DNA of 64,000 nucleotides from an uncultured Pseudomonadota bacterium (GTDB lineage Bacteria; Babelota; Babeliae; Babelales; RVW-14): contig CAZGPI010000002.1 of the NCBI GenBank assembly GCA_964527595.1, forward strand, positions 27,225-91,224. Direction: 5' to 3'. The position numbers and the translations under genes are program-made. This document shows, one piece after another, positions 1 through 64,000 of this stretch. Below the pieces are notes generated by a model. That model made no database searches. It saw nothing but the letters and a program-made list of their open reading frames with translations, and was not told the DNA's origin. How positions within the stretch are numbered: the stretch's first letter is position 1; each line of letters opens with the position of its first letter.

Positions 1-659
1 CCATTAACTAGATCATCAACATAACAAAATGATCGAGTCTGGGTGCCATCGCCATACATGGTAAGTGGTTGATTCTTAAGTGCCTGCATAATAAAATTGC
101 TGACCACTCGACCATCTTCTGGATCCATATTTGGTCCATAAGTATTAAAAATACGAATCACTTTTATATCAGTATTATACATTCTGCGGTGGTCAAAAAA
201 GATAGATTCTGCGCAACGCTTACCTTCATCATAACAAGACCGTATGCCTATTGGATTAACGCATCCACGATAGGATTCAACTTGAGGGTGAACATCAGGG
301 TCGCCATAGACTTCACTTGTTGACGCTTGCAGGATGCGGGCATTGTTTTTGCGTGCGAGCTCAAGCATGTTGAGTGTGCCAAGTACACTTGTTTTTGTTG
401 TGTATAAGGGATCTTTTTGGTAGTGAGGTGGAGATGCAGGGCAGGCGAAATTTAAGATCCAGTTAATTTCTAAATCTATGGGCTGAGTAACGTCGTGTTG
501 TATAAAGGTAAAATTATGATTACTCAATAAGTTTTTTATGTTTTCTTTTGATCCTGTATAAAGATTATCGAGTGCAATTACTTGGTGCCCTTGTTCGAGA
601 TAGTGTTTACATAGGTGAGAACCAAGAAAACCAGCGCCACCTGTTATAAGAATTTTCAT
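1..659 (-). CDS. UDP-glucuronate decarboxylase / UDP-xylose synthase-type SDR (3-prime end lies outside window)
   Basis: Absent from the ORF track because it runs off the left edge. My minus-strand translation from ATG 659-657 reads [41 protein letters not shown]...[11 protein letters not shown]...[10 protein letters not shown]...RIFNTYGP. This shows a GxxGxxG Rossmann start and a YxxxK catalytic region typical of UXS/ArnA-decarboxylase-like enzymes. Confidence 0.85.
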
Positions 660-771
660 TCATATTCCTTTCCTTACTTTTTATACAAATAAACTAGCAT
701 TAATCAAAAAAATGGGCAAAATAATAAAAAGAGATTTTTTTAATAGCAAGACGATAAGGCGGAGAAAGAGT

Positions 772-1716
772 ATGGAGAGTAGGCTATTATCGGTAGTTAT
801 TCCGCTCTTTAATGAGGAAGAAAACATTGTCCCTCTTTGTGAGGAACTGATTCCGATTCTAAAAAAACTAAAAAATTTTACATCATATGAATTGGTAATG
901 GTCAATGACGGAAGTACCGACACTTCACTTAACCTTCTTAAGTCGCTTGCCGAAAAAGATAAGAATGTTAAGGTAATTTCATTCACCCGTAATTTTGGGC
1001 ATGAGTCTGCTACCTATGCTGGAATTATCAATGCTAAGGGTGATGCTGTTGTGCTTATGGATGCTGATCGCCAAGATCCACCTGAACTTATATTTGAATT
1101 CGAAAAAGAATTTTTGCAAGGATACGATATTGTTTTTGGTCAACGAACAAAGCGCTTGCGTGAAAGTTGGCTAAAAAAAGTGACATCAAAACTTTTTTAT
1201 CCACTATTTAAATTTCTTACCAAGGTTGATATGCCTCGCAATGTCGGGGATTTTTGTTTATTGAGCCGCCGCGCCGTTAATATGATTAAGCAACTTCCCG
1301 AACGTGCCATTTTCGTGCGCGGACTTATTTATTGGTTGGGTTTGCCTAAAAAAGCGGTACCATTTATTCGGCGTGAGCGTGGTGCCGGGACAACAAAATA
1401 CAATTATTTCAAGCTAACCGTTTTTGCGTTGGAAAATATTATCTCATTTTCAACGACTCCTATTTATTGGCTCATATTTTTTTCACTGGTGGTTATTGGG
1501 CTTTGTTTAGTTGGAATGACGATGGCTCTTTTGATGCATATTTTCGGATTAGTGGTTATGACAGGATGGACGTCATTGATTATCTGCATGTTGTTTTTAT
1601 TTGCGACAACATTGTTTTTCGTTGGCTTAATTGGTTTGTATGTTGGAAAAATTTTTCAAGAAGTAAAGCAGCGCCCTATCTTTTTGGTGGGTGAAAAAAT
1701 TAACATTGATATTTAG
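772..1716 (+). CDS. GT2 polyprenyl-phosphate glycosyltransferase (ArnC/GtrB/Dpm1-like) with C-terminal TM helices
   Basis: LSVVIPLFNEEENI, VNDGSTD and MDADRQDP (DxD-type) motifs, plus two hydrophobic C-terminal helices. Start moved to ATG 772, which has GGAG 9 nt upstream; the ORF-track start is 712. The stop codon TAG 1714-1716 is part of a repeat copy. Confidence 0.8.
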   Translation: MESRLLSVVIPLFNEEENIVPLCEELIPILKKLKNFTSYELVMVNDGSTDTSLNLLKSLAEKDKNVKVISFTRNFGHESATYAGIINAKGDAVVLMDADRQDPPELIFEFEKEFLQGYDIVFGQRTKRLRESWLKKVTSKLFYPLFKFLTKVDMPRNVGDFCLLSRRAVNMIKQLPERAIFVRGLIYWLGLPKKAVPFIRRERGAGTTKYNYFKLTVFALENIISFSTTPIYWLIFFSLVVIGLCLVGMTMALLMHIFGLVVMTGWTSLIICMLFLFATTLFFVGLIGLYVGKIFQEVKQRPIFLVGEKINIDI

Positions 1717-1741
1717 GGAGGGGTGGGAGGGAACGGCCCAC
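1714..1741 (+). repeat. GC-rich stem-loop repeat, short form, copy 1
   Basis: TAGGGAGG-G-GTGGG-AGGGAACGG-CCCAC. Its TAG is the stop codon of the GT2 gene. The next ATG (1752) is 10 nt after the stem. Confidence 0.9.
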
Positions 1742-1751
1742 TTAAATAATT

Positions 1752-3524
1752 ATGCCGCTGAAATCTATGAATTACTTACAAAAGCTTTGGTTGATTCTTA
1801 CCAAAAGAGATAAAAGAAACCTAACACTTCTTTTATTGTCGTCAATTATTGTTTCGGTTGTCGAAACAGTTGCACTTAGTGCGGTTATGGTCTTCGTCTC
1901 GATGGCGACCAATTTTGAAGCTATACATAAAAGTAAGGTTGGCAGCTATCTCTACAAGATGAGTGGATGCGCCACGTCGCTTAATTTTATTATGATCTTG
2001 GGTTTTGGGCTTGCCGGTTTTTATCTGGTTCGCGGTATTATCAGTGTTGGTCATGCTTATCTTATGATTAAATTTGCCCAGGGGCGCTATCAAGAATGGT
2101 CACAAAAAATTTTCAAAGATTTTTTATTATTTCCATATCAGCAATTTGCGGTCAAGACATCATCAAAGATTCATCAAATTTTGTTTATAGCGACAGGGCA
2201 ATCATGTCAGGTAATTAATGGGCTTCTTGCCATTTCGTCCGAAGCTTTTACTATTAGTTGCATATATATGATGCTTTTGGTGGTTAATTGGAAAATGACA
2301 TGCGTATTGACTTTATTGTTGGCAACCAAGAGCTTTTTGCTTATCAAGCTGTTTTCGCAAAAATTAGCTCACGCTGGTGTTTTGAGTCGAAAATATTCAA
2401 CTGAGGCATCAAAAACATTTAGTGATGCTTATGGTAATTACAAGCTGCTTAAATTACTTCCGACTAATAGCCCAATGGTTAACCGCTTTATGCATGCGTC
2501 AAAAGGTGTTGCTCAGGCTAATATTTTGAATGTAACATTGCAAAATGCACCGCGATTTATTCTTGAAACAATTGGTTTTTTTATACTAATAGGTGTAATT
2601 CTTTATGTGCTTTTTATGTACCATAGTGCAACGGCTGTTCTTCCCATCGTTTCATTATATGCTTTGGCATTTTACCGGCTTTTGCCGTCGTTAAACAAAA
2701 TTTTGGCGGGATATAATCAGATAACATTTTCTAAATATGCAGTTCATGATGTCTATGATTTTCTTCTTTTACAGCGTGAATCGTTAGGTACTGAGCTTCT
2801 TTGCTTTGACAAAACAATAACGCTTGAACATGTTAAATTTGGTTATTTTGATGATAAGCCGGTTGTTCAAGATGTGAATATTGTTATTCGTAAGGGCGAG
2901 CGCATCGCCTTCGTTGGTGAAAGTGGGGCAGGTAAAAGTACGATAGCCGATATTCTTATGGGGCTTTATGTTCCGCAACAAGGTCGTATGCTTATTGATG
3001 GGGTTACGTTAACCAGTGCTAATCTTAAGGCTTGGCGCAATAAAATTGGCTATGTTCCGCAGAACATTTATTTATTTGATGGGACGGTTGCTGAAAATGT
3101 TGTATTTGGTCGAGCATATGATGAAGTAAAGCTTATAAGTGCTTTGAGGCGCGCGCGTATTTATGATGATTTGTTAGCCAAGGATGGGCTTGAAACACGT
3201 GTTGGCGATATGGCTGTTATGATAAGCGGTGGGCAAAAGCAGCGAATCGCATTGGCACGAGCTCTTTATGATGACCCGGAAGTTTTGGTTTTTGATGAGG
3301 CGACATCAGCGCTTGATAATGCAACCGAATCTAAAATAATGGATGAAATTTATAGTGTTGATAAAAACAAAACGTTAATTATTGTGGCACATCGCTTAAC
3401 TACCGTTGAGCGTTGTGATACTATTTATAAAATAGAAAAAGGACGTGTTACATTAGCTGATGATATTCATAATATTGTTCCTGCGAACTCTCCTGGAGAG
3501 GTGCAGCAAGAAGCAGTCTGCTAA
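1752..3524 (+). CDS. Fused TMD-NBD ABC exporter (MsbA/PglK-like lipid or lipid-linked glycan flippase candidate)
   Basis: N-terminal half has about 6 hydrophobic segments. C-terminal half has Walker A GESGAGKST, signature ISGGQKQRIALARAL and Walker B VLVFDEATSALD. Confidence 0.85.
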   Translation: MPLKSMNYLQKLWLILTKRDKRNLTLLLLSSIIVSVVETVALSAVMVFVSMATNFEAIHKSKVGSYLYKMSGCATSLNFIMILGFGLAGFYLVRGIISVGHAYLMIKFAQGRYQEWSQKIFKDFLLFPYQQFAVKTSSKIHQILFIATGQSCQVINGLLAISSEAFTISCIYMMLLVVNWKMTCVLTLLLATKSFLLIKLFSQKLAHAGVLSRKYSTEASKTFSDAYGNYKLLKLLPTNSPMVNRFMHASKGVAQANILNVTLQNAPRFILETIGFFILIGVILYVLFMYHSATAVLPIVSLYALAFYRLLPSLNKILAGYNQITFSKYAVHDVYDFLLLQRESLGTELLCFDKTITLEHVKFGYFDDKPVVQDVNIVIRKGERIAFVGESGAGKSTIADILMGLYVPQQGRMLIDGVTLTSANLKAWRNKIGYVPQNIYLFDGTVAENVVFGRAYDEVKLISALRRARIYDDLLAKDGLETRVGDMAVMISGGQKQRIALARALYDDPEVLVFDEATSALDNATESKIMDEIYSVDKNKTLIIVAHRLTTVERCDTIYKIEKGRVTLADDIHNIVPANSPGEVQQEAVC

Positions 3525-3541
3525 AGGATTAAGGAAGAGTA

Positions 3542-4726
3542 ATGAAAAAAGCTTTAATTACAGGAATCACCGGACAAGATGGTTCGTACCTTACCGAATT
3601 TCTTCTTTCAAAAGGGTATGAAGTTCACGGAATTATTCGTCGAGCTTCTTCTTTTAATACTCAGCGGATTGACCATATGTATGTTGATCAACATGAGCAA
3701 GAAGCTCGATTCTTTTTGCATTATGGTGATTTATCTGATGCCGGATGTCTTCAAGACATTGTGAGTGCGGTAATGCCTGACGAGGTTTATCACTTGGGTG
3801 CGCAATCACATGTTAAAGTCTCCTTTCAGATGCCCGAATTTACGGCGAATGTGACGGGACTTGGAACCTTGCGTTTATTAGAGACACTTCGTCGATGTGC
3901 TCCTAATGCAAATTTTTATCAGGCATCGTCATCAGAAATGTTTGGTGCTGCGGGTGCGCCCCAAAATGAAAAGACGCCTTTTTATCCACGTAGTCCATAT
4001 GCCGTTGCGAAAGTCTATGCTTATTGGATTGCAGTGAACTATCGAGAAGCTTACGGCTTATTTGCGTGTAATGGCATCTTGTTTAATCACGAGAGCCCTC
4101 GCCGCGGCGAAACATTTGTAACAAGAAAAATAACTCGAGCATTGGTCAATATCATTGCTGGCAAGCAAAGCGTTCTTTATTTAGGTAATCTTAATGCCAA
4201 GCGTGATTGGGGTTTTGCTCCTGAATATGTTGAAATGATGTGGTTGATGCTGCAGCAAAATACACCAAATGATTATGTGGTTGGCACAGGGCAGAGCCAT
4301 ACGATTAAGGAATTTGTTGAAGCTGCATTTGCTTACGCTGGCATTGAGCTTGCATGGGAAGGTGATGGCGTTGACGAACGAGGTATTGTAAGTGCAATAA
4401 ATTCTCCGGGGAGGGGCGGGAGGGAACGGCCCGCATCAATTAATAATATAAAAGTCGGCGACGCGTTAATAAAAATCGACCCCCGCTATTTCAGACCAAC
4501 AGAAGTTGATCACTTACAGGCCGACATCTCTAAAGCAAAAGAACTTCTATGCTGGCAACCACGCGTAACCTTTCATGAGCTGGTTAAAATAATGGTTGAC
4601 TACGACCTCAAATTTGCTGGTCTTGAGCCGGTTGGTGATGGTATTGCAATAGGCGAAAAGAAGGATTTTACCTATACATCACATTCGGTAACATGGACTT
4701 ATCATGAACATGAAAATTGTGTATAG
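3542..4726 (+). CDS. gmd: GDP-mannose 4,6-dehydratase
   Basis: [41 protein letters not shown] and [17 protein letters not shown] are all classic Gmd motifs. The gene carries an in-frame repeat-derived insertion ([12 protein letters not shown]) in a variable loop. Confidence 0.95.
4408..4435 (+). repeat. GC-rich stem-loop repeat, short form, copy 2 (in-frame inside gmd)
   Basis: GGGGAGG-G-GCGGG-AGGGAACGG-CCCGC-A, translated as GRGGRERPA. Confidence 0.9.
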
Positions 4727-4745
4727 AAAGGGATAATGCGCACAT

Positions 4746-4798
4746 TAGGGAGATGCAGGAGGTTGAGCCTGCCCCGGACTTTGATCCGGGGGCCTGCA
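4746..4798 (+). repeat. GC-rich stem-loop repeat, long variant, copy 3 (gmd-fcl spacer)
   Basis: TAGGGAGA-TGCAGG-AGG...inner hairpin CCCCGGA-CTTTGA-TCCGGGG...G-CCTGCA. The fcl ATG is 13 nt after the outer stem. Confidence 0.8.
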
Positions 4799-4811
4799 TA
4801 TATAAAGAATA

Positions 4812-5891
4812 ATGAATAAAGATGCAAAAATATATATAGCAGGTCATCAAGGTCTTGTTGGCTCCGCACTTATGCGAGCCTTACACATTCAAGGGTACCA
4901 TAACGTTGTAACGCGCTCGTTTGCCGATCTTGACCTACGCAACCAATTAGCCGTTGATGAATTTTTCAAGCTTGAGCGGCCTGAATATGTTTTTTTAGCG
5001 GCGGCAAAAGTTGGTGGTATTTTAGCTAATAATACCTATAAGGCCGAGTTTATTTACGATAATCTTATGATTGCTGCAAATGTTATTCATGCTTCGTACA
5101 AACATGGCGTCAAAAAATTACTCAACCTTGGGTCATCATGTATTTATCCAAAAAATGCACCACAACCACTCAAAGAAGAATATCTTTTAACCGGACCTCT
5201 CGAGCCAACAAATGAAGCTTATGCAATCGCAAAGATCGCAGCAATAAAATTGTGCCATTATTACAATGAGCAGTATGGAACTAATTTTATATCGGTTATG
5301 CCGACAAATCTTTATGGTCCAAATGACAATTTTAATTTAGAAACGGCGCATGTTTTGCCAGCGCTTATGCGGAAATTTCATCTAGCTAAAATGCTTCGCG
5401 ATGAAAATTGGGAAGCGATAAAACAAGATCTTAAATCTTACAAACTTGGGCACGGTCTAGATGAAGGCATAAAATTTGAGGATAAAAGATCGGTGATTGA
5501 TGTTTTGGCGAAAATTGGAATTACCAAGGCGAGTGTTACGTTATGGGGTTCGGGTAAGCCATATCGTGAGTTTTTGTATGTGGATGATTTGGCTGATGCA
5601 GTTCTTTTTTTGATGGAAAATAGTGATACCAATGTTGTTGGTGAGATTATAAACGTTGGTGTTGGTACTGATATTAGCATTAATACCTTAGCTCATCTCA
5701 TTAAGGAGGTTATTCATTTTGCTGGCGAAATTATATACAACAGTCAAAAACCAGATGGAACTATGCGCAAGCTTCTTGATGTAACCAAGATGGAAATACT
5801 TGGGTGGAGGGCGAAAATATCCTTAGAGCAAGGAATAAGAGACGTTTATGCTAGGTATTCAATAAAATCATCCTCAACTAGAAAAAAATAA
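4812..5891 (+). CDS. fcl: GDP-L-fucose synthase (GDP-4-keto-6-deoxymannose 3,5-epimerase/4-reductase)
   Basis: [39 protein letters not shown] and [11 protein letters not shown] motifs. Sits directly after gmd. It is the long form, with an extra segment of about 38 aa before VTLWGSG. Confidence 0.9.
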
Positions 5892-5898
5892 GGTTGTG

Positions 5899-7668
5899 AT
5901 GAGCAGGCCAAGAAAAATAGCAATCATAATTAATCGATATTCCTTTTGGGTTTGCCTTGGAATTGTTTTTTTTAGTGCGATGTCTTTGTTTTTGTTACAT
6001 GAGGATGTTTATATAAAGGTCTTCGATGAATTAAATCCGGATTTAGTTTATAGGCGCATTTTAAGCGTAGATCACAATTATCTAAAGGGGCCGCTTGAGA
6101 TAATTCAGTCCTTTATGGGAGGAATTCCTCGGCATTGTTTTCCAAGCTCTCTAAATTTTTTGGTTTTGTTTTTTATTTTATTTACCCCTATTTACGCATT
6201 TTTAATAAATGTTTTAGTTGTACGTTTATTTGCATATGTTGGGATGTTTCTTTTGCTTAAAAATCATCTTTTCGAGCGAGAAAAAGCGTTAATAAATCCT
6301 TTTCTGATAGCTATGGTTTCTCTTTGTTTTGCGCTTTTGCCATTCCATTTTTGCTTTGGATTAAGTATTGCGGGCCAGCCGCTTTTACTCTATGCCTTTT
6401 TGAATATTTTAAAATATAAGGCATCTATTAAAGATTATCTTATAATCGTACTTTTCCCTTTTTATTCATCTTTTGTATTAGCGGGTATTTTTATATCGAT
6501 TGCGTTAGGGTTTGTTTTTTTATGGAATTGGGTCGAGGAAAAAAAGGCGAATATCAATTTCATGTTAATGCTTATTGCTTTTGGCATGATTTACCTTGGC
6601 GTAGAATATCAGTTAATTTATGCGCATTTTGTAGATAAAACATACATATCGCATCGGGTTGAGTGGAATATTCCTTTGTTTTGGGGAATTGATTTGCATG
6701 GATTTATCGACCGCCTTAAAACCTTTCTTGTCGATGGAGTTCCTTTTTCCCACCATGCTGTTACGCTTCATGCTAAAATTAGTGATTTCATTTTACCCAT
6801 AGCTCTTGTCGTTGGAATCAAGGAGCGTAATTATTTAAAAAGACTTTGTCTTTTTTTAGCGATTATTTTTTTAATAACGCTGTGGCTTTGTTTTTATCAC
6901 TGGTACCCCGTAACCATGATAAGGCAGAAATACTTTTTTTTGCGGGCGTTTCAGTGGGATCGATTTTATTTTTTATTGCCAACCCTATGGTACATTGTCT
7001 TCGCTTTGTCGCTTTGTATGATTTCAAAAATTAAGGACATTGGAAATAACCTTGTTGTTTTATTTCTTTTAATGCAGTTGTTTTATGTTGTAACAAGTAA
7101 CCCTGAACTAAAGCGCAATGTGCGATTTTTGGCAGCAAAATATTTGGGTACTTCTTGTAATGTTAAATACCTATCATTTAAGCAATATTTTTCAGAAAAT
7201 TTGTTTTCGCAGATTGCACTATATATAGATAAACCAAAAAGTTCCTTTAGAGTTATTGCTATAGGTCTTAATCCAAGCATTGCTCAATACAATGGATTTT
7301 ATACTTTGGATGGCTTTATGCCCGATTATCCACTTGCCTATAAGCATGAATTTAAAAAAATAATTGAACGTGAGTTGGACAAAAACGCTGGCAATCGTAA
7401 ATGCTTTGATAATTGGGGTTCGGCATGTAATATTTATGTTGCTGAGGCGGTGATTATCGATGAAAAAAATGAAGTAAAAAAAAATATAATTAAGCAACTT
7501 GATTTAAATATGAATCAATTACGTAAGATGGGTTGCGAGTATATTTTTTCTGAATATGAGATTGAAAATCCCCAGAAAGACTCTTTAAGTTTGCTTAAGG
7601 TATTCAAAAATGAAAATTCCCCTTGGGAGATTTTTTTATATCAGATTAAAAAAAAAGAAAAAGTGTAA
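5899..7668 (+). CDS. Polytopic membrane protein of unknown function inside the glycan operon (possibly DUF6044-like)
   Basis: At least 10 hydrophobic segments followed by a soluble C-terminal domain, with no catalytic motif I can name. ATG at 5899; the ORF track begins at GTG 5896. Confidence 0.5.
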   Translation: MSRPRKIAIIINRYSFWVCLGIVFFSAMSLFLLHEDVYIKVFDELNPDLVYRRILSVDHNYLKGPLEIIQSFMGGIPRHCFPSSLNFLVLFFILFTPIYAFLINVLVVRLFAYVGMFLLLKNHLFEREKALINPFLIAMVSLCFALLPFHFCFGLSIAGQPLLLYAFLNILKYKASIKDYLIIVLFPFYSSFVLAGIFISIALGFVFLWNWVEEKKANINFMLMLIAFGMIYLGVEYQLIYAHFVDKTYISHRVEWNIPLFWGIDLHGFIDRLKTFLVDGVPFSHHAVTLHAKISDFILPIALVVGIKERNYLKRLCLFLAIIFLITLWLCFYHWYPVTMIRQKYFFLRAFQWDRFYFLLPTLWYIVFALSLCMISKIKDIGNNLVVLFLLMQLFYVVTSNPELKRNVRFLAAKYLGTSCNVKYLSFKQYFSENLFSQIALYIDKPKSSFRVIAIGLNPSIAQYNGFYTLDGFMPDYPLAYKHEFKKIIERELDKNAGNRKCFDNWGSACNIYVAEAVIIDEKNEVKKNIIKQLDLNMNQLRKMGCEYIFSEYEIENPQKDSLSLLKVFKNENSPWEIFLYQIKKKEKV

Positions 7669-7689
7669 AGGATTAGCGTGGATAATCGG

Positions 7690-8823
7690 ATGATTCCCGT
7701 TTACCAGCCATGGTTGTGTGGTAATGAAAAAAAATATGTTATGGCTTGCTTGGATTCAAATTGGATTTCATCAAGGGGGTTTTTTGTTGAAGAATTTGAA
7801 AAGCAATTTGCTGCTTATACTGGTGTGAAGCACGCTTCGGCCGTTGCTAATGGTACAGTTGCATTGCATTTAGCGATGTTAGCCCTAGGAATTAAAGATG
7901 GTGATGAGGTTATTGTTCCAACCTTGACCTATATTGCCTCGGTTAATGCTATTGCTTATGCGAGAGCAACGCCAGTCTTTGTTGATTCACTTAAAGAGAC
8001 ATGGCAAATGGATCCAGCTGATATTGAAAAAAAAATTACCGCCAAAACTAAGGCTATAATGGTGGTTCATTTATATGGACATCCTTGTGATATGGATGCG
8101 ATTATGGCAATTGCAAAAAAGCATAACCTTTATGTTATCGAGGATTGTGCCGAGGCGACCGGAAGTTATTATAATGGAAAACATGTTGGGACGTTTGGTG
8201 ACATAGCAACATTTAGTTTTTACGGGAACAAAACGATTACTACCGGGGAGGGTGGGATGGTTGTTACCAATGATGAAAAAATACATAATCATGTTCTTCA
8301 TTACAAAGGTCAGGGATTAGCGAAGGGGCGAGAATATTGGCATGATGTTGTTGGATACAATTACAGAATGACTAATATTTGTGCAGCAATTGGACTTGCT
8401 CAACTGGAGCAAATTGAGTTTTTTTTATCCAAAAAAAAAGAGCTTGCCAAGAAATATAAAGAAAAATTAGATCATTTGCCATTGGCATTTCATGATCCGG
8501 TTGGCCCAATTGAGCATTCTTATTGGATGATATCAATTCTTACCGAGCGAGCTGATGATTGTGAGCCATTAAGAGAGTTTTTAAAAAAACGCGGCATAGA
8601 GTCGCGGCCATTTTTTAGACCAGCACATAAAATGCCTATGTATGAAGAATGTGGTGGCAATTTCCCTGTCGCGGAGAGGTTAAGTTCTTGCGGCATAAAT
8701 TTGCCAAGTTGGCCGGGATTGACCGTTACTGATCTGGATGTTATTTGTGCTGATATTCTGCAGTTTTATAGTAGATGTAATACAGTGGCCCAAAGGGGTT
8801 GTTGCACTGATGTAAAAACATGA
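7690..8823 (+). CDS. per: DegT/DnrJ/EryC1-family PLP sugar aminotransferase, GDP-perosamine synthase-like
   Basis: MIPVYQPWLCGNEKKYV...DSNWISS..., ANGTVALHLA, VIVPTLTYIASVNAI, FSFYGNKTITTGEGGMV (PLP lysine region) and YNYRMTNICAAIGLAQLEQ closely track the Per/RfbE proteins I recall. The gmd context agrees. Confidence 0.8.
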   Translation: MIPVYQPWLCGNEKKYVMACLDSNWISSRGFFVEEFEKQFAAYTGVKHASAVANGTVALHLAMLALGIKDGDEVIVPTLTYIASVNAIAYARATPVFVDSLKETWQMDPADIEKKITAKTKAIMVVHLYGHPCDMDAIMAIAKKHNLYVIEDCAEATGSYYNGKHVGTFGDIATFSFYGNKTITTGEGGMVVTNDEKIHNHVLHYKGQGLAKGREYWHDVVGYNYRMTNICAAIGLAQLEQIEFFLSKKKELAKKYKEKLDHLPLAFHDPVGPIEHSYWMISILTERADDCEPLREFLKKRGIESRPFFRPAHKMPMYEECGGNFPVAERLSSCGINLPSWPGLTVTDLDVICADILQFYSRCNTVAQRGCCTDVKT

Positions 8824-9473
8824 AAAAAATTCTGGTTATTGGGGCCGGTGGGCATGCACGAGTTATTATTGATGCTATTGAAATGGAAGGCAACCATACG
8901 GTTATTGGTCTTATAGATAATAATTTAGAGCCAGGGACTTTTTTTGCCGGATACTCCATTATTGGCGGAGACTGCTCTTTGGATAAAGTAACTGATGTTG
9001 ATGGCGTTATTGTAGCAATTGGTGATAATTGGCGACGTCAGCAACTCGTCAATTATGTAAAAAGCAAATTACCTTTATTACCATTCATTTCGGTGATTCA
9101 TCCAAATGCATTGGTTGCTCGCGATGTGTTGGTTGGCGATGGAACTGTAATCTTAGCCGGTGTTGTAATTAATTCAGGAACTCGTATTGGGGAGCATTGC
9201 ATTATTAATACAAGGGCTTCTGTTGATCACGATAATCATTTTGAAGATTTTGTAAGTATTGCGCCGGGCGTTACTTTGGGTGGTCGCGTAGTTATCAAAA
9301 AGGGGGCTGCAATTTGTCTTGGAGCCAACGTAGTTCATAACATTAAAATTGGGGAAGATTCCGTGGTTGGCGCTGGGGCTCTTGTCCTTGATGATATAGA
9401 ACCACGTGTTGTTGTGGTTGGTTTACCCGCTCGTAAATTACGAAACAGATTGCCTAATGAACAGTATCTTTGA
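8820..9473 (+). CDS. Left-handed beta-helix sugar N-acetyltransferase (NeuD/PglD/PerB-like)
   Basis: N-terminal Rossmann-like KILVIGAGGHARVIIDAIE, then hexapeptide repeats (IGEHCIINTRASV, IAPGVTLGGRVVI, IGEDSVVGAGALV). ATGA overlap with the per stop codon. Confidence 0.8.
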   Translation: MKKILVIGAGGHARVIIDAIEMEGNHTVIGLIDNNLEPGTFFAGYSIIGGDCSLDKVTDVDGVIVAIGDNWRRQQLVNYVKSKLPLLPFISVIHPNALVARDVLVGDGTVILAGVVINSGTRIGEHCIINTRASVDHDNHFEDFVSIAPGVTLGGRVVIKKGAAICLGANVVHNIKIGEDSVVGAGALVLDDIEPRVVVVGLPARKLRNRLPNEQYL

Positions 9474-9495
9474 TTTTTACTGGGGTATCTAAATT

Positions 9496-10719
9496 ATGAT
9501 AACGACAAAAAAAAGAATTGCGATTAACGCTGCTGGATTTAGCGGGTGGGGCGGAGGTATTGATTTTGTAAGAATATTGCTTAATGCATTAGCCTCCATT
9601 CCTAGCGAAACTTTTGAATATTTTATTTTTATTCAGGTTGATTCTCCTGTTTCTACTCATTATTGTTGTAAGATAGGTAAAATAATAAAAACAATTCTAA
9701 ACGTTTTGCCAGCGAAAAAACAAGAAAATGTGAATCGTCACGTTGATTTATTTTTATCAGCTTTTGAAAATATAGATGGTAATTTTAATATTATTTTTTA
9801 TCACGAGCATGAGTTAGAATATTTTTTAAAAAAATTAAACATTGATCTCTATTTACCTATTCCTCCATCCAGAAATCGGTCTTTTTTGCCTATAAAGCAA
9901 ATAGGATATCTTTACGATTTTCAGCACGAATATTATCCACAGTTTTTTTCGGCAAACGAAGTTAAAAAGCGACGGGAATGTTTTGAATTTATACTAAAAA
10001 GCTTTGATGTTATCTTAGTTAACGCGCGCGCGGTTGCTGATGATATTAAGAAGTTTTATCCTTTATGTACAAAAACGATTGTTGTTTTGCCTTTTGCGGC
10101 CGCTCCTGTTGCGCTCTGGTTTGAATCATATGATGTTAGTGAATTAAGACAAAAATATAAGTTACCACAAACTTATTTTATGATATCAAATCAATTTTGG
10201 CAGCATAAGTCGCATATTACTGCTTTCCAGGCATTAAAAATGCTTGATCGAGATGATGTTCATATTGTTTGTACCGGAAATACCAGCGATTATAGGGCTC
10301 CCGATTATTTTGGTCAATTGTCTGATGAAATTAAGCGTCTAAACTTGGGAAAGAGAATTCATTTTTTAGGGCACATCTCTAAGATTGAGCAAATAAATAT
10401 CATGAAAAATGCATTGGCTGTTTTACAACCAACTCTTTTTGAGGGAGGGCCTGGCGGCGGTAGTGTTTATGATGCTGTTGCGCTTGGCGTTCCTTCAATC
10501 GTTTCAAATATTGCCGTTAATCGGGAAATAGATGATCATACCGTTATTTTTTTTAACGTGGGTGATGCCAGTGATATGGCGGTTAAGATGGATCAAATTT
10601 TGAATGGAAATTACTTAAGGATAGCCGGTCAAGAAGCCGCGGCTAATGGCTTACGCAGGACAAAAAGCCTAAATGATGTATTGGTTAATGCTATAAATAT
10701 GGCGTTACGAGAAAAGTGA
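9496..10719 (+). CDS. GT-B fold glycosyltransferase (GT4/GT1-like)
   Basis: C-terminal LQPTLFEGGPGGGSVYDAVALGVPSIVSN matches the E-x7-E region of GT4 enzymes. Located in the glycan operon. Confidence 0.7.
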   Translation: MITTKKRIAINAAGFSGWGGGIDFVRILLNALASIPSETFEYFIFIQVDSPVSTHYCCKIGKIIKTILNVLPAKKQENVNRHVDLFLSAFENIDGNFNIIFYHEHELEYFLKKLNIDLYLPIPPSRNRSFLPIKQIGYLYDFQHEYYPQFFSANEVKKRRECFEFILKSFDVILVNARAVADDIKKFYPLCTKTIVVLPFAAAPVALWFESYDVSELRQKYKLPQTYFMISNQFWQHKSHITAFQALKMLDRDDVHIVCTGNTSDYRAPDYFGQLSDEIKRLNLGKRIHFLGHISKIEQINIMKNALAVLQPTLFEGGPGGGSVYDAVALGVPSIVSNIAVNREIDDHTVIFFNVGDASDMAVKMDQILNGNYLRIAGQEAAANGLRRTKSLNDVLVNAINMALREK

Positions 10720-10733
10720 GAGGAAGCCTTTGT

Positions 10734-11666
10734 ATGCAAACGCTAGAATTGTCGGTTGTTTGCGGGTCGTATAATCGAAACAATTTTTTTAAATTGACCA
10801 TTGATAGTATACGTAATGAGCTGGGTGGTATTGCACATGAGATTATTGTGGTTGATGGGGGATCTGATGATGGAACCCTTGAGTGGCTTGTTCAACAAAA
10901 AGATATCATAACAATTGTTCAACATAATCGTGGCATATGGAATAATAAACCTATAGAGCGGCGTTCGTGGGGCTATTTCATGAATCTTGGGTTTAAAATA
11001 GCTCAAGGTAAGTATGTGTGCATGTTGAGTGATGATTGTTTGGTTATTCCTGGTGCTATAATTAACGGAATTAAACATTTTGAAGAATCGTTGGCGCAGG
11101 GGAAATGTGTTGGCGCCATGGCATTTTATTGGCGCGATTGGTCATCAGAAGATATAAAATATCATGTAGGTTGCACGTTGGGCAGCAAGATGTATGTGAA
11201 CCATGGCATATTTCTTAATGAAGCTTTAGGGGCCGTTGACTATTGTGATGAAGAGACTTTTTTCTTTTACAATGGCGACGGCGATCTTTGTCTTAAAATG
11301 TGGCAGGCCGGATATGAGTGTATTGATGCTCCTGATTCTTATATCGAACATTATCCTCATGCAAATTTGGATATTCGCAAAACAAATTATGTGCGCTTTA
11401 AACAAGATTTAAAGAACTATCTCAAAAAATGGGAGGGGATATTCTATGATTCGCGTGTTCATGATGTTGGAAAGACGATAGAAAAGACCTATGAAGATCC
11501 ATATAAAACTGGTGAGCAATTTAAGTTTTTACATGAAAAAATTGTTCAAGAAAATCCCAAAATCATAAAGCCGATTTCAGGTTTATCTAAACTTAAGCAG
11601 CAATTTCGTTGGAAATGGCAGGCTGGAGTTCGTAAAATTCGCGCTTATATTACTTCGAAACAATAA
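10734..11666 (+). CDS. GT2 family glycosyltransferase (soluble)
   Basis: LSVVCGSYNR, VVDGGSDDGT and MLSDDC (DxD-like) motifs. ATG 10734 has GAGAGGAAG upstream; the ORF-track start is GTG 10716. Confidence 0.7.
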   Translation: MQTLELSVVCGSYNRNNFFKLTIDSIRNELGGIAHEIIVVDGGSDDGTLEWLVQQKDIITIVQHNRGIWNNKPIERRSWGYFMNLGFKIAQGKYVCMLSDDCLVIPGAIINGIKHFEESLAQGKCVGAMAFYWRDWSSEDIKYHVGCTLGSKMYVNHGIFLNEALGAVDYCDEETFFFYNGDGDLCLKMWQAGYECIDAPDSYIEHYPHANLDIRKTNYVRFKQDLKNYLKKWEGIFYDSRVHDVGKTIEKTYEDPYKTGEQFKFLHEKIVQENPKIIKPISGLSKLKQQFRWKWQAGVRKIRAYITSKQ

Positions 11667-11697
11667 CCATTTTTTTACCCTCAAGCAAACGGTATTT

Positions 11698-13464
11698 TCA
11701 TTCGTGAGCAACAAACTGTTGCTTTTCATAATCCAAGGTAATTACTAAGGGTTTTTGTTTAAGATGTTTTTGATCAAAGGTAAGGGTTAGGTCGGTGACA
11801 ATACCTAAAACACTCTGATGAACAGTTTTCGCACCGAGAGATAGATAATTATCAGATAGCGAAAAGTTTATTTTTTGTGGATTAGTTGATGTTAAGCGAA
11901 CGCTTGTTGGTGTATTGGTTATAGTAAAGTAATTTTTTGTATAGTAGGGTGCGCAGCGCATATACCAGCCAGCATGTTCTAAGACATTTGAATTATTCTG
12001 GGTGAGCATAGTTGATGGATCATAATAAACAGGATTTGTTGGAGGAGTTAAAAATAACCAGGCAGCTTGTTCGATTCCGGTACCAAATCCGTCGAGTGGA
12101 AACGCAAGAAAACATAAAGGGCGTGTACCTGAGGTGATTCGCTGGTCATTGGCGAGAGCCAAAAAGGCCTTCTTCATCGTAAAAAGTTTTGTTTCGCGGG
12201 TGCGTAAGTTTGTGTAGGTAAAGAAGGCGCATAGGCCAATAAGGGCAGTACATACAATAGTAATTATTACGTTTATGTATTTGCGGATAGGGATAGGGCG
12301 TTTCCCCCTGAAAAATGAATATATGCTTGTACTTAAAACTGCGAACAAGACAAAAAGAAATGGAGAGGCTTCGTGAAAATACCGTGGGCTATAGGCGCCA
12401 AAAAGTGATGGCCAGAGCATGAGTAGATAGCTAGCGCCGAGGAATAAAAGTAGGAATTTATGTTTATTGCGCCAAAAAAGTATTGCAATAACGAGTGTGG
12501 CAATAAGTAATAAGCTAAGGCGCAGACATTTATGTCCATAAGGGAGCCATGAGAGTGAGAGTGAATCGTAGATACAAACAAGGACTTCGTTAAAACGTGA
12601 AGTTATTTTTGAAAAAATAGTGAAGGCTGAGGATATAGTAAAATTATAGAGCAGGCCGCTCCAGCCGTCGCCCAGGTGGCTATTGCCGGCAGGCCCTCCT
12701 GCACCTCCCTGGAAAAGTTTATGAAACGGATAAAGCCATATGCGAATTGCAAGATATCCGAGTGCTGCTAAACCGTGGGCAACTGGTGCCCATGATATTT
12801 TTTTCTGATACAACCAGCAGCCGCCAAAAAGTATTGCAGGAAATACTATTGCTGTTTCACGGGTAAATAGAGCAATCGTGAAAAACAGTGTCGAAAAAAG
12901 TAAGTAAATGTATTGGCGTCGATCTAGAAAATAGTTGAGCATGATTATGGTAAGCATAAGCAACAAGACATTCAGATAATATTGAAAATTTGCTGGTGCA
13001 CCAAAGCGAAAACCAATTTGTGGGTGCAGGGCAAAAAGAAGCGCAAAAAAAAGTGCAGACGGCCAACCAGAAAACCATGTAAGGATATTGAAAAGAATGG
13101 TTGTATTGAGTGCGTGCAAAAAAACGCTTACCAAATAATAAGCGTAAGCATTAAGGCCGAAAAGCCAATAAGCACAAGCAAAATAAGCGCAATGAATTGG
13201 GCGAAAATAAACACTTAAGAAGTTTAACTTATGAATAGTTGCTGCGCCATACGGTGTATAAAATTGGTGGTGCGATGGGTAAAAGTATTTGTTAACGTTG
13301 CCTTCGATAAAATGGCTCCAAAGCGTTTGCCAGGATTGCATTGTTTTGCCCAGAGCAATGCATGAAAAATCATCACCGTTAAACCACCAGCTTGAGAAAG
13401 GGAGGCCTAAAAAGCAAAAAACAAAGAAAAAAAGCGCAAACGAAATGATAACTTTTTTATTCAT
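11698..13464 (-). CDS. GT-C-like polytopic membrane glycosyltransferase, family A paralog 1 (PMT/TMTC-like F-x-x-DD-[FW]-x-x-I loop motif)
   Basis: At least 10 TM segments. The first loop has WWFNGDDFSCIAL. Paralogous to 13467..14933 and 36169..37824, sharing the LGLPF..W.F..DD start and the SPRY/SSRY region. Contains an in-frame long-form repeat (QGGAGGPAGNSHLGDGWSGL). Confidence 0.6.
   Translation of the reverse strand: MNKKVIISFALFFFVFCFLGLPFSSWWFNGDDFSCIALGKTMQSWQTLWSHFIEGNVNKYFYPSHHQFYTPYGAATIHKLNFLSVYFRPIHCAYFACAYWLFGLNAYAYYLVSVFLHALNTTILFNILTWFSGWPSALFFALLFALHPQIGFRFGAPANFQYYLNVLLLMLTIIMLNYFLDRRQYIYLLFSTLFFTIALFTRETAIVFPAILFGGCWLYQKKISWAPVAHGLAALGYLAIRIWLYPFHKLFQGGAGGPAGNSHLGDGWSGLLYNFTISSAFTIFSKITSRFNEVLVCIYDSLSLSWLPYGHKCLRLSLLLIATLVIAILFWRNKHKFLLLFLGASYLLMLWPSLFGAYSPRYFHEASPFLFVLFAVLSTSIYSFFRGKRPIPIRKYINVIITIVCTALIGLCAFFTYTNLRTRETKLFTMKKAFLALANDQRITSGTRPLCFLAFPLDGFGTGIEQAAWLFLTPPTNPVYYDPSTMLTQNNSNVLEHAGWYMRCAPYYTKNYFTITNTPTSVRLTSTNPQKINFSLSDNYLSLGAKTVHQSVLGIVTDLTLTFDQKHLKQKPLVITLDYEKQQFVAHE
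12651..12712 (-). repeat. GC-rich stem-loop repeat, long form, copy 4 (in-frame inside GT-C-like gene)
   Basis: The reverse complement reads CCAGGGAGGTGCAGGAGGGCCTGCCGGCAATAGCCACCTGGGCGACGGCTGGAGCGGCCTGC. It has 3 differences from copy 6 over about 58 nt. Confidence 0.9.
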
Positions 13465-13466
13465 GG

Positions 13467-14933
13467 TTATTTGGTGTTACTTAAAATATGAAACTGTTGT
13501 TTTTTATTGTCCCAGGCAATGAATAATGGATTGAATTTTTGATACTTTGCTTCAAGAGGTTCTTGGGCGATATTAAAAACAGGATGACTGCTATCTCCTC
13601 GCAATAGCCAAATTGCTTGTGCGCAGGCACCAAAAAGATGCGGTTCTTGAGGAAGATTAATAAAACAAATAGCACGATTTGTGGTGCGGCTATCTTTGGC
13701 GAGTGAGGTGAATGCTTGGGTGACGGGGTGATATAATTGTTCACGCCTTTTTAGGTCATGAAATAAAAATATACCATTTACTATTGTAGCGGTAATGATA
13801 GCGACAAGCAGGAGTTTCTTGGTAATGGTTTTGAGCTTTTGGATTGGCAAAAGAACGATTACAAGCATTATGAAAAGGGGAATCGCTATGTAATAATAGC
13901 GGGGTTGGTTATGCATTAGCAATGCCGGCCAGCCAAAGAGTGGAATGCTGAATGCTAAAAACAGAGCAACCATTTTTTTATTTGTTTTAGTAAAAAACCA
14001 TAGCAGCAGAAGACAAATGCTAAAAATTAAAAATCCTTTGAACCAAGGGGTATTTTTTGGCAAAGCGGTTAACCCAAAAACATCAGAGATGAAGGTTATG
14101 AAATCAAAAGCGCGGCTTAACATGCGCGTTTTGAAAGATAGCCATGTTGGTTCAAAGGTGAGGGTTGCGGTATTTGAGGTTAAAGGGAAAAAGTGTAGCC
14201 GAGCAATGAAATAAAAAAAGGTAATCGCAAAAAATGGAAGTGATACGAGTATCGCTCGTTGTAGGCAATTCAGCAAAGAGAGTGAACTTTTGAGGATTTC
14301 TTTTTCATAAAGTGGTATGGCAAAAAGAAGCCACAGAGGTAAAAAGAAGGTTTGCTCATGCAAAAAAATGTTTGTACAAAAAAGGGCGCAGGCAAAAAGA
14401 TAAGCCCATTTTTTTTTGTGATCTAGATATGATTTAAGTAAAAGAATAATGCAAAGTAATATGAAAAGCTCGATTTGATATGTTTGGGCACTTATCCACC
14501 CAAGCCAGGTCCATAAACTTGGATGAAATCCAAAAAAAAGTGCTGCAAAAAAGGCAATTGGTATGCTGGTAAATAGCGAATATAGATTAAAAATAAGGAT
14601 TGCAGAGAGCGCATGAATAGCTATTGTTATCAAAAAATAGCCATAAGGATGTGCGGCGAAGAATATATATTGAGGGATGAGATAAACTAATGACATTGGG
14701 CGATAGAGGCCACAAAAAAAAGCTGTTTTTGTGGCCTCTGCGTTAGATGGCCAATAAAAAGCATCAAGGCTTTGTCCATCGGTGAAAAAAGTAATAACAT
14801 CTTGCCATGTTGTTATGACACTATGAAAAATATTTCCCCAATCATCAGATCTGAATCCCCATTTTGTGAATGGAATACCGAGTATGCAGAAAATAAGAAG
14901 AAAAAGGATGATTGATAGATACCGTTTTTTCAT
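13467..14933 (-). CDS. GT-C-like polytopic membrane glycosyltransferase, family A paralog 2
   Basis: LGIPFTKWGFRSDDWGNIF first-loop motif and many TM segments. Tandem with paralog 1. Confidence 0.6.
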   Translation of the reverse strand: MKKRYLSIILFLLIFCILGIPFTKWGFRSDDWGNIFHSVITTWQDVITFFTDGQSLDAFYWPSNAEATKTAFFCGLYRPMSLVYLIPQYIFFAAHPYGYFLITIAIHALSAILIFNLYSLFTSIPIAFFAALFFGFHPSLWTWLGWISAQTYQIELFILLCIILLLKSYLDHKKKWAYLFACALFCTNIFLHEQTFFLPLWLLFAIPLYEKEILKSSLSLLNCLQRAILVSLPFFAITFFYFIARLHFFPLTSNTATLTFEPTWLSFKTRMLSRAFDFITFISDVFGLTALPKNTPWFKGFLIFSICLLLLWFFTKTNKKMVALFLAFSIPLFGWPALLMHNQPRYYYIAIPLFIMLVIVLLPIQKLKTITKKLLLVAIITATIVNGIFLFHDLKRREQLYHPVTQAFTSLAKDSRTTNRAICFINLPQEPHLFGACAQAIWLLRGDSSHPVFNIAQEPLEAKYQKFNPLFIAWDNKKQQFHILSNTK

Positions 14934-15922
14934 AGACAGGCCGTTTCCAGCCTGCGCCCTATCGTGGCTACGGCGGACAAGCCCTTCTGTGCAGGCTGTC
15001 CATTAAAACTAAGTTCCATGATCGTTTGTGATATTTGTTCAACAGTTAATCCAGCCATTGAGAGAAGGTCTTTACGTGTTCCCGTTGTGTGGAAGTAAAA
15101 ATCATTTATGCCAAACATTTTAAAAATAATATGATGATCGATTTGTTGACTTATGATTGATGCCACCGCCTCGCCAAGCCCGCCAATAACACTATGTTCT
15201 TCGATGGTAAATAGTGCTTTTAGTGTGCCACTTTTATTAATGAAATAATTGGCATCAAGTGGTTTAATAGTATGAACGCTTGCAAGGCCGATAGAAATTC
15301 CTTGTTGATTTAAATAGCTACAAACTAAGAATGCAAGGTCGAGCGCATTACTTGAGGCAAGAATGAGCTGATTTTCATTTGGTATTATGTCTAAAATTTT
15401 ACCCAGTGTTACGGGTTCTTTTTCGTTATATTGGACGAGTTCTTCATTATTTGAAAGACGCAGATATGCCGGGCCTTGATGATTTACAAATTGGGGCATA
15501 AGCTGTGCCGCTTCATATTTGCTTCCTGGTGCAATAACGGTCATTTCTGGCAAGGCGCGCATAATAGCTACATCTTCAACTGCGTGGTGAGATAATCCAT
15601 ATTGGGCATAACTGAATCCGCCGCCAACGCCAACTAATTTAATGGGTAGGTTTTGATAGCAAATATCAATTCGAATTTGTTCAAAGCAGCGCATGGTGAT
15701 AAAAGGGATGGTTGAATAAGCAAACACTTTCTTACCCGTTATAGCGAGGCCTGCGGCGAGGCCAATCATGTTTTGTTCAGCAATGCCGGCATTGATAAAT
15801 CGTGTTGGAAATTTTTCTTTAAATTCTTCGACGACAGAGAATCCGACATCACCAACAACTAAATAAATAGTTTCGTCTTGTTCGGCCGCTTGTGTGAGAT
15901 ATTTAATAAACGTAGTACGCAT
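14930..15922 (-). CDS. Transketolase-family TPP enzyme, C-terminal (pyrimidine-binding) subunit
   Basis: FINAGIAEQNMIGLAAGLA and SHHAVEDVAIMRALP are typical of the split transketolase / DXS-like C-terminal half. The last ~25 aa (NGQPAQKGLSAVATIGRRLETACL) are encoded by a repeat copy. Confidence 0.85.
   Translation of the reverse strand: MRTTFIKYLTQAAEQDETIYLVVGDVGFSVVEEFKEKFPTRFINAGIAEQNMIGLAAGLAITGKKVFAYSTIPFITMRCFEQIRIDICYQNLPIKLVGVGGGFSYAQYGLSHHAVEDVAIMRALPEMTVIAPGSKYEAAQLMPQFVNHQGPAYLRLSNNEELVQYNEKEPVTLGKILDIIPNENQLILASSNALDLAFLVCSYLNQQGISIGLASVHTIKPLDANYFINKSGTLKALFTIEEHSVIGGLGEAVASIISQQIDHHIIFKMFGINDFYFHTTGTRKDLLSMAGLTVEQISQTIMELSFNGQPAQKGLSAVATIGRRLETACL
14935..15000 (-). repeat. GC-rich stem-loop repeat, diverged long form, copy 5 (3-prime tail of the transketolase C-subunit gene)
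   Basis: The reverse complement reads GACAGCCTGCACAGAAGGGCTTGTCCGCCGTAGCCACGATAGGGCGCAGGCTGGAAACGGCCTGTC. It aligns with the long-form core (AGGGCTTG.CCG.C.TAGCCAC...GGGCG.A.GGCTGGAAACGGCCTG). Confidence 0.7.
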
Positions 15923-16794
15923 TATTGCTCCAATTCTTTTTTGGCTTGAACGTACAATTCAGGATTTAATGAACGATAATGCCATTCGACTTTATTTTCG
16001 GTAAAAGAAAGCCCTTTTCCCTTTATGGTATGGGCGAGAATGACTAATGGCTTTTGACTTTTTTCACGCTGATTAACAGCATCTATAATTTGGCAATAAT
16101 CATGTCCATCGATTTCAATTGTTGAGCAACCAAAGGCGTTAAACATCGTTGAAAGGTTTCCTGTCATTATGTCATCGGTCTTATCGATTGCTTGTAACTT
16201 ATTATAATCAACAATAATAGTAAGATTATTAAGATGATAGCGGCTTGCAACCATAAGAGCTTCCCATATGGCGCCTTCCTGACATTCACCGTCGCCAACA
16301 ATGACATAAACATGATTAGATTTATGGTCGTTTTTTAGCGCAAGTGCGCAGCCAACACCCATCGACAATCCGTGCCCAAGAGAGCCAGTACTTGCCTCAA
16401 TGCCTGGAAATGATCCCTTGGTTGGTTGTCCGCCCAATTTGCTGCCTTTTTTGTTATACGATAAGGCCAACTCTTTTGACATGCAACCAGCGGTCATGAG
16501 TGTAGCGTAAAGGGCTGAAACTGCATGCCCTTTGCTGAGGATAACGTAATCACGATCGACATTCTGGCTTTTTATATGTTTGACATTAATTATTTGATGG
16601 TATAAAACGGTTAAAATTTCGACGATCGAAAATGCCGATGCCAAATGCGAACATTGCGCCGATGTGAGCATCTCAATGATTAAAAGCCTGGTTTCTTTAG
16701 CATATTGAGAGAGATGATTAAGGCATTGCGGATTGATTTTGTTGGGCGTTAATGATTGAATCATTAATGATTTCTCCTTTATGATAAAATTCAA
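15922..16794 (-). CDS. Transketolase-family TPP enzyme, N-terminal (TPP-binding) subunit
   Basis: SKGHAVSALYA, GSLGHGLSMGVG and GDGECQEGAIWEA...NNLTIIVDYN (the GDG-x(25-30)-N TPP motif). The start overlaps the upstream SDR gene. Confidence 0.85.
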   Translation of the reverse strand: MNFIIKEKSLMIQSLTPNKINPQCLNHLSQYAKETRLLIIEMLTSAQCSHLASAFSIVEILTVLYHQIINVKHIKSQNVDRDYVILSKGHAVSALYATLMTAGCMSKELALSYNKKGSKLGGQPTKGSFPGIEASTGSLGHGLSMGVGCALALKNDHKSNHVYVIVGDGECQEGAIWEALMVASRYHLNNLTIIVDYNKLQAIDKTDDIMTGNLSTMFNAFGCSTIEIDGHDYCQIIDAVNQREKSQKPLVILAHTIKGKGLSFTENKVEWHYRSLNPELYVQAKKELEQ

Positions 16795-17713
16795 GATGAT
16801 TTTTAAACCAGGTCAGAGATTTTTTAAGCCCCTTGGCTAGATTATAATGAGGGTGCCAATTAAGAACTTGTTGAGCAAGTGCATTGTCCGCTTTCCATTG
16901 CTTTGGTTCCCATGGGCGTGTTTCTGATGCGTTCCATTGAACAATGATTTTTTTGTCGCTCATCGATTGGGCGGTATTGATGACATCTTGGATAGATGAC
17001 TGAATTCCTGTCCCTGCGTTAAATACAAAATGGGTTCGTGGAAGTTGCTTGGTTATTGCAATATACATATCAACCATATCTTCTATATAGATAAAGTCTC
17101 TGACATAAGAAGGTGAAGAAAGTTGGATTGGTTTTTCTGCAATTGCATTAACAAGAACCGTTGGAATAAGTCGTGTTGGTGCTTCATAATCGCCATAAAC
17201 CGAAAATGGGCGTACGGTATAGATTGGTAATTTATTAGATACTGCCTCTTTAAGGCAGAATTGTGTTGCGGCCGCTTTGGCAACACCATAGTCACTTACC
17301 GGTTCCAAGATGAGGTCTTCTTTCATAGGGCAACTTTTCATGCCATATTCTGATGAGCTTCCGGTATTGATGAAACATTCAAAGCCAACTTCTTTGCAGA
17401 CATTTACGAGGTTTTTTGTACTGTCAAAATTAACGTAATAAATTGAATCTTGGTCATCTTGTTGAGGCATGCCGCCATAAGATGCGAGGTGGAAAATCAA
17501 TTCAGGCTTGATTGTTTTGACAAGTGTATTAATTTTTTCAAAATTGCTGATGTCTATTTCATGTATGGTTATTTGGCTAAGGATGTTGGTTAATCGCCAG
17601 AGCGGAGAATTTTTTTCAATTACGACATGAATATGATATCCGGATGTAAGTAATTTTCTGATCAAGTTGGCGCCAATAAAGCCGGCGCCGCCGGTAACAA
17701 GACATATTTTCAT
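16718..17713 (-). CDS. NAD-dependent sugar epimerase/reductase (extended SDR)
   Basis: MKICLVTGGAGFIGANL Rossmann start and YGVAKAA (YxxxK). Sits between the CDP-hexose genes and the split transketolase. Confidence 0.8.
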   Translation of the reverse strand: MKICLVTGGAGFIGANLIRKLLTSGYHIHVVIEKNSPLWRLTNILSQITIHEIDISNFEKINTLVKTIKPELIFHLASYGGMPQQDDQDSIYYVNFDSTKNLVNVCKEVGFECFINTGSSSEYGMKSCPMKEDLILEPVSDYGVAKAAATQFCLKEAVSNKLPIYTVRPFSVYGDYEAPTRLIPTVLVNAIAEKPIQLSSPSYVRDFIYIEDMVDMYIAITKQLPRTHFVFNAGTGIQSSIQDVINTAQSMSDKKIIVQWNASETRPWEPKQWKADNALAQQVLNWHPHYNLAKGLKKSLTWFKNHLEFYHKGEIINDSIINAQQNQSAMP

Positions 17714-18741
17714 AGAGATCCTTCGTTATGGAAAATTGTCGATGCTGGTAAAATTGTGGTTATGGTGGCAGCTTCATAAAAAGATGATTGAGGGATAGCT
17801 TTTTGAGCGCTGCTTTGTTGCATGATTTCACGAATTACGTAAGGTGGTCTGCCTTTTACTTCTTCAAAAATTTTGATGAGGTATTCGCCAAGTGTTGCAA
17901 GTGCTAGCAGTTGAATGGTACCGAAAATAAACATGGTCATGAGTAAGGTCGAAAATCCTTTAGGGGCGCCATATTTAAAGTGCCAATAGAGAAATGTTCC
18001 TGCTGCACCGACGGTAACAAATACGGCGGCCATAGCCAGCCGAGATATATACACAAGGGGCTTATAGGAGAAATTTACGATGGCTTTTTTTGCCCACATA
18101 AAGTTTGCCATGAAACTATTGCTCGATTTTCCGGCCGCGCGTTCTTCTCTTGTGTATTCAATTCCCGTCTGTTTAAATCCTGCCCAGGTGCGTAGACCAC
18201 GAATATAAAGATCTTTTTCTGGTAAATGTTTGAGCACATTAACTACCTTTTTATCAAGCAAGCTAAAGTCACCAGAATCAAGTGGAATGTCGAGATAAGA
18301 AAGTTGTTTGAAAACGCGGTAGAAGCACTTATAGCCTATTCTTCGCAAAAAACCATTATCTTTACGCTTTTTTGCAATTCCATAAAGAACGTCAAAGCCA
18401 GCTTCCCATTGAGCGATAAATTGTGGAATTATTTCTGGTGGGTCTTGAAGCGCACCCGACATAATCAGAACTCCGTCACTTTGCGCAAATCGAAATCCTG
18501 CAAGAATGCTTGGTTGATTGGAGCCAAAATTGCGTGACATGAAAATGGCTTTAACGTGAGCATCGCTGGCGATTGTTTCTTGGAGTATGTTATATGAATC
18601 ATCGGTGCTCGCGTTATCGATAAAGACGAGTTCGTAGTCATAAGCAGGAAGTGTGTGCATGACTAATGTAACGCGGTGATGAAGATTTTTTATGTTCTTT
18701 TCTTGATTATAACAAGTTGCAATAATTGATATTTTTTTCAC
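17710..18741 (-). CDS. GT2 polyprenyl-phosphate glycosyltransferase (Dpm1/GtrB/ArnC-like), second copy
   Basis: ISIIATCYNQEKNI, IDNASTDDS and the SGALQDP region, plus C-terminal TM helices. I prefer GTG 18741 as the start. The ORF-track start at 18846 reads through a repeat and overlaps rfbG by about 95 nt. Confidence 0.75.
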   Translation of the reverse strand: MKKISIIATCYNQEKNIKNLHHRVTLVMHTLPAYDYELVFIDNASTDDSYNILQETIASDAHVKAIFMSRNFGSNQPSILAGFRFAQSDGVLIMSGALQDPPEIIPQFIAQWEAGFDVLYGIAKKRKDNGFLRRIGYKCFYRVFKQLSYLDIPLDSGDFSLLDKKVVNVLKHLPEKDLYIRGLRTWAGFKQTGIEYTREERAAGKSSNSFMANFMWAKKAIVNFSYKPLVYISRLAMAAVFVTVGAAGTFLYWHFKYGAPKGFSTLLMTMFIFGTIQLLALATLGEYLIKIFEEVKGRPPYVIREIMQQSSAQKAIPQSSFYEAATITTILPASTIFHNEGSL

Positions 18742-18751
18742 AAAGCGGTCC

Positions 18752-19834
18752 TTATAGGGAGGTGCAGGAGGGCTTGCCGGCCATAGCCACCTGGGCGACG
18801 GCTGGAACGGCCTGCGGTAGATTATTGATTTTATTTTCTTGAGCAAAATAGTTTTTATACCAAGCTACTGTTTCTTCAAGCCCTTTGCGAACGCCGTATT
18901 TTGCATGCCATCCAAGAACGGTATGTGCTTTTTTTGAGCAAAGATGTTGGGCTGGAATTTCATTGCAGGCCATGTTTTTGATTATTGGGGTAAGGTGGTT
19001 AGCGTTCATGAGATCCAAAATTTCATGCACCATTTCAACAACGGTGAATGGGTGGTCGGTACTGAAGTTGAAACATTGGCCGACTATTAACGGATTTTCC
19101 ATTGCTTGGGCAAGGGTAAGGTAAGCGTCAACCACGTCTTTTACATAAATGTAATCGCGAACAAATTGGCCATTTGATCTAATTACAGGGGCTTGGTTAT
19201 TAAGAATAGCTTTGATGGTTCCAGGTATTATGCGATTAAGGTGAAAATCACCGCCACCAAAAAAATTTCCACATCGTGTTACGCAAACCGGAAGTTTAAA
19301 CGTATGGAAATACGATTGAGCTATCAGGTCGGTGCAGCTTTTTGAAACATCATAAGGGTGTTGGCCTTGCAGCGGAGCATCTTCGGTATAGGGTAATTTT
19401 TCTTGTGCTCCATAGGCTTTATCGCTTGAAGCAACAACGATGCGTTTGACCCATGGGCTTAAGCGGCAAGCTTCCAAAAGGTTCCATGTTCCTTCGATAT
19501 TTGACCTGAATGTTGAGATCGGTGAGCGATTTGCATAACCGACAATTGCCTGGGCGCCTAAGTGGAAAACTGTTTCAATATCACTTTCATTCAGAACGCG
19601 AGTGAGTAGGTTTTGATCAAGAAGGTCGCCGATAATGACGGATGTTTTTTTATCCAACTGTTGCTGAAAAAATACTGAATGTGAAATGAGATCACGTATT
19701 AAAACAAAAACGTTGGCTTCTTGCTCAATAAGCTCTTGAACAAGCCAGGGGCCTAGTAATCCAGTTGCTCCGGTTACTAAAACATTTCTGTTTTTCCAGT
19801 ATTTTTTTTCATTTGTATAATTTTCCACGAGCAA
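18752..19834 (-). CDS. rfbG: CDP-glucose 4,6-dehydratase
   Basis: WKNRNVLVTGATGLLGPWL, ASSDKAYG and HPYDVSKSCTDL (YxxxK). Sits directly downstream of the cytidylyltransferase. The C-terminal tail is encoded by a long-form repeat. Confidence 0.85.
   Translation of the reverse strand: MLVENYTNEKKYWKNRNVLVTGATGLLGPWLVQELIEQEANVFVLIRDLISHSVFFQQQLDKKTSVIIGDLLDQNLLTRVLNESDIETVFHLGAQAIVGYANRSPISTFRSNIEGTWNLLEACRLSPWVKRIVVASSDKAYGAQEKLPYTEDAPLQGQHPYDVSKSCTDLIAQSYFHTFKLPVCVTRCGNFFGGGDFHLNRIIPGTIKAILNNQAPVIRSNGQFVRDYIYVKDVVDAYLTLAQAMENPLIVGQCFNFSTDHPFTVVEMVHEILDLMNANHLTPIIKNMACNEIPAQHLCSKKAHTVLGWHAKYGVRKGLEETVAWYKNYFAQENKINNLPQAVPAVAQVAMAGKPSCTSL
18755..18817 (+). repeat. GC-rich stem-loop repeat, long form, copy 6 (rfbG / GT2 junction)
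   Basis: TAGGGAGGTGCAGGAGGGCTTGCCGGCCATAGCCACCTGGGCGACGGCTGGAACGGCCTGCGG. This equals the short form with about 33 nt inserted between AGGG and AACGG. Confidence 0.9.
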
Positions 19835-19839
19835 GTTCC

Positions 19840-20745
19840 TTAGATAATGCTTGAAGTTGTTTTTTCAGCTGGCATTGAGATACACGATGTGTCAATGGTT
19901 GCGGGTGTAAATACATCTTTTTCATCGCCCCATACTTTCCAAGGAGCACCCGTCTTCCAGAGTTCTTCGAGCTTTTGGTGTTCGCGGATAGTGTCCATGC
20001 ATTGCCAAAATCCATAATGTTTGTACATCATGAGTTGACTATCTAAGGCAGCTTGTTTAAGCGGTGTTTGCTCAAGAATGCAGTCTGAACCAACAGAAAG
20101 ATATTTGAGAAAATCTTTTTGTATAACCATGTAGCCACCATTAATCCATTCATCTTCGATTTTCTTTTTTTCTGAAAAAGAGACGATGGTATTTCCTGAG
20201 ACTTCGAGATTTCCAAAGCGTGATTGGAGATTGACGCCGGTAAGTGTTATATGTTTTCCGTGTGATTCATGGAAGTGAACAAGATCCTTAATGTTGACGT
20301 CGGCAACGCCGTCGCCGTAGGTAAGCAAAAAGGTGTTAGTATCAACGTATTTTGCCGCACGTGCAACGCGTCCACCGGTTAAGCAATCTTGTCCCGTGTC
20401 TACTAACGTTATTTCCCATTCTTCATTATTTGCTTGGTGCTCAGAAACAACTCCGGTCTTGGTATTGACGGTAAAATTTATATCTTCCATGCGGTAATTA
20501 AGAAAATAATTTTTAATTACTTCGCCTTTGTAGCCAAGGCATATGATGAATCGATAAAAGCCATAGGTTGAATAAGTTTTCATGATGTGCCAGAGAATTG
20601 GCTTGCCGCCGATTGGAACCATTGGTTTTGGGCGAAATTCTGTTTCTTCTCGTAGGCGCGTTCCTAGTCCGCCAGCAAGAATCATTACCGGAATATTACT
20701 CTTCTTCACTACGTATCTCCTTTTGATTTTGAATGAATAATTCAC
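19840..20745 (-). CDS. rfbF: Glucose-1-phosphate cytidylyltransferase
   Basis: VMILAGGLGTRLREETEFRPKPMVPIGGKPILWHIMK and YGDGVADVNI match RfbF/DdhA. The exact start is uncertain. Confidence 0.9.
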   Translation of the reverse strand: MNYSFKIKRRYVVKKSNIPVMILAGGLGTRLREETEFRPKPMVPIGGKPILWHIMKTYSTYGFYRFIICLGYKGEVIKNYFLNYRMEDINFTVNTKTGVVSEHQANNEEWEITLVDTGQDCLTGGRVARAAKYVDTNTFLLTYGDGVADVNIKDLVHFHESHGKHITLTGVNLQSRFGNLEVSGNTIVSFSEKKKIEDEWINGGYMVIQKDFLKYLSVGSDCILEQTPLKQAALDSQLMMYKHYGFWQCMDTIREHQKLEELWKTGAPWKVWGDEKDVFTPATIDTSCISMPAEKTTSSII

Positions 20746-20838
20746 TCAACAGATAAGTTCTCTTATGTTATGTTTCATGATGTTACATGTCAAGACTCAA
20801 TGTCAAAATATTAAGGCTGAGAGAGCATAGGATGAAGT

Positions 20839-21534
20839 ATGGCAGCACCAATAAAAATGCAGGCAACCGTTGCTGAAATTATTCAGTATTCAGGTGATAT
20901 ATACCAGGTAGTTTTTACACCTGAAAAAAAAATACCAAAATTTAAATCGGGTCAGTTTTTACATTTGGCTCTAGATGAATATGACTCATATACTGGTTTG
21001 TGGCCAGAGTCGCGGGCATTCTCAATAGCATCATCAAATAAAAGCTCTCAAATAACGATTGTGTACAGTGTTAAGGGAAGTTTTACCGGACGTATGAAAA
21101 ATGAGCTCTGTGTTGGGAAGACCGTTTGGTTAAAATTTCCTTATGGTTCATTTGTGATTAATGCATACGACCATACTCAAGATGTTGTGTTAGTAGCTGG
21201 CGGAACAGGAATTGCTCCATATATTCCATATCTGGAAGAGGAACTTGTGCAGCCAACAGGAAGGCGAATAGTTCTTGTTTATGGTATTCGTGGTGATCAC
21301 TGTTTCTTGTTTGAAGAGTTAGTGAAAACACGTTGCCAATGGTTGCCTAAATTTGAGCTTGTGTTGTTTAATGCGCAAGCGATTGATTTTTCTGTGGTTA
21401 TTAATAAGGCAGAGGCGTTACATGATCCACATTATTTCATATCAGGTCCGCAAGGCATGATAACGTCGTTGCGTAGCTTTTTGGCGTCTGAGTGTGTAAG
21501 TCAAGATAGGGTTCATGTTGACGATTGGGATTAG
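20839..21534 (+). CDS. FNR-type FAD/NAD(P)H oxidoreductase, candidate E3-like reductase partner of RfbH (no ferredoxin domain)
   Basis: RAFSIAS (R-x-[YF]-S FAD motif) and LVAGGTGIAP (NAD(P)-binding). Only 231 aa, with no Cys-cluster motif. Immediately upstream of rfbH. Confidence 0.65.
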   Translation: MAAPIKMQATVAEIIQYSGDIYQVVFTPEKKIPKFKSGQFLHLALDEYDSYTGLWPESRAFSIASSNKSSQITIVYSVKGSFTGRMKNELCVGKTVWLKFPYGSFVINAYDHTQDVVLVAGGTGIAPYIPYLEEELVQPTGRRIVLVYGIRGDHCFLFEELVKTRCQWLPKFELVLFNAQAIDFSVVINKAEALHDPHYFISGPQGMITSLRSFLASECVSQDRVHVDDWD

Positions 21535-21565
21535 TTTTTTTAGGTAAGTATTGAGGAGTAATGAA

Positions 21566-22924
21566 ATGATTAATGAAGAAAAAGAATTAAGAAAACAAAT
21601 TAAAGATTTAGTTAAGCAATATCATCAGTGTCGGTTTGGCTCTGGCGAAGGTGCCGTAACCTCGGTTCGTTACGCGGGAAGAGTTTTTGATGACGCTGAA
21701 ATGGTTTCGCTTGTTGATGCATCGCTTGATTTTTGGCTAACAGCTGGAAGATTTACCGAAGAATTTGAATCGAGTCTGGCTGCTTTTTTGGATGTTGAAT
21801 CGGCCTTATTAGTTAATTCTGGATCGTCGGCAAATCTACTTGCCATGAGTGCATTAACCTCGCCTTTGCTTGGGAGCAGAAAGTTGAATCCTGGCGACGA
21901 GGTTATAACCGTGGCGGCTGGTTTTCCAACAACCGTCAATCCAATAATTCAAAACAATCTTATTCCTGTTTTTGTCGATGTTGACCTTGGGACTTATAAC
22001 ACGACGTTGGAACGTATACAAAAAGCGCTTTCACCAAAAACTAAAGCAATTTTCTTAGCCCATACCCTGGGTAATCCATATGACCTTGAAGGTATAATAA
22101 AAATTGCTCAGGAAAATAATCTTTTTTTCATAGAAGATTGTTGTGATGCTCTTGGTTCAACGTTTAATGGAAAAATGCTTGGATCATTTGGCCATATTGC
22201 AACCTTTTCCTTTTATCCAGCACATCATATTACGATGGGCGAGGGTGGCGCTGTAGCGACGAGTGATGATGTGCTTGCTCGAGCATTAATGTCGTTACGA
22301 GATTGGGGGCGCGATTGCTATTGTAATGGTGGTGAGAATGATACCTGCGGCCGGCGCTTTACCGGACAATATGGAACATTACCGTTAGGGTACGATCACA
22401 AATACGTTTATTCGCATATTGGGTACAATTTAAAAGCAACCGACATGCAAGCGGCTATTGGTGTTGAGCAACTGAAAAAATTACCAAAATTTTGCCAACG
22501 ACGAAAAGAAAATTTTAAACTTTGGTCAAAAGGCTTTGAAAAATTTTCTGAATACTTTATTCTGCCTTGGGCAATCGCTGGTTCAGATCCTGCTTGGTTT
22601 GCTTTTCCGCTTTCGATTAAAGATGATGCTGGTTTTACGCGTACCGATTTGACAAGGTATTTAGCGAGTAAGAAAATAGAAACACGAAATCTTTTTGCTG
22701 GTAATATTGTTCGCCAACCGGCTTATGCAGACGTTGATTATCGTATCGCTGAACCATTAGTTAATACAGATTTTATCATGAATAATACTTTTTTCTTGGG
22801 AACATATCCCGGGCTTTCTGAGCCGCAAATAAACTATGTTTTAAGCCAGATTCAGGAATTTATTGAGCAACGAAGTGTTCAAACAAAGGAGCATTCGACA
22901 TTGTGTGGCCGCTGCACATTATAG
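21566..22924 (+). CDS. rfbH: CDP-6-deoxy-L-threo-D-glycero-4-hexulose 3-dehydrase (E1, RfbH/DdhC/AscC-like, PMP and Fe-S dependent)
   Basis: DegT-family fold (NSGSSANLLA, FSFYPAHHITMGEGGA with His replacing the PLP Lys, as in E1). Also has the Cys cluster DCYCNGGENDTCGRRF (C-x-C-x7-C). ATG 21566 has GAGGAG 6 nt upstream. Confidence 0.85.
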   Translation: MINEEKELRKQIKDLVKQYHQCRFGSGEGAVTSVRYAGRVFDDAEMVSLVDASLDFWLTAGRFTEEFESSLAAFLDVESALLVNSGSSANLLAMSALTSPLLGSRKLNPGDEVITVAAGFPTTVNPIIQNNLIPVFVDVDLGTYNTTLERIQKALSPKTKAIFLAHTLGNPYDLEGIIKIAQENNLFFIEDCCDALGSTFNGKMLGSFGHIATFSFYPAHHITMGEGGAVATSDDVLARALMSLRDWGRDCYCNGGENDTCGRRFTGQYGTLPLGYDHKYVYSHIGYNLKATDMQAAIGVEQLKKLPKFCQRRKENFKLWSKGFEKFSEYFILPWAIAGSDPAWFAFPLSIKDDAGFTRTDLTRYLASKKIETRNLFAGNIVRQPAYADVDYRIAEPLVNTDFIMNNTFFLGTYPGLSEPQINYVLSQIQEFIEQRSVQTKEHSTLCGRCTL

Positions 22925-22927
22925 GTG

Positions 22928-24340
22928 CTAAAAGCGCTTAACTTCCTCAAGGTCATCAAAGTGGTGTTTTTCACCTTTGATAAGATAATAGTTTTCGTGA
23001 CCCTTGCCCAAAAGCGCAATAATCGAATGCGGTTGAGCATTTTGTGTCGCAAGGGTTATCGCTTTTTTGCGGTCAAGTTCAACAATAACAGAAGTCATTT
23101 TTTCTTTTGGAATGCCGGCAACAATTTCATTGGCAATTGCTTGACGATCTTCGTCGCGCGGATTGTCGTCGGTAACAATAATAAGATCAGCATAGTCTGC
23201 CGCAAGTTTGCCCATTACCGGGCGCTTGGTGGTGTCTCTATTACCGCCGCAACCAAAAATCACAATAAGATGCGATGTTAAAGGGCGTAATGTTTTGAGC
23301 ACTTCGTCAAATGCTCCTGGCTTATGAGCAAAATCGACAAATGCCTTGGCGCCATTTTTAAGGGTGTGCATTTGTAGGCGTCCTGGAACTCCAGCAAATG
23401 TTGCAAGTGCTTGAGTAATTATATTTGAAGTTACGCCGAGCTCTGAACAAATCAATTTGGCCATACAAACATTGTAATTATTGTATGCTCCAACGAGCGC
23501 CGGGCATAAGGGAGGTGCAGGAGGGAACGGCCTGCAAGCTTCTTCTAAATAAAAGATATGATGCTGTGTTTGCGATTCGCTTGTTTCTTGTTGCTCAAAG
23601 CCGAACGCAATAACTTTTTGCTTTAATCCATTTTCATCAAAATACTCAACCGCTTTTTTGCCCCATGGATTATCAATGTTTATAACGGCAATGCCATTTT
23701 GTTTTAATTGCTTGAATAGCGCAGCTTTGGTTTGAAAATAGTGCTCCATGCTTGGATGAAAATCCATATGTTCTGGGCTAAGATTGGTGAATCCAACAGC
23801 ATCAAATTCAATGCCGTGGATCCGTGAAAGTGCGATAGAATGTGAGGATATTTCCATGATAACGTAATCGATTTTCTCTTTTACGCACTCGGCTAAAAAC
23901 ATTTGAATATAGTCGGCCGCGGGGGATGTTAAGGTGCTTTCTTCTTCTTTGTCGCCAATTTTGTTTTTAATAGAACCAATGAGCGCTGTTTTATACCCGG
24001 CCTGGTTTAGCAGATGGTCAACAAGATAGGTTGTTGTGGTTTTGCCAGCGGTGCCGGTAATTCCAATAAATTTGAGTTTTTGTGCGGGATTATTTAAAGC
24101 TTGAGCCGCATAAGCGGCAAGTGCTTTGCGTGTATCATCGACAAAAATGATTTGAATGTGTGCAGGGATGTCTTTAGGGATGTATGATTTGTCTACAATA
24201 ATCGTTGTCGCACCGCGGTTAATGGCTTTTGGGATGTAAGTAGCTCCATCTTCTTTATGGCCTTTTATTGCAACGAACGTTGACCCCGGTCCGACGTGGT
24301 TGGTGTTACAAGTTACAGGATAAATAACAGGAATAAACAT
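22928..24340 (-). CDS. murE: UDP-N-acetylmuramoyl-L-alanyl-D-glutamate--2,6-diaminopimelate ligase
   Basis: GITGTAGKTTT P-loop, EISSHS, the TNLSPEHMDFH region and the DDNPR motif (VTDDNPRDED), which is typical of the DAP-adding MurE. Carries an in-frame repeat-derived insert (ACRPFPPAPPLCP). Confidence 0.9.
   Translation of the reverse strand: MFIPVIYPVTCNTNHVGPGSTFVAIKGHKEDGATYIPKAINRGATTIIVDKSYIPKDIPAHIQIIFVDDTRKALAAYAAQALNNPAQKLKFIGITGTAGKTTTTYLVDHLLNQAGYKTALIGSIKNKIGDKEEESTLTSPAADYIQMFLAECVKEKIDYVIMEISSHSIALSRIHGIEFDAVGFTNLSPEHMDFHPSMEHYFQTKAALFKQLKQNGIAVINIDNPWGKKAVEYFDENGLKQKVIAFGFEQQETSESQTQHHIFYLEEACRPFPPAPPLCPALVGAYNNYNVCMAKLICSELGVTSNIITQALATFAGVPGRLQMHTLKNGAKAFVDFAHKPGAFDEVLKTLRPLTSHLIVIFGCGGNRDTTKRPVMGKLAADYADLIIVTDDNPRDEDRQAIANEIVAGIPKEKMTSVIVELDRKKAITLATQNAQPHSIIALLGKGHENYYLIKGEKHHFDDLEEVKRF
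23507..23536 (+). repeat. GC-rich stem-loop repeat, short form, copy 7 (antisense, in-frame inside murE)
   Basis: TAAGGGAGG-TGCAGG-AGGGAACGG-CCTGCA, read on the opposite strand as CRPFPPAPPL. Confidence 0.9.
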
Positions 24341-24558
24341 TGGTTCTCCACAATAAAAATCTCCCTATGAGCATGACGATGAGACTATTGTAGCACAAAA
24401 CCAACTTGATTTGAGGTTTATTGTGATTCGGGGTGTGGTGTCGTTTCACCGAATGTTATGTTAATGAGGGAAAAAGGAAGTCTAAGAGCCTCTCTTTTTT
24501 TATGTATCATAATGATGCAGTTTGCTGTTAGGAGCTTTATCGCGTTGTTTTTTTGTGA

Positions 24559-24602
24559 TTGAAAATTAGTTACGAACAATTTTGTTCGTAACTAATTTTC
24601 AA
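24559..24602. promoter_or_regulatory. 44-bp inverted repeat (21-bp perfect arms, 2-nt centre) in the murE-divergent intergenic region; candidate operator or structured element
   Basis: TTGAAAATTAGTTACGAACAA-TT-TTGTTCGTAACTAATTTTCAA, read directly. There is no flanking U-run on either strand, so it is not a typical intrinsic terminator. Confidence 0.5.
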
Positions 24603-24876
24603 AAGAGATAAAAGTGGTATTTAAAGGCTTAATTTGATTTTTTGCATGAGAAAACGAGTCTTGAGTTTTGGTGAAAATTATATGAAGGGGTACCCCTAAG
24701 AGCCACCTACATATTTTTGATAAAATCATTAAATGTAGTCTTCGCTGCTCTGGTGAGTTGTTTTTGAATGAATTTTATGATTTAAATAGTATCTAAGGCT
24801 CTTGCGCGGTTGTTATTATGTTGTGTAACGTTGAGACAATTGATGCTGTTGTAAATGAAATAAATTGATTAAAATA

Positions 24877-25587
24877 ATGAGAATCTTGCATAATGCAAAT
24901 CTGATTGAAATACTTAAGCTTTTTAAAGCGATAGGACTTTTTATGTATAACCAAAACAACAATCCAGAGAGCGATTTTACAAAAACATTGTCACGCGATC
25001 GTGATATTATAGAAGTTAATGAAAAAATTGATGAATTAATTAAAGATGAAAAATTCCTTATACAGTTAGCTCAATCAGGCAAGAAGGTTATAAGCGTTGG
25101 GGTATTGCCTGAATCATTAAAGATTAATTTTGCACAATTGATTGAAAAAATAAGCAGTTTGCGTGATGAGATTTTGCAAAAAAAAGAAGACGTTCTTACT
25201 AAAAATTCATTAATCAAACAACGGGTAGCCGTTTTGCTTGGGTCTGAAGAGGTTGATGTTGACCAAACAGAATATGAAAAATCTGAAATTAGCGTTCTAG
25301 AATACTCGGGCTTGCTGGATAATATTTGTGCTGAGTTAAATAGTGAGCATATATCGTTAACATTGTTTTTAAGCGATAAGTGTCCAAAACACGTTATTGT
25401 TGGCGCCCATGCGGCAGAATCTTTTAGCGTAGTAGCACAAGAACAAATTAATGCTATTAAGCGCCATGTTAAAGCAATTCAACGTGATTTAGATGTAAGT
25501 TATTCGCGCTATAGCTATGGTTTTGACGCACAGCTTAAGCGAATAGACTATGTTGAGTCTTTGGTTAAAAAAGAAGAGATTCAATAA
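24877..25587 (+). CDS. Hypothetical protein (predicted helical/coiled-coil, no recognisable domain)
   Basis: Open frame only; Lys/Glu-rich heptad-like stretches. The start is ambiguous (TTG 24865, ATG 24877, ATG 24943). The 3-prime end overlaps the convergent gene by 23 nt. Confidence 0.4.
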   Translation: MRILHNANLIEILKLFKAIGLFMYNQNNNPESDFTKTLSRDRDIIEVNEKIDELIKDEKFLIQLAQSGKKVISVGVLPESLKINFAQLIEKISSLRDEILQKKEDVLTKNSLIKQRVAVLLGSEEVDVDQTEYEKSEISVLEYSGLLDNICAELNSEHISLTLFLSDKCPKHVIVGAHAAESFSVVAQEQINAIKRHVKAIQRDLDVSYSRYSYGFDAQLKRIDYVESLVKKEEIQ

Positions 25588-26434
25588 TCTTTGTTTGCTT
25601 TACCACTTCTTGTGTGCCTCTGATAAGATTTTTTATTGTAACTGTTCCAGCTGCTTGTTCATCATCACCCAATAACAAAAGATATTGAGCATTCATTTTA
25701 TGGGCATATTCCAAGCGTTCTTGAGCCGTTGTAAAATTGAGCACGACGTCAACGCATTTACCGTGATGGTGAAGCGTTGATGCAACGAGTAATGCTAGAT
25801 TGTTCTGGGATTGACTTAGTGGGACAATAACGTGAATCGCGGGGGCTGGTGGCAGCGTTAGTTTTTGATCAAGACTCAATATGGTATCGACGTTAATTTG
25901 TGCTTGCGAGATAGTTTCGTTATTTGGTGAAGGAGTAATCTGGCTACCGTGAGCAAGCGCATTGGTTTTGTTGGTCGAGCGTACCGAGAATTCAAATTGT
26001 GTTTTGCTGGTGTTTTCTCCTGGTATATGGAGTGACGGGTCAACAATAAAACTTATCGAGAGAATTTGTAGCGTATTGGTTAATGCGTTCCATTCTTTTT
26101 GGCATGATGAACATAATTTTTTTGAAGCCTGATCTTTAAGGCAGCCTAGAAAATTTATTTTTAACGTGTACATATCAAGCAACAGCGTTTCACTAAAAAA
26201 GGTATCAAGTATTTTGATGAGCCAAGCATCATCAAAAATGTTTTTTGGTTGTCGAATTGCTACATTTAAATCAATAGATTTATCGGTGATGATGGGGTTT
26301 ATCGCAAATACCTTTTGGCTTTTTTGCGTGTATGTAATTGGTGCTATTTGTTCAAAAAAATTATACAAAGCGAAGTGTTTTCTTAATTTTTCTATAACCA
26401 GGTTAATGTTAAGAATTGATTGTTGTTCTTTCAT
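25565..26434 (-). CDS. Degenerate class-II aaRS (HisRS)-like protein retaining an anticodon-binding-type C-terminal domain
   Basis: The C-terminal region HVIVPLSQSQNNLALLVASTLHHHGKCVDVVL...AHKMNAQYLLLLGDDEQAAGTVTIKNL looks like an HGTP anticodon-binding fold. The N-terminal and middle parts align loosely with the HisRS motif-1 and insertion regions (C..C...W...L..LSISF.VDP). I could not find the RGLDYY or GGRYD catalytic motifs. Confidence 0.5.
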   Translation of the reverse strand: MKEQQSILNINLVIEKLRKHFALYNFFEQIAPITYTQKSQKVFAINPIITDKSIDLNVAIRQPKNIFDDAWLIKILDTFFSETLLLDMYTLKINFLGCLKDQASKKLCSSCQKEWNALTNTLQILSISFIVDPSLHIPGENTSKTQFEFSVRSTNKTNALAHGSQITPSPNNETISQAQINVDTILSLDQKLTLPPAPAIHVIVPLSQSQNNLALLVASTLHHHGKCVDVVLNFTTAQERLEYAHKMNAQYLLLLGDDEQAAGTVTIKNLIRGTQEVVKQTKIIESLLF

Positions 26435-26546
26435 ATAACATCCTTACAAAAAAAGAGTGGTAAGCGTTTACATTTGGTGTAATTTAGTTTTTACTGTAAA
26501 TCAGAGTAAAAGGAGATTCTGCAGGCTTGATAGTTGTTGGAGAGTA

Positions 26547-27533
26547 ATGAGCAAGACGGTATTAGTTACTGGTGGGGCTGGCTATATAGGATCGCATACC
26601 GCTTATCTTCTTCATAATTGTGGCTATCAAGTTATTATCCTAGATAATCTATTATACAATCAACCATTTGCCTGTCCATGGGCAACCTTAATTAAGGGAG
26701 ATTTTGCAGATTATGGCATATTGGATGCTCTATTTGCGAAATATCCTATAGACGTTGTTATGCATTTTGCTGCATTTATCGAGGTTGGACAATCGGTTAT
26801 TCAACCTCAGCGTTTTTATGAAAACAATGTTATAAAAACCATTCACTTACTGAATAAAATGCTTGAACATGGGGTGAGTAAAATTGTGTTTTCATCAAGC
26901 TGTGCGGTATATGGACCGCCTCATTATGTCCCGATAGATGAAAATCATCCTTTTGCTCCAATGAGTCCATATGGAAAAAATAAATTAATTATCGAATATG
27001 TATTACAAGATTATGCACAGGCATATGGGTTGCAATATGTTTCATTGCGCTATTTTAATGCTGCCGGTGCATTAATTGATAAGAATCTTGGGGAGTGGCA
27101 TAACCCAGAAAGCCATGTAATCCCCAATGTTATGCGGGCACTTTTACTTGATAAAGAATTTTACATATTTGGTAACGATTATGAAACGGTTGATGGTTCA
27201 TGTGTTCGTGATTATGTACATGTGCTTGATATTGCCCAAGCTCATGTACTTGGGGCTGAATATTTTCATGCGCATTCAGATTCTCAAATTTTCAATTTGG
27301 GGTCTGGTGTCGGTTATACCGTAAAGCAACTTATCAAGGCCGCTGAAAAAATTGGTGGCAAAAAAATCAAGATTACTATAGCCGATAGACGTCCGGGTGA
27401 TGCCAAAATACTTGTGGCAGACAATGCAAAAATAAAAAAAACACTTGGATGGCAGGATAAGTATTCAGATTTGAATACGATAATGCAGTCGGCTTATGAG
27501 TGGGAAAAAAGGAGATTAAGCGATGGAGCATGA
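26547..27533 (+). CDS. galE: UDP-glucose 4-epimerase
   Basis: MSKTVLVTGGAGYIGSH, SSSCAVYG, SPYGKNKLIIE (YxxxK) and LRYFNAAGA. ATG 26547 has GGAGAG upstream; the ORF-track N-terminal extension from 26457 is unlikely. Confidence 0.9.
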   Translation: MSKTVLVTGGAGYIGSHTAYLLHNCGYQVIILDNLLYNQPFACPWATLIKGDFADYGILDALFAKYPIDVVMHFAAFIEVGQSVIQPQRFYENNVIKTIHLLNKMLEHGVSKIVFSSSCAVYGPPHYVPIDENHPFAPMSPYGKNKLIIEYVLQDYAQAYGLQYVSLRYFNAAGALIDKNLGEWHNPESHVIPNVMRALLLDKEFYIFGNDYETVDGSCVRDYVHVLDIAQAHVLGAEYFHAHSDSQIFNLGSGVGYTVKQLIKAAEKIGGKKIKITIADRRPGDAKILVADNAKIKKTLGWQDKYSDLNTIMQSAYEWEKRRLSDGA

Positions 27534-28923
27534 AGTAAAAATTGGTGAGATTATAGCATCGAATAAAAAATTCTTGTTTATGCTTTTCATTTTAGCCTTT
27601 GTTATTCGAGCAGCTGTTTTTATAGGGTATTTAGGCAAAAATGAAAACTATTGGCAGGTTGATTCTCAGACGTATCATCTTGTTGCTCAGCAAGTTGCGC
27701 AAGGAAATGGACTTGTATCGGCCGACGGAAGCCCGCATTTTTATAGGCTTCCTGGGTATCCTGTTTTTCTAGGTTTTTTTTATTACTTGTTTGGCGTTGA
27801 TACGAAAAAGGTTTTATGGCCGCAAATTGTTGTTGCTTCGGCAATTCCTATTTTGGTTTTTTTGCTATCAATGATTTTATTCCCCGGGGCGCTTATTATT
27901 GCTAAATGTGCTTCTTTGTGGACCGTTTTTCACCTAGGGTTTATCTTATTCGCCGGTTTTTTTATGACTGAATCGCTCTTTATTTTTTTATTTTTACTGT
28001 TTTTGATTTTTTTCTTTTCTGGTAGGTATCTTTTTTGGGCTGGAACCTTTTTGGGGTTAGCCTCGCTCTTTCGGCCCGTTGGGCATTATCTCTTGGTTCT
28101 TGCTGGTATTATGCTCATTTTTTCACATGATTGGCTAAGGCATAAAATTATCAAATTTGCAACGTTGGCAGGAGCCTGGCTTATACCCGTTTCTTTTTGG
28201 TTGATAAGAAATTTTGTGTTAACGGGGTACCTTTTTTTTCATACCTTGCCAGGCGGCCATTTTTTGTATCTATCGGCGGCTCGTGTTGCGATGCATACTC
28301 AAAATTGCTCTTATCAAGAAGCTCGGCAGCATTTGCATGATGAAGTGCATCAGAATTTGGCAAAAAAAGAAGCTGAGCTTGGGCGACCCTTGTTTGAGAT
28401 TGAAAGCTGTAACGTGCATGAACAGTTGGCAATTAAGTACTTTAAGCAGAGCCCTTTAATCGCCCTGAAAAATTGGTGTACTGATATGTTTCGGACGATG
28501 TTTTCGCTGCATTCGGCTGAGCTTTTATATTTAGACGCAGGGCATAAAACGATCGATTATTTTAAAAAAGAACGTTCAGGCTGGAATATGTTTGAGCGTT
28601 ATTTGTTTCCACAAACCGAGTCTTCGCTGTTAAGGGTTATTGTTTGGAGTGAAATATTTCTTTTTATTTTGATGTTAATCGGGTTCCTAGGATATATGAT
28701 TAGAGCTCTCTTATGTGCTTTGCGAGGAAAGCGAGAGTCTTTAGTCAATTTGGGTAAATGCCTACCATTCATAGCGCTTTTTATTGTCATAGCCCTTTCT
28801 GGTGGTTACGCGCGTATGAGGTTGCCCATTGAACCGTTGGCGATTATTTTATCCATGGCTGGATGGTTTGGTCTAAAAAAAAGCAGGAGGAGGTTAGTTG
28901 AACCAAAATCGTGCATGGACTAA
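27523..28923 (+). CDS. GT-C membrane glycosyltransferase, family B paralog 1 (ArnT/PMT_2, GT39/GT83-like)
   Basis: VDSQTYHLVAQQVAQGNGL...FYRLPGYPVFLGFF first-loop signature, at least 10 TM segments, and a conserved C-terminal GGYARMRLPIEP. Confidence 0.7.
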   Translation: MEHEVKIGEIIASNKKFLFMLFILAFVIRAAVFIGYLGKNENYWQVDSQTYHLVAQQVAQGNGLVSADGSPHFYRLPGYPVFLGFFYYLFGVDTKKVLWPQIVVASAIPILVFLLSMILFPGALIIAKCASLWTVFHLGFILFAGFFMTESLFIFLFLLFLIFFFSGRYLFWAGTFLGLASLFRPVGHYLLVLAGIMLIFSHDWLRHKIIKFATLAGAWLIPVSFWLIRNFVLTGYLFFHTLPGGHFLYLSAARVAMHTQNCSYQEARQHLHDEVHQNLAKKEAELGRPLFEIESCNVHEQLAIKYFKQSPLIALKNWCTDMFRTMFSLHSAELLYLDAGHKTIDYFKKERSGWNMFERYLFPQTESSLLRVIVWSEIFLFILMLIGFLGYMIRALLCALRGKRESLVNLGKCLPFIALFIVIALSGGYARMRLPIEPLAIILSMAGWFGLKKSRRRLVEPKSCMD

Positions 28924-30265
28924 ATATCTAAGTATTATTCCCTTATTACTCGTTATTTTTAGTTGCGCTTTTTTAATAAGGTTTATTTTTTTTATAATAT
29001 TTCTTATTAAAAACCCTTGCATGCTTGCTTTTGATTCAAAGCATTATCACGATATGGCCGTTCAATTGGTACATGGGTATGGTTTTATGTCGGTTAATGG
29101 GGTGCCTTTTTTTTATAGATTGCCCGGATATCCGCTTTTTTTGGCCGCTTGTTATAAGTTGTGTCACCTAAATGTTATAGCTACTTTAATGGTACAACTT
29201 TTTTTCGGGTCTTTGATTCCTGTTTTAATGTATGTTTTTTCTTTAATTATATTGCCAACCCGGCGACTGGTTGCTTTTGGTGCGGCTTTTTTTGCTTGTT
29301 TGCACGTTGGATTTATTGTCTATTCTGGCCTTATATTATCAGATATGATGTTTTTGCTTCTTTGGATGTTTTTTTTAATATGTTTTTTTTATGCGTTAAA
29401 AAGCAAAAGGATTTTGATCTTTCTGTTTGCCGGGGTAGCTCTTGGTATCGCGTCATTAATAAGGCCAATGGGTTTACCACTTTTTTTGGTGGTATTGCTT
29501 ATTATTTTTCTTTCTAGGCGAGCCTTTTTGGTTAATCTTAAGAGTGGTCTTTTTTTATTCTGTGGATGGATAAGTATTGTTGGGTGGTGGATTGTAAGAA
29601 ATTTCTTGCTCACTGGATATTTATTTTTCCATACACTTTCAGGGCCTCATTTTTTAAACCATTCTGCGGCCCGTATAATTATGATGAAAAATAATGTTTC
29701 TTATGAGCAAGCAAAGGGTACTGCATACCAACGATTTGATGAATTGATTGCAGAAAAAGAGTTGATTGAGAATCGTCAGCTTCTTGAAATTGAAAGGGTT
29801 ATTGTCGCCGAGAAACTTACACTGAGTGTTATGCTTTCAAATCCAATGCTTGCGATAAAACATGCCATGGGAAATGTTTTTAAAACATGCTTTTCCTTAT
29901 ATTCTTCAGAGCTTTTATTTATCGATTCTGGTGGCCAGCTGCCTCCATATAGTTGCAATAGAACGCTCAAGGATATGATAATGCGATTTTTAATGCCAAA
30001 TATTAATGCTGGTTATCTGCGATATATTATTTGGGGAGAGATTGCGTTGTATTTGCTAACGTTAATTGGTTTTTTTTGTTTTGTTATAAACTCATTTTGG
30101 TTTCGCCGTAAGTTATTTTTGGTATTAAGCAGTTTGTTGGTAATGATCTTTTTTGTGGGCATAACGTTTGCCTGTGGTTATGCCCGATTTCGCTTACCCA
30201 TTGAGCCATTTTTGATCGTTTATGCATGTGCGTTTTTGGTTGATTTTTTTAAAATTAAGGTTTAG
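28898..30265 (+). CDS. GT-C membrane glycosyltransferase, family B paralog 2
   Basis: FDSKHYHDMAVQLVHGYGF...FFYRLPGYPLFLAACY and a C-terminal CGYARFRLPIEP. TTG start with AGGAGGAGG upstream. Overlaps the previous gene by 26 nt. Confidence 0.7.
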   Translation: MNQNRAWTKYLSIIPLLLVIFSCAFLIRFIFFIIFLIKNPCMLAFDSKHYHDMAVQLVHGYGFMSVNGVPFFYRLPGYPLFLAACYKLCHLNVIATLMVQLFFGSLIPVLMYVFSLIILPTRRLVAFGAAFFACLHVGFIVYSGLILSDMMFLLLWMFFLICFFYALKSKRILIFLFAGVALGIASLIRPMGLPLFLVVLLIIFLSRRAFLVNLKSGLFLFCGWISIVGWWIVRNFLLTGYLFFHTLSGPHFLNHSAARIIMMKNNVSYEQAKGTAYQRFDELIAEKELIENRQLLEIERVIVAEKLTLSVMLSNPMLAIKHAMGNVFKTCFSLYSSELLFIDSGGQLPPYSCNRTLKDMIMRFLMPNINAGYLRYIIWGEIALYLLTLIGFFCFVINSFWFRRKLFLVLSSLLVMIFFVGITFACGYARFRLPIEPFLIVYACAFLVDFFKIKV

Positions 30266-30279
30266 TCGTAGGCGTTTTG

Positions 30280-31665
30280 ATGTTGTTAAGGATTGCTAGT
30301 CAAAATAAATTATTTTTAAGTCTTTTATTTCTTTTTTCTTTTTCGCTAAATTTGGCGTATCTATTTTTTTTCACAACCAAAACGTCGCATTTTGTTTGTC
30401 AAGATTCAAGCCAGTATGATAGCCTTGCCAAACAGATTTACGATAACAATGGAATTGTTGATGCTAATGGTCAGCCAGCGATTTCCCGGGTTCCCGGGTA
30501 CTCTTTTTTTCTCGCGGGCTGCTATAAGATTTTTGGATATAATCATGAACGTGCGATGATACTACAAAGTTTTTTGGCTTCTATGATTCCAGTTTTAACC
30601 TTTTTGTTGAGCTTGATCTTATTTCCTAACGTATTGTTATTGGCAAAAATTAGTGCTTATTTTATGGCAATGAGTAATGGCTTAATGCTTTATGCATCAA
30701 TGGTTATGTCAGAAGTTGTCTTTACTGTTTTTTTTCTATTATTTTTATTGTTTTTTATTTTAAGATTGCGCTTATTTTGTTCCGGTGGATTTAAGGAGAA
30801 TGCATCAGGAAAAATCTTTTTCCTTGCTGGGTTGTTTTTAGGAATTGCGTCATTAATTCGGCCGGTTGGACATTTTTTGATTATAGCCGCGTTGTTTTTG
30901 CTTCTTCTTTCATCTTTTGATTTAGCAAAAAAACTGAAGTATATGGTTTTATTGCTGGTTGCCTGGGGCTTATTTGTTTTACCGTGGCTTCTAAGGAGTT
31001 ATTTGCTGACTGGGTCGATTCTTTTCCATACAATGCCCGGCAATCATTTTTTAGATTTTCTTGCGCTTGAATCAATAAGCTATGCGCGCCAATGGACGTT
31101 TGGGGAAACAAAAGTTTTTTTAGAAAAAGAGGTTGCCAAAGAATATGCCGTGACTAAGATTCCAATTAATGAAAAAAACTCCGCAGCACGCGATATGTAT
31201 ATTAAGTTAGCTGTAGCTAAGAAATATATTTTGATGTACCCAATGCAAACGATAGAGCGATGTTTTGCTAATATCTTAAAAACAATTTTTGGTTTAAATG
31301 TTAGTTTCGTTTTACATAAGCTTGTAAAATTTCCTAGCTATGGTGGGAAAACCAGCTTTATCGAAAAAATAGTTTTTTTCCTTTTTCCTTGCACGAATGA
31401 TAAGTTTATTTGGTGCATTGTTTACTTTGAATTGCTTTGGTTGATAGTTCTGTTGTTGGGCTTCGGTGGTTTTTTGGTACAAAGTTTTTTCAATACAATC
31501 TATTTATGTAATTGTTTGAAGATTTTGCCGTTTATCGCTGTTATGTTGTTTTTATCGTTAGGCTCTGGGTTTGCTCGCCTAAGGGTGCCGATTGAGCCGC
31601 TTATGATTATTTTTTCAATGCATTTTTGGCTTAATTTTTTGAGTGCTGGTAGATTAAAACATTAA
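30280..31665 (+). CDS. GT-C membrane glycosyltransferase, family B paralog 3
   Basis: QDSSQYDSLAKQIYDNNGI...ISRVPGYSFFLAGCY and a C-terminal SGFARLRVPIEP. Third tandem copy. Confidence 0.7.
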   Translation: MLLRIASQNKLFLSLLFLFSFSLNLAYLFFFTTKTSHFVCQDSSQYDSLAKQIYDNNGIVDANGQPAISRVPGYSFFLAGCYKIFGYNHERAMILQSFLASMIPVLTFLLSLILFPNVLLLAKISAYFMAMSNGLMLYASMVMSEVVFTVFFLLFLLFFILRLRLFCSGGFKENASGKIFFLAGLFLGIASLIRPVGHFLIIAALFLLLLSSFDLAKKLKYMVLLLVAWGLFVLPWLLRSYLLTGSILFHTMPGNHFLDFLALESISYARQWTFGETKVFLEKEVAKEYAVTKIPINEKNSAARDMYIKLAVAKKYILMYPMQTIERCFANILKTIFGLNVSFVLHKLVKFPSYGGKTSFIEKIVFFLFPCTNDKFIWCIVYFELLWLIVLLLGFGGFLVQSFFNTIYLCNCLKILPFIAVMLFLSLGSGFARLRVPIEPLMIIFSMHFWLNFLSAGRLKH

Positions 31666-31683
31666 ACTAGTTTTGAGGTTGAG

Positions 31684-33126
31684 ATGACTATGAAAAGTAG
31701 AAAACAAGCGTTTATAATTGGTGCTGGCCCAGCGGGTCTTACAGCAGGTTATGAGCTTGCCAAGAATTTTGGCTGGGGTGTGGCTGTTATCGATAAGGAT
31801 TCGATGGTTGGCGGTCTTTCAAAATCAACCGAATATAAAGGTTGTCGTTTTGACATTGGGCCACATCATTTTATTACCGAGCACAAGCACATTGAGCTAT
31901 GGTGGAAATCAATTATGGGCGAAGATTTTATACCCCTAAAGCGCTTTACGCGCATCTATTATAAAAAAAGATTTTTTCATTATCCGCTTCAACCACTTAA
32001 TGCCGTTACAAATTTAACATTATTAGAATGTATTCAATGCGTTGGTAGTTACGTTAAAGCTTGTTTGTTTCCCAAGCGTAAGGTTGTATCAATTCAAGAC
32101 TTTTTTGTTAATCGGTTTGGTTATCGGCTCTTCTCAATGTTTTTCAAAAATTATACCGAAAAGCTATGGGGAATCCCATGCGATAAAATTTCTGCCGATT
32201 GGGCGGCGCAACGCATAAGAAACTTTTCCTTATTTAAGGCGATATTTTTTGCATTTTTTGGTCGATGGTTCAAAAAGCATGCTCCGCGTACTATTCAAGA
32301 TAAATTTTATTATCCTTTATATGGGGCCGGGACTTTATGGGAAAGAGTTGGTTTCCACATAAAATCTTGTGATAACTGTTCTATCGAGTTATCTGAGAAG
32401 GTTGTTAGTCTTGAACACGATAGCAAAAAAATTAGTGCTGTATTAACTCAGCAGGTTTGTGATGGAGAGGCCGTTGGCGGTTCTCAAAAACTGAATCGTT
32501 ATGAAGCTGATTATTTTTTCTCAACCATGACCCTTTGCCAATTGGTTCATGCTCTTGACCCATTACCACCAACCATAGTGTTAAGTGCTGCAAAGACGTT
32601 AAGATGCCGCGGTCTTATTGTTATAAATTTAATAGTGAAAAAAAATAATATTTGTCCTGACCATTGGTTATATATTCACGAGCAAAAAGTGCAACATATT
32701 CGGATGGGCAATATGAATAACTTCTCGCTTAAGATGGTTGATAATCCCGAGCATTCGGCGCTGAGTTTTGAATATTTTATGTTTACGAGCGATCCATTGT
32801 GGAAAATGACTGACCTCGAATTAGTTGCTTTATGTAAGCGTGAATTAGGGATACTTGGATTAGCTCGAGAAGAGGACGTTCTTGACGGCATGGTTATGAG
32901 AACCGATGATGCGTACCCAATTTATGAAGAGAATTATAAAGAGCAATTACATATTGTTCGTTCGTACCTTGATCGATTTGAAAATTTAGAGTTGATTGGA
33001 CGTAATGGGACGCATAGTTACAATAACATGGATGCTGCAATGTTATCGGCGATGAATGCCGTTGCGAGGGTTATCAATAAAGAAGCTTTGAATAATAACC
33101 AAAAAACTCAGACCTTGGCTCTTTGA
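31684..33126 (+). CDS. FAD/NAD(P)-dependent oxidoreductase (amine-oxidase / UDP-galactopyranose-mutase-like fold)
   Basis: N-terminal dinucleotide-binding motif AFIIGAGPAGLTAGYEL...VIDKDSMVGG, and C-terminal LIGRNGTHSYNNMD. Confidence 0.65.
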   Translation: MTMKSRKQAFIIGAGPAGLTAGYELAKNFGWGVAVIDKDSMVGGLSKSTEYKGCRFDIGPHHFITEHKHIELWWKSIMGEDFIPLKRFTRIYYKKRFFHYPLQPLNAVTNLTLLECIQCVGSYVKACLFPKRKVVSIQDFFVNRFGYRLFSMFFKNYTEKLWGIPCDKISADWAAQRIRNFSLFKAIFFAFFGRWFKKHAPRTIQDKFYYPLYGAGTLWERVGFHIKSCDNCSIELSEKVVSLEHDSKKISAVLTQQVCDGEAVGGSQKLNRYEADYFFSTMTLCQLVHALDPLPPTIVLSAAKTLRCRGLIVINLIVKKNNICPDHWLYIHEQKVQHIRMGNMNNFSLKMVDNPEHSALSFEYFMFTSDPLWKMTDLELVALCKRELGILGLAREEDVLDGMVMRTDDAYPIYEENYKEQLHIVRSYLDRFENLELIGRNGTHSYNNMDAAMLSAMNAVARVINKEALNNNQKTQTLAL

Positions 33127-33145
33127 TGCACTGAAAGGTGATCAT

Positions 33146-35101
33146 ATGTGTGGAATTGCTGGTTTTATTAATATTACGCAACAGGGATTTATAGCTGACG
33201 AATCTTTGCTGAATAGAATGCAAGAAACAATTGCTCATCGAGGCCCAGATGCCTCTCGAGTATGGAAATCGGATGAACATCAACTTGGGCTTGCGTTTAG
33301 GCGGTTAAGTATTATTGATCTTTCTGATGCTGGCATGCAGCCAATGTTTGATAGTGAGCGTTCGGTTGTGGTGTGTTTTAATGGTGAAATTTATAATCAT
33401 GCCGATGTTCGCCGGGAATTAGAGGCTTTAGGACACCAATATCATTCAACGTGTGATACCGAAACGATTATTTATGCCTATAAACAATGGGGAATCGCAG
33501 GGATCGAAAAACTTGAGGGGATGTTTGCAATTGCGCTCTATGATTTTAATAAGCGTCAACTTTATCTAATTCGTGATCGCATTGGGGTCAAGCCTTTATA
33601 TTTTTCAATTCAGGGTGGAGTTCTCGCTTTTGCGTCAGAAATTAAGGCGTTGTGGGAATTGCCATGGATGAAAAAAGAGTATTCAACGCAGGCAATGTAT
33701 CATTATTTAACGTTTATGGTTACCCCTGCCCCATTTACTATCTATCAAGGTGTTTATAAATTGCCGGCCGGTTTTTATGCAATGCTTGATGAGCATAAAC
33801 AACTGATATTTAAGGAATGGTATACATCGATAAAAACTATTACCGATGTCCAAAAAAAAGAATTTGCGCGAGAAGATTTTTGTATAGAAAATATTCGTAG
33901 CATGCTGATAGCATCAACAAAAAAACGGATGGTTGCAGATGTCCCGGTTGGTGCATTTTTATCCGGTGGTGTTGACTCAAGCCTCAATGTTGCATTAATG
34001 GCCGCTTGTGTGGGTAAAGTAAAAACTTTTAATGTTTCATTTATAGATGGGCCAGAAAACAATGAATCTGCTTGGGCTCGGCTCATTGCGAAAAAGTTTG
34101 ATACCGATCATCATGAAATTTCAATTTCTGAAAAAGAGGCTTTTTTATTCTACGAGCAGATGGTACATCATTTGGATGAACCGTTGGCCGATTGTGTCTG
34201 TATTCCATTTTATTTTGTTTCAAAGCTTGCGCGTGATTTGGGCATCAAAGTGGTACAGGTTGGCGAAGGTGCGGATGAACTGTTTTTTGGCTATCCAATG
34301 TATGCGCAATATAAGCGTGTACATGACGCTGGGTATGCTAAATCACAAAAAATTTTGCCGGCGTTTGTTAAAAAGGCAATGTACGCAGCATCAACGCCAT
34401 TTTTGAAAAATCACAGCGAAAAGCTCAATGTTTTTGATAATTGGGCTCATGATAAACATCTATTTTGGGGTGGGGCACTTGCCTTTAATGAACGGCAAAA
34501 ACACCATTTATTTACCGATGTTTTTCACCAGGCTTCGCCTGAACGTGATCCTATTGTTGATCAAATTATGGGTGGGTTGCGTCACGATTATGATACAAAT
34601 GTTTTTGTTGATTATCATTTAGCAAAGCTTAAAGAGCAAGATCCGCAGGCTGATTTTTGCAAGCAGATGTTATATTTAGAACTAAGGCAACGGCTACCTG
34701 AGTTGTTATTGATGCGTGCAGACAAAATGTCCATGGCGGCAAGTGTTGAGGCTCGTGAGCCATTTCTTGACCATCATTTAGTTGAATTTATGATGCATGT
34801 GCCAGCGGAACTTCGCGTTAAAAATGGGACAACTAAATATCTATTAAAAAAGGTTTGTGAAGGTATTTTACCCGATTCGGTTATTTATCGCAAAAAGGTT
34901 GGCTTTGCTGCCCCGACGGTTAGATGGTTTAAGGAAGGGCAGTATTTTCCTGCTTATTTTAAAAAAATGTATACGCAGGCTCAGAAGCGCATTGATATTC
35001 CTATTATTTCAGCGGCGTTGGTCAAAAAAAATATGCATTCCAATCAATCAGGGCTTGCAGTACAAAAGTGGGTGTTGCAAAATATATGGGCACTTAAGTA
35101 A
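33146..35101 (+). CDS. asnB: Asparagine synthase (glutamine-hydrolysing) family amidotransferase, probably glycan-modifying
   Basis: MCGIAGF Ntn-Cys start, RGPD, the PP-loop FLSGGVDSS and a 651 aa length. Embedded in the glycan locus. Confidence 0.85.
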   Translation: MCGIAGFINITQQGFIADESLLNRMQETIAHRGPDASRVWKSDEHQLGLAFRRLSIIDLSDAGMQPMFDSERSVVVCFNGEIYNHADVRRELEALGHQYHSTCDTETIIYAYKQWGIAGIEKLEGMFAIALYDFNKRQLYLIRDRIGVKPLYFSIQGGVLAFASEIKALWELPWMKKEYSTQAMYHYLTFMVTPAPFTIYQGVYKLPAGFYAMLDEHKQLIFKEWYTSIKTITDVQKKEFAREDFCIENIRSMLIASTKKRMVADVPVGAFLSGGVDSSLNVALMAACVGKVKTFNVSFIDGPENNESAWARLIAKKFDTDHHEISISEKEAFLFYEQMVHHLDEPLADCVCIPFYFVSKLARDLGIKVVQVGEGADELFFGYPMYAQYKRVHDAGYAKSQKILPAFVKKAMYAASTPFLKNHSEKLNVFDNWAHDKHLFWGGALAFNERQKHHLFTDVFHQASPERDPIVDQIMGGLRHDYDTNVFVDYHLAKLKEQDPQADFCKQMLYLELRQRLPELLLMRADKMSMAASVEAREPFLDHHLVEFMMHVPAELRVKNGTTKYLLKKVCEGILPDSVIYRKKVGFAAPTVRWFKEGQYFPAYFKKMYTQAQKRIDIPIISAALVKKNMHSNQSGLAVQKWVLQNIWALK

Positions 35102-35122
35102 TTGTAAAAAAGGTTGTGAGTA

Positions 35123-36157
35123 ATGAAGAACATCTATTTTGTTGTTTTGGCTGGTGGGAGCGGGGAACGGTTGTGGCCGTTAAGTCGGCATCGTCAGCCA
35201 AAGCAGTTAATTCCTTTTCTTAACAATAAGTCATTATTGGAGCAGGCGATTGAGCGTATTTTGCCGCTTACTCCAGATAAAGAGCGTATTGTTGTGGTGA
35301 CCAATAAAGATCATTGCCAAGCGGTTGAGCAATTAGTTGGAACTCGCGTTGGGCATATTATAGCCGAGCAGGCTGGACGTAATACGGGTCCGGCGATTTT
35401 ACTTGCTTGTCACCATATTATGCAAAAAGATTCGCAGGCGATAATCGTAGTATTGCCTTCCGATGCTTATGTGCCAGACTGTGACGCTTTTTGTGCTACT
35501 ATTGCACGGGGTGTGGAATATCTGAAAATTGCTGAAGATGTAGTTATGTTTGGCCTTAAGCCAACCTATCCGGCAACAGGATATGGATACCTACAGGCCG
35601 ATCTTTTGCAGCCAATCTCAGATGGGAATGGTTATCGCATTGTTCAATTCCACGAAAAGCCAGATGTTGTCCATGCGCAAGAGTATGTTGAGCGTGGTGA
35701 TATGTTGTGGAATATTGGTATTTTTGCCGCGTCGGTGGCAACCTTTATACAGGAATTTACCGAGCACGCGCCAAATTTATCAGAAGATATTGCTCAGTAC
35801 TTGTCTGGTGAGCGTGCATATCAAGATGTTCAAAGCATTTCTATCGATTATGCGGTTATTGAAAAGTGCTCAAAGGTTGTTGTGTTTCCAGCATCATTCG
35901 AATGGTACGATGTGGGCAATTTGAACGTTTTTTTAACCCTCCAGGCAAAATATTCGCCCGATGCATTGCCCGTCATTAATTTTGATGGGACCGGCAATTT
36001 GGCCAGTACCAAACAGAAGCTCGTCGTCTGCGTTGGAGTAAGCGACTTGTGCATTGTTGAAACCGATGACGTTATTTTGGTTGCACAAAAACATACAGCT
36101 GAAAATGTTAAGAAAGTCTTGCCACAGGTTAGATCCGTTAACGAAGCTAGTTTATAA
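35123..36157 (+). CDS. manC: Mannose-1-phosphate guanylyltransferase (nucleotidyltransferase domain only)
   Basis: VVLAGGSGERLWPLSRHRQPKQL, PSDAYV and the GYGYL motif. At 344 aa, it has no C-terminal cupin/PMI domain. Confidence 0.85.
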   Translation: MKNIYFVVLAGGSGERLWPLSRHRQPKQLIPFLNNKSLLEQAIERILPLTPDKERIVVVTNKDHCQAVEQLVGTRVGHIIAEQAGRNTGPAILLACHHIMQKDSQAIIVVLPSDAYVPDCDAFCATIARGVEYLKIAEDVVMFGLKPTYPATGYGYLQADLLQPISDGNGYRIVQFHEKPDVVHAQEYVERGDMLWNIGIFAASVATFIQEFTEHAPNLSEDIAQYLSGERAYQDVQSISIDYAVIEKCSKVVVFPASFEWYDVGNLNVFLTLQAKYSPDALPVINFDGTGNLASTKQKLVVCVGVSDLCIVETDDVILVAQKHTAENVKKVLPQVRSVNEASL

Positions 36158-36168
36158 AGGGGTTTTAA

Positions 36169-37824
36169 ATGTTGTTTAGTTTCGATAGGAAAAAGAGTTT
36201 ATTTTGGGGTTCAATTTTTATTGGGGTTACTATTTTTTGTGTTTTAGGGCTTCCTTTTACGAAATGGGGTTTTCTTCACGATGACTTTGGCGTGATTTGG
36301 CATGTTCTTAATACTAAGTTGCATGGTGTTTGGAGTTTTTTTTCAGAAAAGGGTGCTACTTGTTTTTATCAACCATCAAATTTTACAGAATTTGAGCAAT
36401 CCTTTTTATCTGTTTTGTATCGTCCTTTATATAACGTTTTCTTCTTTGTTCAAAAACTTTTTTTTGCGACAGGCACGTATGGTTATTATTTGGTGATGAT
36501 TTTTTTTCATTCAATAAATGCCATGCTTTTGTTTCATGTATTTAATAAATTCTTTGAACTAAGATACGCTTTTTTTGGAGCTTTATATTTCGGCTTCCAT
36601 GTAAGTTTGTGTGATTGGATCGGGTGGATTGCCGCGCAACAGCAAGTGATAAATCTAACATTCATATTGCTTGTTGTTTTGTTTTTAATTCAATTTTTTG
36701 CGTCTAAAAAGATTACTCCGTTGTTATTTGCTTGTTTCTTTTACATAGCTTCTCTTTTTTTACGAGAGACTATAATCGTAATGCCGGTTTGGTTGCTTTT
36801 TGTTTCTTGGTTTTATTTTAAATTAAGAGCAGTTCCTGTATTGTGGGCGCGTTTATTTGCAGCAATTTCTGTTTTTTCTGCATTAAATATTTCGTACATT
36901 GTTTTGCGTTTATGGTTGTATCCATTAAAAGTAATGGGTGATGGTATAAAAATTCCTCTTAGCCCATTCGAATTTATTAAAAATTTACAAAATAGATTTT
37001 TTGATTTAGTGACCATGGTTGTCGATGTATTTAATTTATCATGGCTTTCCGGTGGGCATATGCTTTTAAAGGCTTTTTTGATTGTATTAATTGGAATAGT
37101 TTTGTGTTGGCTTTTTTATAAAAATTCTCAAAAAAAAATAATAATCGTTCTCTTCTTGGGTATGATTCCTTTTTTATGGCCCGCGATACTGCGTTATTAT
37201 TCTTCTCGATATCTTTATAAAGGGCTTCCATTCATTGTTGCCATTGTGATACTTTTAATAAAATTTTATAAAACGAGAAATATTCAGCTGTTTCAAAAAA
37301 TTAGTCTTGGAATATTATGGGGAATTTTATGTATAAATGGTGCGCTTCTATTTAATCACCTTAAGGCAAGAGAGGTTCGTTTAAATAGTATTAAGCAAGC
37401 GTTTATTGAGCTTGCTGCGAATCCGTTAAGCCAAAAAAGGCCACTGTGTTTTGTGGGATTACCCTATGAATATTTTCCGTCTGGTGTTGCTCAAGCGATG
37501 TGGGTCTATGGTTTTGATTCATCAACTCCTATTTATTATGATACATCTAGCTTTTTATGGTCAAAGAAAGAGCCGGTTAGTGATCCGCTCAAGATAATAG
37601 TTAAGGATAATATCATAACGCTTGATGTGGTTGGTGAAGAAAATAGCTGGTTTAATCCATTTAACCAATTTTGCCGCATGGGGAAGATTATTAATCGTAA
37701 TGTTGATCGAGTCTCGGGTTCGCCTAGATCGCTTACCTATATTTTGGATGAAAAATATGCTGCGCAAAAACTTTTATTTGTTACGTGGGACTACAAAAAT
37801 TGGCGATTTAAGATATTGAGTTAA
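36169..37824 (+). CDS. GT-C-like polytopic membrane glycosyltransferase, family A paralog 3
   Basis: LGLPFTKWGFLHDDFGVIW first-loop motif and many TM segments. Clear paralog of 11698..13464 and 13467..14933. Confidence 0.6.
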   Translation: MLFSFDRKKSLFWGSIFIGVTIFCVLGLPFTKWGFLHDDFGVIWHVLNTKLHGVWSFFSEKGATCFYQPSNFTEFEQSFLSVLYRPLYNVFFFVQKLFFATGTYGYYLVMIFFHSINAMLLFHVFNKFFELRYAFFGALYFGFHVSLCDWIGWIAAQQQVINLTFILLVVLFLIQFFASKKITPLLFACFFYIASLFLRETIIVMPVWLLFVSWFYFKLRAVPVLWARLFAAISVFSALNISYIVLRLWLYPLKVMGDGIKIPLSPFEFIKNLQNRFFDLVTMVVDVFNLSWLSGGHMLLKAFLIVLIGIVLCWLFYKNSQKKIIIVLFLGMIPFLWPAILRYYSSRYLYKGLPFIVAIVILLIKFYKTRNIQLFQKISLGILWGILCINGALLFNHLKAREVRLNSIKQAFIELAANPLSQKRPLCFVGLPYEYFPSGVAQAMWVYGFDSSTPIYYDTSSFLWSKKEPVSDPLKIIVKDNIITLDVVGEENSWFNPFNQFCRMGKIINRNVDRVSGSPRSLTYILDEKYAAQKLLFVTWDYKNWRFKILS

Positions 37825-37922
37825 AGTACAATATATTCAAAGATCTTTATTTTAGGGCCCTGTTTTTTGTATATTAACTACATAAAGGGTGGTATTTTAC
37901 AGTTTTAGTGGGAGGGGTTGAT

Positions 37923-38630
37923 GTGAAAAAGGTTGATGATTTTATAAAAAATGTTGATTACCAGGTTGAACATCATTTGCCGACATCGTTTTTTTCTTTT
38001 TTCAAAAAGTATTTTGTTTATTTTAGTTCGTTTTTGTTACTTGGAACATTAGGGTTGTTTGTGTACCAAGTTCTTAAAGAACGGCCACTATACCTAGCAA
38101 CCGTTATTAAGAGTGATCTTGAGCAAATTGAGAAAAATTTGGCCGCGATTGATAAAACATGCAACATTTTGAGTATAACGCCTGAGCGAGCATATATTGA
38201 TTTTCTGAATATAGAGAAATTTTCTGGATCAATGGTTGGCTGCCTGAACCTTGCATACCCAGCAAAATGGGCGGGGCCTTATATGCGCCGAAATCCAACA
38301 TTGCGCGGGATATTTTATGAAATAGTCAAAACACGGGATGGTGTTTATATTGTTCCTGGGCATGGGGTTAAGCTTCCAAATAATATGATTGTGGGAAAGC
38401 ATTTTGAGTTAACGTATGCGACGCCAATTGCCCAGATGTTGCAACCAGGCAAACAATTAAATTACAAGGGTGAGCCATTGGCACGAAAACTTAAATTTGC
38501 CATTGGCGACTGGGACACTCCAACTATGACAAATTCAACGATTGAGAGCATTCATAAGGTACTCAAAGAATTTAGTGATGCGTTACCATTTGCCCAAAAT
38601 AAGGCGCCAAAAAACACAAAAACCTGTTGA
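37923..38630 (+). CDS. Hypothetical membrane-anchored protein
   Basis: One N-terminal hydrophobic helix (YFVYFSSFLLLGTLGLFVY) and no domain I recognise. GTG 37923 has GGGAGGGG 5 nt upstream; the ORF track begins at GTG 37908. Confidence 0.45.
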   Translation: MKKVDDFIKNVDYQVEHHLPTSFFSFFKKYFVYFSSFLLLGTLGLFVYQVLKERPLYLATVIKSDLEQIEKNLAAIDKTCNILSITPERAYIDFLNIEKFSGSMVGCLNLAYPAKWAGPYMRRNPTLRGIFYEIVKTRDGVYIVPGHGVKLPNNMIVGKHFELTYATPIAQMLQPGKQLNYKGEPLARKLKFAIGDWDTPTMTNSTIESIHKVLKEFSDALPFAQNKAPKNTKTC

Positions 38631-38641
38631 CGGTAGCTTGT

Positions 38642-40957
38642 TTACGATTGTATTTTTTGAAGGTAACTTGAAAGTAATGTTTTGTGCCCGTTTTTAAATA
38701 TGGCGGTGATATAATAGTCATCGCCATCAGCTTTTTCAACTTTTGTAACAATGCCAACACCAAACTTTGTATGATGAACTTGTTGGTTTTTCTGCCAGCC
38801 AATTGATGGTGTTTTCACGCTTGGTTGGTGCGGTTTGGTCATTTGTGTTGAAGTTGGTATATAGGAGTGTGATGTTTGGCGGGTTGAGCCAAAGGTGACG
38901 ATGCTTGGTGCTGTTATTTTATTTCCTAACCATTGATCAAAAAATAATTTGATTTGGCTATTCTGCAGATCTTCAAAATCTTTGATATTAAGTAAATCTT
39001 TGGGTATTTCCGATACAAATCGTGATTGAATTTGATCGACGATTTGGCCAAAAGTATTGCGATAACTGGCGCTTAAAAAAAGCAGATAGTCTTTGGCGCG
39101 AGTGATACCGACATAAAAAAGGCGGCGCTCTTCTTCAAGTTCCTCGTTGCCCGCAAGGGATTTTGAACTTGGGAGTAGGTTTTCTTCAAGGCCGACAAGA
39201 ATGACGGCGTCAAATTCTAGGCCCTTAGCAGCATGGAATGTCATGAGAGGGATTTGGTCTTCGCCATCATTTTTTTCAAGTTTTTCCTGCATAAGAGCGA
39301 TATCAAATAAAAAGTTTTCGAGTGTTCCTGGTCGGCTGGTTGCATCTTGAGCTTGTTTGATAAATGCATCATGCTCAAAGAGTGTTGCCGATTCGCGCAG
39401 TTCACGGATATTTTCAATTTTTTCTTCGGCCTCTTTTGCTTCGTATTCGCCGCGCAAGTAGTTGAGGTACTCTGTGTTTTCAAGGACGGTGCCGATTGCT
39501 TCGAGTGGTTTGGTTGTAGCATCAATGCCATCAAAAATAGCTAAAAAATCGAGAACAGCTTTGTGTTTTGTCGCAGTTAATCCGCCATGCTGAGTATCGA
39601 TCATTGTTTGAAGGATTTGCTTAAAATCGGAGAATGGTTGATATGCCCAAAGGCTCATAAGATCGTCTTCAAATTTTTGTCCGAGTCCGCGAGTAGGACA
39701 GTTAATGACGCGCATAAGGCTTAGTTTGTCATAAGGATTAATGACTAAGCGGAGGTAGGCCAAGACGTCTTTTATTTCTTTGCGTTCATAAAAACGGATG
39801 CCGCCGACAATTTTATAGGGGATGCTATGGTAAATAAGAGCTTCTTCAATCACGCGTGATTGATAGTGTGTTCGGTACAGGATGGCGAGCGAAGGATTTG
39901 TTTTTTCAGCGCTAAAAGCTTTGATAAAGAGAGCGGCCGTTTCTGCTTCTTGTTCTCCAGAACGGCAAAGGCCATGAACAACACGATTGGTTGCTTGGCG
40001 TTCGGACCATAAGTTTTTGGGATTACGGAGCATATTGTTGACGATAACGCTGTTGGCGATTTCAAGAATTGGTTGCACCGAACGATAATTCTGCTCAATT
40101 TTGATGTGGGTTACTGGAGCAAAATCGCTTGAAAATTTGAGCATATTGGTGACCGTTGCGCCGCGCCATGAATAAATTGATTGGTCTTCGTCGCCAACGG
40201 CGCATAATGAATCGAGTACAAATTTTTCTTGGGTATCAAGAGCCATACATCGTAAGAGTAAGTGTTGCACATGGTTGGTGTCTTGATATTCATCGACCAA
40301 GACATGGCGGATATTTTGCTGAAAATTAGCCCTAAAAGTTTCATTGCTCTGAAATAGTTTAACCACGTTTATTATTAGATCGTCAAAATCTAGGCAGTGG
40401 GCGTTATTTTTTTCGTTTTCGTATTCAAAATAAATTTCGCGCAAATATGGATAGGTAAAAACGTCATCCTCGAGCGACAAAATCTTTTTGTTTTTGTGCT
40501 GCGAAAGCTGATAACCAACTTGCGAGGCGGAGACATGTTTATTGAGTGAATTTTTCTTAATGATCTTTTTTATGAGGTCTTGCTGATCATTCGAATCCAT
40601 AATCGAAAAATTGGCGAATGGAAGGAGGTGAGGATTGGCACGAAGTTGTAATAAACAATAGGCATGAAAGGTACCAATAAATGGTAGGCGATGACTAGCC
40701 CCAATGAAGCCAACAAGCCGCTCTTTCATTTCACCGGCCGCTTTGTTGGTGAAGGTCATGGCAACAATGGTTGAGGGCATAACATTTTCATTGATAATCA
40801 GGTTGGCGATGCGTGCCGTGATGACCCGTGTTTTACCAGACCCGGCACCTGCCGTAATAAGCAAAGCATCATTTTTTTGCAAAACGGCTTGGCGTTGTGG
40901 TCCATTGAGTGCGGATTGGAGAAAATGCTGAAAGATTGTTGCGTTGGTTTGGTTCAT
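38642..40957 (-). CDS. pcrA: ATP-dependent DNA helicase PcrA/UvrD (SF1)
   Basis: AGAGSGKTRVIT Walker A, TFTNKAAGEM, VDEYQDTN, the QNYRS motif and VGITRAK. The C-terminal small beta domain (FGVGIVTKVE) resembles the UvrD Tudor-like tail. Confidence 0.9.
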   Translation of the reverse strand: MNQTNATIFQHFLQSALNGPQRQAVLQKNDALLITAGAGSGKTRVITARIANLIINENVMPSTIVAMTFTNKAAGEMKERLVGFIGASHRLPFIGTFHAYCLLQLRANPHLLPFANFSIMDSNDQQDLIKKIIKKNSLNKHVSASQVGYQLSQHKNKKILSLEDDVFTYPYLREIYFEYENEKNNAHCLDFDDLIINVVKLFQSNETFRANFQQNIRHVLVDEYQDTNHVQHLLLRCMALDTQEKFVLDSLCAVGDEDQSIYSWRGATVTNMLKFSSDFAPVTHIKIEQNYRSVQPILEIANSVIVNNMLRNPKNLWSERQATNRVVHGLCRSGEQEAETAALFIKAFSAEKTNPSLAILYRTHYQSRVIEEALIYHSIPYKIVGGIRFYERKEIKDVLAYLRLVINPYDKLSLMRVINCPTRGLGQKFEDDLMSLWAYQPFSDFKQILQTMIDTQHGGLTATKHKAVLDFLAIFDGIDATTKPLEAIGTVLENTEYLNYLRGEYEAKEAEEKIENIRELRESATLFEHDAFIKQAQDATSRPGTLENFLFDIALMQEKLEKNDGEDQIPLMTFHAAKGLEFDAVILVGLEENLLPSSKSLAGNEELEEERRLFYVGITRAKDYLLFLSASYRNTFGQIVDQIQSRFVSEIPKDLLNIKDFEDLQNSQIKLFFDQWLGNKITAPSIVTFGSTRQTSHSYIPTSTQMTKPHQPSVKTPSIGWQKNQQVHHTKFGVGIVTKVEKADGDDYYITAIFKNGHKTLLSSYLQKIQS

Positions 40958-41194
40958 GTTTGATGCCCACAAATGATCGGAGACGGTTTAGATGCCTAAC
41001 TGAAACCATAATAGCAGATTTTTTCGGTAAAAATAAGCGAAACCCAATAAAGGCAATTCCTGAGTAATTAAATTTAACTAATATGAAATTTTGTTTATAA
41101 TTGTCGGTGATGCTCGTTGTTTGTCGATATGATGATTATCGGAGCAATGGAAAATGTTGGTTGTGCGGATTCGTAATTTTCAGGAATAAATTAT

Positions 41195-42022
41195 ATGAAT
41201 AAATTTTTCAAAAAGGTGCTTTTTTTGTATTTTCCGTTCTCAATGGCTTTGGGTGTTGGGGCGATGGCGATTAATCCAGCTTGGTATGAGGAGAGTTTAT
41301 GTTCGGCTTTTTCTCAAATATCCTTGCAAAATGAAGGAGCTTCAGATCAAGGTGAAGGACCTTCTGACGGGCCAGATTTAAGGACAAAAAAACTTGATCA
41401 AATAATGCATATGTGTTCGGCAGTTGATGGAGCCTTGGTTTCGGTGACCGATGGTGAGTTTTCAGCTAAAGTGGTTAATTTTTTGGCCGGCCTTATGGTT
41501 GAACCTCTTCAACATCAAGCGGTTGCGTTAGCAGACGATGAGTACGCTGATTTTTGCTGTGATGAGCGGAAAATTTCGCTGTCCGAACTTATCTGGCGCA
41601 TTGAAAAAATGACAGTATCAGGGGGGCGTAATGTTGTATTGGTTACACTTATGAATTTGGAAAAAATTTCAAAACAACATTTGAAAAAACATCAGGATGT
41701 ACGATTAACGACATGCAATATTAGAATGTTTTTTCTGATTTCTTACTGGCTTGCACATGGTACAATGGATGACGTTGGCTTTACACATAAAAATTGGATA
41801 AAGATTTTTAGTCGTAGTATTTTACCGAGAGAATTACATGGACGCGACTTTTTTGAATCAGAAAAAATACTTCGCATGCAAAGAAAGGTGCTTGAGCTTC
41901 ATGATTATCAACCACTTCCATTGCATTCCCACGAAGCGTTTGTTTCATTTATTATGAATTTTATGGAAACCATTCCTTCCAAGATAGACGAGCAGGCCCT
42001 TAAAGGTGTGGGTGAGCAATAA
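41195..42022 (+). CDS. Hypothetical secreted protein
   Basis: Signal-peptide-like start MNKFFKKVLFLYFPFSMALGVGAMA. No recognisable domain. Followed by a strong hairpin terminator. Confidence 0.5.
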   Translation: MNKFFKKVLFLYFPFSMALGVGAMAINPAWYEESLCSAFSQISLQNEGASDQGEGPSDGPDLRTKKLDQIMHMCSAVDGALVSVTDGEFSAKVVNFLAGLMVEPLQHQAVALADDEYADFCCDERKISLSELIWRIEKMTVSGGRNVVLVTLMNLEKISKQHLKKHQDVRLTTCNIRMFFLISYWLAHGTMDDVGFTHKNWIKIFSRSILPRELHGRDFFESEKILRMQRKVLELHDYQPLPLHSHEAFVSFIMNFMETIPSKIDEQALKGVGEQ

Positions 42023-42048
42023 TAGCGAATAATTAGTAAAAACAAAAA

Positions 42049-42085
42049 GCCCCTGCATTTAAATGCAGGGGCTTTTTGTTTTTTG
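42049..42085. terminator. Bidirectional rho-independent terminator between convergent genes
   Basis: GCCCCTGCAT-TTAA-ATGCAGGGGC, with an A-run upstream (AAAAACAAAAA) and a T-run downstream (TTTTTGTTTTTTG). Confidence 0.85.
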
Positions 42086-42086
42086 T

Positions 42087-42845
42087 TTACGATTTTTTGT
42101 TTTCAGGATTGGTCGTAAATATTATTTCTTTGACCATTTCTTTTTCTTCATCCGTCACAGGTTCTACTTGAGGTGCTTTAAGGGCTTGCGTTATAAGGCT
42201 ATTGACAAGCACTTTACGCGTCCAATGCCCGATGATATATTCTATGACCTGCGCCTTTTCTTCATTCAAAAATTGGCTTGCAATCCATTCAAGTTGGATG
42301 CGTGAGGTAAACTTTGATTTGTCAGGATTCATGAGAAGATAGGTTGCGGTAAAGAAAAGATCTTGTGCAAATTTATCTTGCGTGCTTTGCAGCAATTTTT
42401 TTAACTGTTCATTGTTTGATTCAAGCTCGAGTGTGTGCTCTAAGTAAAAAAGGACCTTCTTAAAGTTAAGGAGGCTGTCTTTTTCGATGTTAAATTCAAA
42501 TGATTGGAGCGATTCAAGGTGTTGAATGATTAAGTGCTCGAATGCTTCACGAAGTATTTTGTGATGTGTTGTGATGACCGATGGGATACCTGGGGAAAGA
42601 TCAAGTGCTTGGAGTGATGCCATATCGGTGTTTTTTGGCTTGAGTTCTTTTTCAACAAAGATCTTGAATAGCTCAACCAATTCAGGGTTGTGTGGTAGGT
42701 TTTTGACAACCCATTGACGATCGGTAGAGGCCTTCTTGAGAAGACTGAAAAGATTTACCGATACATTAAAGCGTTCGGTATCTGAAAGGTTATTGTTGTT
42801 GATCTCGTCGATTACTAAACGAAAAAAATTCGGCGTTGTTGTCAT
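42087..42845 (-). CDS. Hypothetical protein
   Basis: Open frame flanked by two hairpin terminators. ATG 42845 has AGAGGA upstream. The ORF-track start at 42947 abuts the neighbouring terminator and is unlikely. Confidence 0.45.
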   Translation of the reverse strand: MTTTPNFFRLVIDEINNNNLSDTERFNVSVNLFSLLKKASTDRQWVVKNLPHNPELVELFKIFVEKELKPKNTDMASLQALDLSPGIPSVITTHHKILREAFEHLIIQHLESLQSFEFNIEKDSLLNFKKVLFYLEHTLELESNNEQLKKLLQSTQDKFAQDLFFTATYLLMNPDKSKFTSRIQLEWIASQFLNEEKAQVIEYIIGHWTRKVLVNSLITQALKAPQVEPVTDEEKEMVKEIIFTTNPENKKS

Positions 42846-42939
42846 AAGACATCCTCTTCTTAAATAATAATATGCAGCATGGGGAAATTTTACATGAATT
42901 ATGCGCGTTCGGCTAGTTTTTGCTTTTGGTAAAAGGAAA

Positions 42940-42980
42940 AAACACAAAAAAGCCTACGCTATTAAACGTAGGCTTTTTTG
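42940..42980. terminator. Rho-independent terminator downstream of nucleotide transporter 1 (hairpin flanked by A-run and T-run)
   Basis: AAAAAACACAAAAAA-AGCCTACG-CTATTAAA-CGTAGGCT-TTTTT. Read on the minus strand, it follows the stop codon of 43008..44309. Confidence 0.8.
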
Positions 42981-43007
42981 TAAATCGAATGTAAATTTTC
43001 TAATTTT

Positions 43008-44309
43008 TTATTCGACTATTTGGCCAGTTTCAACCAATTGGCTGTTTTTAGTGGATACATACATAGCTACAAGTATCCAGACGCCGACAATACCAAGAGA
43101 GATTAATGATCCGTAGAACATTAGGCTCGCCATGTTGGTAAAGACTGCGTTTATACTAGAACCGGCAGCTTTTGAGGTGCGGCCACCAAATCCGTCAATC
43201 CAGCTTTTGGCTTTAAATTTAACGTCTTTGCTGGTTGGGATGTACATGATTTCTTTGCAAGGGTTATTTAATGCATAGCTTAAACCCTTAATGGCAACCA
43301 TTGCGCCAAAAAGAACCCAGAGGGTAGGATTAAACCATACATAACAAATAACGGCACCAACGGCTATTGGGAATGCAATTAAAGAAAAACGTAGGCCGAA
43401 GTTACGGATGATATAACTGGTTCCAACCAACGCGAAAACAAACGCAAGTAAGTTAGCGCACTGACCATACAAACCAAGAAATTCGGTAACTTTTTCGGTT
43501 GAATGATACACTTCGTCTGCAATGAACTTCATTTGGTAATCGATAATTGTTCCGATAACCTCGTAAAGTGTTGCGATACCAAGAATACCAAGAAGGTATG
43601 GTTGCGAAAAGAGCAAACGCAAACCTTCAGTGAAGCCGGTTGATTTCTTTTTCTCGGCGAGAGGTACGGCGGCGACTTGTGGTTGTGAGCGGATAAACCA
43701 GTACACCATCATAGGAACCATTGATACACCAATAGCAATAATAACCGAAAGCATAGGCATACCAATTGCGGTTGCATGTTTTGCAAATTCTGGGCCGGCA
43801 ATAGAACCGATTTGTGCTCCAGAAATAACCAATCCGTAACCTCTTTTTGCCGAAGCTGAATCGGTTGTGCTGTTCAAGAACGACCAGAAAAGTGCTGGTA
43901 ATAGGGAACCAAAACTTTCAATGGTCAAATAAATTACCCAACCAAAAATACGGTATTTGTTTGGTGTTGTGTTAGCAACGCCAATGGTAGGATGTGCTAA
44001 GAAATATGCTGCAACGGCAAAAAACACAACATAAAAAGCTGGCAAGATGTAAAGAAGCTTATGTTTTTCAACCATGTCGACGAGTTTTGAATAAAGCAAA
44101 ATGAGTGGAACTAAGAAAAGAACCGAAGCCATCTTGGCGTATGGAATATAAGTTTTGCCAACGATGTTCATAAAAAGTGCGTCTTTAAGTGGACGCATAA
44201 GCCAGTAAGTACCAATAAGAAATAAGAATGTTCCGGCTAATAGCCCAAATTTCTTATATTCTTCTGTTGATAAATCACCCCATAACCAACGGACAACCTT
44301 GCAGGCCAT
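43008..44309 (-). CDS. TLC/Npt-family nucleotide (ATP/ADP-type) transporter 1
   Basis: LMRPLKDALF, IESFGSLLPALFWSFLNS...SAKRGYGL and YALNNPCKEIMYIPTSKDVKFKAKSWIDGFGGRTSKAAG parallel the Rickettsia/Chlamydia Tlc motifs I recall ([48 protein letters not shown]...GGRLGKSGG). Confidence 0.85.
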   Translation of the reverse strand: MACKVVRWLWGDLSTEEYKKFGLLAGTFLFLIGTYWLMRPLKDALFMNIVGKTYIPYAKMASVLFLVPLILLYSKLVDMVEKHKLLYILPAFYVVFFAVAAYFLAHPTIGVANTTPNKYRIFGWVIYLTIESFGSLLPALFWSFLNSTTDSASAKRGYGLVISGAQIGSIAGPEFAKHATAIGMPMLSVIIAIGVSMVPMMVYWFIRSQPQVAAVPLAEKKKSTGFTEGLRLLFSQPYLLGILGIATLYEVIGTIIDYQMKFIADEVYHSTEKVTEFLGLYGQCANLLAFVFALVGTSYIIRNFGLRFSLIAFPIAVGAVICYVWFNPTLWVLFGAMVAIKGLSYALNNPCKEIMYIPTSKDVKFKAKSWIDGFGGRTSKAAGSSINAVFTNMASLMFYGSLISLGIVGVWILVAMYVSTKNSQLVETGQIVE

Positions 44310-44416
44310 AAAAAAACCCTTCTAAAAAAATATTAAAAAAGAAACTGTTCGCACACAACGAAAAATCTCCACAACTCCTTCAGTATAGCACAATCGGCTT
44401 ATACTCCCAATAAAAA

Positions 44417-45751
44417 TTAATCGATAAGCGTTTTGCTGGAGATAACTTTTTTATAGACGTTACCAATTAAGCTTGCCGAAAAGACCCAAACAGCGATTAT
44501 GCCTAGGCAGGTGGCGCCCACGAGACCGGTTGCTGGGCCAATAAAGCTGCTAATTCCTGAGCCGGTTGCCTTTGCAAAACGCATGCCAAACATGTCAATC
44601 CATGCTTTTGATTTATATTTTATATTTTTTGAGGTTGGAATATAGAGCACTTCTTTGGCTGGTTGGTAGAGTGCGTAATTGAGTGCCTTTGCAATGAGCA
44701 TGACATAGAAAATTGTCGATAGCGACGGATGAATGATGTATCCAATAAGTGATATGCCAATAACAAGAGGGAAGGCAATTAGGCAGAATTTGATTCCAAA
44801 CTTGCGTTGAAAATATGAAGTTCCGAGAAGTCCGAATAAACAGGCAATAACTTGGATTGCAAGTGCAAATTCAAACAAAAACTTATTGACCATTCCGGGG
44901 TCGGCATAAGTACTCTTAACCATGAGCGACATTTGAAATCCCATAAGTGTAGTAAGCAGTTCTTGAAAGAAAATAAGAACAAAGATTCCAGTAACATATG
45001 GTCGCGTTAATAATACTTTTAGGCCGTCGAGAAAACCAACTTTTGGAACATCGACCGTTTCGTCTATTGGTGCATGCGTTTGATAACCGCTGAGGTGTTC
45101 ATCACCAACAAAGTGCTGCAGAATGAATACAACGACGGCAACCATAAGAAACATTGAAATTGAAATAAGAGCGATAATGGGGACTCGTTGGGCATATTTT
45201 GTTGTATCGTACGATAGATAGCTGCCAAGCAAGGTGAATAAAACGCCGCCAAATTGTGTGCCAAATATAATGAGACCATAGCCTTTTTGCGCAGATTCTG
45301 GTGTTGTAACGTCATTAATAAAAGACCAGTAAAGCGAGACCATTAATGAAATATAGCTTTCAACAAACAAGTAAAACGCCCAACCAATATAGCGCTCTGG
45401 ACTTACGGTTGTGTTTTGTAGGCCGATGACGGGGTGATAAAGATAATAGACGAGGATGAGTCCTATAAAGCCATAGAAACCGATAAGGATATAGATCATT
45501 TTTTCTTTAGAAAAAATGTCGATAAGCTTTGAGTAGATTAAAACGAGAGGGAAAAATAAGCCAAGAGAAGCCAATTTTACTTGAGGCAAATATAAAGGGC
45601 CTACCATATTAATAAATATGCTGTCTTTTAAGGTTTTGAGAGGCCAATAAGAGCCAATAAGAAAAAAGAAGCCAATAGCAAGAAGGACAAATTTGATAAG
45701 CTCTTTGCCTTTTAGGTTGCCCCACAATGCTCGAATAATTCTATATCCCAT
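44417..45751 (-). CDS. TLC/Npt-family nucleotide transporter 2
   Basis: Paralog of 43008..44309, with WPLKTLKDSIF, VESYISLMVSLYWSFIND...SAQKGYGL and YALYQPAKEVLYIPTSKNIKYKSKAWIDMFGMRFAKATG. Confidence 0.85.
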   Translation of the reverse strand: MGYRIIRALWGNLKGKELIKFVLLAIGFFFLIGSYWPLKTLKDSIFINMVGPLYLPQVKLASLGLFFPLVLIYSKLIDIFSKEKMIYILIGFYGFIGLILVYYLYHPVIGLQNTTVSPERYIGWAFYLFVESYISLMVSLYWSFINDVTTPESAQKGYGLIIFGTQFGGVLFTLLGSYLSYDTTKYAQRVPIIALISISMFLMVAVVVFILQHFVGDEHLSGYQTHAPIDETVDVPKVGFLDGLKVLLTRPYVTGIFVLIFFQELLTTLMGFQMSLMVKSTYADPGMVNKFLFEFALAIQVIACLFGLLGTSYFQRKFGIKFCLIAFPLVIGISLIGYIIHPSLSTIFYVMLIAKALNYALYQPAKEVLYIPTSKNIKYKSKAWIDMFGMRFAKATGSGISSFIGPATGLVGATCLGIIAVWVFSASLIGNVYKKVISSKTLID

Positions 45752-45984
45752 AAAAAAAACACCTAAAAAGAAAAATAAAACATTTTTCGAGGAATCTAAT
45801 CCGATTTCTTGAGAAAATGCTTTGGTTTTTTAAAATATTACAATCTGTGAAAGTTTTTTTAGACATTTCTACATAACTAAGGAAGAACAAAGTCTAGCAG
45901 AAGCCGCTTGATAGTCAAATGATAAAACATTAAAAACGTTTTGAAATGCGAATGATCTCTGTTTTTTGTTAATTGTTAAGCGGG

Positions 45985-46244
45985 CTAAGAGGTCAAGATA
46001 AGCGCTGCGCTGCTATCTTGATTTATGCGAAAAAATCCATCATGGACAATGAGGCTTTGGAGCGTCTTTTCGCCAACTTGTTTGTAACAAAAAGGGCTTT
46101 TGTTTTTGATTAATGAAACAAGCGGTGTATGGTTCGGGCCAACAAAAAAGCTTCCTGTTGGGCTTTCAACTTCAACCCACTCAACGGCTATCCGACGATT
46201 ACTTGTTGGGCTGATTATTTCAAGAACAAAAGATTCGTTTTCCA

Positions 46245-46245
<1 letters not shown>
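45985..46245 (-). CDS. atpC: F-type ATP synthase epsilon subunit, N-terminal beta-sandwich domain only
   Basis: Position immediately after atpD (ATGA-type junction). FVLEIISP...VEVESPTGSFFVGPNHTPLVS resembles the epsilon N-terminal domain. Only 86 aa. Confidence 0.7.
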
Positions 46246-47774
<1,529 letters not shown>

Positions 47775-47979
47775 TTACTATGCATGATAGCACAAGGTGC
47801 TTGGTATGTTAATAGGATAAAACAAAAACTTTAAACACATTTCTTTCCATAGCTCAGACATTTGTGTTAAAATGACATAAATTTGAGATATTTGTTAAAA
47901 GGCTTTTTTAGCAAAAAAAGCTTGGCCGTGAATACATGGTCTGGGGGAGCTAAAAAAATTAAAATGGTTAGGATTGTCC

Positions 47980-50538
47980 ATGATTGCAAAAATTTTAGCA
48001 AAAGTATTTGGAACCAAGAATGAACGGGAATTAAAACGTCTTCAGCCAATGGTTGAAAGGATTAATTCGTTCGAGCCATTAATTCGTGAGTTATCAAATT
48101 TAGATTTGATTGCAAAAACAAATATATTTAGAGAGCGCATATCTCGTGGCGAATCGCTTGATAGCGTTCTATTTGAGGCTTTTGCCGTGGTGCGTGAAAC
48201 AAGTCATCGTTTTCGCAATGAGCGTCATTACGATGCACAATTGGTTGGCGGTATTGTGTTGCATGAAGGTAAAATTGCTGAAATGAAAACCGGTGAAGGT
48301 AAGACGCTGGTTGCAACGTTGCCGTTGTATTTGAATGCATTGTCCGGCAAGGGGACGCATCTTATTACGGTTAACGATTATTTGGCCCGCCGCGATGCTG
48401 AATGGATGAATCTCATTTACCAAAACCTTGGCCTTGAAGTTGGTGTGCTGCAAAACCAGATGGAGGATGCTGAGCGCAAAAAGGTTTATAACTCAGATAT
48501 CACCTACGGAACCAATAGTGAATTTGGTTTTGACTATCTGCGCGATAACATGAAATTTGATAAAAGTGACCTTGTTCAACGAGAACTTAACTTCTGTATT
48601 GTAGACGAAGTCGACTCAATTTTGGTTGATGAGGCGCGTACGCCACTCATCATTTCTGGTCCAAGTGAAAAAGGAAGTAACTTATACAAAGAGGCTGATC
48701 AAGCCGTATTAACTTTACGTAAAGAAGATTACGATATTGATGAAAAAGCTCGATCGGTACATTTGTCCGAATTGGGCACCGATAAGATTGAGCATTTTTT
48801 CAAATTAGACAATCTTTATGCGCCAGAAAATATCTTGGCTCTTCACCATGTTTCTCAGGCTTTGCGTGCTCATACGCTATTTAAAGTCGACGTTGATTAT
48901 GTGGTGCGTGAAGGCGAAGTGTTAATTGTTGACGAGTTTACTGGACGCATTTTGCCAGGTCGCCGCTATAGCGATGGATTGCACCAAGCTCTTGAATCAA
49001 AAGAAAAGGTTAAGGTTGAGCGCGAGAACCAGACCTTGGCTTCCATTACTTTGCAAAATTATTTTAGAATGTACAAAAAACTTGCCGGTATGACCGGTAC
49101 GGCAGAGACCGAAGCGGCCGAATTTTGGAAAATTTATAAACTTGCCGTTATCGTCATTCCAACCAATCGTCCAATGATTAGGCGCGATGAGGCCGATATC
49201 GTATTTTTGACGCGTGAGGACAAGTTTGGTGCAGTAGCTCAGGACATTAAAGAATGTAATAAAATTGGCCAGCCCGTACTTGTTGGTACCGTATCTATTG
49301 AAACATCAGAATACTTGAGTCATTTATTGGCCCAACAAGGCGTTGCTCATAATGTTTTGAACGCTAAGCAACATGAACGTGAAGCTGAAATTGTTAAAGA
49401 AGCTGGTGAGCGCGGCAAAGTGACGATTGCAACTAATATGGCCGGTCGTGGTACTGACATTAAGTTGGGTGAAGGGGTTCGTGATCTTGGCGGGTTACGT
49501 ATTATTGGTACCGAGCGGCACGAAAGCCGTCGTATTGATAATCAGTTGCGTGGGCGTTCTGGTCGTCAAGGGGATAAGGGTTCATCAAAATTTTATTTAT
49601 CGCTTGAAGATGACTTGATGCGTATTTTTGGTGGCGAACGGCTCAAGAAGACCATGGAACGTATTGGTATGAAGCCGGGCGAAAGCATTGAACACCGCAT
49701 GGTTTCGCGCAGTATTGAAAAAGCACAAGAGCGTGTCGAGAAGCATAACTTTGATATACGTAAACATTTGCTTGAATATGACGATGTATTAAACCAACAA
49801 CGCTCAATTATTTATCAATACCGCCGAGATGTTCTTGAGGGCGGAGAGCTTATCGTGGGTATTATCAAAGAAATGATAACCGATGTTGTGCATAGGTTAT
49901 TTGCTATTTATTGTCCGCAGGGCGGGGCTTCTGATGAGGAGCGCGCAGAGGTTATCCATGCTCTTGAAAAAGTGACCGGTATGCCCAAGCAAGTCTTTGA
50001 GCGTATTCAATTGCCAAAAAATCAAACAGGATTTGAGATAGTTGTGGCAGAGTTTCTTGTCTATCAATATGAACAAATTCGTGCGGCGATGGCGGCAAAG
50101 ATGCCAGAACAACCTGACTTTGTTGATCGAGCCGAAAAATGGGTTTTACTTGAGACTATTGATCATGCCTGGAGATTACATCTTTTGAGTATTGATCACC
50201 TTAAAGAAGGTATCGGTTGGCGCGGTTATGGATCAAAGAATCCTTTGATTGAATATAAGCGCGAGTCATTTTTTGAATTTGAACGCATGATGGAACAAAT
50301 TAAGTGGGATATTCTTCAACGTGTTTTCCATATGCGTCCAGAGGATTATTCAATTGATGCTATTGAAGAAATAGAAGAAGAAAAAGAACAAGAATTGGCG
50401 GCATTGCAACTCGGTGGAGATGGAACCGGTAAGGTTGATGTTCGAACCGTTAAGCGTGTGCAGCCAAAGGTTGGGCGCAATGAATTATGTCCTTGCGGTT
50501 CAGGGAAGAAATACAAGCATTGTTGTGGCAAGAATTAA
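47980..50538 (+). CDS. secA: Preprotein translocase ATPase SecA
   Basis: MIAKILAKVFGTKNEREL start, MKTGEGKTLVATLP, DEVDSILVDEARTPLIISG and TNMAGRGTDIKLG. C-terminal zinc motif CPCGSGKKYKHCCG. The stop codon TAA is part of a repeat copy. Confidence 0.97.
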   Translation: MIAKILAKVFGTKNERELKRLQPMVERINSFEPLIRELSNLDLIAKTNIFRERISRGESLDSVLFEAFAVVRETSHRFRNERHYDAQLVGGIVLHEGKIAEMKTGEGKTLVATLPLYLNALSGKGTHLITVNDYLARRDAEWMNLIYQNLGLEVGVLQNQMEDAERKKVYNSDITYGTNSEFGFDYLRDNMKFDKSDLVQRELNFCIVDEVDSILVDEARTPLIISGPSEKGSNLYKEADQAVLTLRKEDYDIDEKARSVHLSELGTDKIEHFFKLDNLYAPENILALHHVSQALRAHTLFKVDVDYVVREGEVLIVDEFTGRILPGRRYSDGLHQALESKEKVKVERENQTLASITLQNYFRMYKKLAGMTGTAETEAAEFWKIYKLAVIVIPTNRPMIRRDEADIVFLTREDKFGAVAQDIKECNKIGQPVLVGTVSIETSEYLSHLLAQQGVAHNVLNAKQHEREAEIVKEAGERGKVTIATNMAGRGTDIKLGEGVRDLGGLRIIGTERHESRRIDNQLRGRSGRQGDKGSSKFYLSLEDDLMRIFGGERLKKTMERIGMKPGESIEHRMVSRSIEKAQERVEKHNFDIRKHLLEYDDVLNQQRSIIYQYRRDVLEGGELIVGIIKEMITDVVHRLFAIYCPQGGASDEERAEVIHALEKVTGMPKQVFERIQLPKNQTGFEIVVAEFLVYQYEQIRAAMAAKMPEQPDFVDRAEKWVLLETIDHAWRLHLLSIDHLKEGIGWRGYGSKNPLIEYKRESFFEFERMMEQIKWDILQRVFHMRPEDYSIDAIEEIEEEKEQELAALQLGGDGTGKVDVRTVKRVQPKVGRNELCPCGSGKKYKHCCGKN

Positions 50539-50565
50539 GGGAGGTGCAGGAGGGAACGGCCTGCA
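50536..50565 (+). repeat. GC-rich stem-loop repeat, short form, copy 8 (secA-murI spacer)
   Basis: TAAGGGAGG-TGCAGG-AGGGAACGG-CCTGCA. Its TAA is the secA stop codon. The murI ATG is 12 nt after the stem. Confidence 0.9.
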
Positions 50566-50577
50566 ATACAATTAATC

Positions 50578-51384
50578 ATGTCTTTATTTGTTAAGCCAAT
50601 TGGTATGTTTGATTCAGGGGTAGGCGGCCTTGGAATTTTCCAGGCAGTCGCCCATTTATTGCCAAGCGAAGATATAGTCTATGTTGCTGGCAATAAATAC
50701 ATGCCTTTTGGCCAAAAAACTACTGAAGAAGTTCAGCAAATTTCTGAAAAAATTGTCCAATTTCTTATTGATAAACACCAGGTTAAGATGGTTGTTGTTG
50801 CGTGTAATACGGCAACCATTACAAGTATCGCTTATTTACGTTCGAAATTTACAATTCCTTTTGTTGGGGTGGTGCCTGTTGTTAAACCAGCATGTGAACA
50901 AACCAAAACGGGCTGCGTGGCAATTTTATCAACACCGCTAACCGCCGGTGGTGCGTATATTCATGAGCTTATTACTAAGTTTGGAGATGGCGTACGAGTC
51001 TTGAGTATCGGAAGTCCGGGGCTTGCTGAATTGGTTGATTCGGGGATGGTTAATACTCCAGAAATGGAATTATTATTGCGTAAGTTTATCGCTCCGGCAT
51101 TAGAAAATAATGCTGATATTATTGGCTTATGTTGCACTCATTATTCGTTTGTTCGCGAACAATTACAAAAAATTGTTGGCCCGTTGGTAACGATTGTTGA
51201 CTCAAACGATCCGGTTGCTCGTCAGGTTAAACGAGTTTTGGCGGCGATGCCCGATGGGCTAGTTCCAGAAGGTCGACAACCAAAATATCAATTCTATGCG
51301 ACAAAAGATGCAAAGAATTTTGAGATTGTTGCTCAACAGTTAATAGGAGATCTTGTTGCCGGAGTTATCGAAATTGATTTGTAA
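50578..51384 (+). CDS. murI: Glutamate racemase
   Basis: IGMFDSGVGGL, VVACNTAT and LCCTHYSF motifs. Confidence 0.9.
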   Translation: MSLFVKPIGMFDSGVGGLGIFQAVAHLLPSEDIVYVAGNKYMPFGQKTTEEVQQISEKIVQFLIDKHQVKMVVVACNTATITSIAYLRSKFTIPFVGVVPVVKPACEQTKTGCVAILSTPLTAGGAYIHELITKFGDGVRVLSIGSPGLAELVDSGMVNTPEMELLLRKFIAPALENNADIIGLCCTHYSFVREQLQKIVGPLVTIVDSNDPVARQVKRVLAAMPDGLVPEGRQPKYQFYATKDAKNFEIVAQQLIGDLVAGVIEIDL

Positions 51385-52731
51385 TTACTGACAGATTGAG
51401 TCTCTTAATCGTTCTAAGTTTTGATCATCTAAAACGTCAAAAATACCTAACCCCGTCGCATTAATGTTAAATAACGAGGCTTCAAAGTCAAGTCCAGTTT
51501 GGTCATCGGTAATCATATTGGTCCATTGATCAATGGACCTTTTATCGGCATCGATATTCGTATCGGTTACTATTTCGTATTCATCATTAAAAGATTTTCC
51601 ATTCATGCTTGTTAGTGATGATTCAAAGTAAAGGTCAAAGCCGACAAGGCGAAGAATAGCCTTTATTTTTTGGCAGTGCTTTCCGCCCGAAAAAAGAACA
51701 ATTTTTGGCTTAGACTCATTTTTGAAGATTTCAAATAGGGTTTGAATTTCAACGCTTGGATAGGCGGCATATGAGGTTGTTACAGAATTCAAAAAGAATA
51801 TGGTTTGTGAGGCTAAATTCGACTTGTTTATGTAAGGTTGGTCGAGCAAGGCTAAAAAATTGAACCCAAGGATTATTTGGGATAAGGGTGTTGCCCGAAA
51901 TTTATGCAATGTTTTTTTAGATGAATAAAGATCAAATAATGTGCGAGAAACTTCGTTAATGACGCTACGTTCCGGTCGTTCATAATAAGGCATTGAGGTA
52001 AAGATTTTTGTTGTTAAATCGCTTTCATTACGTACGCCAACGTTTTTGATTTGATGTGCAAAAATATTTTCTAGGTAATCATAGAGCTTTTTGGCGAGGT
52101 TGTTTGCGTCGGTGCAAAATGCGCCGCATGATGCGATTAATTCGTCGATTTCGTTGAGGTGGTGGTGATTGAAAAATTGCACAAATGGATAGGTGTTTTC
52201 TTTGCTTTGATTGATAATATCATCAATTGAAGTATTGAGCCTTGTTTCTGGTTGATATTGGTTAGCGAGGGTAGAAAAGCCGTAACTAGAATTTTGATCA
52301 TTAGCTATGCGATGGATCTCGTTAAGAGTTGTTAGAAGTCCGCCGTATAGCAAATGCCGATTGTCGCAGTAAATGCATTGATTTATGATTTGGGGTAATT
52401 TATATAAAAAAATATAATCGTAGTCAATATATGATATTGCCCTGGGGTTTATGGTTTTATTTGTTTCGATTAAAAAAGAGGTATCACGCATGGGGAGTTG
52501 ATCTGTTTTTTGTTTTAATTGGTCGATTTCCAGCTGTGTTGCTTGTTTGATTAGTTCTTGCTTGTGATGTGGAAGATTCTTATAGCAGAGCTCATAGTGA
52601 AAATCATGAAAGAGATAAACGGTTTGATTGCTCAATTGACTGCGAAGAACGGAGACTTTAATCGAAAGAGGGTGCAATTCAAGCGAAAAACATGAAATTA
52701 TGACGTAAAATAGGAGGAAGCGCTTATCCAT
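51385..52731 (-). CDS. Hypothetical secreted protein
   Basis: Hydrophobic N-terminus MDKRFLLFYVIISCFSLEL. 448 aa with no recognisable domain. Confidence 0.45.
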   Translation of the reverse strand: MDKRFLLFYVIISCFSLELHPLSIKVSVLRSQLSNQTVYLFHDFHYELCYKNLPHHKQELIKQATQLEIDQLKQKTDQLPMRDTSFLIETNKTINPRAISYIDYDYIFLYKLPQIINQCIYCDNRHLLYGGLLTTLNEIHRIANDQNSSYGFSTLANQYQPETRLNTSIDDIINQSKENTYPFVQFFNHHHLNEIDELIASCGAFCTDANNLAKKLYDYLENIFAHQIKNVGVRNESDLTTKIFTSMPYYERPERSVINEVSRTLFDLYSSKKTLHKFRATPLSQIILGFNFLALLDQPYINKSNLASQTIFFLNSVTTSYAAYPSVEIQTLFEIFKNESKPKIVLFSGGKHCQKIKAILRLVGFDLYFESSLTSMNGKSFNDEYEIVTDTNIDADKRSIDQWTNMITDDQTGLDFEASLFNINATGLGIFDVLDDQNLERLRDSICQ

Positions 52732-52999
52732 GGTAGTCTTTGGGTAATGTTTGCATGTTTATGTATTTCTTACGATAAGAAATACCAATGCAGATTAAAG
52801 TCTTTTTATGAAAATACAACAAGATTTATCTGTTTATTCAAAAAAAATTAATTCAAATTTTTGTTTATTAAAGATGTGATTGTTTTGTGTTTGGTGATTT
52901 ATTGCTAGGCCGTGTTGCTTAGTGATAGTATCAGAATAGAACTTTTGGGGTCGGGTTCGTTAAAAAATTAACGTTAGGTTTTAGGTTTGTGGGGTTATT

Positions 53000-53617
53000 A
53001 TGAATATTACTTTGGGCTTTATAAGCCTTATCGGCATGTGGGTTGCACAAATTTTTTATGTCCTTGTTTACATTCCGCAAATTATTACTAATTACAGGCA
53101 AAAGTCGGGAAAAGGGTTGAGTGAATTAATGCTTTTTGCTTACTTTAATACGATGGTTGCTGTTTTGTATTATGTATTTTCTTACAATTTACCACCGGCG
53201 TACAAGATTTGCTGTCCGTTGCAGATTGCAGCTTTGGTGATTTTGATTGGGCAACGTTTGTATTATGATGATATCAAGACCGCAAAGCCCTATTGGTTTT
53301 GGTACGGTGGAAATATGGTAGCATCAATGGCCTTCATTCCCTTAAGCGTTCAAAATCCTTCGGCTATTGGGTTGTTTGCGGGTTGGACAATGTTTGCATT
53401 GTCACTCATGAATCAATTACCTCAGGTTTTTAAGATTTTCAAAGAAAAAAGTGTTGCTGGTTTTAGTTTTTTCTTTATAGTATTTTCGTTTACCGCTGCG
53501 CTTGTTGAGTTTGTAACAGCTTTGATTGTTGGGTTACCCGTACAAACACTCTTGTGTGCGACTCGTGGTATCGTGATTGGCCTTGTTTGGTTTTGGCAAT
53601 TTAGGTTGTATCGCTGA
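53000..53617 (+). CDS. PQ-loop repeat (MtN3/cystinosin-like) 7-TM membrane protein
   Basis: Two PQ motifs in equivalent positions: YIPQIITNYRQKSGKGLS and NQLPQVFKIFKEKSVAGFS. About 7 hydrophobic helices. Confidence 0.7.
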   Translation: MNITLGFISLIGMWVAQIFYVLVYIPQIITNYRQKSGKGLSELMLFAYFNTMVAVLYYVFSYNLPPAYKICCPLQIAALVILIGQRLYYDDIKTAKPYWFWYGGNMVASMAFIPLSVQNPSAIGLFAGWTMFALSLMNQLPQVFKIFKEKSVAGFSFFFIVFSFTAALVEFVTALIVGLPVQTLLCATRGIVIGLVWFWQFRLYR

Positions 53618-53633
53618 GCGTACGATAGCTTTC

Positions 53634-53663
53634 TAGGGAGGGTATGGGAGGGAACGGCCCACA
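53634..53663 (+). repeat. GC-rich stem-loop repeat, short form, copy 9
   Basis: TAGGGAGG-GTA-TGGG-AGGGAACGG-CCCA-CA, between the PQ-loop gene and the NurA-like gene. Confidence 0.85.
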
Positions 53664-53709
53664 AGATAGTTTGCTAAAATTTTTTTAAAATAACTCGGAT
53701 ACAAAAGTC

Positions 53710-54891
53710 ATGCTTGACCGCAATAAGCTCGTTTATCTTTTAGATCAAATTTCATCACAACTTTTTTCAAATAAAGAAACAGATCAAAATGCTTTGGCGG
53801 GCGCAATCTGGCAATCAATTGCCAAAGACCCAGCCTTTGCCGATCGCGTAACCGATAGCGAAAGTTCCTTTTTGTTGCCGCGTTGGCAGGGCAACTTATC
53901 GGATGTATTTGAGGCACCTGTTCCTTTGGCTGAGTACACCGTTTTGGGTGTTGATGGGTCACAGGTTTATCCAGAGCGGCACCTCGCAGGCGTTGGCTGT
54001 TTTGTGGTTAATACAGGCGGTTGCTTGTTGCGTTATGGGGCAACGAGCTCGGTTGAATTTTTTTCAGCGCCACAAGTATTTACTCCAGAAAAGCTTACCG
54101 AAGATTTTGGCCATTTTTCGACCGATATGGTCGACTTAAAAAGAGAAGCGTGTGAATTTGAAACCGCATTTGATAAATCAATCCAGATTCTTAGTCAGTG
54201 GCCGACAATTGTTTCCGTTGGGCAACGACGCCCATTTGTTTTTTTGTTCGATGGTAGTTTGATTTTTTGGCATTTAGAGGGTAAACCGCAGGATGTGCGT
54301 GATGCCTTTTTGCGGGTTTATCTTGATTACTTACAGAAGTTTTACGATAAAGCTATTGTTATGGCTGGGTACATAAGTATGCCAAAAAGTAGGGAGCTGG
54401 TAAATTTGACGCGGATCGGGTTGTGTCGTTTTGATAAGGCAAATTGTATTCCGTGCCATAGTGCTTTTACCGATTTTCCGTGTAAGGCCGTTGACCAGGT
54501 CTTGGACACCCAGTTATGCAAAATGTTTTTACCCAAGTTTGGGCGGACGACCATTTTTTATAGTACGTCAAATATTGTTGAGCATTATCCTCAACATCTT
54601 AAACCGGCCTTTTTTTATCTTGATGTTGGCAGTGAAGTAGTGCGCATCGAAATTCCAGCATGGGTTGCTAATGATCCTTCGGCGATTGATTTGGTCTGCG
54701 CCGTTGCTCTTGATCAGGCCAATAAGGGGCGTGGATATCCGGTTGCCCTTGCCGAATCTCACGAGCAAGCTGTTATTCGTGGTGCCGATCGTGACTTTTT
54801 TTACCATGTTATGAGTAAACGCAGCCTTGAGCATCAGCGCCGCATTGTCATGTCGCCTAAAAGTATCAAGAAAAAAGGCATTGGAATTTGA
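53710..54891 (+). CDS. NurA-domain nuclease-like protein
   Basis: VLGVDGSQVYPE and FLFDGSLIFW (paired DGS motifs), YISMPKSRELV, RIEIPAWV and GRGYPVALAESHEQAVIRGADRDFF match my recollection of the NurA domain layout. No HerA-type ATPase is adjacent. Confidence 0.55.
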   Translation: MLDRNKLVYLLDQISSQLFSNKETDQNALAGAIWQSIAKDPAFADRVTDSESSFLLPRWQGNLSDVFEAPVPLAEYTVLGVDGSQVYPERHLAGVGCFVVNTGGCLLRYGATSSVEFFSAPQVFTPEKLTEDFGHFSTDMVDLKREACEFETAFDKSIQILSQWPTIVSVGQRRPFVFLFDGSLIFWHLEGKPQDVRDAFLRVYLDYLQKFYDKAIVMAGYISMPKSRELVNLTRIGLCRFDKANCIPCHSAFTDFPCKAVDQVLDTQLCKMFLPKFGRTTIFYSTSNIVEHYPQHLKPAFFYLDVGSEVVRIEIPAWVANDPSAIDLVCAVALDQANKGRGYPVALAESHEQAVIRGADRDFFYHVMSKRSLEHQRRIVMSPKSIKKKGIGI

Positions 54892-54993
54892 ATACATAAC
54901 GATTCTTTTGGGTAAATTTGCAAAATTTACAAATCATTTGATATCTTAAATTTGTCATTTTTACAATTTGGGCTATTAAGGAGTCGGGGTGTT

Positions 54994-57495
54994 ATGATGA
55001 AAAAAGTGCTAACGTTATTCTTTTTTGTTTTAAGCTTTTCTTTATTTGGCATGTACGGTGCTTACCAATTAAGTCCACCAGGATCTCCGCAAAGGGATGG
55101 TCATAGGGATCGTGGCACGAAGCGTGCTCTTTCTGGCAATGGAGCAGCTTTCGAAAATCTAAAGAGAGCAAGAACAGATGGGGAATCTTTTTCTCCAGGC
55201 CGTCCCCCTTTATTTCCAAGCGCTGCTGTGTTAGCTCCTTCGCAAGCGGTTATCGATGCACGTAAAAGTTTGGAGAAATTTCTTACTCTATTGGGGGCTA
55301 AGGATAAGTTTGCCGAAATTTCACCCCAAATAAAAGATATTGACGGAGCGATTCCACAAATTACAAATTTAGATGAAATATTCAAAAAACATATTCGGAA
55401 CGGATTTTTAAATGGTGATTTAAGTATACCTGTTACCGATAGGCTGCTTACCTTTAAGATTGCTGATTCAGATGGAACTGGTGCTGCCGCCGAACCTGTT
55501 GAAGCTAAGTCAGATATCGAGGTTTCTGGTGGTAGCCTTGGTGGTTCGCCGGCTCGCCCACCAAGGACAATTGTGCCGCAGACTACGCCGAGTACTCAGA
55601 GGATTGCTTTACTTGAACTTGGCCCATTATTGCATCGACTTATCGGTTCTATTTTACTTGCTCCTGTTGGAAGTATTGATGAAGAATTGAGACAATTTGT
55701 TGCCGCCAGTTTCTTAATAGATCCACGCACATTTAAAATTTCTACAAGGCCCCACTCACCTAGCTCTGATCCGGTTGTCACATATCCAATATTAACTAAT
55801 CTTATTACTGCGTATCATACGCATATGCAAGATGCGGTTAGTGGATTGTCTTCTTTTGTTACATCTATTGATAAGAACGCGTTTATTGAAGAAATAGATA
55901 AACACGATTTAGTAACTTGGCTTCATTTTGAGCCGGGAAACATTGAGCGTTTGGCCGCTCATATTCGCCATCTTATTTTTAATCTTCATTGTTACCGGTC
56001 GGCTTTGCCTGATCCTTATTTAGCTAATCAAACTGATATTTTTTATCGTGATGCTATTAGATTGTATAAAAACATTGAAGCTTATATTGAAACTGCATTA
56101 ACAGAACTTCGATCAGAGGGTTTGCTAGAAGCAAGAGGGACTTTGTTAAGAAATACATTAACAAGAGCATATGAACGCATCCTTGATTTTAAACATCTTA
56201 TGGTGATATCTGAAAAGGTAGAAGAACGAGCCGTTGCTGGTGCCGTTAGTGATGTTGAAGTTGTTTCGTTTGCATATAAAAAATTGTTGATTTTGGCTAA
56301 GGCTATTGAAATTAGCCTTGGGATTGTTGCTAAGGCGGATTATCCTAGTCTAAATTTTGATAACATGGTCTTTGTAAAAGATGCGCACGGTTATCAAGTA
56401 ACGATTGAAAAAGGATCGCAATCATCAGCGTCTGGTGGCCATTTTGGGTTACCTGGGTTGGATAAAACGTCTTTTCCTGTTTATAAGGCGCTAGATCTTT
56501 GTGAATTGCCAAGCGTGATGGCAACGTTGTCAGAAAAACATCTAACTGTTAAAGCGTTTAAAGAATTGTATAAACAAGAAAGCACCGGAATTATATTGGG
56601 TGATTGGATAATTCATGATAAAGAAAAAGGAGCGGATGAAGATCCAAAATCGTCGAATCTTTTTCCAGAGTGTTATAGAGAGAACTACCTAAATTATGTG
56701 GGAATCTTAAATCGGGCGATTAATGACTCTGGATTTGCTGCAAGTGAGAACATTATTGTTTATACAAAACAACAAAAGAGAAAGCTTGGTGATCCTGAGT
56801 ATGGTCTATTGATGACATGTACTCACAAAAAGAATGATGTTTTTTTGATTAAACATCGGCATAATTTATCGTGTAAAAGCGAATTGTCGCAAGCAGCTGA
56901 AAAGCCCTGTGCTTACCATGAGAGCTTTATGTATGTAACGGTTTTTCGCCATGTTGATGAATATACTATTAATCTTGGTGGGGCGGCGGCGCCATTTAGG
57001 GTTACGACAATACATTCGGTATTTCCTATGGTTATCTTTGAGAAGGATGAGGTTATGGCTGATCGATTTACCATCAATATGTTGGTGAATGCGAAAGAGG
57101 TTGCCATGAATGCTATTAATGCTGAAATAGAAAGAGTGGAAGCTCCGCTACCAGGAGAAAGCCCAAAAAAGCGTAATGCGGCAAAAGCACTTAGCCCTAC
57201 AAGGTTTACACGAGAAGAATGGGCGGCCAAGAGAAAGGAAGATATTCCATTAATTGAAGCCCAAAAAAAATACGAAGAGCTCGTTGCTAGACGAAAACAA
57301 GCCATTGAAAACGCAAAAGCGGAAAAGAAACGGATAGAGGATCTGCCATTTACATATGAACCACTGGAAATAATGGCGGCAGAAATCAGAGCAAAGCTTG
57401 CTAGTCCAAGAGGAGATTTTTATGATGGGCGTTCTGGCAATTGCCGGTTAATAGAAATAGCACCACATGTTTTTGTTAGGGTCTTATTGTTATAG
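54994..57495 (+). CDS. Large hypothetical secreted protein (candidate host-directed effector)
   Basis: Signal-like start MMKKVLTLFFFVLSFSLFGMYGA, then a Pro/Gly/Arg-rich low-complexity region containing LKRARTDGE. C-terminal Lys/Glu-rich helix (EAQKKYEELVARRKQAIENAKAEKKRIEDL). No catalytic motif recognised. Confidence 0.5.
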   Translation: MMKKVLTLFFFVLSFSLFGMYGAYQLSPPGSPQRDGHRDRGTKRALSGNGAAFENLKRARTDGESFSPGRPPLFPSAAVLAPSQAVIDARKSLEKFLTLLGAKDKFAEISPQIKDIDGAIPQITNLDEIFKKHIRNGFLNGDLSIPVTDRLLTFKIADSDGTGAAAEPVEAKSDIEVSGGSLGGSPARPPRTIVPQTTPSTQRIALLELGPLLHRLIGSILLAPVGSIDEELRQFVAASFLIDPRTFKISTRPHSPSSDPVVTYPILTNLITAYHTHMQDAVSGLSSFVTSIDKNAFIEEIDKHDLVTWLHFEPGNIERLAAHIRHLIFNLHCYRSALPDPYLANQTDIFYRDAIRLYKNIEAYIETALTELRSEGLLEARGTLLRNTLTRAYERILDFKHLMVISEKVEERAVAGAVSDVEVVSFAYKKLLILAKAIEISLGIVAKADYPSLNFDNMVFVKDAHGYQVTIEKGSQSSASGGHFGLPGLDKTSFPVYKALDLCELPSVMATLSEKHLTVKAFKELYKQESTGIILGDWIIHDKEKGADEDPKSSNLFPECYRENYLNYVGILNRAINDSGFAASENIIVYTKQQKRKLGDPEYGLLMTCTHKKNDVFLIKHRHNLSCKSELSQAAEKPCAYHESFMYVTVFRHVDEYTINLGGAAAPFRVTTIHSVFPMVIFEKDEVMADRFTINMLVNAKEVAMNAINAEIERVEAPLPGESPKKRNAAKALSPTRFTREEWAAKRKEDIPLIEAQKKYEELVARRKQAIENAKAEKKRIEDLPFTYEPLEIMAAEIRAKLASPRGDFYDGRSGNCRLIEIAPHVFVRVLLL

Positions 57496-57504
57496 TAAAA
57501 TTAA

Positions 57505-58815
57505 TTAGGCCGTGATGCTTTGTACCAAGGCGTTGCGGCCTACCGTTTTTTGCTCGCCGGTTTTCATATCCTTAACCGTATATTTGTCCGCTTTTATCTC
57601 ATCCTCACCAACCAAAATAACAAACCCGATTCCCAATTTATTGGCGTAATCGAGTTTTTTCTTCATTTTTCCGGTTTCCAAATAGACTTCCGTATTAATG
57701 CCAGCGGTGCGTAATTGGGTGGCAATTTCTAGTGGAATGGTTAGGTTTTCGACCAATGGAACAACCAATACTTTCGTTGTGGTGCCAATAGCTGAATTAA
57801 TAATGTTGTGTTCTTTAAGTTGTGAAAAGAGGCGGGTTAGGCCAATCGAAATGCCAACGCCGGGTAATTTTTTGTTACAAAATGATTCGGCTAAATTATC
57901 ATAACGGCCACCTGAGCAAACCGATCCAATTTGGGGGAGGGAATTTAACATTGTTTCATAAACGGTACCGGTATAGTAATCAAGGCCGCGAGCAATTGAA
58001 AGATCAAGCTCATAGTTTGTTGCCGGAATACCAAGTTCTTCAAGATGCTTGGTAACGGTTGTCAGTTCCTGTATTCCCAGAGCAAAAAGGTCATTGGTTA
58101 TATTGAGATTATTGAGTGCATTAAGGACAGCGGTTGATGAACCCCTAAGCGCGACCAATGTTAAAATTTGTTCAATAGTTTTGGCTGCGATGCCTATAAT
58201 TTCAAGTTCAGCGACTACTTTATCGCGACCAATTTTTTCAAGTTTATCAATAATGCGCAATATCGGGGTCATTTGATCACCAACGCCAAGGCCTGCAAAA
58301 AAGCCATTAAGGATCTTGCGGTTATTGATGCGAATGGTAAATTCGCCGACGTTTAGCGCCGTAAAGGTAGCGTTAATGACGCTCAAAATTTCAGCATCAT
58401 TGATCAAATTAAGTTGTTCATTGCCGATAATGTCGATATCGCATTGATAAAATTCACGGTAACGGCCCTTTTGTGCTCGTTCGCCACGATATACTTTGCC
58501 TATGTGGTAGCGGCGAAAAGGGAAGGCAAGTTCATTCATGTGTTCGCTGACGTAGCGCGCAAGAGGAACCGTTAAATCAAAACGGAGGGCTTGAGGGGTA
58601 TCGCCTTTATCGATGCGATAAATTTGTTTATCTGTTTCTTCGCCGGCATTGGCAAATAATACTTCAGCGCGCTCAATAACGGGCGTATCGAGTGGTATGA
58701 AGCCAAATCGTTCATAGGTTGTACGAATGGTATCGAGCATTTTGTTAAAAATAAGTTGATCTGCGGGGAGTAATTCCATGAAGCCGGACATAACCTGCGT
58801 ATTGATCTTAGTCAT
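57505..58815 (-). CDS. hisS: Histidine--tRNA ligase
   Basis: GFMELLP, FRRYHIGKVYRGERAQKGRYREFYQCD (motif 2), RGLDYYTGTVYE and GGRYDNL (motif 3), plus a C-terminal anticodon-binding domain. Confidence 0.95.
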   Translation of the reverse strand: MTKINTQVMSGFMELLPADQLIFNKMLDTIRTTYERFGFIPLDTPVIERAEVLFANAGEETDKQIYRIDKGDTPQALRFDLTVPLARYVSEHMNELAFPFRRYHIGKVYRGERAQKGRYREFYQCDIDIIGNEQLNLINDAEILSVINATFTALNVGEFTIRINNRKILNGFFAGLGVGDQMTPILRIIDKLEKIGRDKVVAELEIIGIAAKTIEQILTLVALRGSSTAVLNALNNLNITNDLFALGIQELTTVTKHLEELGIPATNYELDLSIARGLDYYTGTVYETMLNSLPQIGSVCSGGRYDNLAESFCNKKLPGVGISIGLTRLFSQLKEHNIINSAIGTTTKVLVVPLVENLTIPLEIATQLRTAGINTEVYLETGKMKKKLDYANKLGIGFVILVGEDEIKADKYTVKDMKTGEQKTVGRNALVQSITA

Positions 58816-58841
58816 GGTAGATCCTTAAGGCTTTTGTTAAT

Positions 58842-58870
58842 TAGGGAGGTGCGGGAGGGAACGGCCCGCA
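58842..58870 (+). repeat. GC-rich stem-loop repeat, short form, copy 10 (hisS-ychF spacer, antisense to transcription)
   Basis: TAGGGAGG-T-GCGGG-AGGGAACGG-CCCGC-A. Confidence 0.9.
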
Positions 58871-58883
58871 TACCAATTTTTAC

Positions 58884-60005
58884 TCATACATTAAAACGTA
58901 TATTCAAGAGATCGCCGTCTTGAACGATATATTCTTTGCCTTCAATGCGGAGCTTACCTTGGGCTTTGAGTTGTTGCTCGCTACCGGCTGCAAAAATATC
59001 TTCGCAGTTATAAACTTCGGCACAAATAAAACCACGTTCAAGATCTGAGTGAATTTCGCCAGCGGCTCGAGGGCACTTGGTGCCGGAATGAATACTCCAA
59101 GCATGAGCCTCTTTTGGCCCGCAAGTGAAGTAGGATATAAGTCCGAGATTTGTGTATGCTTTGGCGATAATATTGTCTAATCCCTTTTCGGTGATATCAA
59201 GCGATTCCATCATTTCGGCCGCATCGGTCTCGCTCATTTGAGCTAATTCGGATTCGATTTTGGCCGAAACCGGAATGACTTTATCTTTGCCAAAACGTTC
59301 GATGAGGCTTTGGTAATGTGGATTAGCTAGGTAATTGCTACCCGAATAATCGTCTTCTGATAAATTTGCGATGATAAGATAATTTTTTCCAGAAAGGAGA
59401 GGGATGATTTGGGTTCCGGCCGCCTTTGCTTGAGTAACAAGTGCTTGAACTTTAAGTATATCACCAGCATTTAAAGCTGCTTTAACGGCAACCAAAAAAG
59501 CTTTTTCCGCTTCTTGATCTTTAATTTGTTGTGCTGTGTTGCCATGCTTTTTCATAGTTGCGCCTAATCGTTCGTCACGTTTTATGACCGATTCAAGGTC
59601 TTTAAGCATAAGCTCGGCGCAGATGGTTTCAAAGTCATCGATAGGGTTAATTGAGTTATGAACGTGGGTGACGTTTGGGTCTTCGAAACAACGCAGGACG
59701 TTGAGTATAAGGTCAACTTCCATGATGTGTGATAGAAACTGATTTCCTAGACCCTCTCCCTCTGCTGCCCCCTTAACCAATCCGGCAATATCGACAAATT
59801 TGACGACGGTTGGAATTGTTTTTCCTGATTTAAAGATTTTGGCAAGGCGATCAAGGCGTTCATCAGGTACGTTGGTAATCGCAATGTTTGGATCGACCGT
59901 ACAGAAAGGATAATTTTCTGCTGGGATGCTTGAATTGGTAAGTGCATTAAAGAGTGTTGATTTTCCTACGTTTGGAAGTCCAACGAGTCCTGCTTGAATT
60001 GCCAT
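58884..60005 (-). CDS. ychF: Ribosome-binding ATPase YchF (Obg-family)
   Basis: GLVGLPNVGKSTLFNALT, FCTVDPN, DIAGLVKGA and a C-terminal TGS-like domain (RAAGEIHSDLERGFI). Confidence 0.93.
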   Translation of the reverse strand: MAIQAGLVGLPNVGKSTLFNALTNSSIPAENYPFCTVDPNIAITNVPDERLDRLAKIFKSGKTIPTVVKFVDIAGLVKGAAEGEGLGNQFLSHIMEVDLILNVLRCFEDPNVTHVHNSINPIDDFETICAELMLKDLESVIKRDERLGATMKKHGNTAQQIKDQEAEKAFLVAVKAALNAGDILKVQALVTQAKAAGTQIIPLLSGKNYLIIANLSEDDYSGSNYLANPHYQSLIERFGKDKVIPVSAKIESELAQMSETDAAEMMESLDITEKGLDNIIAKAYTNLGLISYFTCGPKEAHAWSIHSGTKCPRAAGEIHSDLERGFICAEVYNCEDIFAAGSEQQLKAQGKLRIEGKEYIVQDGDLLNIRFNV

Positions 60006-60033
60006 GTAAACCTTTCGATATTTCTCAGTTTCT

Positions 60034-60063
60034 TAGGGGGATGCCAAGGGGGAACTCCTTGGC
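60034..60063 (+). repeat. GC-rich stem-loop repeat, diverged member, copy 11
   Basis: TAGGGGGAT-GCCAAGG-GGGAACT-CCTTGGC. It keeps the TAGGG head and the GGGAAC loop core but has a completely different, still complementary stem. Confidence 0.6.
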
Positions 60064-60123
60064 GATAACAATTATGTTCCACGCCCTAATCCTAGCAGGT
60101 AACGCAAATTTTGTCACTTTTCG

Positions 60124-61374
60124 CTATTGGTAATTTTCTGGGTGCATCGCATGCAAGTCACGATCAATTTGGGGGTAATCGTGAAGTTGCTCAATGGAAC
60201 AAGCACGAAAGTGTTCAAGATCCCTTTGGTCGAGCAATGTTTCATACTCTTCATCGGCTGGCATTAAGCCTTTTTTAACCAAGGTTAAATAGGCAACGGC
60301 GTGGCATTGGCAGCTGATCGTATTGATACCGGCCTTTTCAGCGCCAATAAGATTTCTAGGGGAATCATCGATGAATGTGCATCGCGGGGCAAATGCTTTC
60401 AATCCTGGGCATGTTAATTCAATTGAGGAAATTAATTGAATTAATTGATTTCGGTGTCTTGTTATTTCGGCTACAAGTTCTTTTCCTCGCATCTTATTTA
60501 AAGCAATTTTTTCATGTAGTCGGCCGAGAACTATTCCGTACATAAAGTCATCAACGAGATCGGGTGTTTCGCGAAGACTTTTAAGGTGTTCTGTTGCATG
60601 AGCTAAATTGTCGTCGCACTCAAATTTTTCTTGGAGGCTTTTAAGGAGGTTGTTTTTTATTTGAATACACTGAGCTTTTGCTTCGAATGGGACGCTTGGG
60701 CAATTTAATGTTAAAAAATATTTGTAACACAAGACATCAGGTTTACCAAGACCAAGGCAGCAAGAATACCCCTCGCTCAGCACAAACCCGAGGGCTTTCA
60801 TTTTTCTAGCTTCTGCAAAAATATCAGGATATTGATAGCTACTGGTTTCATTCACGCGAGGGAAATATTCTGGGTTGTCTATACCTGCAATACAGTACGT
60901 TGAGATGTTTGAAAGCATGAGGAGTGCATATCCTAGGGACTTGAGTCTTGTGAAAATTTCCATACCGGCTCGTATTGGTTTGACCCAGTTGCCGATTTCG
61001 CCAATATAACTTACCACAGCATCATAATCCTGTCCCTTTTCTGCCGCTTCTTGGGCAACTTGTTCCTTGGTGGCTACTCCCAAGTCCATGTCATACCAGG
61101 TTCTAGCACACATCGTTGCTTCAGCTTTAAATCGAGGGCTGGCTGGTGTTGGTACCTCAAGGTCGGCTTTTGCCTTATCTACGCAAAATAAAACCCCAAA
61201 AAAATCAAATATGATTATGGGCGAATCGAGAGAGGCTTCTTTTTCTGGTCGTTCTAATAAATCAAAATCATTAGAAGAAAAAGAATTTTCCATCGCTGGG
61301 CAAGTTATAGGTGTTATAGTAAAAAGAAGAAAAAGTGAAAGTGTTGTGCCGAGAAAAAGCTTTTGAAACTTCAT
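60124..61374 (-). CDS. Secreted HAD-superfamily-like protein with degenerate motif I and a large insert
   Basis: Signal-like N-terminus. IIIFDFFGVLF has motif I with the nucleophile Asp but Phe in place of the second Asp. Also LMLSN (motif II), GKPD (motif III Lys) and TFIDDSPRN (motif IV). Confidence 0.45.
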   Translation of the reverse strand: MKFQKLFLGTTLSLFLLFTITPITCPAMENSFSSNDFDLLERPEKEASLDSPIIIFDFFGVLFCVDKAKADLEVPTPASPRFKAEATMCARTWYDMDLGVATKEQVAQEAAEKGQDYDAVVSYIGEIGNWVKPIRAGMEIFTRLKSLGYALLMLSNISTYCIAGIDNPEYFPRVNETSSYQYPDIFAEARKMKALGFVLSEGYSCCLGLGKPDVLCYKYFLTLNCPSVPFEAKAQCIQIKNNLLKSLQEKFECDDNLAHATEHLKSLRETPDLVDDFMYGIVLGRLHEKIALNKMRGKELVAEITRHRNQLIQLISSIELTCPGLKAFAPRCTFIDDSPRNLIGAEKAGINTISCQCHAVAYLTLVKKGLMPADEEYETLLDQRDLEHFRACSIEQLHDYPQIDRDLHAMHPENYQ

Positions 61375-61595
61375 ATAAATCCTTTAATTTATTTTTTAAT
61401 TATGTTCAAATTATGCTCAAGCTTATCATGAGGTGATGAATTATTTTCAACAAAAAGAGAAGTGGGTGCTTTTTGCCTTTAAAACCAGGCGTTTTTCAGG
61501 CTGTACTTGTGTCTTATTTATGGTTTTATTATACTAAAAAACAGTTGCACCTTGTGAATGTTACCCGCTTGTATAGCATTTTTTAGGAATTTATT

Positions 61596-63044
61596 GTGGT
61601 TTCATTTTTTATTAAGACATATGGATGTCAGGCAAATGTTGCCGATTCAGAGGGGCTTACCCGTTATTTACTTGATCTTGAATGTGAGCAAGTTGATAAG
61701 GCAAGTTCGGCCGATTTAATTCTTATAAATACGTGCGCAATTCGCGATAAAGCTGAGCAGAAGCTTTATTCATATATTGGTGAATTAGCTCCATTAAAGA
61801 AAATGAAGCCATATCTAAAGATTGGCATTATTGGTTGTGTTGCTAGTTATCGTAAGCTAGAAATTTATCAATCGTTTGACCATATCTCATTTGTTTATGG
61901 TGCGCGAGACGAAATGCAAACATTGCAGGTATACCTTGCCGATGCCATTGAAAAAATAAGTACGCTTAAACAGCTTCATGCAGAAGATCCTCAGGCGGAC
62001 ATTGGAAGTAAAAACAGGCAAGATCGAGATCTGAAAAAATTTGTTGAGTTCCGGCCATTGCTTAAGGCGTCAAAAATTACAAAGGCATTGTCGGTAAACA
62101 TCAGTGAATTTAATCTGAAAAAGCATGCAGCTGAAGGGGTTGCTCCTTCTGGCGTTGCGTGTGAGGTTAAGCGCTCATTTATCAATATTATGACCGGGTG
62201 CAATAAATATTGTTCGTATTGCATTGTGCCATTCACTCGTGGTTGTGAAGTCAGTTATGCTATGAGTGAGATTCTTGCTGCGGTTACCAGGGACGTGGCT
62301 ATGGGCTCACGTGAAGTGACGCTTATAGGCCAAAACGTTAATTCATATATAGATCCAGAAACGGGTGCACGGTTTCCTGAATTGCTTGAGCGTGTTGCCA
62401 AGATACCGGGTACGTTTTGGATTCGGTACATGAGTCCTCATCCACAAGATATGACTAAGGACCTTTTTGATGTGATGGCCGCTTATCGTCCAAAAATAAC
62501 CGCATTTCTTCATTTTCCAATGCAATCAGGGTGTGATAAAATTTTACAATCGATGAATCGCAATTATACGGTTCAAGAATATATAGAAAAAATTGGATGG
62601 ATCAGAGAAAAGTTACCCGGAGCAACAATTTCAACAGATATTATTGTTGGATTTCCTGGCGAGACAGAGCAAGACTTTTTGGAGACAATGCGGGTAATTG
62701 AGCTCGTAAGATTTGACTTGATCTATTCGTTTGTTTATTCGCCTCGCCGTTATACAAAGGCGATTTCGATGGAAGACAATTGCTCGTTAGCTGAGAAAAC
62801 GAAGCGACTTGAATTTTTGCAAAAACGGCAAATGGAGATCGCTGCAGAGGTAAATTCACTCAATATTGGAAACAACTTTAAAGTTCTTGTTGAAAAACGC
62901 CTCGCACGTGGTAAACTTTTGTCTAGAACAGAAGGAAACATCCGAGTTCTTCTCGATGGAAGTGACGATCTTATTGGTCAATATGTGACCGTGCGGATTG
63001 AACGTGTTGGCCCAGCCAATATGACTGCAGTTATTGTTCCTTGA
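61596..63044 (+). CDS. miaB: tRNA-i6A37 methylthiotransferase MiaB (radical SAM MTTase)
   Basis: FFIKTYGCQANVADSE...INTCAIR (N-terminal MTTase Cys triad), the radical-SAM cluster GCNKYCSYCIVP and a C-terminal TRAM-like domain. GTG start. Confidence 0.88.
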   Translation: MVSFFIKTYGCQANVADSEGLTRYLLDLECEQVDKASSADLILINTCAIRDKAEQKLYSYIGELAPLKKMKPYLKIGIIGCVASYRKLEIYQSFDHISFVYGARDEMQTLQVYLADAIEKISTLKQLHAEDPQADIGSKNRQDRDLKKFVEFRPLLKASKITKALSVNISEFNLKKHAAEGVAPSGVACEVKRSFINIMTGCNKYCSYCIVPFTRGCEVSYAMSEILAAVTRDVAMGSREVTLIGQNVNSYIDPETGARFPELLERVAKIPGTFWIRYMSPHPQDMTKDLFDVMAAYRPKITAFLHFPMQSGCDKILQSMNRNYTVQEYIEKIGWIREKLPGATISTDIIVGFPGETEQDFLETMRVIELVRFDLIYSFVYSPRRYTKAISMEDNCSLAEKTKRLEFLQKRQMEIAAEVNSLNIGNNFKVLVEKRLARGKLLSRTEGNIRVLLDGSDDLIGQYVTVRIERVGPANMTAVIVP

Positions 63045-63058
63045 AAAAAATCTGAGGT

Positions 63059-63132
63059 GGCGGCATAGCCAAGTGGTAAGGCAATGGACTGCAAATCCGT
63101 GATCCCCGGTTCAAATCCGGGTGCCGCCTCCA
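63059..63132 (+). tRNA. tRNA-Cys (anticodon GCA), CCA encoded
   Basis: Hand-folded cloverleaf. Acceptor GGCGGCA/TGCCGCC, anticodon stem ATGGA/TCCGT with loop CTGCAAA, T arm CCCGG-TTCAAAT-CCGGG, and a 3-prime TCCA. Confidence 0.9.
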
Positions 63133-63144
63133 CATAAAATGGTT

Positions 63145-63232
63145 GCCGGGGTGGCGGAATTGGTAGACGCAAGGGACTTAAAATCCCTCGGATGTATAAT
63201 CCGTGCCGGTTCGAGTCCGGCCCTCGGCACCA
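63145..63232 (+). tRNA. tRNA-Leu (anticodon UAA), class II long variable arm, CCA encoded
   Basis: Acceptor GCCGGGG/CCTCGGC (one G-U pair), anticodon stem AGGGA/TCCCT with loop CTTAAAA, a long variable arm, T arm GCCGG-TTCGAGT-CCGGC, and a 3-prime ACCA. Confidence 0.9.
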
Positions 63233-63512
63233 TATAATAAATTCTTTATGATCTCTATTTAATTCTTATCTAAACCCACAGTTTTTATTTTTAGTAAAAC
63301 TCTTGAAAAAGGGCTTCAATTTTTTTTAAATTAGTCGCTTGGTTTGAAAATGTTGCCTCGCTGTCTTGTGTTTCATGATTAATTTAATAAAGAATACTTG
63401 ACAAAAGTTATTTGATGAACGATCCTGTGATAAGTGATCACTGATTGATGTTGTAGGTGGTGTTGTTAAAAATGGTTATAGTCTAACCTGCTCTTTAAAA
63501 GAGGAGATTTCC

Positions 63513-63785
63513 ATGAATAAAGCTGCGTTGATTGAACACATGGCAAAAGAAACCAAGTTGCCTAAAACAACTTGCAAAAGTGCCTTAGAATCCTTTATCA
63601 AGGCCGTTGAAGGCACACTCAAGAAAGGCAAAACCGTTGTCTTAACAGGCTTCGGAACCTTCGCTGTTATGAAAAGAAAAGAACGTCTTGGTATCAATCC
63701 TGCAACTGGCCAAAAGATGAAGATCCCAAGCAAGAGAGTTCCAAAATTCAAGCCTGGCAAGAGATTGAAGGACATGGTCCTCTAG
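63513..63785 (+). CDS. hup: HU/IHF-family DNA-binding protein
   Basis: MNKAALIEHMAKETKLPKTTCKSALESFI...GFGTF...RKERLGINPATGQKMKIP...VPKFKPGKRLKD at 90 aa. AGAGGAG is the SD upstream. Confidence 0.93.
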   Translation: MNKAALIEHMAKETKLPKTTCKSALESFIKAVEGTLKKGKTVVLTGFGTFAVMKRKERLGINPATGQKMKIPSKRVPKFKPGKRLKDMVL

Positions 63786-63813
63786 ATTTCTGCAAAAAAT
63801 TAAATTTTTTAAA

Positions 63814-63846
63814 GGGTGGTAGCGCAAGCGCTAGCGCCCTTTTTTA
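63814..63846 (+). terminator. Probable rho-independent terminator after the HU gene
   Basis: Imperfect GC-rich hairpin GGGTGGTAGCGC-AA-GCGCTAGCGCCC, followed by TTTTTTATT. Confidence 0.65.
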
Positions 63847-64000
63847 TTGGGTATCGGCGAATATTTTGACGGTTTATCGTAATTGGATAGTGCTCTGTGT
63901 TAGCCTAATATTTGGTTAACATGCCATTGAGGTGTGTTGGAGGATCAGATAAAAGGAACGCGGAGGGGATATGTTATTCAGTACTACCGTCGGCACTACC

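What the first reader, a model, noticed from the sequence alone, without database searches (positions are those of the whole stretch)
1714..60063. Dispersed GC-rich stem-loop repeat family whose stems differ but stay complementary
I count eleven copies of a small element in 64 kb of otherwise AT-rich DNA. The consensus is TA[AG]GGGAGG, a 4-7 bp stem arm, the loop AGGGAACGG, then the complementary arm. The head and loop are conserved, but the arms differ between copies while staying complementary: TGCAGG/CCTGCA (copies at 4746, 23507, 50536), GTGGG/CCCAC (1714), GCGGG/CCCGC (4408, 58842), TGGG/CCCA (53634) and GCCAAGG/CCTTGGC (60034). That pattern is what selection on a folded nucleic acid produces, or templated spread from several master copies. 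It is not what sequence drift produces. Relative to local transcription, 7 copies are sense and 4 are antisense. Size and behaviour recall REP/BIME elements and Rickettsia palindromic elements, but I do not recognise this head-plus-loop sequence as any described family.
Basis: seen in the sequence. Interest (0 to 1): 0.85.

Follow-up and report, generated by a model that had tools for sequence, protein, structure and literature searches.

The report
Tiny mobile hairpin repeat in Dependentiae
The window, from an intracellular bacterium of the candidate phylum Dependentiae, is peppered with a roughly 30-base GC-rich hairpin repeat that has recently inserted between and even inside genes; it behaves like the REP and Rickettsia palindromic elements already known from other bacteria, but carries its own signature sequence.

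Summary
Eleven copies lie in 64 kb. The loop AGGGAACGG occurs 6 times against 0.22 expected.

With copies from other genomes, 5 of the 6 stem pairs show compensatory changes, while the head (TA[A]GGGAGG) and the 9-nt loop stay fixed. No Rfam family matches.

It is inserted DNA. At six sites, syntenic relatives have short, empty spacers or lack the extra codons. About 74 kb of syntenic DNA from the relatives at 61-85% marker-protein identity holds no copy. Two closer genomes share two of the insertions and lack a third.

Copies sit in both orientations. Some supply stop codons or new C-terminal tails. Some lie in frame inside Gmd, MurE and a membrane protein, and inside UvrC in another organism. 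A long form is the short form plus a 33-nt hairpin inserted in the loop.

Every one of these behaviours is already described for tagged REP elements and the short Rickettsia palindromic elements. The tag here is not GTAG or CGTC, and no transposase could be found.

The same motif also sits in the non-coding region of a 1.4-kb circular replicon that encodes only a replication protein (Rep). That hints at an HUH nuclease as the mobiliser, but does not prove it.

Verdict: a new family of a known kind, of moderate interest.

The parts
1714..1744 (+). Short copy c1: TAGGGAGGG GTGGG AGGGAACGG CCCAC T TA. Its TAG is the stop codon of the glycosyltransferase ORF 712-1716. The ABC-transporter ORF starts 10 nt after the hairpin.
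   Evidence: (52.3 bits)
4406..4434 (+). Short copy c2, sense and in frame inside GDP-mannose 4,6-dehydratase (ORF 3542-4726). It is translated as ..[12 protein letters not shown].. The 5' TA is replaced by CC, so the frame stays open. It lies in a variable loop, +9 aa relative to E. coli Gmd.
   Evidence: (47.2 bits)
4746..4800 (+). Variant copy c3. It has the same head (TAGGGAGA) and outer stem TGCAGG/CCTGCA, but after AGG the loop holds a different 28-nt hairpin (CCCCGGA..TCCGGGG). It lies between gmd and the next epimerase gene.
   Evidence: (11.2 bits)
12647..12712 (-). Long copy c4, sense. It is part of a clean 27-codon (81-nt) in-frame insertion in the 588-aa membrane protein ORF 11698-13464, which is absent from the orthologues in L123 and L124.
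   Evidence: I1; A7
14933..14996 (-). Degenerate long copy c5 with the head lost. It encodes the C-terminal tail of the transketolase-C ORF 14930-15922 and abuts the ATG of ORF 13467-14933.
   Evidence: (A8)
18755..18819 (+). Long copy c6, antisense to the local genes. It encodes the last ~22 residues and adjoins the stop codon of the epimerase ORF 18752-19834(-). It is absent in L111 and L123. The orthologous site in L027 holds the SHORT form, so long = short + a 33-nt hairpin in the loop after AGG.
   Evidence: A2; A5
23507..23539 (+). Short copy c7, antisense and in frame inside MurE (ORF 22928-24340 -). It is translated as ..ACRPFPPAPPL.. and replaces a variable, dispensable loop (net -6 aa against the closest homologues).
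   Evidence: A1; 50.2 bits
50536..50568 (+). Short copy c8 between secA and the glutamate-racemase gene. Its TAA is the SecA stop codon. It is present at the same site in L065, and absent in L143, where the two genes overlap (GTGA).
   Evidence: 53.1 bits; A6
53634..53668 (+). Short copy c9 between the PQ-loop and NurA genes. It is absent in L065 and L143. The spacer is 92 nt here against 12-13 nt there.
   Evidence: 47.5 bits; A4
58842..58872 (+). Short copy c10, antisense, between ychF and hisS. It is absent in L142 and L143. The spacer is 68 nt here against 24-26 nt there. The extra 42 nt are the element plus the tail TACCAATTTTTAC.
   Evidence: (51.9 bits)
60034..60067 (+). Variant copy c11, antisense: TAGGGGGAT GCCAAGG GGGAACT CCTTGGC GA TA. 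It is absent in L143 (spacer 118 nt against 38 nt).
   Evidence: (14 bits)

Best explanation
This is a family of miniature, non-autonomous mobile palindromic DNA elements of the REP / short-RPE kind. It has expanded recently in one narrow lineage of Candidatus Dependentiae (TM6/Babeliales-like).

The unit is TA-(A)GGGAGG(G), 0-3 nt, a 4-6 bp arm, the loop AGGGAACGG, the complementary arm, 0-2 nt, then TA. In this genome an AT-rich tail often follows.

Shown:
- It is inserted DNA, polymorphic among relatives.
- It lands in either orientation, between or inside genes.
- Where it persists inside genes it is read in frame, or it donates a stop codon or a C-terminal tail.
- The hairpin is conserved by Watson-Crick compensatory change, while the head and loop are invariant.
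- The loop itself is a site where further hairpin DNA was inserted.

Inferred:
- The invariant head and loop are the recognition determinants of a trans-acting enzyme, and the stem needs only to fold.
- The substrate is most likely a single-stranded DNA hairpin cut by an HUH-type nuclease (RAYT, IS200/IS605-like or Rep-like).
- TA marks the cleavage or target site.

Any effect on neighbouring genes, such as separating overlapping genes, making new protein tails, or acting on translation or mRNA stability, would be a secondary consequence.
For: Non-random repeat: 6 matches against 0.22 expected; covariance-model scores of 47-53 bits for six copies.

Hairpin with covariation, and essentially no G-T pairs (2 of 108 cells, both in the outermost pair).

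Empty sites in syntenic relatives:
- c6 against L111 and L123.
- c4 against L123 and L124, a clean 27-codon insertion.
- c8, c9, c10 and c11 against L143, L142 or L065.

There are no copies in about 74 kb of syntenic DNA from relatives at 61-85% marker identity. Two closer MAGs share c6 and c8.

In-frame and stop-codon-donating copies: (UvrC in L113).

Long form equals short form plus a 33-nt insert at an orthologous site. Both long variants break the loop after AGG.

TA flanks: a 3' TA lies within 0-2 nt of the stem in 11 of 19 independent copies, against a background of 0.20 (p=3e-4).

Antisense copies are as intact as sense copies. This argues for a constraint at the DNA level rather than on the sense RNA.

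A copy with the exact head and loop lies in the 320-nt non-coding region of a 1.42-kb circular replicon. That replicon encodes only a geminivirus-type HUH replication protein (Rep) and uses TGA as a sense codon. A relative with 82% Rep identity has a copy at the same place.

These behaviours match those published for tagged REPs: stem sub-families, long-loop variants, TAG donation and intragenic copies in repair genes (PMC3733652).
Against: No transposase, RAYT or Rep gene was found in the window or next to any copy in the related loci. The source genome could not be scanned.

The tag is not GTAG or CGTC.

Copies are singletons or head-to-tail tandems, not the inverted dimers typical of REP/BIME elements.

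A bias toward the lagging-strand template, expected for single-strand transposition, is not supported. The window has 9 of 11 copies on the G-rich strand (p=0.065), but independent loci split about evenly.

The empty sites are too diverged to show whether TA is duplicated.

In the Rep-only replicon, the hairpin's role as origin is unproven. More distant relatives use a canonical TAATATTAC stem-loop.

The perfect identity of orthologous copies in L027 and L065 is partly an ascertainment effect, because those loci were found with an exact pattern.
Confidence: 0.6

Rival explanations
1. It is primarily an RNA cis-element. The head (AGGGAG) and the hairpin loop (AGGGAA) are two A-N-GGA-N motifs 13 nt apart. 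That is the layout bound by CsrA/RsmA-type proteins, or it could be a Shine-Dalgarno-plus-hairpin module. On this reading it would control translation or stability of flanking genes, and mobility would be incidental.
For: Both motifs fit ANGGAN. One lies in a hairpin loop and one in a single-stranded head (the CsrA consensus is from my own knowledge).

The three genes directly downstream of sense copies (starts at 1752, 4812 and 50578) have no Shine-Dalgarno sequence of their own. Most other window genes have AAGGA or GGAG at -8 to -13.

L122 and L140 carry runs of hairpins with purine-rich loops and GGAG linkers, which resembles CsrB/RsmZ-like sponge RNAs.

At the secA-murI junction, the insertion replaced an overlapping stop/start arrangement and the downstream gene gained a new ATG.
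Against: Four of the 11 copies are antisense and at least five are translated inside ORFs, in three different frames.

Antisense copies are as intact as sense ones.

The stems show essentially no G-U pairs.

The distance from the hairpin to the next real start codon ranges from 3 to 57 nt.

No Rfam family matches.
Confidence: 0.15
2. It is a classical MITE moved by a DDE transposase of the IS630/Tc1-mariner type, with TA as a true target-site duplication and the hairpin arms acting as its inverted repeats.
For: TA flanks both ends in most copies. The small size and the insertion polymorphism also fit.
Against: The element is asymmetric. A conserved 8-9-nt head lies on one side only, so the inverted repeats are not terminal.

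At 27-31 nt it is far smaller than known MITEs.

The arms vary while the loop is invariant. This is the opposite of what recognition of terminal repeats by a transposase predicts.

No IS630-like gene was seen.
Confidence: 0.12
3. It is a binding site on double-stranded DNA, iteron-like, with two direct AGGGA(G/A) repeats one helical turn apart. A replication, partition or nucleoid protein would bind it, and the sites would be selected in place.
For: AGGGAGG and AGGGAAC are direct repeats 13 nt apart. Repeated GGGAGGG units lie next to the hairpin in the Rep-only replicon. The core is identical at two orthologous sites.
Against: Compensatory changes in the arms have no role in a duplex binding site.

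Copies inside coding sequences, and insertion polymorphism between close relatives, do not fit sites that are selected in place.
Confidence: 0.05

Closest known systems
Tagged REP elements (GTAG and CGTC super-families; REP/BIME, REPIN) and their RAYT transposases (PMC3733652, PMC2817692)
   Same: - The unit is 20-40 nt, with an unpaired conserved tag at one end and a GC-rich stem-loop.
- Sub-families differ by complementary stem changes.
- Long-loop variants hold an inner hairpin.
- Copies lie just after stop codons and sometimes provide the TAG.
- In-frame copies occur inside genes, including uvr genes.
- The distribution is lineage-specific.
   Different: - The tag is YTA(A)GGGAGG, not GTAG or CGTC.
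- The 9-nt loop is invariant, whereas REP loops are usually short or variable.
- No G-T pairs are seen in the stems.
- Copies are singletons or head-to-tail tandems, not inverted dimers.
- No RAYT gene has been found yet.
- The host is a candidate phylum in which I found no published description of REPs.
Rickettsia palindromic elements (RPE-1; the short RPE-4 and RPE-6 are classed as CGTC REPs in PMC3733652)
   Same: Both occur in obligate intracellular bacteria. Both are palindromic elements inserted in frame into protein-coding genes, adding peptide segments at tolerated loops. Both occur in either orientation.
   Different: RPE-1 is 100-150 bp. The sequences are unrelated. The element here also donates stop codons and tails at gene ends, and it carries a conserved head and loop.
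IS200/IS605-derived palindrome-associated elements and HUH single-strand transposition
   Same: Both have an asymmetric layout, with a conserved single-stranded segment 5' of a hairpin whose shape, rather than sequence, is kept. Both have short fixed flanking nucleotides at the ends.
   Different: The element here has one hairpin rather than two subterminal ones. No strand bias was demonstrated and no TnpA was found.
Origin stem-loops of CRESS-DNA Rep replicons
   Same: Both have a hairpin with a conserved 9-nt loop and adjacent direct repeats. One copy lies upstream of the rep gene in a 1.42-kb Rep-only circle.
   Different: The loop is AGGGAACGG, not NANTATTAC. Origin function was not shown. 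The chromosomal copies have no adjacent rep gene.
Mitochondrial GC-cluster and 'byp' hairpin elements of yeasts (from my own knowledge)
   Same: Both are short GC-rich mobile hairpins in AT-rich genomes, and both can land inside coding sequences.
   Different: Byp elements are skipped by the ribosome. Here the reading frames stay open through the element, so it is translated.

Membership tests
REP (GTAG/CGTC-tagged palindromic repeats) | A unit of 20-40 bp that folds into a GC-rich stem-loop | tested here: met
   The core is 27-31 nt, with a 4-6 bp stem supported by covariation.
REP (GTAG/CGTC-tagged palindromic repeats) | An unpaired terminal tetranucleotide tag, GTAG or CGTC (PMC3733652) | tested here: not met
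   The tag is T/C-TA-(A)GGGAGG. The base before TAG is never G in 16 copies.
REP (GTAG/CGTC-tagged palindromic repeats) | High copy number (>100 per genome) | not testable with these tools
   There are 11 copies in 64 kb. The source genome could not be fetched.
REP (GTAG/CGTC-tagged palindromic repeats) | Frequent inverted dimers (BIME/REPIN) | tested here: not met
   All window copies are singletons. L061, L122 and L127 hold head-to-tail tandems.
REP (GTAG/CGTC-tagged palindromic repeats) | A cognate RAYT gene flanked by the repeats (PMC2817692) | not testable with these tools
   None was found in the window or beside copies in the related loci.
Rickettsia palindromic elements | In-frame insertion into protein-coding genes | tested here: met
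   Gmd, MurE, a membrane protein and UvrC (L113), plus C-terminal tails of three further ORFs.
Rickettsia palindromic elements | Sequence and size of the RPE families (RPE-1 is 100-150 bp; genus Rickettsia) | tested here: not met
   The element is 30-66 nt. The host is Dependentiae-like by the names of its MurE and YchF homologues.
MITE of the IS630/Tc1 type | Terminal inverted repeats at both termini | tested here: not met
   A conserved head lies on the 5' side only, so the arms are internal.
MITE of the IS630/Tc1 type | TA target-site duplication | tested here: inconclusive
   TA is enriched at both ends, but the empty sites are too diverged to show duplication.
CRESS-type replication origin | A stem-loop carrying the nonanucleotide NANTATTAC next to a rep gene | tested here: not met
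   The loop is AGGGAACGG. Only the copies in L117/L127-L131 lie next to a rep gene. The relative L134 has a canonical TAATATTAC origin.
Any Rfam RNA family | A covariance-model match | tested here: not met
   Across the whole window, only two tRNAs reach gathering score. Nothing relevant appears at E<=10 on the short and long copies.
CsrA/RsmA binding site | Consistent sense orientation in leaders or sponge RNAs, and a CsrA gene in the genome | tested here: inconclusive
   The two-GGA layout fits. However, orientation is 7 sense to 4 antisense and many copies lie inside ORFs. The presence of CsrA could not be tested.

The most novel reading that the evidence does not exclude
The invariant head and 9-nt loop are the recognition site of an HUH replication or transposition nuclease shared with a family of 1.4-kb Rep-only circular replicons that read TGA as a sense codon. 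The chromosomal hairpins of this Dependentiae lineage would then be miniature 'origin-like' sequences copied around the genome by a Rep-type enzyme. That would link CRESS-type Rep replicons directly to REP-like genomic repeats. It would also explain why the motif turns up in unrelated genetic systems: Dependentiae chromosomes, a GC-rich contig binned as Oscillospiraceae, viral contigs and the Rep circle.
Probability: 0.15. Interest if true: 0.8.

Novelty: new variant of a known kind. Interest (0 to 1): 0.45.

Why it matters
Dependentiae are uncultured, genome-reduced intracellular parasites of protists, and I found no published description of dispersed palindromic repeats in them.

The family shows recent genome turnover in such a lineage. 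It splits overlapping genes, rewrites protein C-termini and adds peptide loops to essential enzymes such as MurE. It also gives a convenient marker for strain typing and for dating insertions.

Its reversed conservation pattern, with a fixed tag and loop and a free stem, makes it a clean substrate for finding the enzyme that moves REP-like elements. So does its presence on a Rep-only mini-replicon. For most REP-like families that enzyme is still unknown.

Tried and rejected
Only L027, L061, L065, L087 and L091 (and probably L040) are real.

2. Window proteins could not be looked up in the contig index, so the rest of the 108.8-kb source contig was not reached.

3. Rfam gave nothing, at gathering threshold and at E-value threshold.

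4. A viral-contig scan with the canonical pattern and one with the long-form insert both gave 0 hits.

5. Replication-strand bias looked promising in the window (9 of 11 copies) but was not reproduced in independent loci. I dropped it as evidence.

6. I considered a module in which the Shine-Dalgarno sequence is brought near the ATG by the hairpin. An ATG lies 10-13 nt after the hairpin in many copies. However, the distance to real gene starts ranges from 3 to 57 nt, and some of those ATGs are not gene starts. I kept this only as part of the RNA rival.

7. I considered translational bypass or excision of the in-ORF copies and rejected it. The frames are open through every in-ORF copy, and sense copies have lost the TA(A/G).

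8. The Rep of L117 has no match in the plasmid collection. More distant Rep relatives use a canonical TAATATTAC origin or lack the motif, so 'hairpin = origin' stays unproven.

9. A Pfam search for a transposase next to copies in six other loci found none.

10. I do not use the identity of orthologous copies as proof of purifying selection, because L027 and L065 were found by an exact pattern match.

Full report
**Observation.** The loop AGGGAACGG occurs six times in the window, all on the + strand, where shuffles give 0.22.

A repeat search and a covariance model built later recover the same six canonical copies at 47-53 bits, plus weaker relatives. The first and third of these are 89% identical over 71 nt (I1). 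The window has 39% G+C and positive GC skew throughout.

**Anatomy.** The short form is TA-(A)GGGAGG(G), 0-3 nt, arm, AGGGAACGG, arm, 0-2 nt, TA.

The long form is the short form with 33 nt (GCTTGCCGGCCATAGCCACCTGGGCGACGGCTG, itself a hairpin) inserted in the loop after AGG. At the site where the window has the long form, the close relative L027 has the short form, with otherwise identical core sequence. Copy 4746 has a different 28-nt hairpin at the same loop position and has lost GAACG. Copy 60034 has the loop GGGAACT.

A TA dinucleotide precedes the head in about 15 of 19 independent copies. A TA follows the 3' arm within 0-2 nt in 11 of 19, against a background probability of 0.20 (p = 3e-4, or 0.01 with a generous background of 0.3).

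In this genome an AT-rich tail with a recurring CAATTWWT / AATTTTTAC motif follows many copies. The tail appears to have been inserted together with the element at 58842 and 12647.

**Covariation.** The public scans yielded further copies with new arms: CCGGG/CCCGG, CAGGG/CCCTG, CTGG/CCAG, TTGAGG/CCTCAA and TTGAG/CTCAA. A later scan added GTAAGG/CCTTAC.

In an alignment of 18 copies:
- 92.6% of cells pair.
- 5 of 6 pairs show changes on both sides.
- The covariation score is 0.54 against 0.19 ± 0.04 in shuffles (0 of 500 reach it).
- Sliding the 3' partner by 1-3 columns drops pairing to 32-51%.

Apart from the outermost pair, every pair is Watson-Crick and no G-T pairs occur. Both strands can therefore fold equally well.

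**Organism and relatives.** The named homologues of MurE and YchF are from Candidatus Babeliales, Dependentiae or TM6. The window also encodes two TLC ATP/ADP translocases. The source is therefore a Dependentiae-like intracellular bacterium.

Two MAGs labelled 'uncultured Pseudomonadota' are close relatives: CAZBUZ01 (loci L027, L061) and CAZLQB01 (loci L065, L087, L091). In the regions that are syntenic with the window they share about 80-89% amino-acid identity with it.

**It is inserted DNA.** Six of the eleven sites can be compared with syntenic relatives that lack the element.

| Copy | Relatives lacking it | What the comparison shows |
|---|---|---|
| c6 (18755) | L111, L123 | About 60 extra nt between an epimerase gene and a glycosyltransferase gene. 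Those genes overlap in the relatives. The epimerase now ends in 22 element-encoded residues. |
| c4 (12647) | L123, L124 | A clean 27-codon in-frame insertion in a membrane protein. |
| c8 (50536) | L143 | secA and murI overlap (GTGA) in L143. In the window they are separated by the element, and murI has a new ATG. |
| c9 (53634) | L065, L143 | Spacer of 92 nt against 12-13 nt. |
| c10 (58842) | L142, L143 | Spacer of 68 nt against 24-26 nt. |
| c11 (60034) | L143 | Spacer of 118 nt against 38 nt. |

The model finds no copy in about 74 kb of syntenic DNA from relatives at 61-85% marker-protein identity: L111, L123, L126, L142 and L143. The closer MAGs share c6 and c8, and CAZLQB01 lacks c9. 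The expansion is therefore recent and confined to a narrow clade. At least one insertion is younger than the split between the window genome and CAZLQB01.

**Relation to genes.** Copies occur in both orientations: 7 sense and 4 antisense (p = 0.55).
- The TAG of c1 and the TAA of c8 are the stop codons of the upstream genes. In L065, SecA keeps its own TAA six bases upstream of the element, so the fusion in the window is a secondary 6-nt deletion.
- c2 is translated inside Gmd, in a variable loop (+9 aa relative to E. coli Gmd).
- c7 is translated antisense inside MurE. It replaces a loop that some homologues lack altogether.
- c5 and c6 form C-terminal tails.
- In other organisms, a copy lies antisense inside UvrC (L113), and another forms the tail of an ABC ATPase (L087).
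- Sense copies inside ORFs have lost the TA of the head (CCGGGGAGG, CCAGGGAGG). This keeps the frame open, so these copies are translated rather than bypassed.

**Searches for a known identity or a mobilising gene.** Rfam has no match. Pfam annotation of about 30 window ORFs and of the genes next to copies in six other loci shows no transposase or HUH protein. My literature searches found no dispersed palindromic repeat described in Dependentiae.

They did return the survey of tagged REPs (PMC3733652). That survey describes, for the GTAG and CGTC families, each of the following:
- units of 20-40 bp with an unpaired terminal tag;
- sub-families that differ by complementary stem residues;
- long loops containing inner hairpins;
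- termini that provide TAG stop codons;
- copies inside genes, notably uvr genes. The short Rickettsia elements RPE-4 and RPE-6 are classed there as CGTC REPs.

RAYT transposases flanked by REPs are proposed as the mobilisers (PMC2817692).

The present element shares all these behaviours but fails the tag test, because the base before TAG is never G. It is also unusual in having an invariant 9-nt loop and no inverted dimers.

**A lead toward the enzyme.** One metagenome match (L117) belongs to a circular replicon of about 1.42 kb, recovered from five samples (L117, L127-L130). It encodes only a replication protein (Rep) with a geminivirus-type HUH domain (Pfam Gemini_AL1, E = 2e-9) and an SF3 helicase domain. 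The gene contains an in-frame TGA, where a homologue has Trp.

Its 320-nt non-coding region has no canonical TAATATTAC stem-loop. Instead it holds TTAGGGAG-GGGAACT-CTCCCTA followed by a canonical short element. A replicon with 82% Rep identity (L131) has a single copy at the same place (head CAGGGAGGG, stem AGGG/CCCT, loop AGGGAACGT).

More distant Rep relatives either lack the motif (L132, L133) or have a normal TAATATTAC origin (L134).

A chance match of the 21 fixed bases of the search pattern in a 28% G+C sequence is very unlikely by my estimate, so the sharing is real. Whether the hairpin is the origin of that replicon or an inserted copy is open. Related motifs also occur at the end of a GC-rich contig binned as Oscillospiraceae (L040, 26 nt identical to the window's core) and in viral contigs (L140, marginally L141 and L137).

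**Mechanism.**

Shown:
- The element is a repeated, inserted, polymorphic DNA segment.
- Its hairpin is maintained by compensatory change.
- Its head and loop do not vary.
- Its loop has received further insertions.

Inferred:
- A trans-acting enzyme recognises the head and loop on a folded single strand and cuts at or near the flanking TA.

An HUH nuclease is the best candidate for three reasons: the asymmetric tag-plus-hairpin layout, the pattern in which shape rather than sequence is conserved, and the Rep-replicon link.

Against this, no such gene was found, and the strand bias seen in the window (9 of 11 copies, p = 0.065) is not reproduced in independent loci. The perfect identity of the cores at the two orthologous sites would suggest constraint. 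However, those loci were found with an exact pattern, so only the roughly ten free stem positions carry information.

**Rivals.** An RNA role remains possible as a secondary function. Two ANGGAN motifs, one of them in a hairpin loop, match the layout of CsrA targets, and three downstream genes lack their own Shine-Dalgarno sequence. Several facts argue against it as the primary explanation: the antisense copies, the in-ORF copies, the absence of G-U pairs, and the variable distance to start codons. A Tc1/IS630-type MITE fits the TA flanks but not the asymmetry or the variable arms. A duplex binding site does not explain the covariation.

**Verdict.** The element is a new family, with a new tag and an invariant loop, of an already well-described kind of small mobile palindromic repeat, in a phylum where I found none described. 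Interest is moderate. The Rep-replicon connection is the one thread that could make it more than that.

Noticed in passing
L127 1-1665 (also L117, L128-L130); relative L131: A circular replicon of about 1.42 kb encodes only a geminivirus-type HUH Rep. The gene has an in-frame TGA (Trp in a homologue), which implies genetic code 4 or a similar code. No canonical TAATATTAC origin lies in its non-coding region. It was recovered from five different samples.
   Followed up: partly
L122 800-1060 (- strand): A non-coding stretch of unknown origin (36% G+C, no long ORF in code 11 or code 4) holds three tandem copies of the element, followed by further hairpins (TCTGAGG/CCTCAG, TTTGAGG/CCTCAA) joined by GGAG linkers. 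The layout recalls CsrB/RsmZ-type sponge RNAs.
   Followed up: partly
L040 1-60 (- strand): An 18-kb contig with 58% G+C, binned as Oscillospiraceae, ends in a 26-nt stretch identical to the window's core, followed by a second unit that resembles copy 60034. It apparently lies inside an ORF. It could be a genuine distant occurrence or a mis-binned or chimeric contig end.
   Followed up: no
window 42038-42083: A perfect 46-nt palindrome (AAAAACAAAAAGCCCCTGCATTT / AAATGCAGGGGCTTTTTGTTTTT) lies between the convergent ORFs 41195-42022 and 42087-42947. It looks like a bidirectional intrinsic terminator and is unrelated to the repeat family.
   Followed up: no
window 27523-31665: Three tandem paralogous genes of about 460 aa each (27523-28923, 28898-30265, 30277-31665) show up as a 1.39-kb direct-repeat family in the repeat search. 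They lie inside a large polysaccharide-biosynthesis cluster that fills most of 1-38 kb.
   Followed up: no
window 43008-45751: Two adjacent TLC-family ATP/ADP translocase paralogues are present, the hallmark of an energy-parasitic intracellular lifestyle.
   Followed up: no
window 50530-50540 vs L065 6700-6720: In the relative, SecA has its own TAA followed by GTAT and then the element. In the window, 6 nt are missing, so the SecA stop codon is now the first three bases of the element.
   Followed up: yes
L143 16270-16300 vs window 50536-50580: Where the element is absent, secA and murI overlap by GTGA (translational coupling). With the element present, murI has a new ATG, four extra N-terminal codons and no nearby Shine-Dalgarno sequence.
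   Followed up: partly
L140 430-480 (- strand): A 56-kb viral contig with 31% G+C carries a related tagged hairpin (TAGGGAGGG..GTAAGG gAGGGAACGGa CCTTAC). Just upstream lies CGTTCCCC, which is complementary to the loop, so a pseudoknot is possible. A second hairpin with the loop AGGAAAT follows.
   Followed up: no
L061 2342-2425: Two copies lie head to tail, about 45 nt apart. The upstream copy is degenerate and begins GTAGAGCGGG, which recalls the GTAG tag of classical REPs.
   Followed up: no
window 63059-63232: tRNA-Cys(GCA) and tRNA-Leu(TAA) genes lie 13 nt apart at the right end of the window.
   Followed up: no

Follow-up and report, generated by a model that had tools for sequence, protein, structure and literature searches.

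The gene for GDP-mannose 4,6-dehydratase (gmd) in the window, by which we mean the whole 64-kb stretch of DNA that was analysed, carries an in-frame insertion. On the best explanation of the observations, this insertion is very probably a member of a dispersed repeat family whose copies are very short, GC-rich hairpins. The window holds nine copies of the repeat, and the count rises to about 40 once related assemblies are included; the family was shown to occupy loops and inter-domain linkers in many other genes. The DNA covered comprised 64 kb of the host genome and about 160 kb of tiles from metagenome-assembled genomes (MAGs), the comparison MAGs being a sister genome, LQB (CAZLQB01), and a third genome, BUZ (CAZBUZ01). 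Since all related sequences are MAG or metagenome contigs, per-genome copy numbers are extrapolations.

The insertion in gmd

The features of the host gene are the following.

3542..4726, + strand: gmd (GDP-mannose 4,6-dehydratase), the 394-aa ORF hosting the insert, assigned from the ORF list, 1DB3, Foldseek and synteny
4409..4438, + strand: in-frame insertion of 30 nt (10 codons, amino acids 290-299), from codon alignment against empty-site orthologs
4409-4434, + strand: 26-nt repeat core GGGAGGKGCRGGAGGGAACGGCCYGC within the gmd insert
4386..4443, + strand: 58-nt stretch 100% identical to the sister-MAG gmd, made up of the insert, 23 nt upstream and 5 nt downstream

The ORF matched E. coli 1DB3 with E=1.5e-140, and the gene order ABC transporter-gmd-fcl was common to the window and loci L001-L004; an exact-protein look-up found no identical protein on record. 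An AF2 model built from 98 sequences reached a mean pLDDT of 86.9 (a first model from 14 sequences, with a pLDDT of 54.6, was discarded as too poor) and superposed on solved GMDs with a TM score of 0.94 in Foldseek, the rmsd to the human and Naegleria enzymes being 1.6-1.8 Å. With its Gly-rich NADP motif, its Ser/Thr-Glu and Tyr-xxx-Lys set and its similarity to solved GMDs, the protein belongs to the SDR fold. The NADP motif, the catalytic residues SSSE/Y153/K157 and the DPRYFRP motif are all intact, as the initial annotation had stated of the motifs flanking the insert, and G8-G14, S129-E132, Y153 and K157 are invariant across 98 Gmd homologs.

The repeat motif GGGGAGGGGCGGGAGGGAACGGCCCGC lies at 4408-4434 of the window. 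As had been proposed from the sequence, this copy is read in phase 0 of the ORF as GRGGRERPA with the frame preserved, although the inserted block, initially given as 27 nt, measures 30 nt in the codon alignment (GGG AGG GGC GGG AGG GAA CGG CCC GCA TCA). The core contains no stop codon in any of the six frames, and the gmd reading frame therefore stays open. The insert is a block of 77% GC in a gene of 43% and a genome of roughly 40% GC, and six of its ten codons are among the rarest synonymous choices.

The insert is missing from three syntenic gmd orthologs of 82-84% protein identity, relative to which the gene gains exactly 10 codons (L002 and L004) or 8 (L001) in the codon-level alignment. 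The loops of these closest syntenic orthologs are thus 8-10 residues shorter and hold no trace of the motif, and the loop of equal length and similar sequence that would have made the resemblance to the repeat coincidental was not found in motif-free orthologs. One of the three, L002, has a plain short copy in its gmd-fcl spacer, right after the gmd stop codon; as it carries the repeat family elsewhere, its gmd loop represents a true empty site. The sister MAG gmd (L037/P0121) has the insert at the same site. Under parsimony over two filled and four empty sites, it was shown that the insert entered gmd in a common ancestor with the sister MAG, after the split from the L002 lineage, and its occurrence in a second species makes the insertion an old one. 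The 3' half of gmd is missing from BUZ, whose contig begins inside the gene about 290 nt upstream of the insertion site.

The initial annotation had placed the insert in a short variable surface loop. In the AF2 model, residues 290-295 form a low-confidence loop (pLDDT <50) between two confident strands, 280-286 and 308-312, and the loop segment ranges from 21 to 48 residues in the 98 homologs, with a mode of 25 and 34 residues here. Some distant Gmd homologs have equal or longer loops of unrelated sequence, and Arabidopsis MUR1 is without nearly all of the query segment 270-309. On the predicted structure, the insert was thus shown to sit at the tip of an accessory beta-hairpin that is naturally variable in length among Gmd homologs. 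The variability of the loop was therefore borne out, and its surface exposure is probable, given the low model confidence and the variable length.

Against the insert-sharing sister ortholog, gmd has a dN/dS of 0.045 at a dS of about 1.5, which shows strong purifying selection on the gene since the insertion. As judged from the sequence, the insert would be translated and Gmd would still work.

The repeat family inside and between genes

The core of the repeat consists of a 5' GGGAGG head, a 5-bp stem (GCRGG/CCYGC) and a 9-nt loop, AGGGAACGG, which is invariant in the 34 short copies profiled. The information profile shows near-fixation over core positions 0-25, in contrast to the flanks; the inverted arms lie inside the core, at positions 7-11 and 21-25, with the GGGAGG head unpaired. 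Four Watson-Crick stem variants occur (25, 9, 1 and 1 copies), along with 4 copies that have one mismatch, and pairing is kept through compensatory changes. Since the short-form hairpins fold no better than shuffles (z from about 0 to -1.1), the evidence for structure is covariation and not energy. The long forms of the repeat measure 59-62 nt. Besides the copy in gmd, the window holds the following copies.

1716..1741, + strand: short copy; the stop TAG of the upstream GT2 gene overlaps its first G, and the ATG of an ABC-transporter gene follows 10 nt later
4748..4800, + strand: variant copy with extra hairpins nested in the loop, in the gmd-fcl spacer (fold z = -3.07)
12651..12709, - strand: long form of 59 nt, in frame within a 588-aa ORF and read as QGGAGGPAGNSHLGDGWSGLL
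18757..18815, + strand: long form, antisense to the 3' end of the epimerase gene 18752..19834
23510..23535, + strand: short copy, antisense within murE (22928..24340) and read as CRPFPPAPP
50539..50564, + strand: short copy directly after the secA stop TAA, 13 nt before the ATG of a racemase gene
53635..53662, + strand: degenerate copy after a PQ-loop gene (nhmmer E=0.0012)
58844..58869, + strand: short copy between ychF and hisS, on the strand antisense to both

When the window was searched with GGGGAGGGGCGGGAGGGAACGGCCCGC at up to 3 mismatches, two further matches were found, at 1715 and 58843, and 100 dinucleotide shuffles gave 0. All copies are singlets, the nearest pair (4409/4748) being 340 nt apart in the same orientation. 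The G-rich strand carries 27 copies versus 14, a weak bias relative to GC skew. A GC-rich island at 10440-10463 was considered as a fragment of a long form and rejected; it is probably native to its GT1 glycosyltransferase gene, encoding E-G-x-G, which we take to be a native motif of this enzyme.

In total, 15 of 39 copies (38%) lie deep inside long ORFs, with at least 60 open codons on both sides, and none of the 15 interrupts its ORF. These intragenic copies use all six reading phases and both orientations, so that the same repeat is translated into unrelated peptides. Among the products of the host genes are MurE, UvrC, UvrA, Ddl, transketolase, biotin carboxylase, a beta-lactamase-fold protein and GT4, and several of the copies fall between, or at the edge of, mapped Pfam domains. 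The copy in MurE is not present in 13 homologs and replaces a somewhat longer stretch that these homologs have, while the epimerase gene 18752..19834 reads through its long form to its own stop codon.

Presence or absence of a copy, and its short or long form, differ between sister genomes. The copy at 4748 is absent from the sister MAG (L037) and from L001, that at 53635 is absent from the sister MAG (L010), and one copy has decayed (BUZ, L025). At three orthologous sites a long form is matched by a short one, the difference being 33 or 36 nt; at the 12651 site, for instance, the 26-nt short form is found in the sister MAG (L016), an in-frame difference of 33 nt, and at the 18757 site the short form is found in BUZ (L006). 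The copy at 50539 occurs also at the orthologous site in L010, and the BUZ ortholog (L021) of the copy at 1716 shows a compensatory stem change (GTGGG/CCCAC versus GCGGG/CCCGC).

A scan of metagenomes with the core pattern gave 1 match, which supports no claim of rarity, as the scan was non-exhaustive and missed a perfect copy in the JGI-derived locus L002. A viral scan with the same pattern gave no match, and no description of such repeats in Dependentiae was found in the literature.

Conservation of the DNA and competing explanations

Orthologous cores differed at 5 of 156 sites (3.2%), versus 278 of 1129 (24.6%) in the 100-nt flanks (Fisher p = 4e-12). As far as sequence comparison can tell, it is the DNA, not the peptide, that is conserved. 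In gmd, which is 80% identical to the sister MAG gene overall and 54% identical at third positions, the 58-nt identical stretch is the longest identical run, with a codon-shuffle P of about 2e-4. The proposal that the enzyme tolerates the insert is consistent with the low dN/dS and the intact motifs; however, because the inserted DNA is far better conserved than its surroundings, 'merely tolerated' is an incomplete description. A selfish insertion in decay would not be expected to show orthologous copies so strongly conserved, which points to some function or ongoing homogenisation.

For a family of dispersed hairpin repeats, the following mechanism may be proposed. The repeats would be, or would once have been, small mobile elements that do not move autonomously, in the manner of REPs or GC clusters, and genic copies would survive only at sites of harmless length and position. 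The near-invariant core would reflect constraint or homogenisation acting on the nucleic acid, not selection on the encoded peptide, and some sequence-specific factor might recognise the hairpin, head and loop. A scan of 45 ORFs in the 64-kb window revealed no transposase or RAYT-like gene. Comparison of four filled and empty sites gave no convincing terminal inverted repeats or target-site duplication; hence, we infer mobility only from the distribution and polymorphism of the copies.

It is conceivable, if rather doubtful, that the hairpin is instead an actively maintained nucleic-acid signal, which a dedicated factor re-homogenises or which the host uses; the intergenic copies could then serve as a stop-plus-ribosome-binding cassette, and the flanks at coding sites would be frozen as after homing-like co-conversion. 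If this were true, the constraint would override protein-level evolution, with the same DNA frozen in six frames inside essential genes and across species with saturated synonymous sites. That the repeat is a host-selected signal and not selfish DNA is unlikely. Under that proposal it would be a protein- or ribosome-binding motif, for instance a cassette of stop codon, Shine-Dalgarno (SD) sequence (GGGAGG) and hairpin that couples the translation of adjacent genes, the intragenic copies being kept because the signal is useful there, perhaps for pausing, mRNA stability or binding. In line with such a role, conservation is about 8 times higher in the cores than in the mostly coding flanks, and the loop is invariant in the 34 short copies profiled. 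Seven copies, moreover, precede the start codon of a long ORF by 10-13 nt, with an A/T-only spacer in between, and several of them touch the upstream stop codon; where copies lie further from the start codon, the gene has its own AGGAG-like site. However, the copies face either way with respect to transcription and use all six frames, and some are missing from the sister genome without replacement and one has decayed; with the hairpin unfolded, about 30 nt would separate GGGAGG from the start codon, more than a standard SD sequence allows. Moreover, a promoter and terminator scan of 3400-5000 gave counts equal to those of shuffles and none at the element, Rfam returned no match around the insert at E up to 1 and, at gathering thresholds, nothing but two tRNAs across the window, and for a copy situated mid-gene, as in gmd, no role suggests itself.

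The identity of the flanks raises the question of homing-like gene conversion, in which a filled allele converts an empty one together with a short flank, the gmd copy then being shared through recent transfer and not common descent. The window and the LQB MAG have two intragenic sites in common, and at both of them the sequence bordering the repeat is 100% identical as well, over 23 nt on the upstream side and 5 nt on the downstream side in gmd and over about 27 and 8 nt in the 588-aa ORF. The genes as a whole are only 73-80% identical, and the 58-nt run is not readily expected under codon shuffling. Conversion is nonetheless improbable, as no candidate endonuclease is known, the tracts are very short for recombination at a sequence difference of 20% and the shared intergenic sites have no such flank identity. 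In addition, the 588-aa ORF has another identical run of 47 nt without the element, which indicates that patchy conservation exists independently of the repeat. Skipping of the insert by translational bypassing, as in byp elements or T4 gene 60, or its removal from the RNA, might be suggested by its two SD-like GGAGG motifs and its hairpin, but is very improbable: the insert measures exactly 30 nt and lacks a stop codon, the frame stays open through each of the 15 intragenic copies, and the step from short to long form is 33 or 36 nt, whereas skipped inserts need no frame preservation. Finally, the varying loop length of Gmd homologs, some with longer loops, could suggest that the loop is native Gmd sequence and the resemblance to the repeat a coincidence or an assembly artefact. 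This has next to no probability and is refuted by the shuffles (0 matches expected by chance), by the codon alignment, in which three of the closest orthologs are without the insert, by a core identical at 26/26 positions to copies at unrelated MAG loci (L009, L018, L021 and L038, as well as the orthologous site in L037), and by the same insert in the independently assembled sister MAG.

Relation to known repeats and implications

The in-frame colonisation of genes by palindromic repeats is best known from the Rickettsia palindromic elements (RPEs), to which the initial annotation had likened the gmd insert. RPEs measure about 150 bp, each family encodes a conserved peptide, and a large share of the copies lie in frame in unrelated housekeeping genes at positions compatible with fold and function (PMC10969869). 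The likeness holds for behaviour, since here too dispersed palindromic repeats lie in frame in unrelated genes, but not for the element itself: a 26-nt core read in six frames and conserved as DNA stands in place of a peptide-coding element of about 100-150 bp, which it cannot match over its length, and the host phylum is Dependentiae-like instead of that of Rickettsia.

REPs are essentially extragenic, often occur as inverted doublets with the head GTAG, and are maintained over long periods. The present family shares with REPs and REPINs a short, imperfectly palindromic sequence, a head conserved at the 5' end, a high copy number and species-specific consensus variants, and differs from them in its 15 of 39 intragenic copies, its singlets without inverted doublets, its GGGAGG head and the absence of a RAYT gene from the 64-kb window. 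MITEs of the ERIC and QMITE1 type have a length of 100 bp or more and carry terminal inverted repeats and target-site duplications, neither of which was seen here. Like the present repeats, intragenic ERIC and Coxiella QMITE1 are non-autonomous and are occasionally found inside ORFs, to whose products they add peptide segments (PMC10969869). Unlike byp elements, the 30-nt insert leaves the frame open and holds no stop codon.

The GC clusters of yeast mitochondria (M and V classes) offer a further analogy, and an analogy only, since they are organellar and fungal and have no sequence relationship to the present family. They are palindromic, GC-rich elements of 30-80 bp in an AT-rich genome, mostly non-coding, with some (the rps3/VAR1 insertions) inside a protein gene whose product they change in size, and they show indel-defined sub-classes, tandem arrays and presence/absence polymorphism (PMC4464245). 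The GC-rich palindrome, nested long forms, polymorphic sites and occasional coding location recur here; however, GC clusters are conserved at only 13 of 282 positions in nine aligned yeast mtDNAs (PMC4464245), whereas orthologous copies of the present repeat persist across a dS of about 1.5.

The host looks like a Dependentiae/TM6-like bacterium with an obligate intracellular parasite lifestyle. The same outcome as that of RPEs would thus have arisen independently in another lineage, with an element about five times shorter. Odd Gly/Arg/Pro-rich loop insertions in the proteins of such MAGs can therefore be repeat-derived and not an adaptation. The repeat family provides a compact system for the question of selfish versus maintained DNA, and differences in form (short or long) and in site occupancy (filled or empty) could mark strain and species history in uncultured Dependentiae.

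The repeat-derived block in the Gmd loop

The product of the open reading frame (ORF) at 3542..4726 (+), a protein of 394 aa, is a bona fide GDP-mannose 4,6-dehydratase (Gmd); it matches the E. coli enzyme 1DB3 with E=1.5e-140, its nucleotide-binding and catalytic residues are invariant, and a model derived from 98 homologs (mean pLDDT 86.9, pTM 0.88) aligns structurally with both the human and the Naegleria GMD at a TM of 0.94. The sequence at 4408-4434 of this gene, GGGGAGGGGCGGGAGGGAACGGCCCGC, has matches elsewhere in the window at 1715 and 58843 with at most 3 mismatches, and no match was obtained at that threshold in 100 dinucleotide-preserving shuffles. It had been proposed in the initial annotation that this copy is translated as GRGGRERPA, and it was indeed found in phase 0, giving exactly that peptide. 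The inserted block has a G+C content of 77%, against 43% for gmd, and it is rich in rare codons: GGG and AGG, each present twice, CGG and CCC, six of the ten in all, rank among the least-used synonymous choices in this genome.

The closest database homologs of the window Gmd share 82-84% identity with it and have lengths of 384-386 aa. Three of them were recovered together with their DNA, showing conserved synteny, gmd being preceded by an ABC transporter and followed by a GDP-fucose-synthase-like epimerase. In codon-aware alignments, the window gmd has exactly 10 additional codons at 4409-4438 (GGG AGG GGC GGG AGG GAA CGG CCC GCA TCA) relative to the ortholog loci L002 and L004, and 8 relative to the ortholog locus L001, so that the block presumed to be inserted is missing from all three syntenic orthologs, which are 8-10 codons shorter. 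L002 carries a perfect repeat copy right after its gmd stop codon while its gmd loop is empty; since that genome hosts the repeat family, its gmd represents a clean empty site. On the other hand, in the sister MAG CAZLQB01 (locus L037, protein P0121, 89% amino acid identity to the window Gmd) an identical insert is found in gmd at exactly the position it has in the window. The most parsimonious reading of these alignments is that the block was inserted once, in an ancestor common to the window genome and CAZLQB01, after the L002 lineage had branched off. Bypassing, splicing, coincidence and an assembly artefact were also considered as accounts of the insert, and each of them is contradicted by the data.

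Mapping on the predicted structure placed the insert in a low-confidence loop between two confident strands (280-286 and 308-312), in line with the proposed loop location; residues 290-295 are the sole internal segment with pLDDT < 50. A surface position of this loop is suggested by the low model confidence and by length variability, considering that the segment between the two strands is 21-48 residues long in the 98 homologs (mode 25, window 34), with the longer loops showing sequences unrelated to the insert. Additionally, Arabidopsis MUR1 is devoid of almost all of the query segment 270-309, indicating that this sub-structure is accessory. Comparison of the window gmd with its sister ortholog gave a dN/dS of 0.045 at a dS of ~1.5; therefore, gmd has long been under strong purifying selection while bearing the insert, which is presumably translated as part of Gmd. 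The initial observation was thus confirmed and its interpretation supported: the block belongs to a dispersed family of hairpin repeats and lies in frame in a naturally length-variable loop, and it is old, with gmd still under selection since its arrival. Beyond that annotation, in-gene insertion proved to be family-wide, and the gmd insert ancient and common to two species.

The repeat family and its intragenic copies

Looser motif searches combined with an nhmmer profile revealed nine repeat copies in the window.

Repeat copies in the window
1716: short 26-nt core
4409: short 26-nt core, in gmd
4748-4800: variant with two further hairpins nested in the loop, directly after the gmd stop codon (fold z = -3.07)
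12651-12709 (-): long form, 59 nt, inside a 588-aa ORF
18757-18815 (+): long form, 59 nt, through which an epimerase gene reads to its stop codon
23510-23535: short 26-nt core, antisense in murE (22928..24340, -), read as CRPFPPAPP
50539: short 26-nt core
~53635: degenerate copy
58844: short 26-nt core

In a profile of 34 distinct short copies, hardly any variation is seen at positions 0-25 (GGGAGG K GC R GGAGGGAACGGCC Y GC), with a weak T-Y-N-R preference immediately upstream and a weak A and A/T-rich preference immediately downstream, and the remaining flanks carry no information. The 9-nt loop AGGGAACGG is invariant in these copies. The stem covaries, occurring as GCAGG/CCTGC (25), GCGGG/CCCGC (9), GTGGG/CCCAC (1) and GTAGG/CCTAC (1), with a single mismatch in only 4 copies. 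Because the hairpin is modest and no more stable than its shuffles, the evidence for it comes from covariation and not from energy. In the long forms, of which others were found at L019 5640 and L027 4749 in related assemblies, the loop of the 26-nt element encloses a second hairpin of 33-36 nt. The repeat had no match in an Rfam search and no signal in a promoter and terminator scan, no transposase was present among the 45 window ORFs, and no target-site duplication was recognisable between filled and empty sites. A different GC-rich palindrome, CCTTGGTGGTTCGCCGGCTCGCCCACCAAGG, lies at 55536-55566 inside an 847-aa ORF (54952..57495, no Pfam match); CCAAGG...CCTTGG hairpins resembling it adjoin elements in the MAG loci L017, L040 and L042, and such palindromes probably constitute a second repeat family.

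Insertion within genes is recurrent, with 15 of 39 distinct copies located inside long ORFs with at least 60 open codons on each side. All six phases are represented (sense 0/1/2 in 3, 5 and 2 copies, antisense 0/1/2 in 1, 1 and 3), yielding unrelated peptides such as MQAVPSCTSL. Among the hosts in the MAGs are UvrC, UvrA, Ddl, transketolase, biotin carboxylase, a beta-lactamase-fold protein and a GT4 glycosyltransferase; several of the copies in these hosts are positioned at the margin of mapped Pfam domains or between them. The antisense copy in murE replaces a somewhat longer stretch found in 13 homologs, and the 588-aa ORF has the long form in the window versus the short form in the sister MAG, an in-frame difference of 33 nt. 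None of the six frames of the 26-nt core contains a stop codon, and all length differences observed within ORFs are multiples of three, which explains the survival of intragenic insertions.

Other features were noticed among the genes of the window and their relatives. The MurE homolog P0125 presents a different Gly/Ser/Pro-rich insertion, AGHSPGSSPGQALRPLP, at the loop of the murE copy, a hint that relatives may host further repeat families. The GDP-fucose-synthase-like gene downstream of gmd (4812..5891, 359 aa; orthologs, 310 to 365 aa) has its Epimerase domain match split in two, and may carry a separate, non-GC-rich insertion. Additionally, three tandem paralogous membrane-protein genes occupy 27523..31665 with a period of 1390-1397 nt, and two of these genes weakly match the glycosyltransferase domain PMT_2.

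Turnover of sites and conservation of the core

The copies at 4748 and 53635 are absent in the sister MAG; the former is also missing from L001, and a plain short copy is found in the gmd-fcl spacer of L002. At three orthologous sites, short and long forms alternate between genomes, always a multiple of three apart. In uvrA, an intact antisense copy in CAZLQB01 (L043 878) corresponds to a decayed remnant in a third genome, the MAG CAZBUZ01 (L025 ~5600-5650 (-)), in which ~19 of 26 positions are identical by eye and stem complementarity is lost, demonstrating that intragenic copies can erode.

Despite this turnover, orthologous cores at six shared sites differ at 5 of 156 positions (3.2%), versus 278 of 1129 (24.6%) in their 100-nt, mostly coding flanks (Fisher p = 4e-12), and two of the five core differences form one compensatory stem pair. 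Since the core is conserved in every reading frame, what is under constraint is the nucleic acid, not the peptide. The window and sister gmd genes have an overall identity of 80%, falling to 54% at third positions, and share a 58-nt run of perfect identity (4386-4443) spanning the insert and its immediate flanks (codon-shuffle P ~2e-4; next-longest run, 28 nt). At both intragenic sites common to the two genomes (4386-4443, and 12645-12740 (-) in the 588-aa ORF), the non-repeat flanks are 100% identical over 23-27 nt upstream and 5-8 nt downstream, with synonymous sites saturated. The shared intergenic sites showed no flank identity, and the 588-aa ORF has another identical run, of 47 nt, that lacks a repeat. 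The DNA of the gmd insert is conserved far more than expected of a merely tolerated loop.

Host lineage, related elements and proposed origin

A scan of species-representative genomes detected numerous copies of the motif in each of two MAGs, CAZLQB01 and CAZBUZ01, both labelled 'uncultured Pseudomonadota', and single matches in GC-rich genomes, which are taken to be chance; the repeat also occurs in one JGI contig (L044) and in the ortholog loci L002 and L003. The named MurE homologs, at ~50% identity, belong to 'Candidatus Babeliales/Dependentiae'. TLC ATP/ADP transporters are typical of intracellular energy parasites, and two adjacent genes of this type are present in the window (43008..44309 and 44417..45751 (-)). 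Babela massiliensis, a cultivated member of the Dependentiae, has three such translocases (PMC4378268). By these two indications, the MurE relatives and the TLC transporters, the host looks like an intracellular member of the Dependentiae (TM6), and the 'Pseudomonadota' label on the related MAGs appears to be wrong. No description of such repeats in Dependentiae was found in the literature.

The parallel drawn initially with the Rickettsia palindromic elements (RPEs), which occur as in-frame insertions in unrelated genes of an intracellular bacterium (PMC10969869), stands as the closest likeness in behaviour, in-frame insertion into unrelated genes being the common trait; however, the present repeat is ~5 times shorter, has no conserved peptide frame and occurs in a different phylum. 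It also behaves much like the GC clusters of yeast mitochondria, short palindromes of high GC content in an AT-rich background that are site-optional, nested and occasionally found in VAR1 (PMC4464245). It belongs to neither group, with no sign of sequence relatedness to either. REPs are similar in size and architecture, but the present repeat is neither strictly extragenic nor arranged in doublets.

The family probably spread as a tiny non-autonomous element, the intragenic copies being the survivors of selection on length, frame and position. A factor with sequence-specific recognition of head, stem and loop would keep the copies uniform; it could be an enzyme that mobilises or maintains the element, or a protein of the host. 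In seven cases an A/T-only spacer of 10-13 nt separates a copy from the start codon of a long ORF downstream (window 1716-1752 and 50536-50580; L002 1701-1750; L010, L012, L021 and L029), and several of these copies abut or overlap the upstream stop codon. This arrangement is suggestive, in that the repeat with its GGGAGG head could act at such sites as a portable stop-plus-ribosome-binding cassette. Such a role, if true, would account for selection acting on copies between genes, though not for any on the gmd copy, and the finding gains interest if the nucleotide-level constraint reflects a function or a homing-like mechanism.

Follow-up and report, generated by a model that had tools for sequence, protein, structure and literature searches.

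Miniature GC-rich hairpin repeats that probably nest in one another in an AT-rich Dependentiae-like bacterium

In the window, that is, the whole stretch of 64,000 nt that was analysed, a 60-nt GC-rich repeat is found which consists of a 27-nt short element with 33 nt placed between the AGGG and the AACGG of its loop. The short and long forms are best read as a modular family of miniature mobile hairpin repeats that is related in kind to RPE, REP and the mitochondrial GC clusters. The explanation that we favor as probable is that two families of miniature non-coding GC-rich hairpin repeats are precisely gained and lost as discrete DNA units in this AT-rich, Dependentiae-like intracellular bacterium. 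One of them, unit B, would be a repeat in its own right that in addition enters the loop of the other, unit A, always at this position between AGGG and AACGG, and thereby gives rise to the long form.

Anatomy of the short and long forms

The anatomy of the units was observed directly in the copies. Unit A, the short element, is 27 nt long and reads GGGAGG-N, a 5-bp stem, AGGGAACGG and the returning strand of the stem, so that it consists of a G-rich head that is single-stranded (GGGAGGN), a covarying stem and a loop of 9 nt that does not vary. There are six copies of the short form in the window and all of them are on the + strand. The copy at 1716-1742 (27 nt, stem GTGGG/CCCAC) shares sequence with the TAG stop of gene 712-1716, and 9 nt separate its end from the ATG at 1752; the copy at 4409-4435 lies in sense orientation and in frame within gmd (3542-4726), where it encodes GRGGRERPA, and is identical in the L057 ortholog, and the copy at 23510-23536 is antisense and in frame in a murE-like gene (22928-24340, - strand), where it encodes ACRPFPPAPP. 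The copy at 50539-50565 lies directly 3' of the TAA stop of secA, ends 12 nt before the ATG at 50578 and is identical in the L012 ortholog, a 28-nt variant at 53636-53663 is intergenic and is without a counterpart at the orthologous L012 site, and the copy at 58844-58870 (stem GCGGG/CCCGC) lies between two minus-strand genes and is therefore antisense to transcription. The GGGAGG head is common to every short-form copy in the window and in the related loci. The copies are singlets, and the sole inverted pair is that of the two long copies, which are 6 kb apart.

The long form of 60 nt is present at 18757-18816 on the + strand, antisense to an epimerase/dehydratase gene (18752-19834, - strand), and at 12650-12709 on the - strand, sense and in frame in a GT-C-fold gene (11698-13464, - strand). 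Because the 16 nt 5' and the 10 nt 3' of the 33-nt block match the short consensus exactly, the long form can be described as the short element plus 33 nt. The original prediction, that the long form is the short one with about 33 nt nested in it, is thus borne out with the sequences as quoted and with the exact extents given here. In the first of these copies the inner module, CTTGCCGGCCATAGCCACCTGGGCGACGGCTGG, is at 18773-18805 on the + strand, between AGGG and AACGG of the host loop, and it folds as a hairpin of its own (CCGGCC/GGCUGG plus GCC/GGC); in the second it is at 12661-12693 on the - strand and has 2 differences from the first. Over their length the two long copies differ at 3 of 59 positions (18, 26 and 51), plus an unpaired 60th base, close to the 3 of about 58 that had been counted before. 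No inverted repeat in the window is longer than the one they form (71 nt, 89%), and their 19-nt inner core is found at these two places only, compared to 0.00 expected in shuffles.

A further copy, at 14935-15000 on the - strand and referred to as copy 5, had been described as a diverged version of the long form, and that is what it is: its head and outer stem are degenerate and it contains a 36-nt inner unit, CTTGTCCGCCGTAGCCACGATAGGGCGCAGGCTGGA, at 14946-14981 (- strand), a subtype that is also found in the related loci L026 and L043. In general, unit B is 33 or 36 nt long and reads CCTG, a 6-bp stem, GTAGCCAC-N-GGGCGAA and the returning strand of the stem. It is at the same loop position in five of the five long forms (three in the window, L026 and L043), and the unit lengths of 27, 33 and 36 nt combine to 60-63 nt. 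Long and short forms have the 3' half AACGGCCTGC in common and not the GGGAGG head alone, which argues against two unrelated families that merely have the same head.

The suggestion that the cores are exchangeable between conserved outer arms was upheld in part. It holds for the 33/36-nt module, which exists in two subtypes, but not for the core of copy 3. This copy, at 4748-4798 on the + strand in the intergenic region between gmd and fcl, does have a different inner hairpin, CCCCGGA/TCCGGGG, within the arms TGCAGG/CCTGCA and behind a GGGAGA head, as had been noted. It is without the AACGG half-loop and is absent at the orthologous L057 site. No second copy of its inner hairpin was found in the window or in the related DNA collected, and since it is a singleton its core cannot be called a module.

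That all this results from chance or from the low complexity of GC-rich patches in a genome rich in AT has a practically negligible probability. Only the small size of the units speaks for it, along with the exact matches that occur in GC-rich genomes, where single matches to the 19-base pattern arise by chance. The head, GGGAGGTGCAGGAGG, has 10 matches in the window against 0.57 expected in shuffles, and other shuffle controls gave 7 matches against 0.31 and 2 against 0.00. These controls, together with the dozens of copies in two related MAGs and the occurrence of copies at orthologous positions, refute the chance reading.

Orthologous sites and the direction of change

Polymorphism in the presence or absence of copies and between the short and the long form was observed directly at orthologous sites. 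Three short/long pairs have flush junctions: the long copies at 12650 and 18757 of the window correspond to short forms in L020 and L006, respectively, and L026 and L039 make up the third pair. The nesting holds under a proper alignment, for MAFFT alignment of the orthologous loci gave a single clean 33-nt gap in the loop with the arms and the flanks aligned. In the alignment of the GT-C host protein there is a series in which the outgroups (P0131-P0144) are empty, the sister genome (P0130) has the short form and the window (P0004) has the long form. Four empty orthologous sites and one decayed copy were also found, and these amount to turnover. Together, the short/long pairs and the empty, short and long series form a natural record in which stepwise nesting can be followed unusually cleanly.

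At any one site insertion of unit B and its precise excision are equally parsimonious, so that the sites taken singly do not prove the direction. The long form could also be the ancestral one, the short form arising when replication slippage at G/GG microhomology precisely deletes the inner hairpin, without any nested insertion. The inner block is a hairpin bounded by …AGG/G and …CTG/G (the slash marking the boundary), and per site the sequence empty-long-short takes as many steps as empty-short-long. This explanation would, however, require that three separate deletions each restored the exact consensus loop AGGGAACGG, and the 33- and 36-nt subtypes are at the same loop position. Most copies by far are short, in a census biased by the fact that the related loci were fetched with the short-form pattern, and the short form is the sole one in a Firmicutes composite repeat and in a more distant relative, BUZ; in about 80 kb of BUZ no unit B was found, which fits the short-to-long direction. 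The inner unit also exists independently elsewhere, and we consider an ancestral long form to be quite improbable.

Unit B by itself, without the GGGAGG arms, was directly observed in 11 AT-rich metagenome contigs. Two of these standalone copies abut tRNA 3' ends and others are within different outer hairpins. One such contig, L081, has genes in common with the relative LQB at 61-66% amino-acid identity. Viral contigs gave zero matches to either of the two patterns used.

As to the two near-identical long copies, they would have arisen recently in the lineage of the window, either because two short elements that were already there each received the 33-nt subtype or because one insertion was copied by short-patch conversion. 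Ectopic gene conversion or template switching across the inverted elements 6 kb apart, in place of two insertions, is possible but we lean well away from it; it would be compatible with nested insertion as the origin of the first copy. It would explain why the two 60-nt copies have features in common (33 nt, CCGGC and CACCTGGGCGAC) that are missing from copy 5, L026 and L043, and why copies so close together differ at so few positions. On the other hand, the homology arms are merely 16 and 10-11 nt, the 33-nt subtype is present as a standalone unit in the unrelated contigs L083 and L094, which makes a free source plausible, and the intervening 6 kb is not inverted. The synteny of the window with L020 and L006 is collinear across these 6 kb, and this rules out an inversion of the segment between the two long copies.

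Copies within genes and conservation of the units

The tolerance of the units in coding sequence was observed directly. Fifteen of 41 copies (37%) are within long ORFs, where all three sense and three antisense frames are used, and they can be tolerated there since every unit length is divisible by 3 and none of the six frames of unit A is closed by a stop codon. The long copy at 12650-12709 encodes FQGGAGGPAGNSHLGDGWSGLL, residues ~251-272 of the product of ORF 11698-13464, and the original description of it as lying in frame in a membrane protein gene and encoding this peptide was correct. The label 'GT-C-like' is supported at the fold level: the host protein was identified as a GT-C fold by fold search only, as sequence searches of Pfam, NCBIfam and PDB gave no match. 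In its AlphaFold model residues 251-276 are the sole segment with a pLDDT below 50, and the insert is thus predicted to be the only disordered loop of the protein. A 488-aa neighboring paralog was uninformative at the insertion site.

The long copy at 18757-18816 supplies the last ~21 codons of the epimerase/dehydratase (…PQAVPAVAQVAMAGKPSCTSL*) and abuts its stop codon, and copy 5 forms the C-terminal tail of a transketolase-C-like gene (14930-15922, - strand) and abuts the start of gene 13467-14933 (- strand). The short element in gmd adds 9 residues compared to E. coli Gmd (PDB 1DB3), and in the murE-like gene ACRPFPPAPP stands in place of ~18 residues of the homologs. The peptides predicted from the inserts include GGAGGPAGNSHLGDGWSGL as well as that of gmd.

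Orthologous copies have 7 mismatches in 189 nt whereas about 43 would be expected from their flanks (P≈3e-13), rare stem variants are kept in both genomes (as in the gmd copy), and antisense copies are equally conserved (L026/L039 and 18757/L006). A conservation so far above that of the flanks is explained neither by simple selfish decay nor by simple homogenisation. In unit A the head and the loop are invariant and the stem covaries, with 88.6% of cells paired and 23 double changes, a level that none of 500 shuffles reached. In unit B the stem variants TCATCC/GGATGA, CCCTAC/GTAGGG and GCCAG/CTGGC were found by eye, and its covariation is limited by the fixed pattern with which the copies were ascertained. 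Thermodynamically the long forms do not stand out from shuffles (z≈0), as good folding is to be expected of any GC-rich 60-mer, and covariation was used instead for this reason. A G-quadruplex reading of GGGAGG…GGAGGG was rejected, as related hairpin variants are without four G-runs.

This conservation raises the question of whether the hairpins are host-level functional motifs under purifying selection and not selfish DNA, the long form being a variant with an extension stem that may or may not be present, as is the case in many structured RNAs. They could be an intercistronic cassette in which a stop, an SD-like GGGAGG and a hairpin bridge to the next start, a hairpin by which mRNA is stabilised or processed, or a site in the DNA that serves a nucleoid or replication protein. 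Nucleotide conservation at orthologous sites, including copies within coding sequence, an invariant head and loop with a covarying stem, and the presence of the same head and loop in the Firmicutes composite repeat, which has the short form only, are all in line with such a function. So is the orientation bias, with 29 sense and 10 antisense copies relative to transcription (the bias in replication strand is weak, 27 to 14, although all six short copies of the window are on the + strand), and so are the several intergenic copies that reach from the stop codon upstream of them to a point 9-12 nt short of the next ATG. However, copies in coding sequence occupy six frames and both orientations and the antisense ones are equally conserved; hence a role at the mRNA level cannot be general. 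Presence/absence and a decayed copy at orthologous sites also speak against host function, as does a 33-nt indel between close orthologs, which is unusual for a conserved RNA. Rfam 15 at gathering thresholds, applied to the window and 13 related loci, gave only two tRNAs in the window and nothing on the elements, and even at E≤10 the elements themselves gave nothing relevant. On balance host function is an unlikely explanation. The individual copies are strongly conserved in spite of the AT mutational bias of the genome, and this puts the question of whether they are selfish or functional within reach of a direct test.

Possible mode of propagation and comparison with known repeats

If these are mobile repeats, both units would be propagated by a putative trans-acting factor that recognises a hairpin with a conserved loop and head. 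The substrate would probably be single-stranded DNA, with the hairpin loop as the exposed target, and the factor may resemble HUH/Y1 enzymes of the IS200/IS605-RAYT type or another kind of enzyme that recognises hairpins. Pfam scans of 39 ORFs of the window detected neither a transposase nor a recombinase, a crude HUH…Y (Y1/HUH) motif regex gave no match over about 350 kb of related DNA, and no consistent target-site duplication, flanking direct repeat or target sequence was seen at the copies compared.

RPEs, the palindromic elements of Rickettsia, are repeats in an AT-rich obligate intracellular bacterium, located in frame in unrelated housekeeping genes as well as between genes, with the peptide being tolerated; they are about 100-150 bp long and reportedly use a single reading frame, in which a conserved peptide is encoded (PMC10969869). 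Like them, the units described here are palindromic, lie in frame in genes and between genes and add a tolerated peptide. Compared by description, they differ from RPEs in being 27 and 33-36 nt long, in using six frames, in being nested and in belonging to another phylum. REPs are imperfect palindromes of 20-40 nt with an unpaired 5' head, have many copies, cluster by inserting into or beside one another and are proposed to move as ssDNA hairpins, mobilised by RAYT (IS200/IS605-like Y1 transposases); they are extragenic, have a GTAG/GTGG head, occur mostly as inverted doublets (REPIN/BIME) and flank a RAYT gene (PMC3116915). The present units are likewise short imperfect palindromes whose 5' head is conserved and unpaired; they too have many copies and are probably inserted into one another, but their head is GGGAGG, more than a third of the copies are within long ORFs, they are singlets, and the searches of the ORFs and of the related DNA described above revealed no RAYT (Y1/HUH) gene. 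The GC clusters of yeast mitochondria, for example GC42, are GC-rich hairpins of ~30-45 nt in an AT-rich genome that are present or absent at homologous positions, show signs of sequence constraint and merge or are shuffled into composites; most of them lie between genes, and GC42 has conserved stems and variable loops (PMC4478555). The units of the window are similarly GC-rich palindromes dispersed in an AT-rich genome, polymorphic between relatives and forming composites. Unlike in GC42, it is the loops and the head that are invariant and the stems that covary, and the host is bacterial, as seen from the context of secA, murE, LPS genes and TLC transporters.

The cyanobacterial small dispersed repeats (SDRs) of Elhai et al. 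(2008) are reportedly ~21-27 nt long, with mobility inferred from orthologous loci, and nested within other repeats. They may be a parallel to the present units, which would resemble them in being very small and dispersed, in the inference of mobility from orthologous loci and in nesting, and differ in phylum and sequence. MITEs have IS-derived terminal inverted repeats and a target-site duplication and are roughly 50-500 bp in size, which is above the 27 and 33-36 nt of the units here. One could regard the 5-bp stem as terminal inverted repeats, but the head is asymmetric and neither a parent IS nor a consistent flanking repeat was found. A full-text search of the literature with the motif string returned unrelated primers only, and a search for palindromic repeats in Dependentiae returned nothing relevant.

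A bolder interpretation, which we offer tentatively and do not expect to hold, is that of a hierarchical homing system of the smallest mobile DNA units yet described, in which a 33-36-nt hairpin would enter the 9-nt loop of a 27-nt hairpin site-specifically, with both constrained at the nucleotide level across species and with a head/loop signature common to Firmicutes composite repeats. If this were true, there would be a widespread putative enzyme or host factor that reads hairpins as 'conserved loop plus any stem', and such a factor could be repurposed as a programmable hairpin-targeting tool. If the favored explanation of precisely gained and lost hairpin repeats is right, DNA units no larger than 27-36 nt can be mobile or maintain themselves in bacterial genomes, nest in one another and remodel proteins through short Gly/Pro/Ala/Arg-rich loops in any frame. 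It would also extend the RPE phenomenon to Dependentiae/TM6 intracellular bacteria at a much smaller size. At the practical level, the repeats break short-read assemblies, as in the Logan contig L001, which starts inside copy 3, and they inflate or fuse ORF calls.

Anatomy of the short and long forms

The short form (unit A) occurs in the window in six copies, at 1716, 4409, 23510, 50539, 53636 and 58844, all on the plus strand and found by pattern and repeat searches, that read GGGAGG-N-(5-bp stem)-AGGGAACGG-(stem')-N and are 27 nt long (28 nt at 53636). Chance is excluded by the shuffle controls, in which matches in the window stood at 10 vs 0.57, 7 vs 0.31 and 2 vs 0.00, and every copy recovered there by a loop-only search (up to 2 mismatches) also has the head. 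Its anatomy was examined by comparing 19 distinct versions, of which this bacterium and its relatives contributed 12 and a Firmicutes repeat the other 7; the search pattern fixed the head GGGAGG and the loop AGGGAACGG and left the stem free. The stems covary (GCAGG/CCTGC, GCGGG/CCCGC, GTGGG/CCCAC, CCCGG/CCGGG, CTCGG/CCGAG): 88.6% of stem cells were paired and both sides had changed in 23 cells, a pairing level reached by 0 of 500 shuffles and dropping to 28-50% in slid registers. The stem is put at 5 bp because the outermost pair was not maintained. Read from the sequence, the 27-mer is free of stop codons in all six frames; the window itself has about 39% GC and a positive GC skew over its entire length.

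The original prediction described the long form as the short element with an insert in its loop and quoted two nearly identical copies of it. Both were recovered exactly as quoted, at 18757-18816 (+), reading GGGAGGTGCAGGAGGG[CTTGCCGGCCATAGCCACCTGGGCGACGGCTGG]AACGGCCTGCG with the inner 33 nt bracketed, and at 12650-12709 (-), read from the sequence; they mismatch only at positions 18, 26 and 51 within the first 59 and constitute the longest inverted repeat of the window. That short-patch conversion links the two is doubtful, though worth keeping in mind. The 16 nt 5' and 10 nt 3' of the bracketed block match the short consensus exactly, and the block (unit B) lies between AGGG and AACGG, and therefore the long form is indeed the short form plus 33 nt. 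The long form at 18757 supplies the C-terminal tail of an epimerase/dehydratase gene and that at 14935 the tail of a transketolase-C-like gene, each abutting the stop codon. In the GT1 gene at 9496-10719, GAGGGAGGGCCTGGCGGCGGTAGTG at 10437-10467 (+) resembles the 5' half of the long form (GGAGGGCCTG.CCG.CGTAG) and could be a decayed remnant of it, or chance. A Logan contig of the same organism (L001, window 4770-11941) starts with …TGCCCCGGAC, inside copy 3, the variant with a different inner hairpin; these repeats fragment short-read assemblies.

Gain and loss at orthologous sites

When the short pattern was scanned over one genome per species, many copies were found in the MAGs CAZLQB01 (LQB) and CAZBUZ01 (BUZ), which are syntenic with the window at a nucleotide identity of about 72-81%. 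Orthologous sites, in loci found through the motif itself, were compared by MAFFT and by flank-anchored comparison, and the nesting persisted under this alignment at three of them: the long forms at 12650-12709 and 18757-18816 are short in LQB (L020) and BUZ (L006), respectively, and a 63-nt long form in LQB (L026) is short in BUZ (L039). Each pair shows one clean 33- or 36-nt gap within the loop, and the short alleles have the exact consensus loop. In the protein family that hosts the 12650 copy, the site is empty in thirteen more distant homologs, the LQB protein P0130 has …FQGGAGG-NGLLY… and the window protein has …FQGGAGG[PAGNSHLGDGWS]GLLY…, which gives a stepwise series of empty, short and long. 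Copy 3 is absent from the orthologous site in L057 and the 53636 copy from that in L012, the L064 and L025 copies are without a counterpart in the other MAG, and the L071 copy lies opposite a decayed copy in L040; these comparisons show turnover of the element.

The check proposed earlier, whether the inner module also occurs alone, came out positive: metagenome contigs scanned with an inner-only pattern yielded unit B without GGGAGG arms in 11 AT-rich contigs (31-46% GC), where its conserved span equals the inserted block of the long forms and its consensus is (G)CCTG-TCCGCC/CCAGCC-(G/A)TAGCCAC-N2-4-GGGCGA(A/C)-GGCTGG-A. Two copies abut the 3' ends of tRNA genes (L081, L090); elsewhere the unit occupies the loop of an unrelated outer hairpin (L104, L097) or forms part of a multi-module cluster. 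Compensatory stem variants were found (TCATCC/GGATGA in L012; CCCTAC/GTAGGG and GCCAG/CTGGC in L094 and L093). Since L081 shares genes with LQB at 61-66% amino-acid identity, at least part of this distribution is within the same lineage. A relaxed search found three unit B copies in the window, two (plus one variant) in LQB and none in BUZ. BUZ has short forms only and stands a little further from the window than LQB does, which, on these small numbers, favours a short-to-long direction; that the short forms are precise deletions from an ancestral long form is very improbable. Opposite window 54893-54906, L012 has at 3400-3740 (-) a composite of about 270 nt that the window lacks, an outer stem ATCCTCGA/TCGAGGAT around a unit-B-like module that is itself interrupted by a further B-like module with the compensated stem TCATCC…GGATGA, and it reads as a triple nesting.

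Copies inside genes and their conservation

Of the 41 copies in the window and the two MAGs, 15 are inside long ORFs, where they use three sense and three antisense frames; unit lengths are 27, 33 and 36 nt, 28-nt variants being limited to the outside or edge of genes. In gmd the copy encodes 9 extra residues that E. coli Gmd (PDB 1DB3) does not have, GIVSAINSP[GRGGRERPA]SINNIK. In the murE-like gene at 22928-24340 (-), residues ~260-280, an antisense unit A encodes ACRPFPPAPP in place of about 18 residues (QN..G……) retained in all close homologs, and therefore this was insertion plus deletion in an essential cell-wall gene. For the host of the 12650 copy (gene 11698-13464, -), sequence searches of Pfam, NCBIfam and the PDB returned nothing; its AlphaFold model (mean pLDDT 83.7, pTM 0.85) matched only GT-C glycosyltransferases in Foldseek (STT3, PglB, ALG12, ArnT; probability 1.0, TM ~0.45), in agreement with the GT-C-like assignment made earlier, and the one segment below pLDDT 50, residues 251-276, is the element-encoded stretch. 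In other Dependentiae-like homologs, P0013 (MurE) and P0141/P0142 (GT-C-fold protein), extra G/P/A/R-rich segments of their own occur elsewhere in the protein (HSPGSSPGQALRP; RGQPGARPEV), which suggests that GC-rich inserts of this kind are widespread in the lineage. The 847-aa protein of ORF 54952-57495, adjoining a NurA-domain gene, contains at 55536-55566 (+) a GC-rich hairpin, CCTTGGTGG-TTCGCCGGCTCG-CCCACCAAGG, encoding SLGGSPARPPRT, probably a further hairpin inserted in frame but from a different family.

Seven orthologous element pairs differ at 7 of 189 nt, about 43 mismatches being expected from aligned-flank identity (P≈3e-13), and four of the seven are two compensatory stem pairs. 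Rare stem types, such as that of the gmd copy (27/27 identical), are kept in both genomes; this speaks against homogenisation from a master copy. Neutral decay of a dead insertion would not predict that a GC-rich 27-mer lasts in a genome of 39% GC. That the hairpins are a host-level functional motif we regard as unlikely. Conservation is as good in antisense as in sense copies (L026/L039, 18757/L006). Orientation is biased relative to transcription (29 sense, 10 antisense) and weakly so relative to GC skew (27 to 14). In several intergenic sense copies the element starts at the stop codon of the preceding gene (TAA|GGGAGG) and leaves 9-12 nt to the next ATG, so that a hairpin-bridged SD role is conceivable for that subset.

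Proposed mobility, known systems and host

The copies show two discrete hairpin units, both of which combine conserved unpaired nucleotides with a stem that covaries freely and are gained or lost precisely at orthologous sites; one of them recurs at one and the same loop position of the other. A trans-acting factor would recognise the hairpins, most plausibly while the DNA is single-stranded and the loop exposed, and would copy or move the units. HUH/Y1 enzymes, which mobilise REP/REPINs and IS200/IS605 (PMC3116915), would be the obvious model for this putative factor. However, no HUH/Y1-type gene was found by Pfam on 39 window ORFs or by a crude HUH…Y motif scan of about 350 kb of related DNA, the head is not GTAG and the copies are not extragenic; membership in the REP/REPIN-HUH/Y1 system is therefore not supported. 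Units A and B behave like the RPEs, in-frame selfish palindromes of an intracellular bacterium (PMC10969869), and like the yeast mitochondrial GC clusters, GC-rich mobile hairpins that merge into composites in an AT-rich genome (PMC4478555). A literature search found no published description of the present elements, and what is new is their size (27 and 33-36 nt) and use of six frames, the documented loop-specific nesting with its empty/short/long series, and the phylum and nucleotide-level conservation of single copies.

The closest named homologs of MurE (47-52% identity) are annotated Candidatus Babeliales/Dependentiae, and on homolog annotations the host is, with moderate confidence, Dependentiae-like. 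TLC ATP/ADP translocases are a hallmark of energy parasitism, and two tandem genes of this family (43008-44309 and 44417-45751, -) support a predicted obligate intracellular lifestyle. The exact head and loop of unit A (GGGAGG-stem-AGGGAACGG-stem) are also the central module of a multi-hairpin intergenic repeat of about 350 nt in several Oscillospiraceae/Eubacteriales MAGs of the Firmicutes (L003, e.g. 1950-2300, L009, L016, L023, L028, L030, L034, L035, L062, L067); the repeat lies between unrelated housekeeping genes in either orientation, and the stems of its central module differ and covary. The sharing across phyla may go back to one ancient module, or be coincidental and amplified by copy number. 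In further copies of the ~350-nt repeat the central slot is taken by related hairpins (GGGGAATCCAAGGGGGAAAGCCTTGG, GGAGATCCAAGAGGGAACGTCTTGG), and a matching hairpin lies at window 60036-60062 (+) and in L049. The hairpins at these two places belong to a second small family, GGGGGATG-CCAAGG-GGGAACT-CCTTGG, with a G-rich head and a GGGAA loop, found at 60036-60062 (+), intergenic with a minus-strand gene on either side, at L049:7092-7110 (-), inside the start of an ORF and 25 nt from a unit A copy, and at L003:4951-4969. Finally, window 27523-31665 (+) holds three tandem paralogous ORFs of about 460 aa each with a period of ~1390-1397 nt (direct-repeat families D2, D11 and D19); they lack Pfam matches and probably encode duplicated membrane proteins of the polysaccharide locus.
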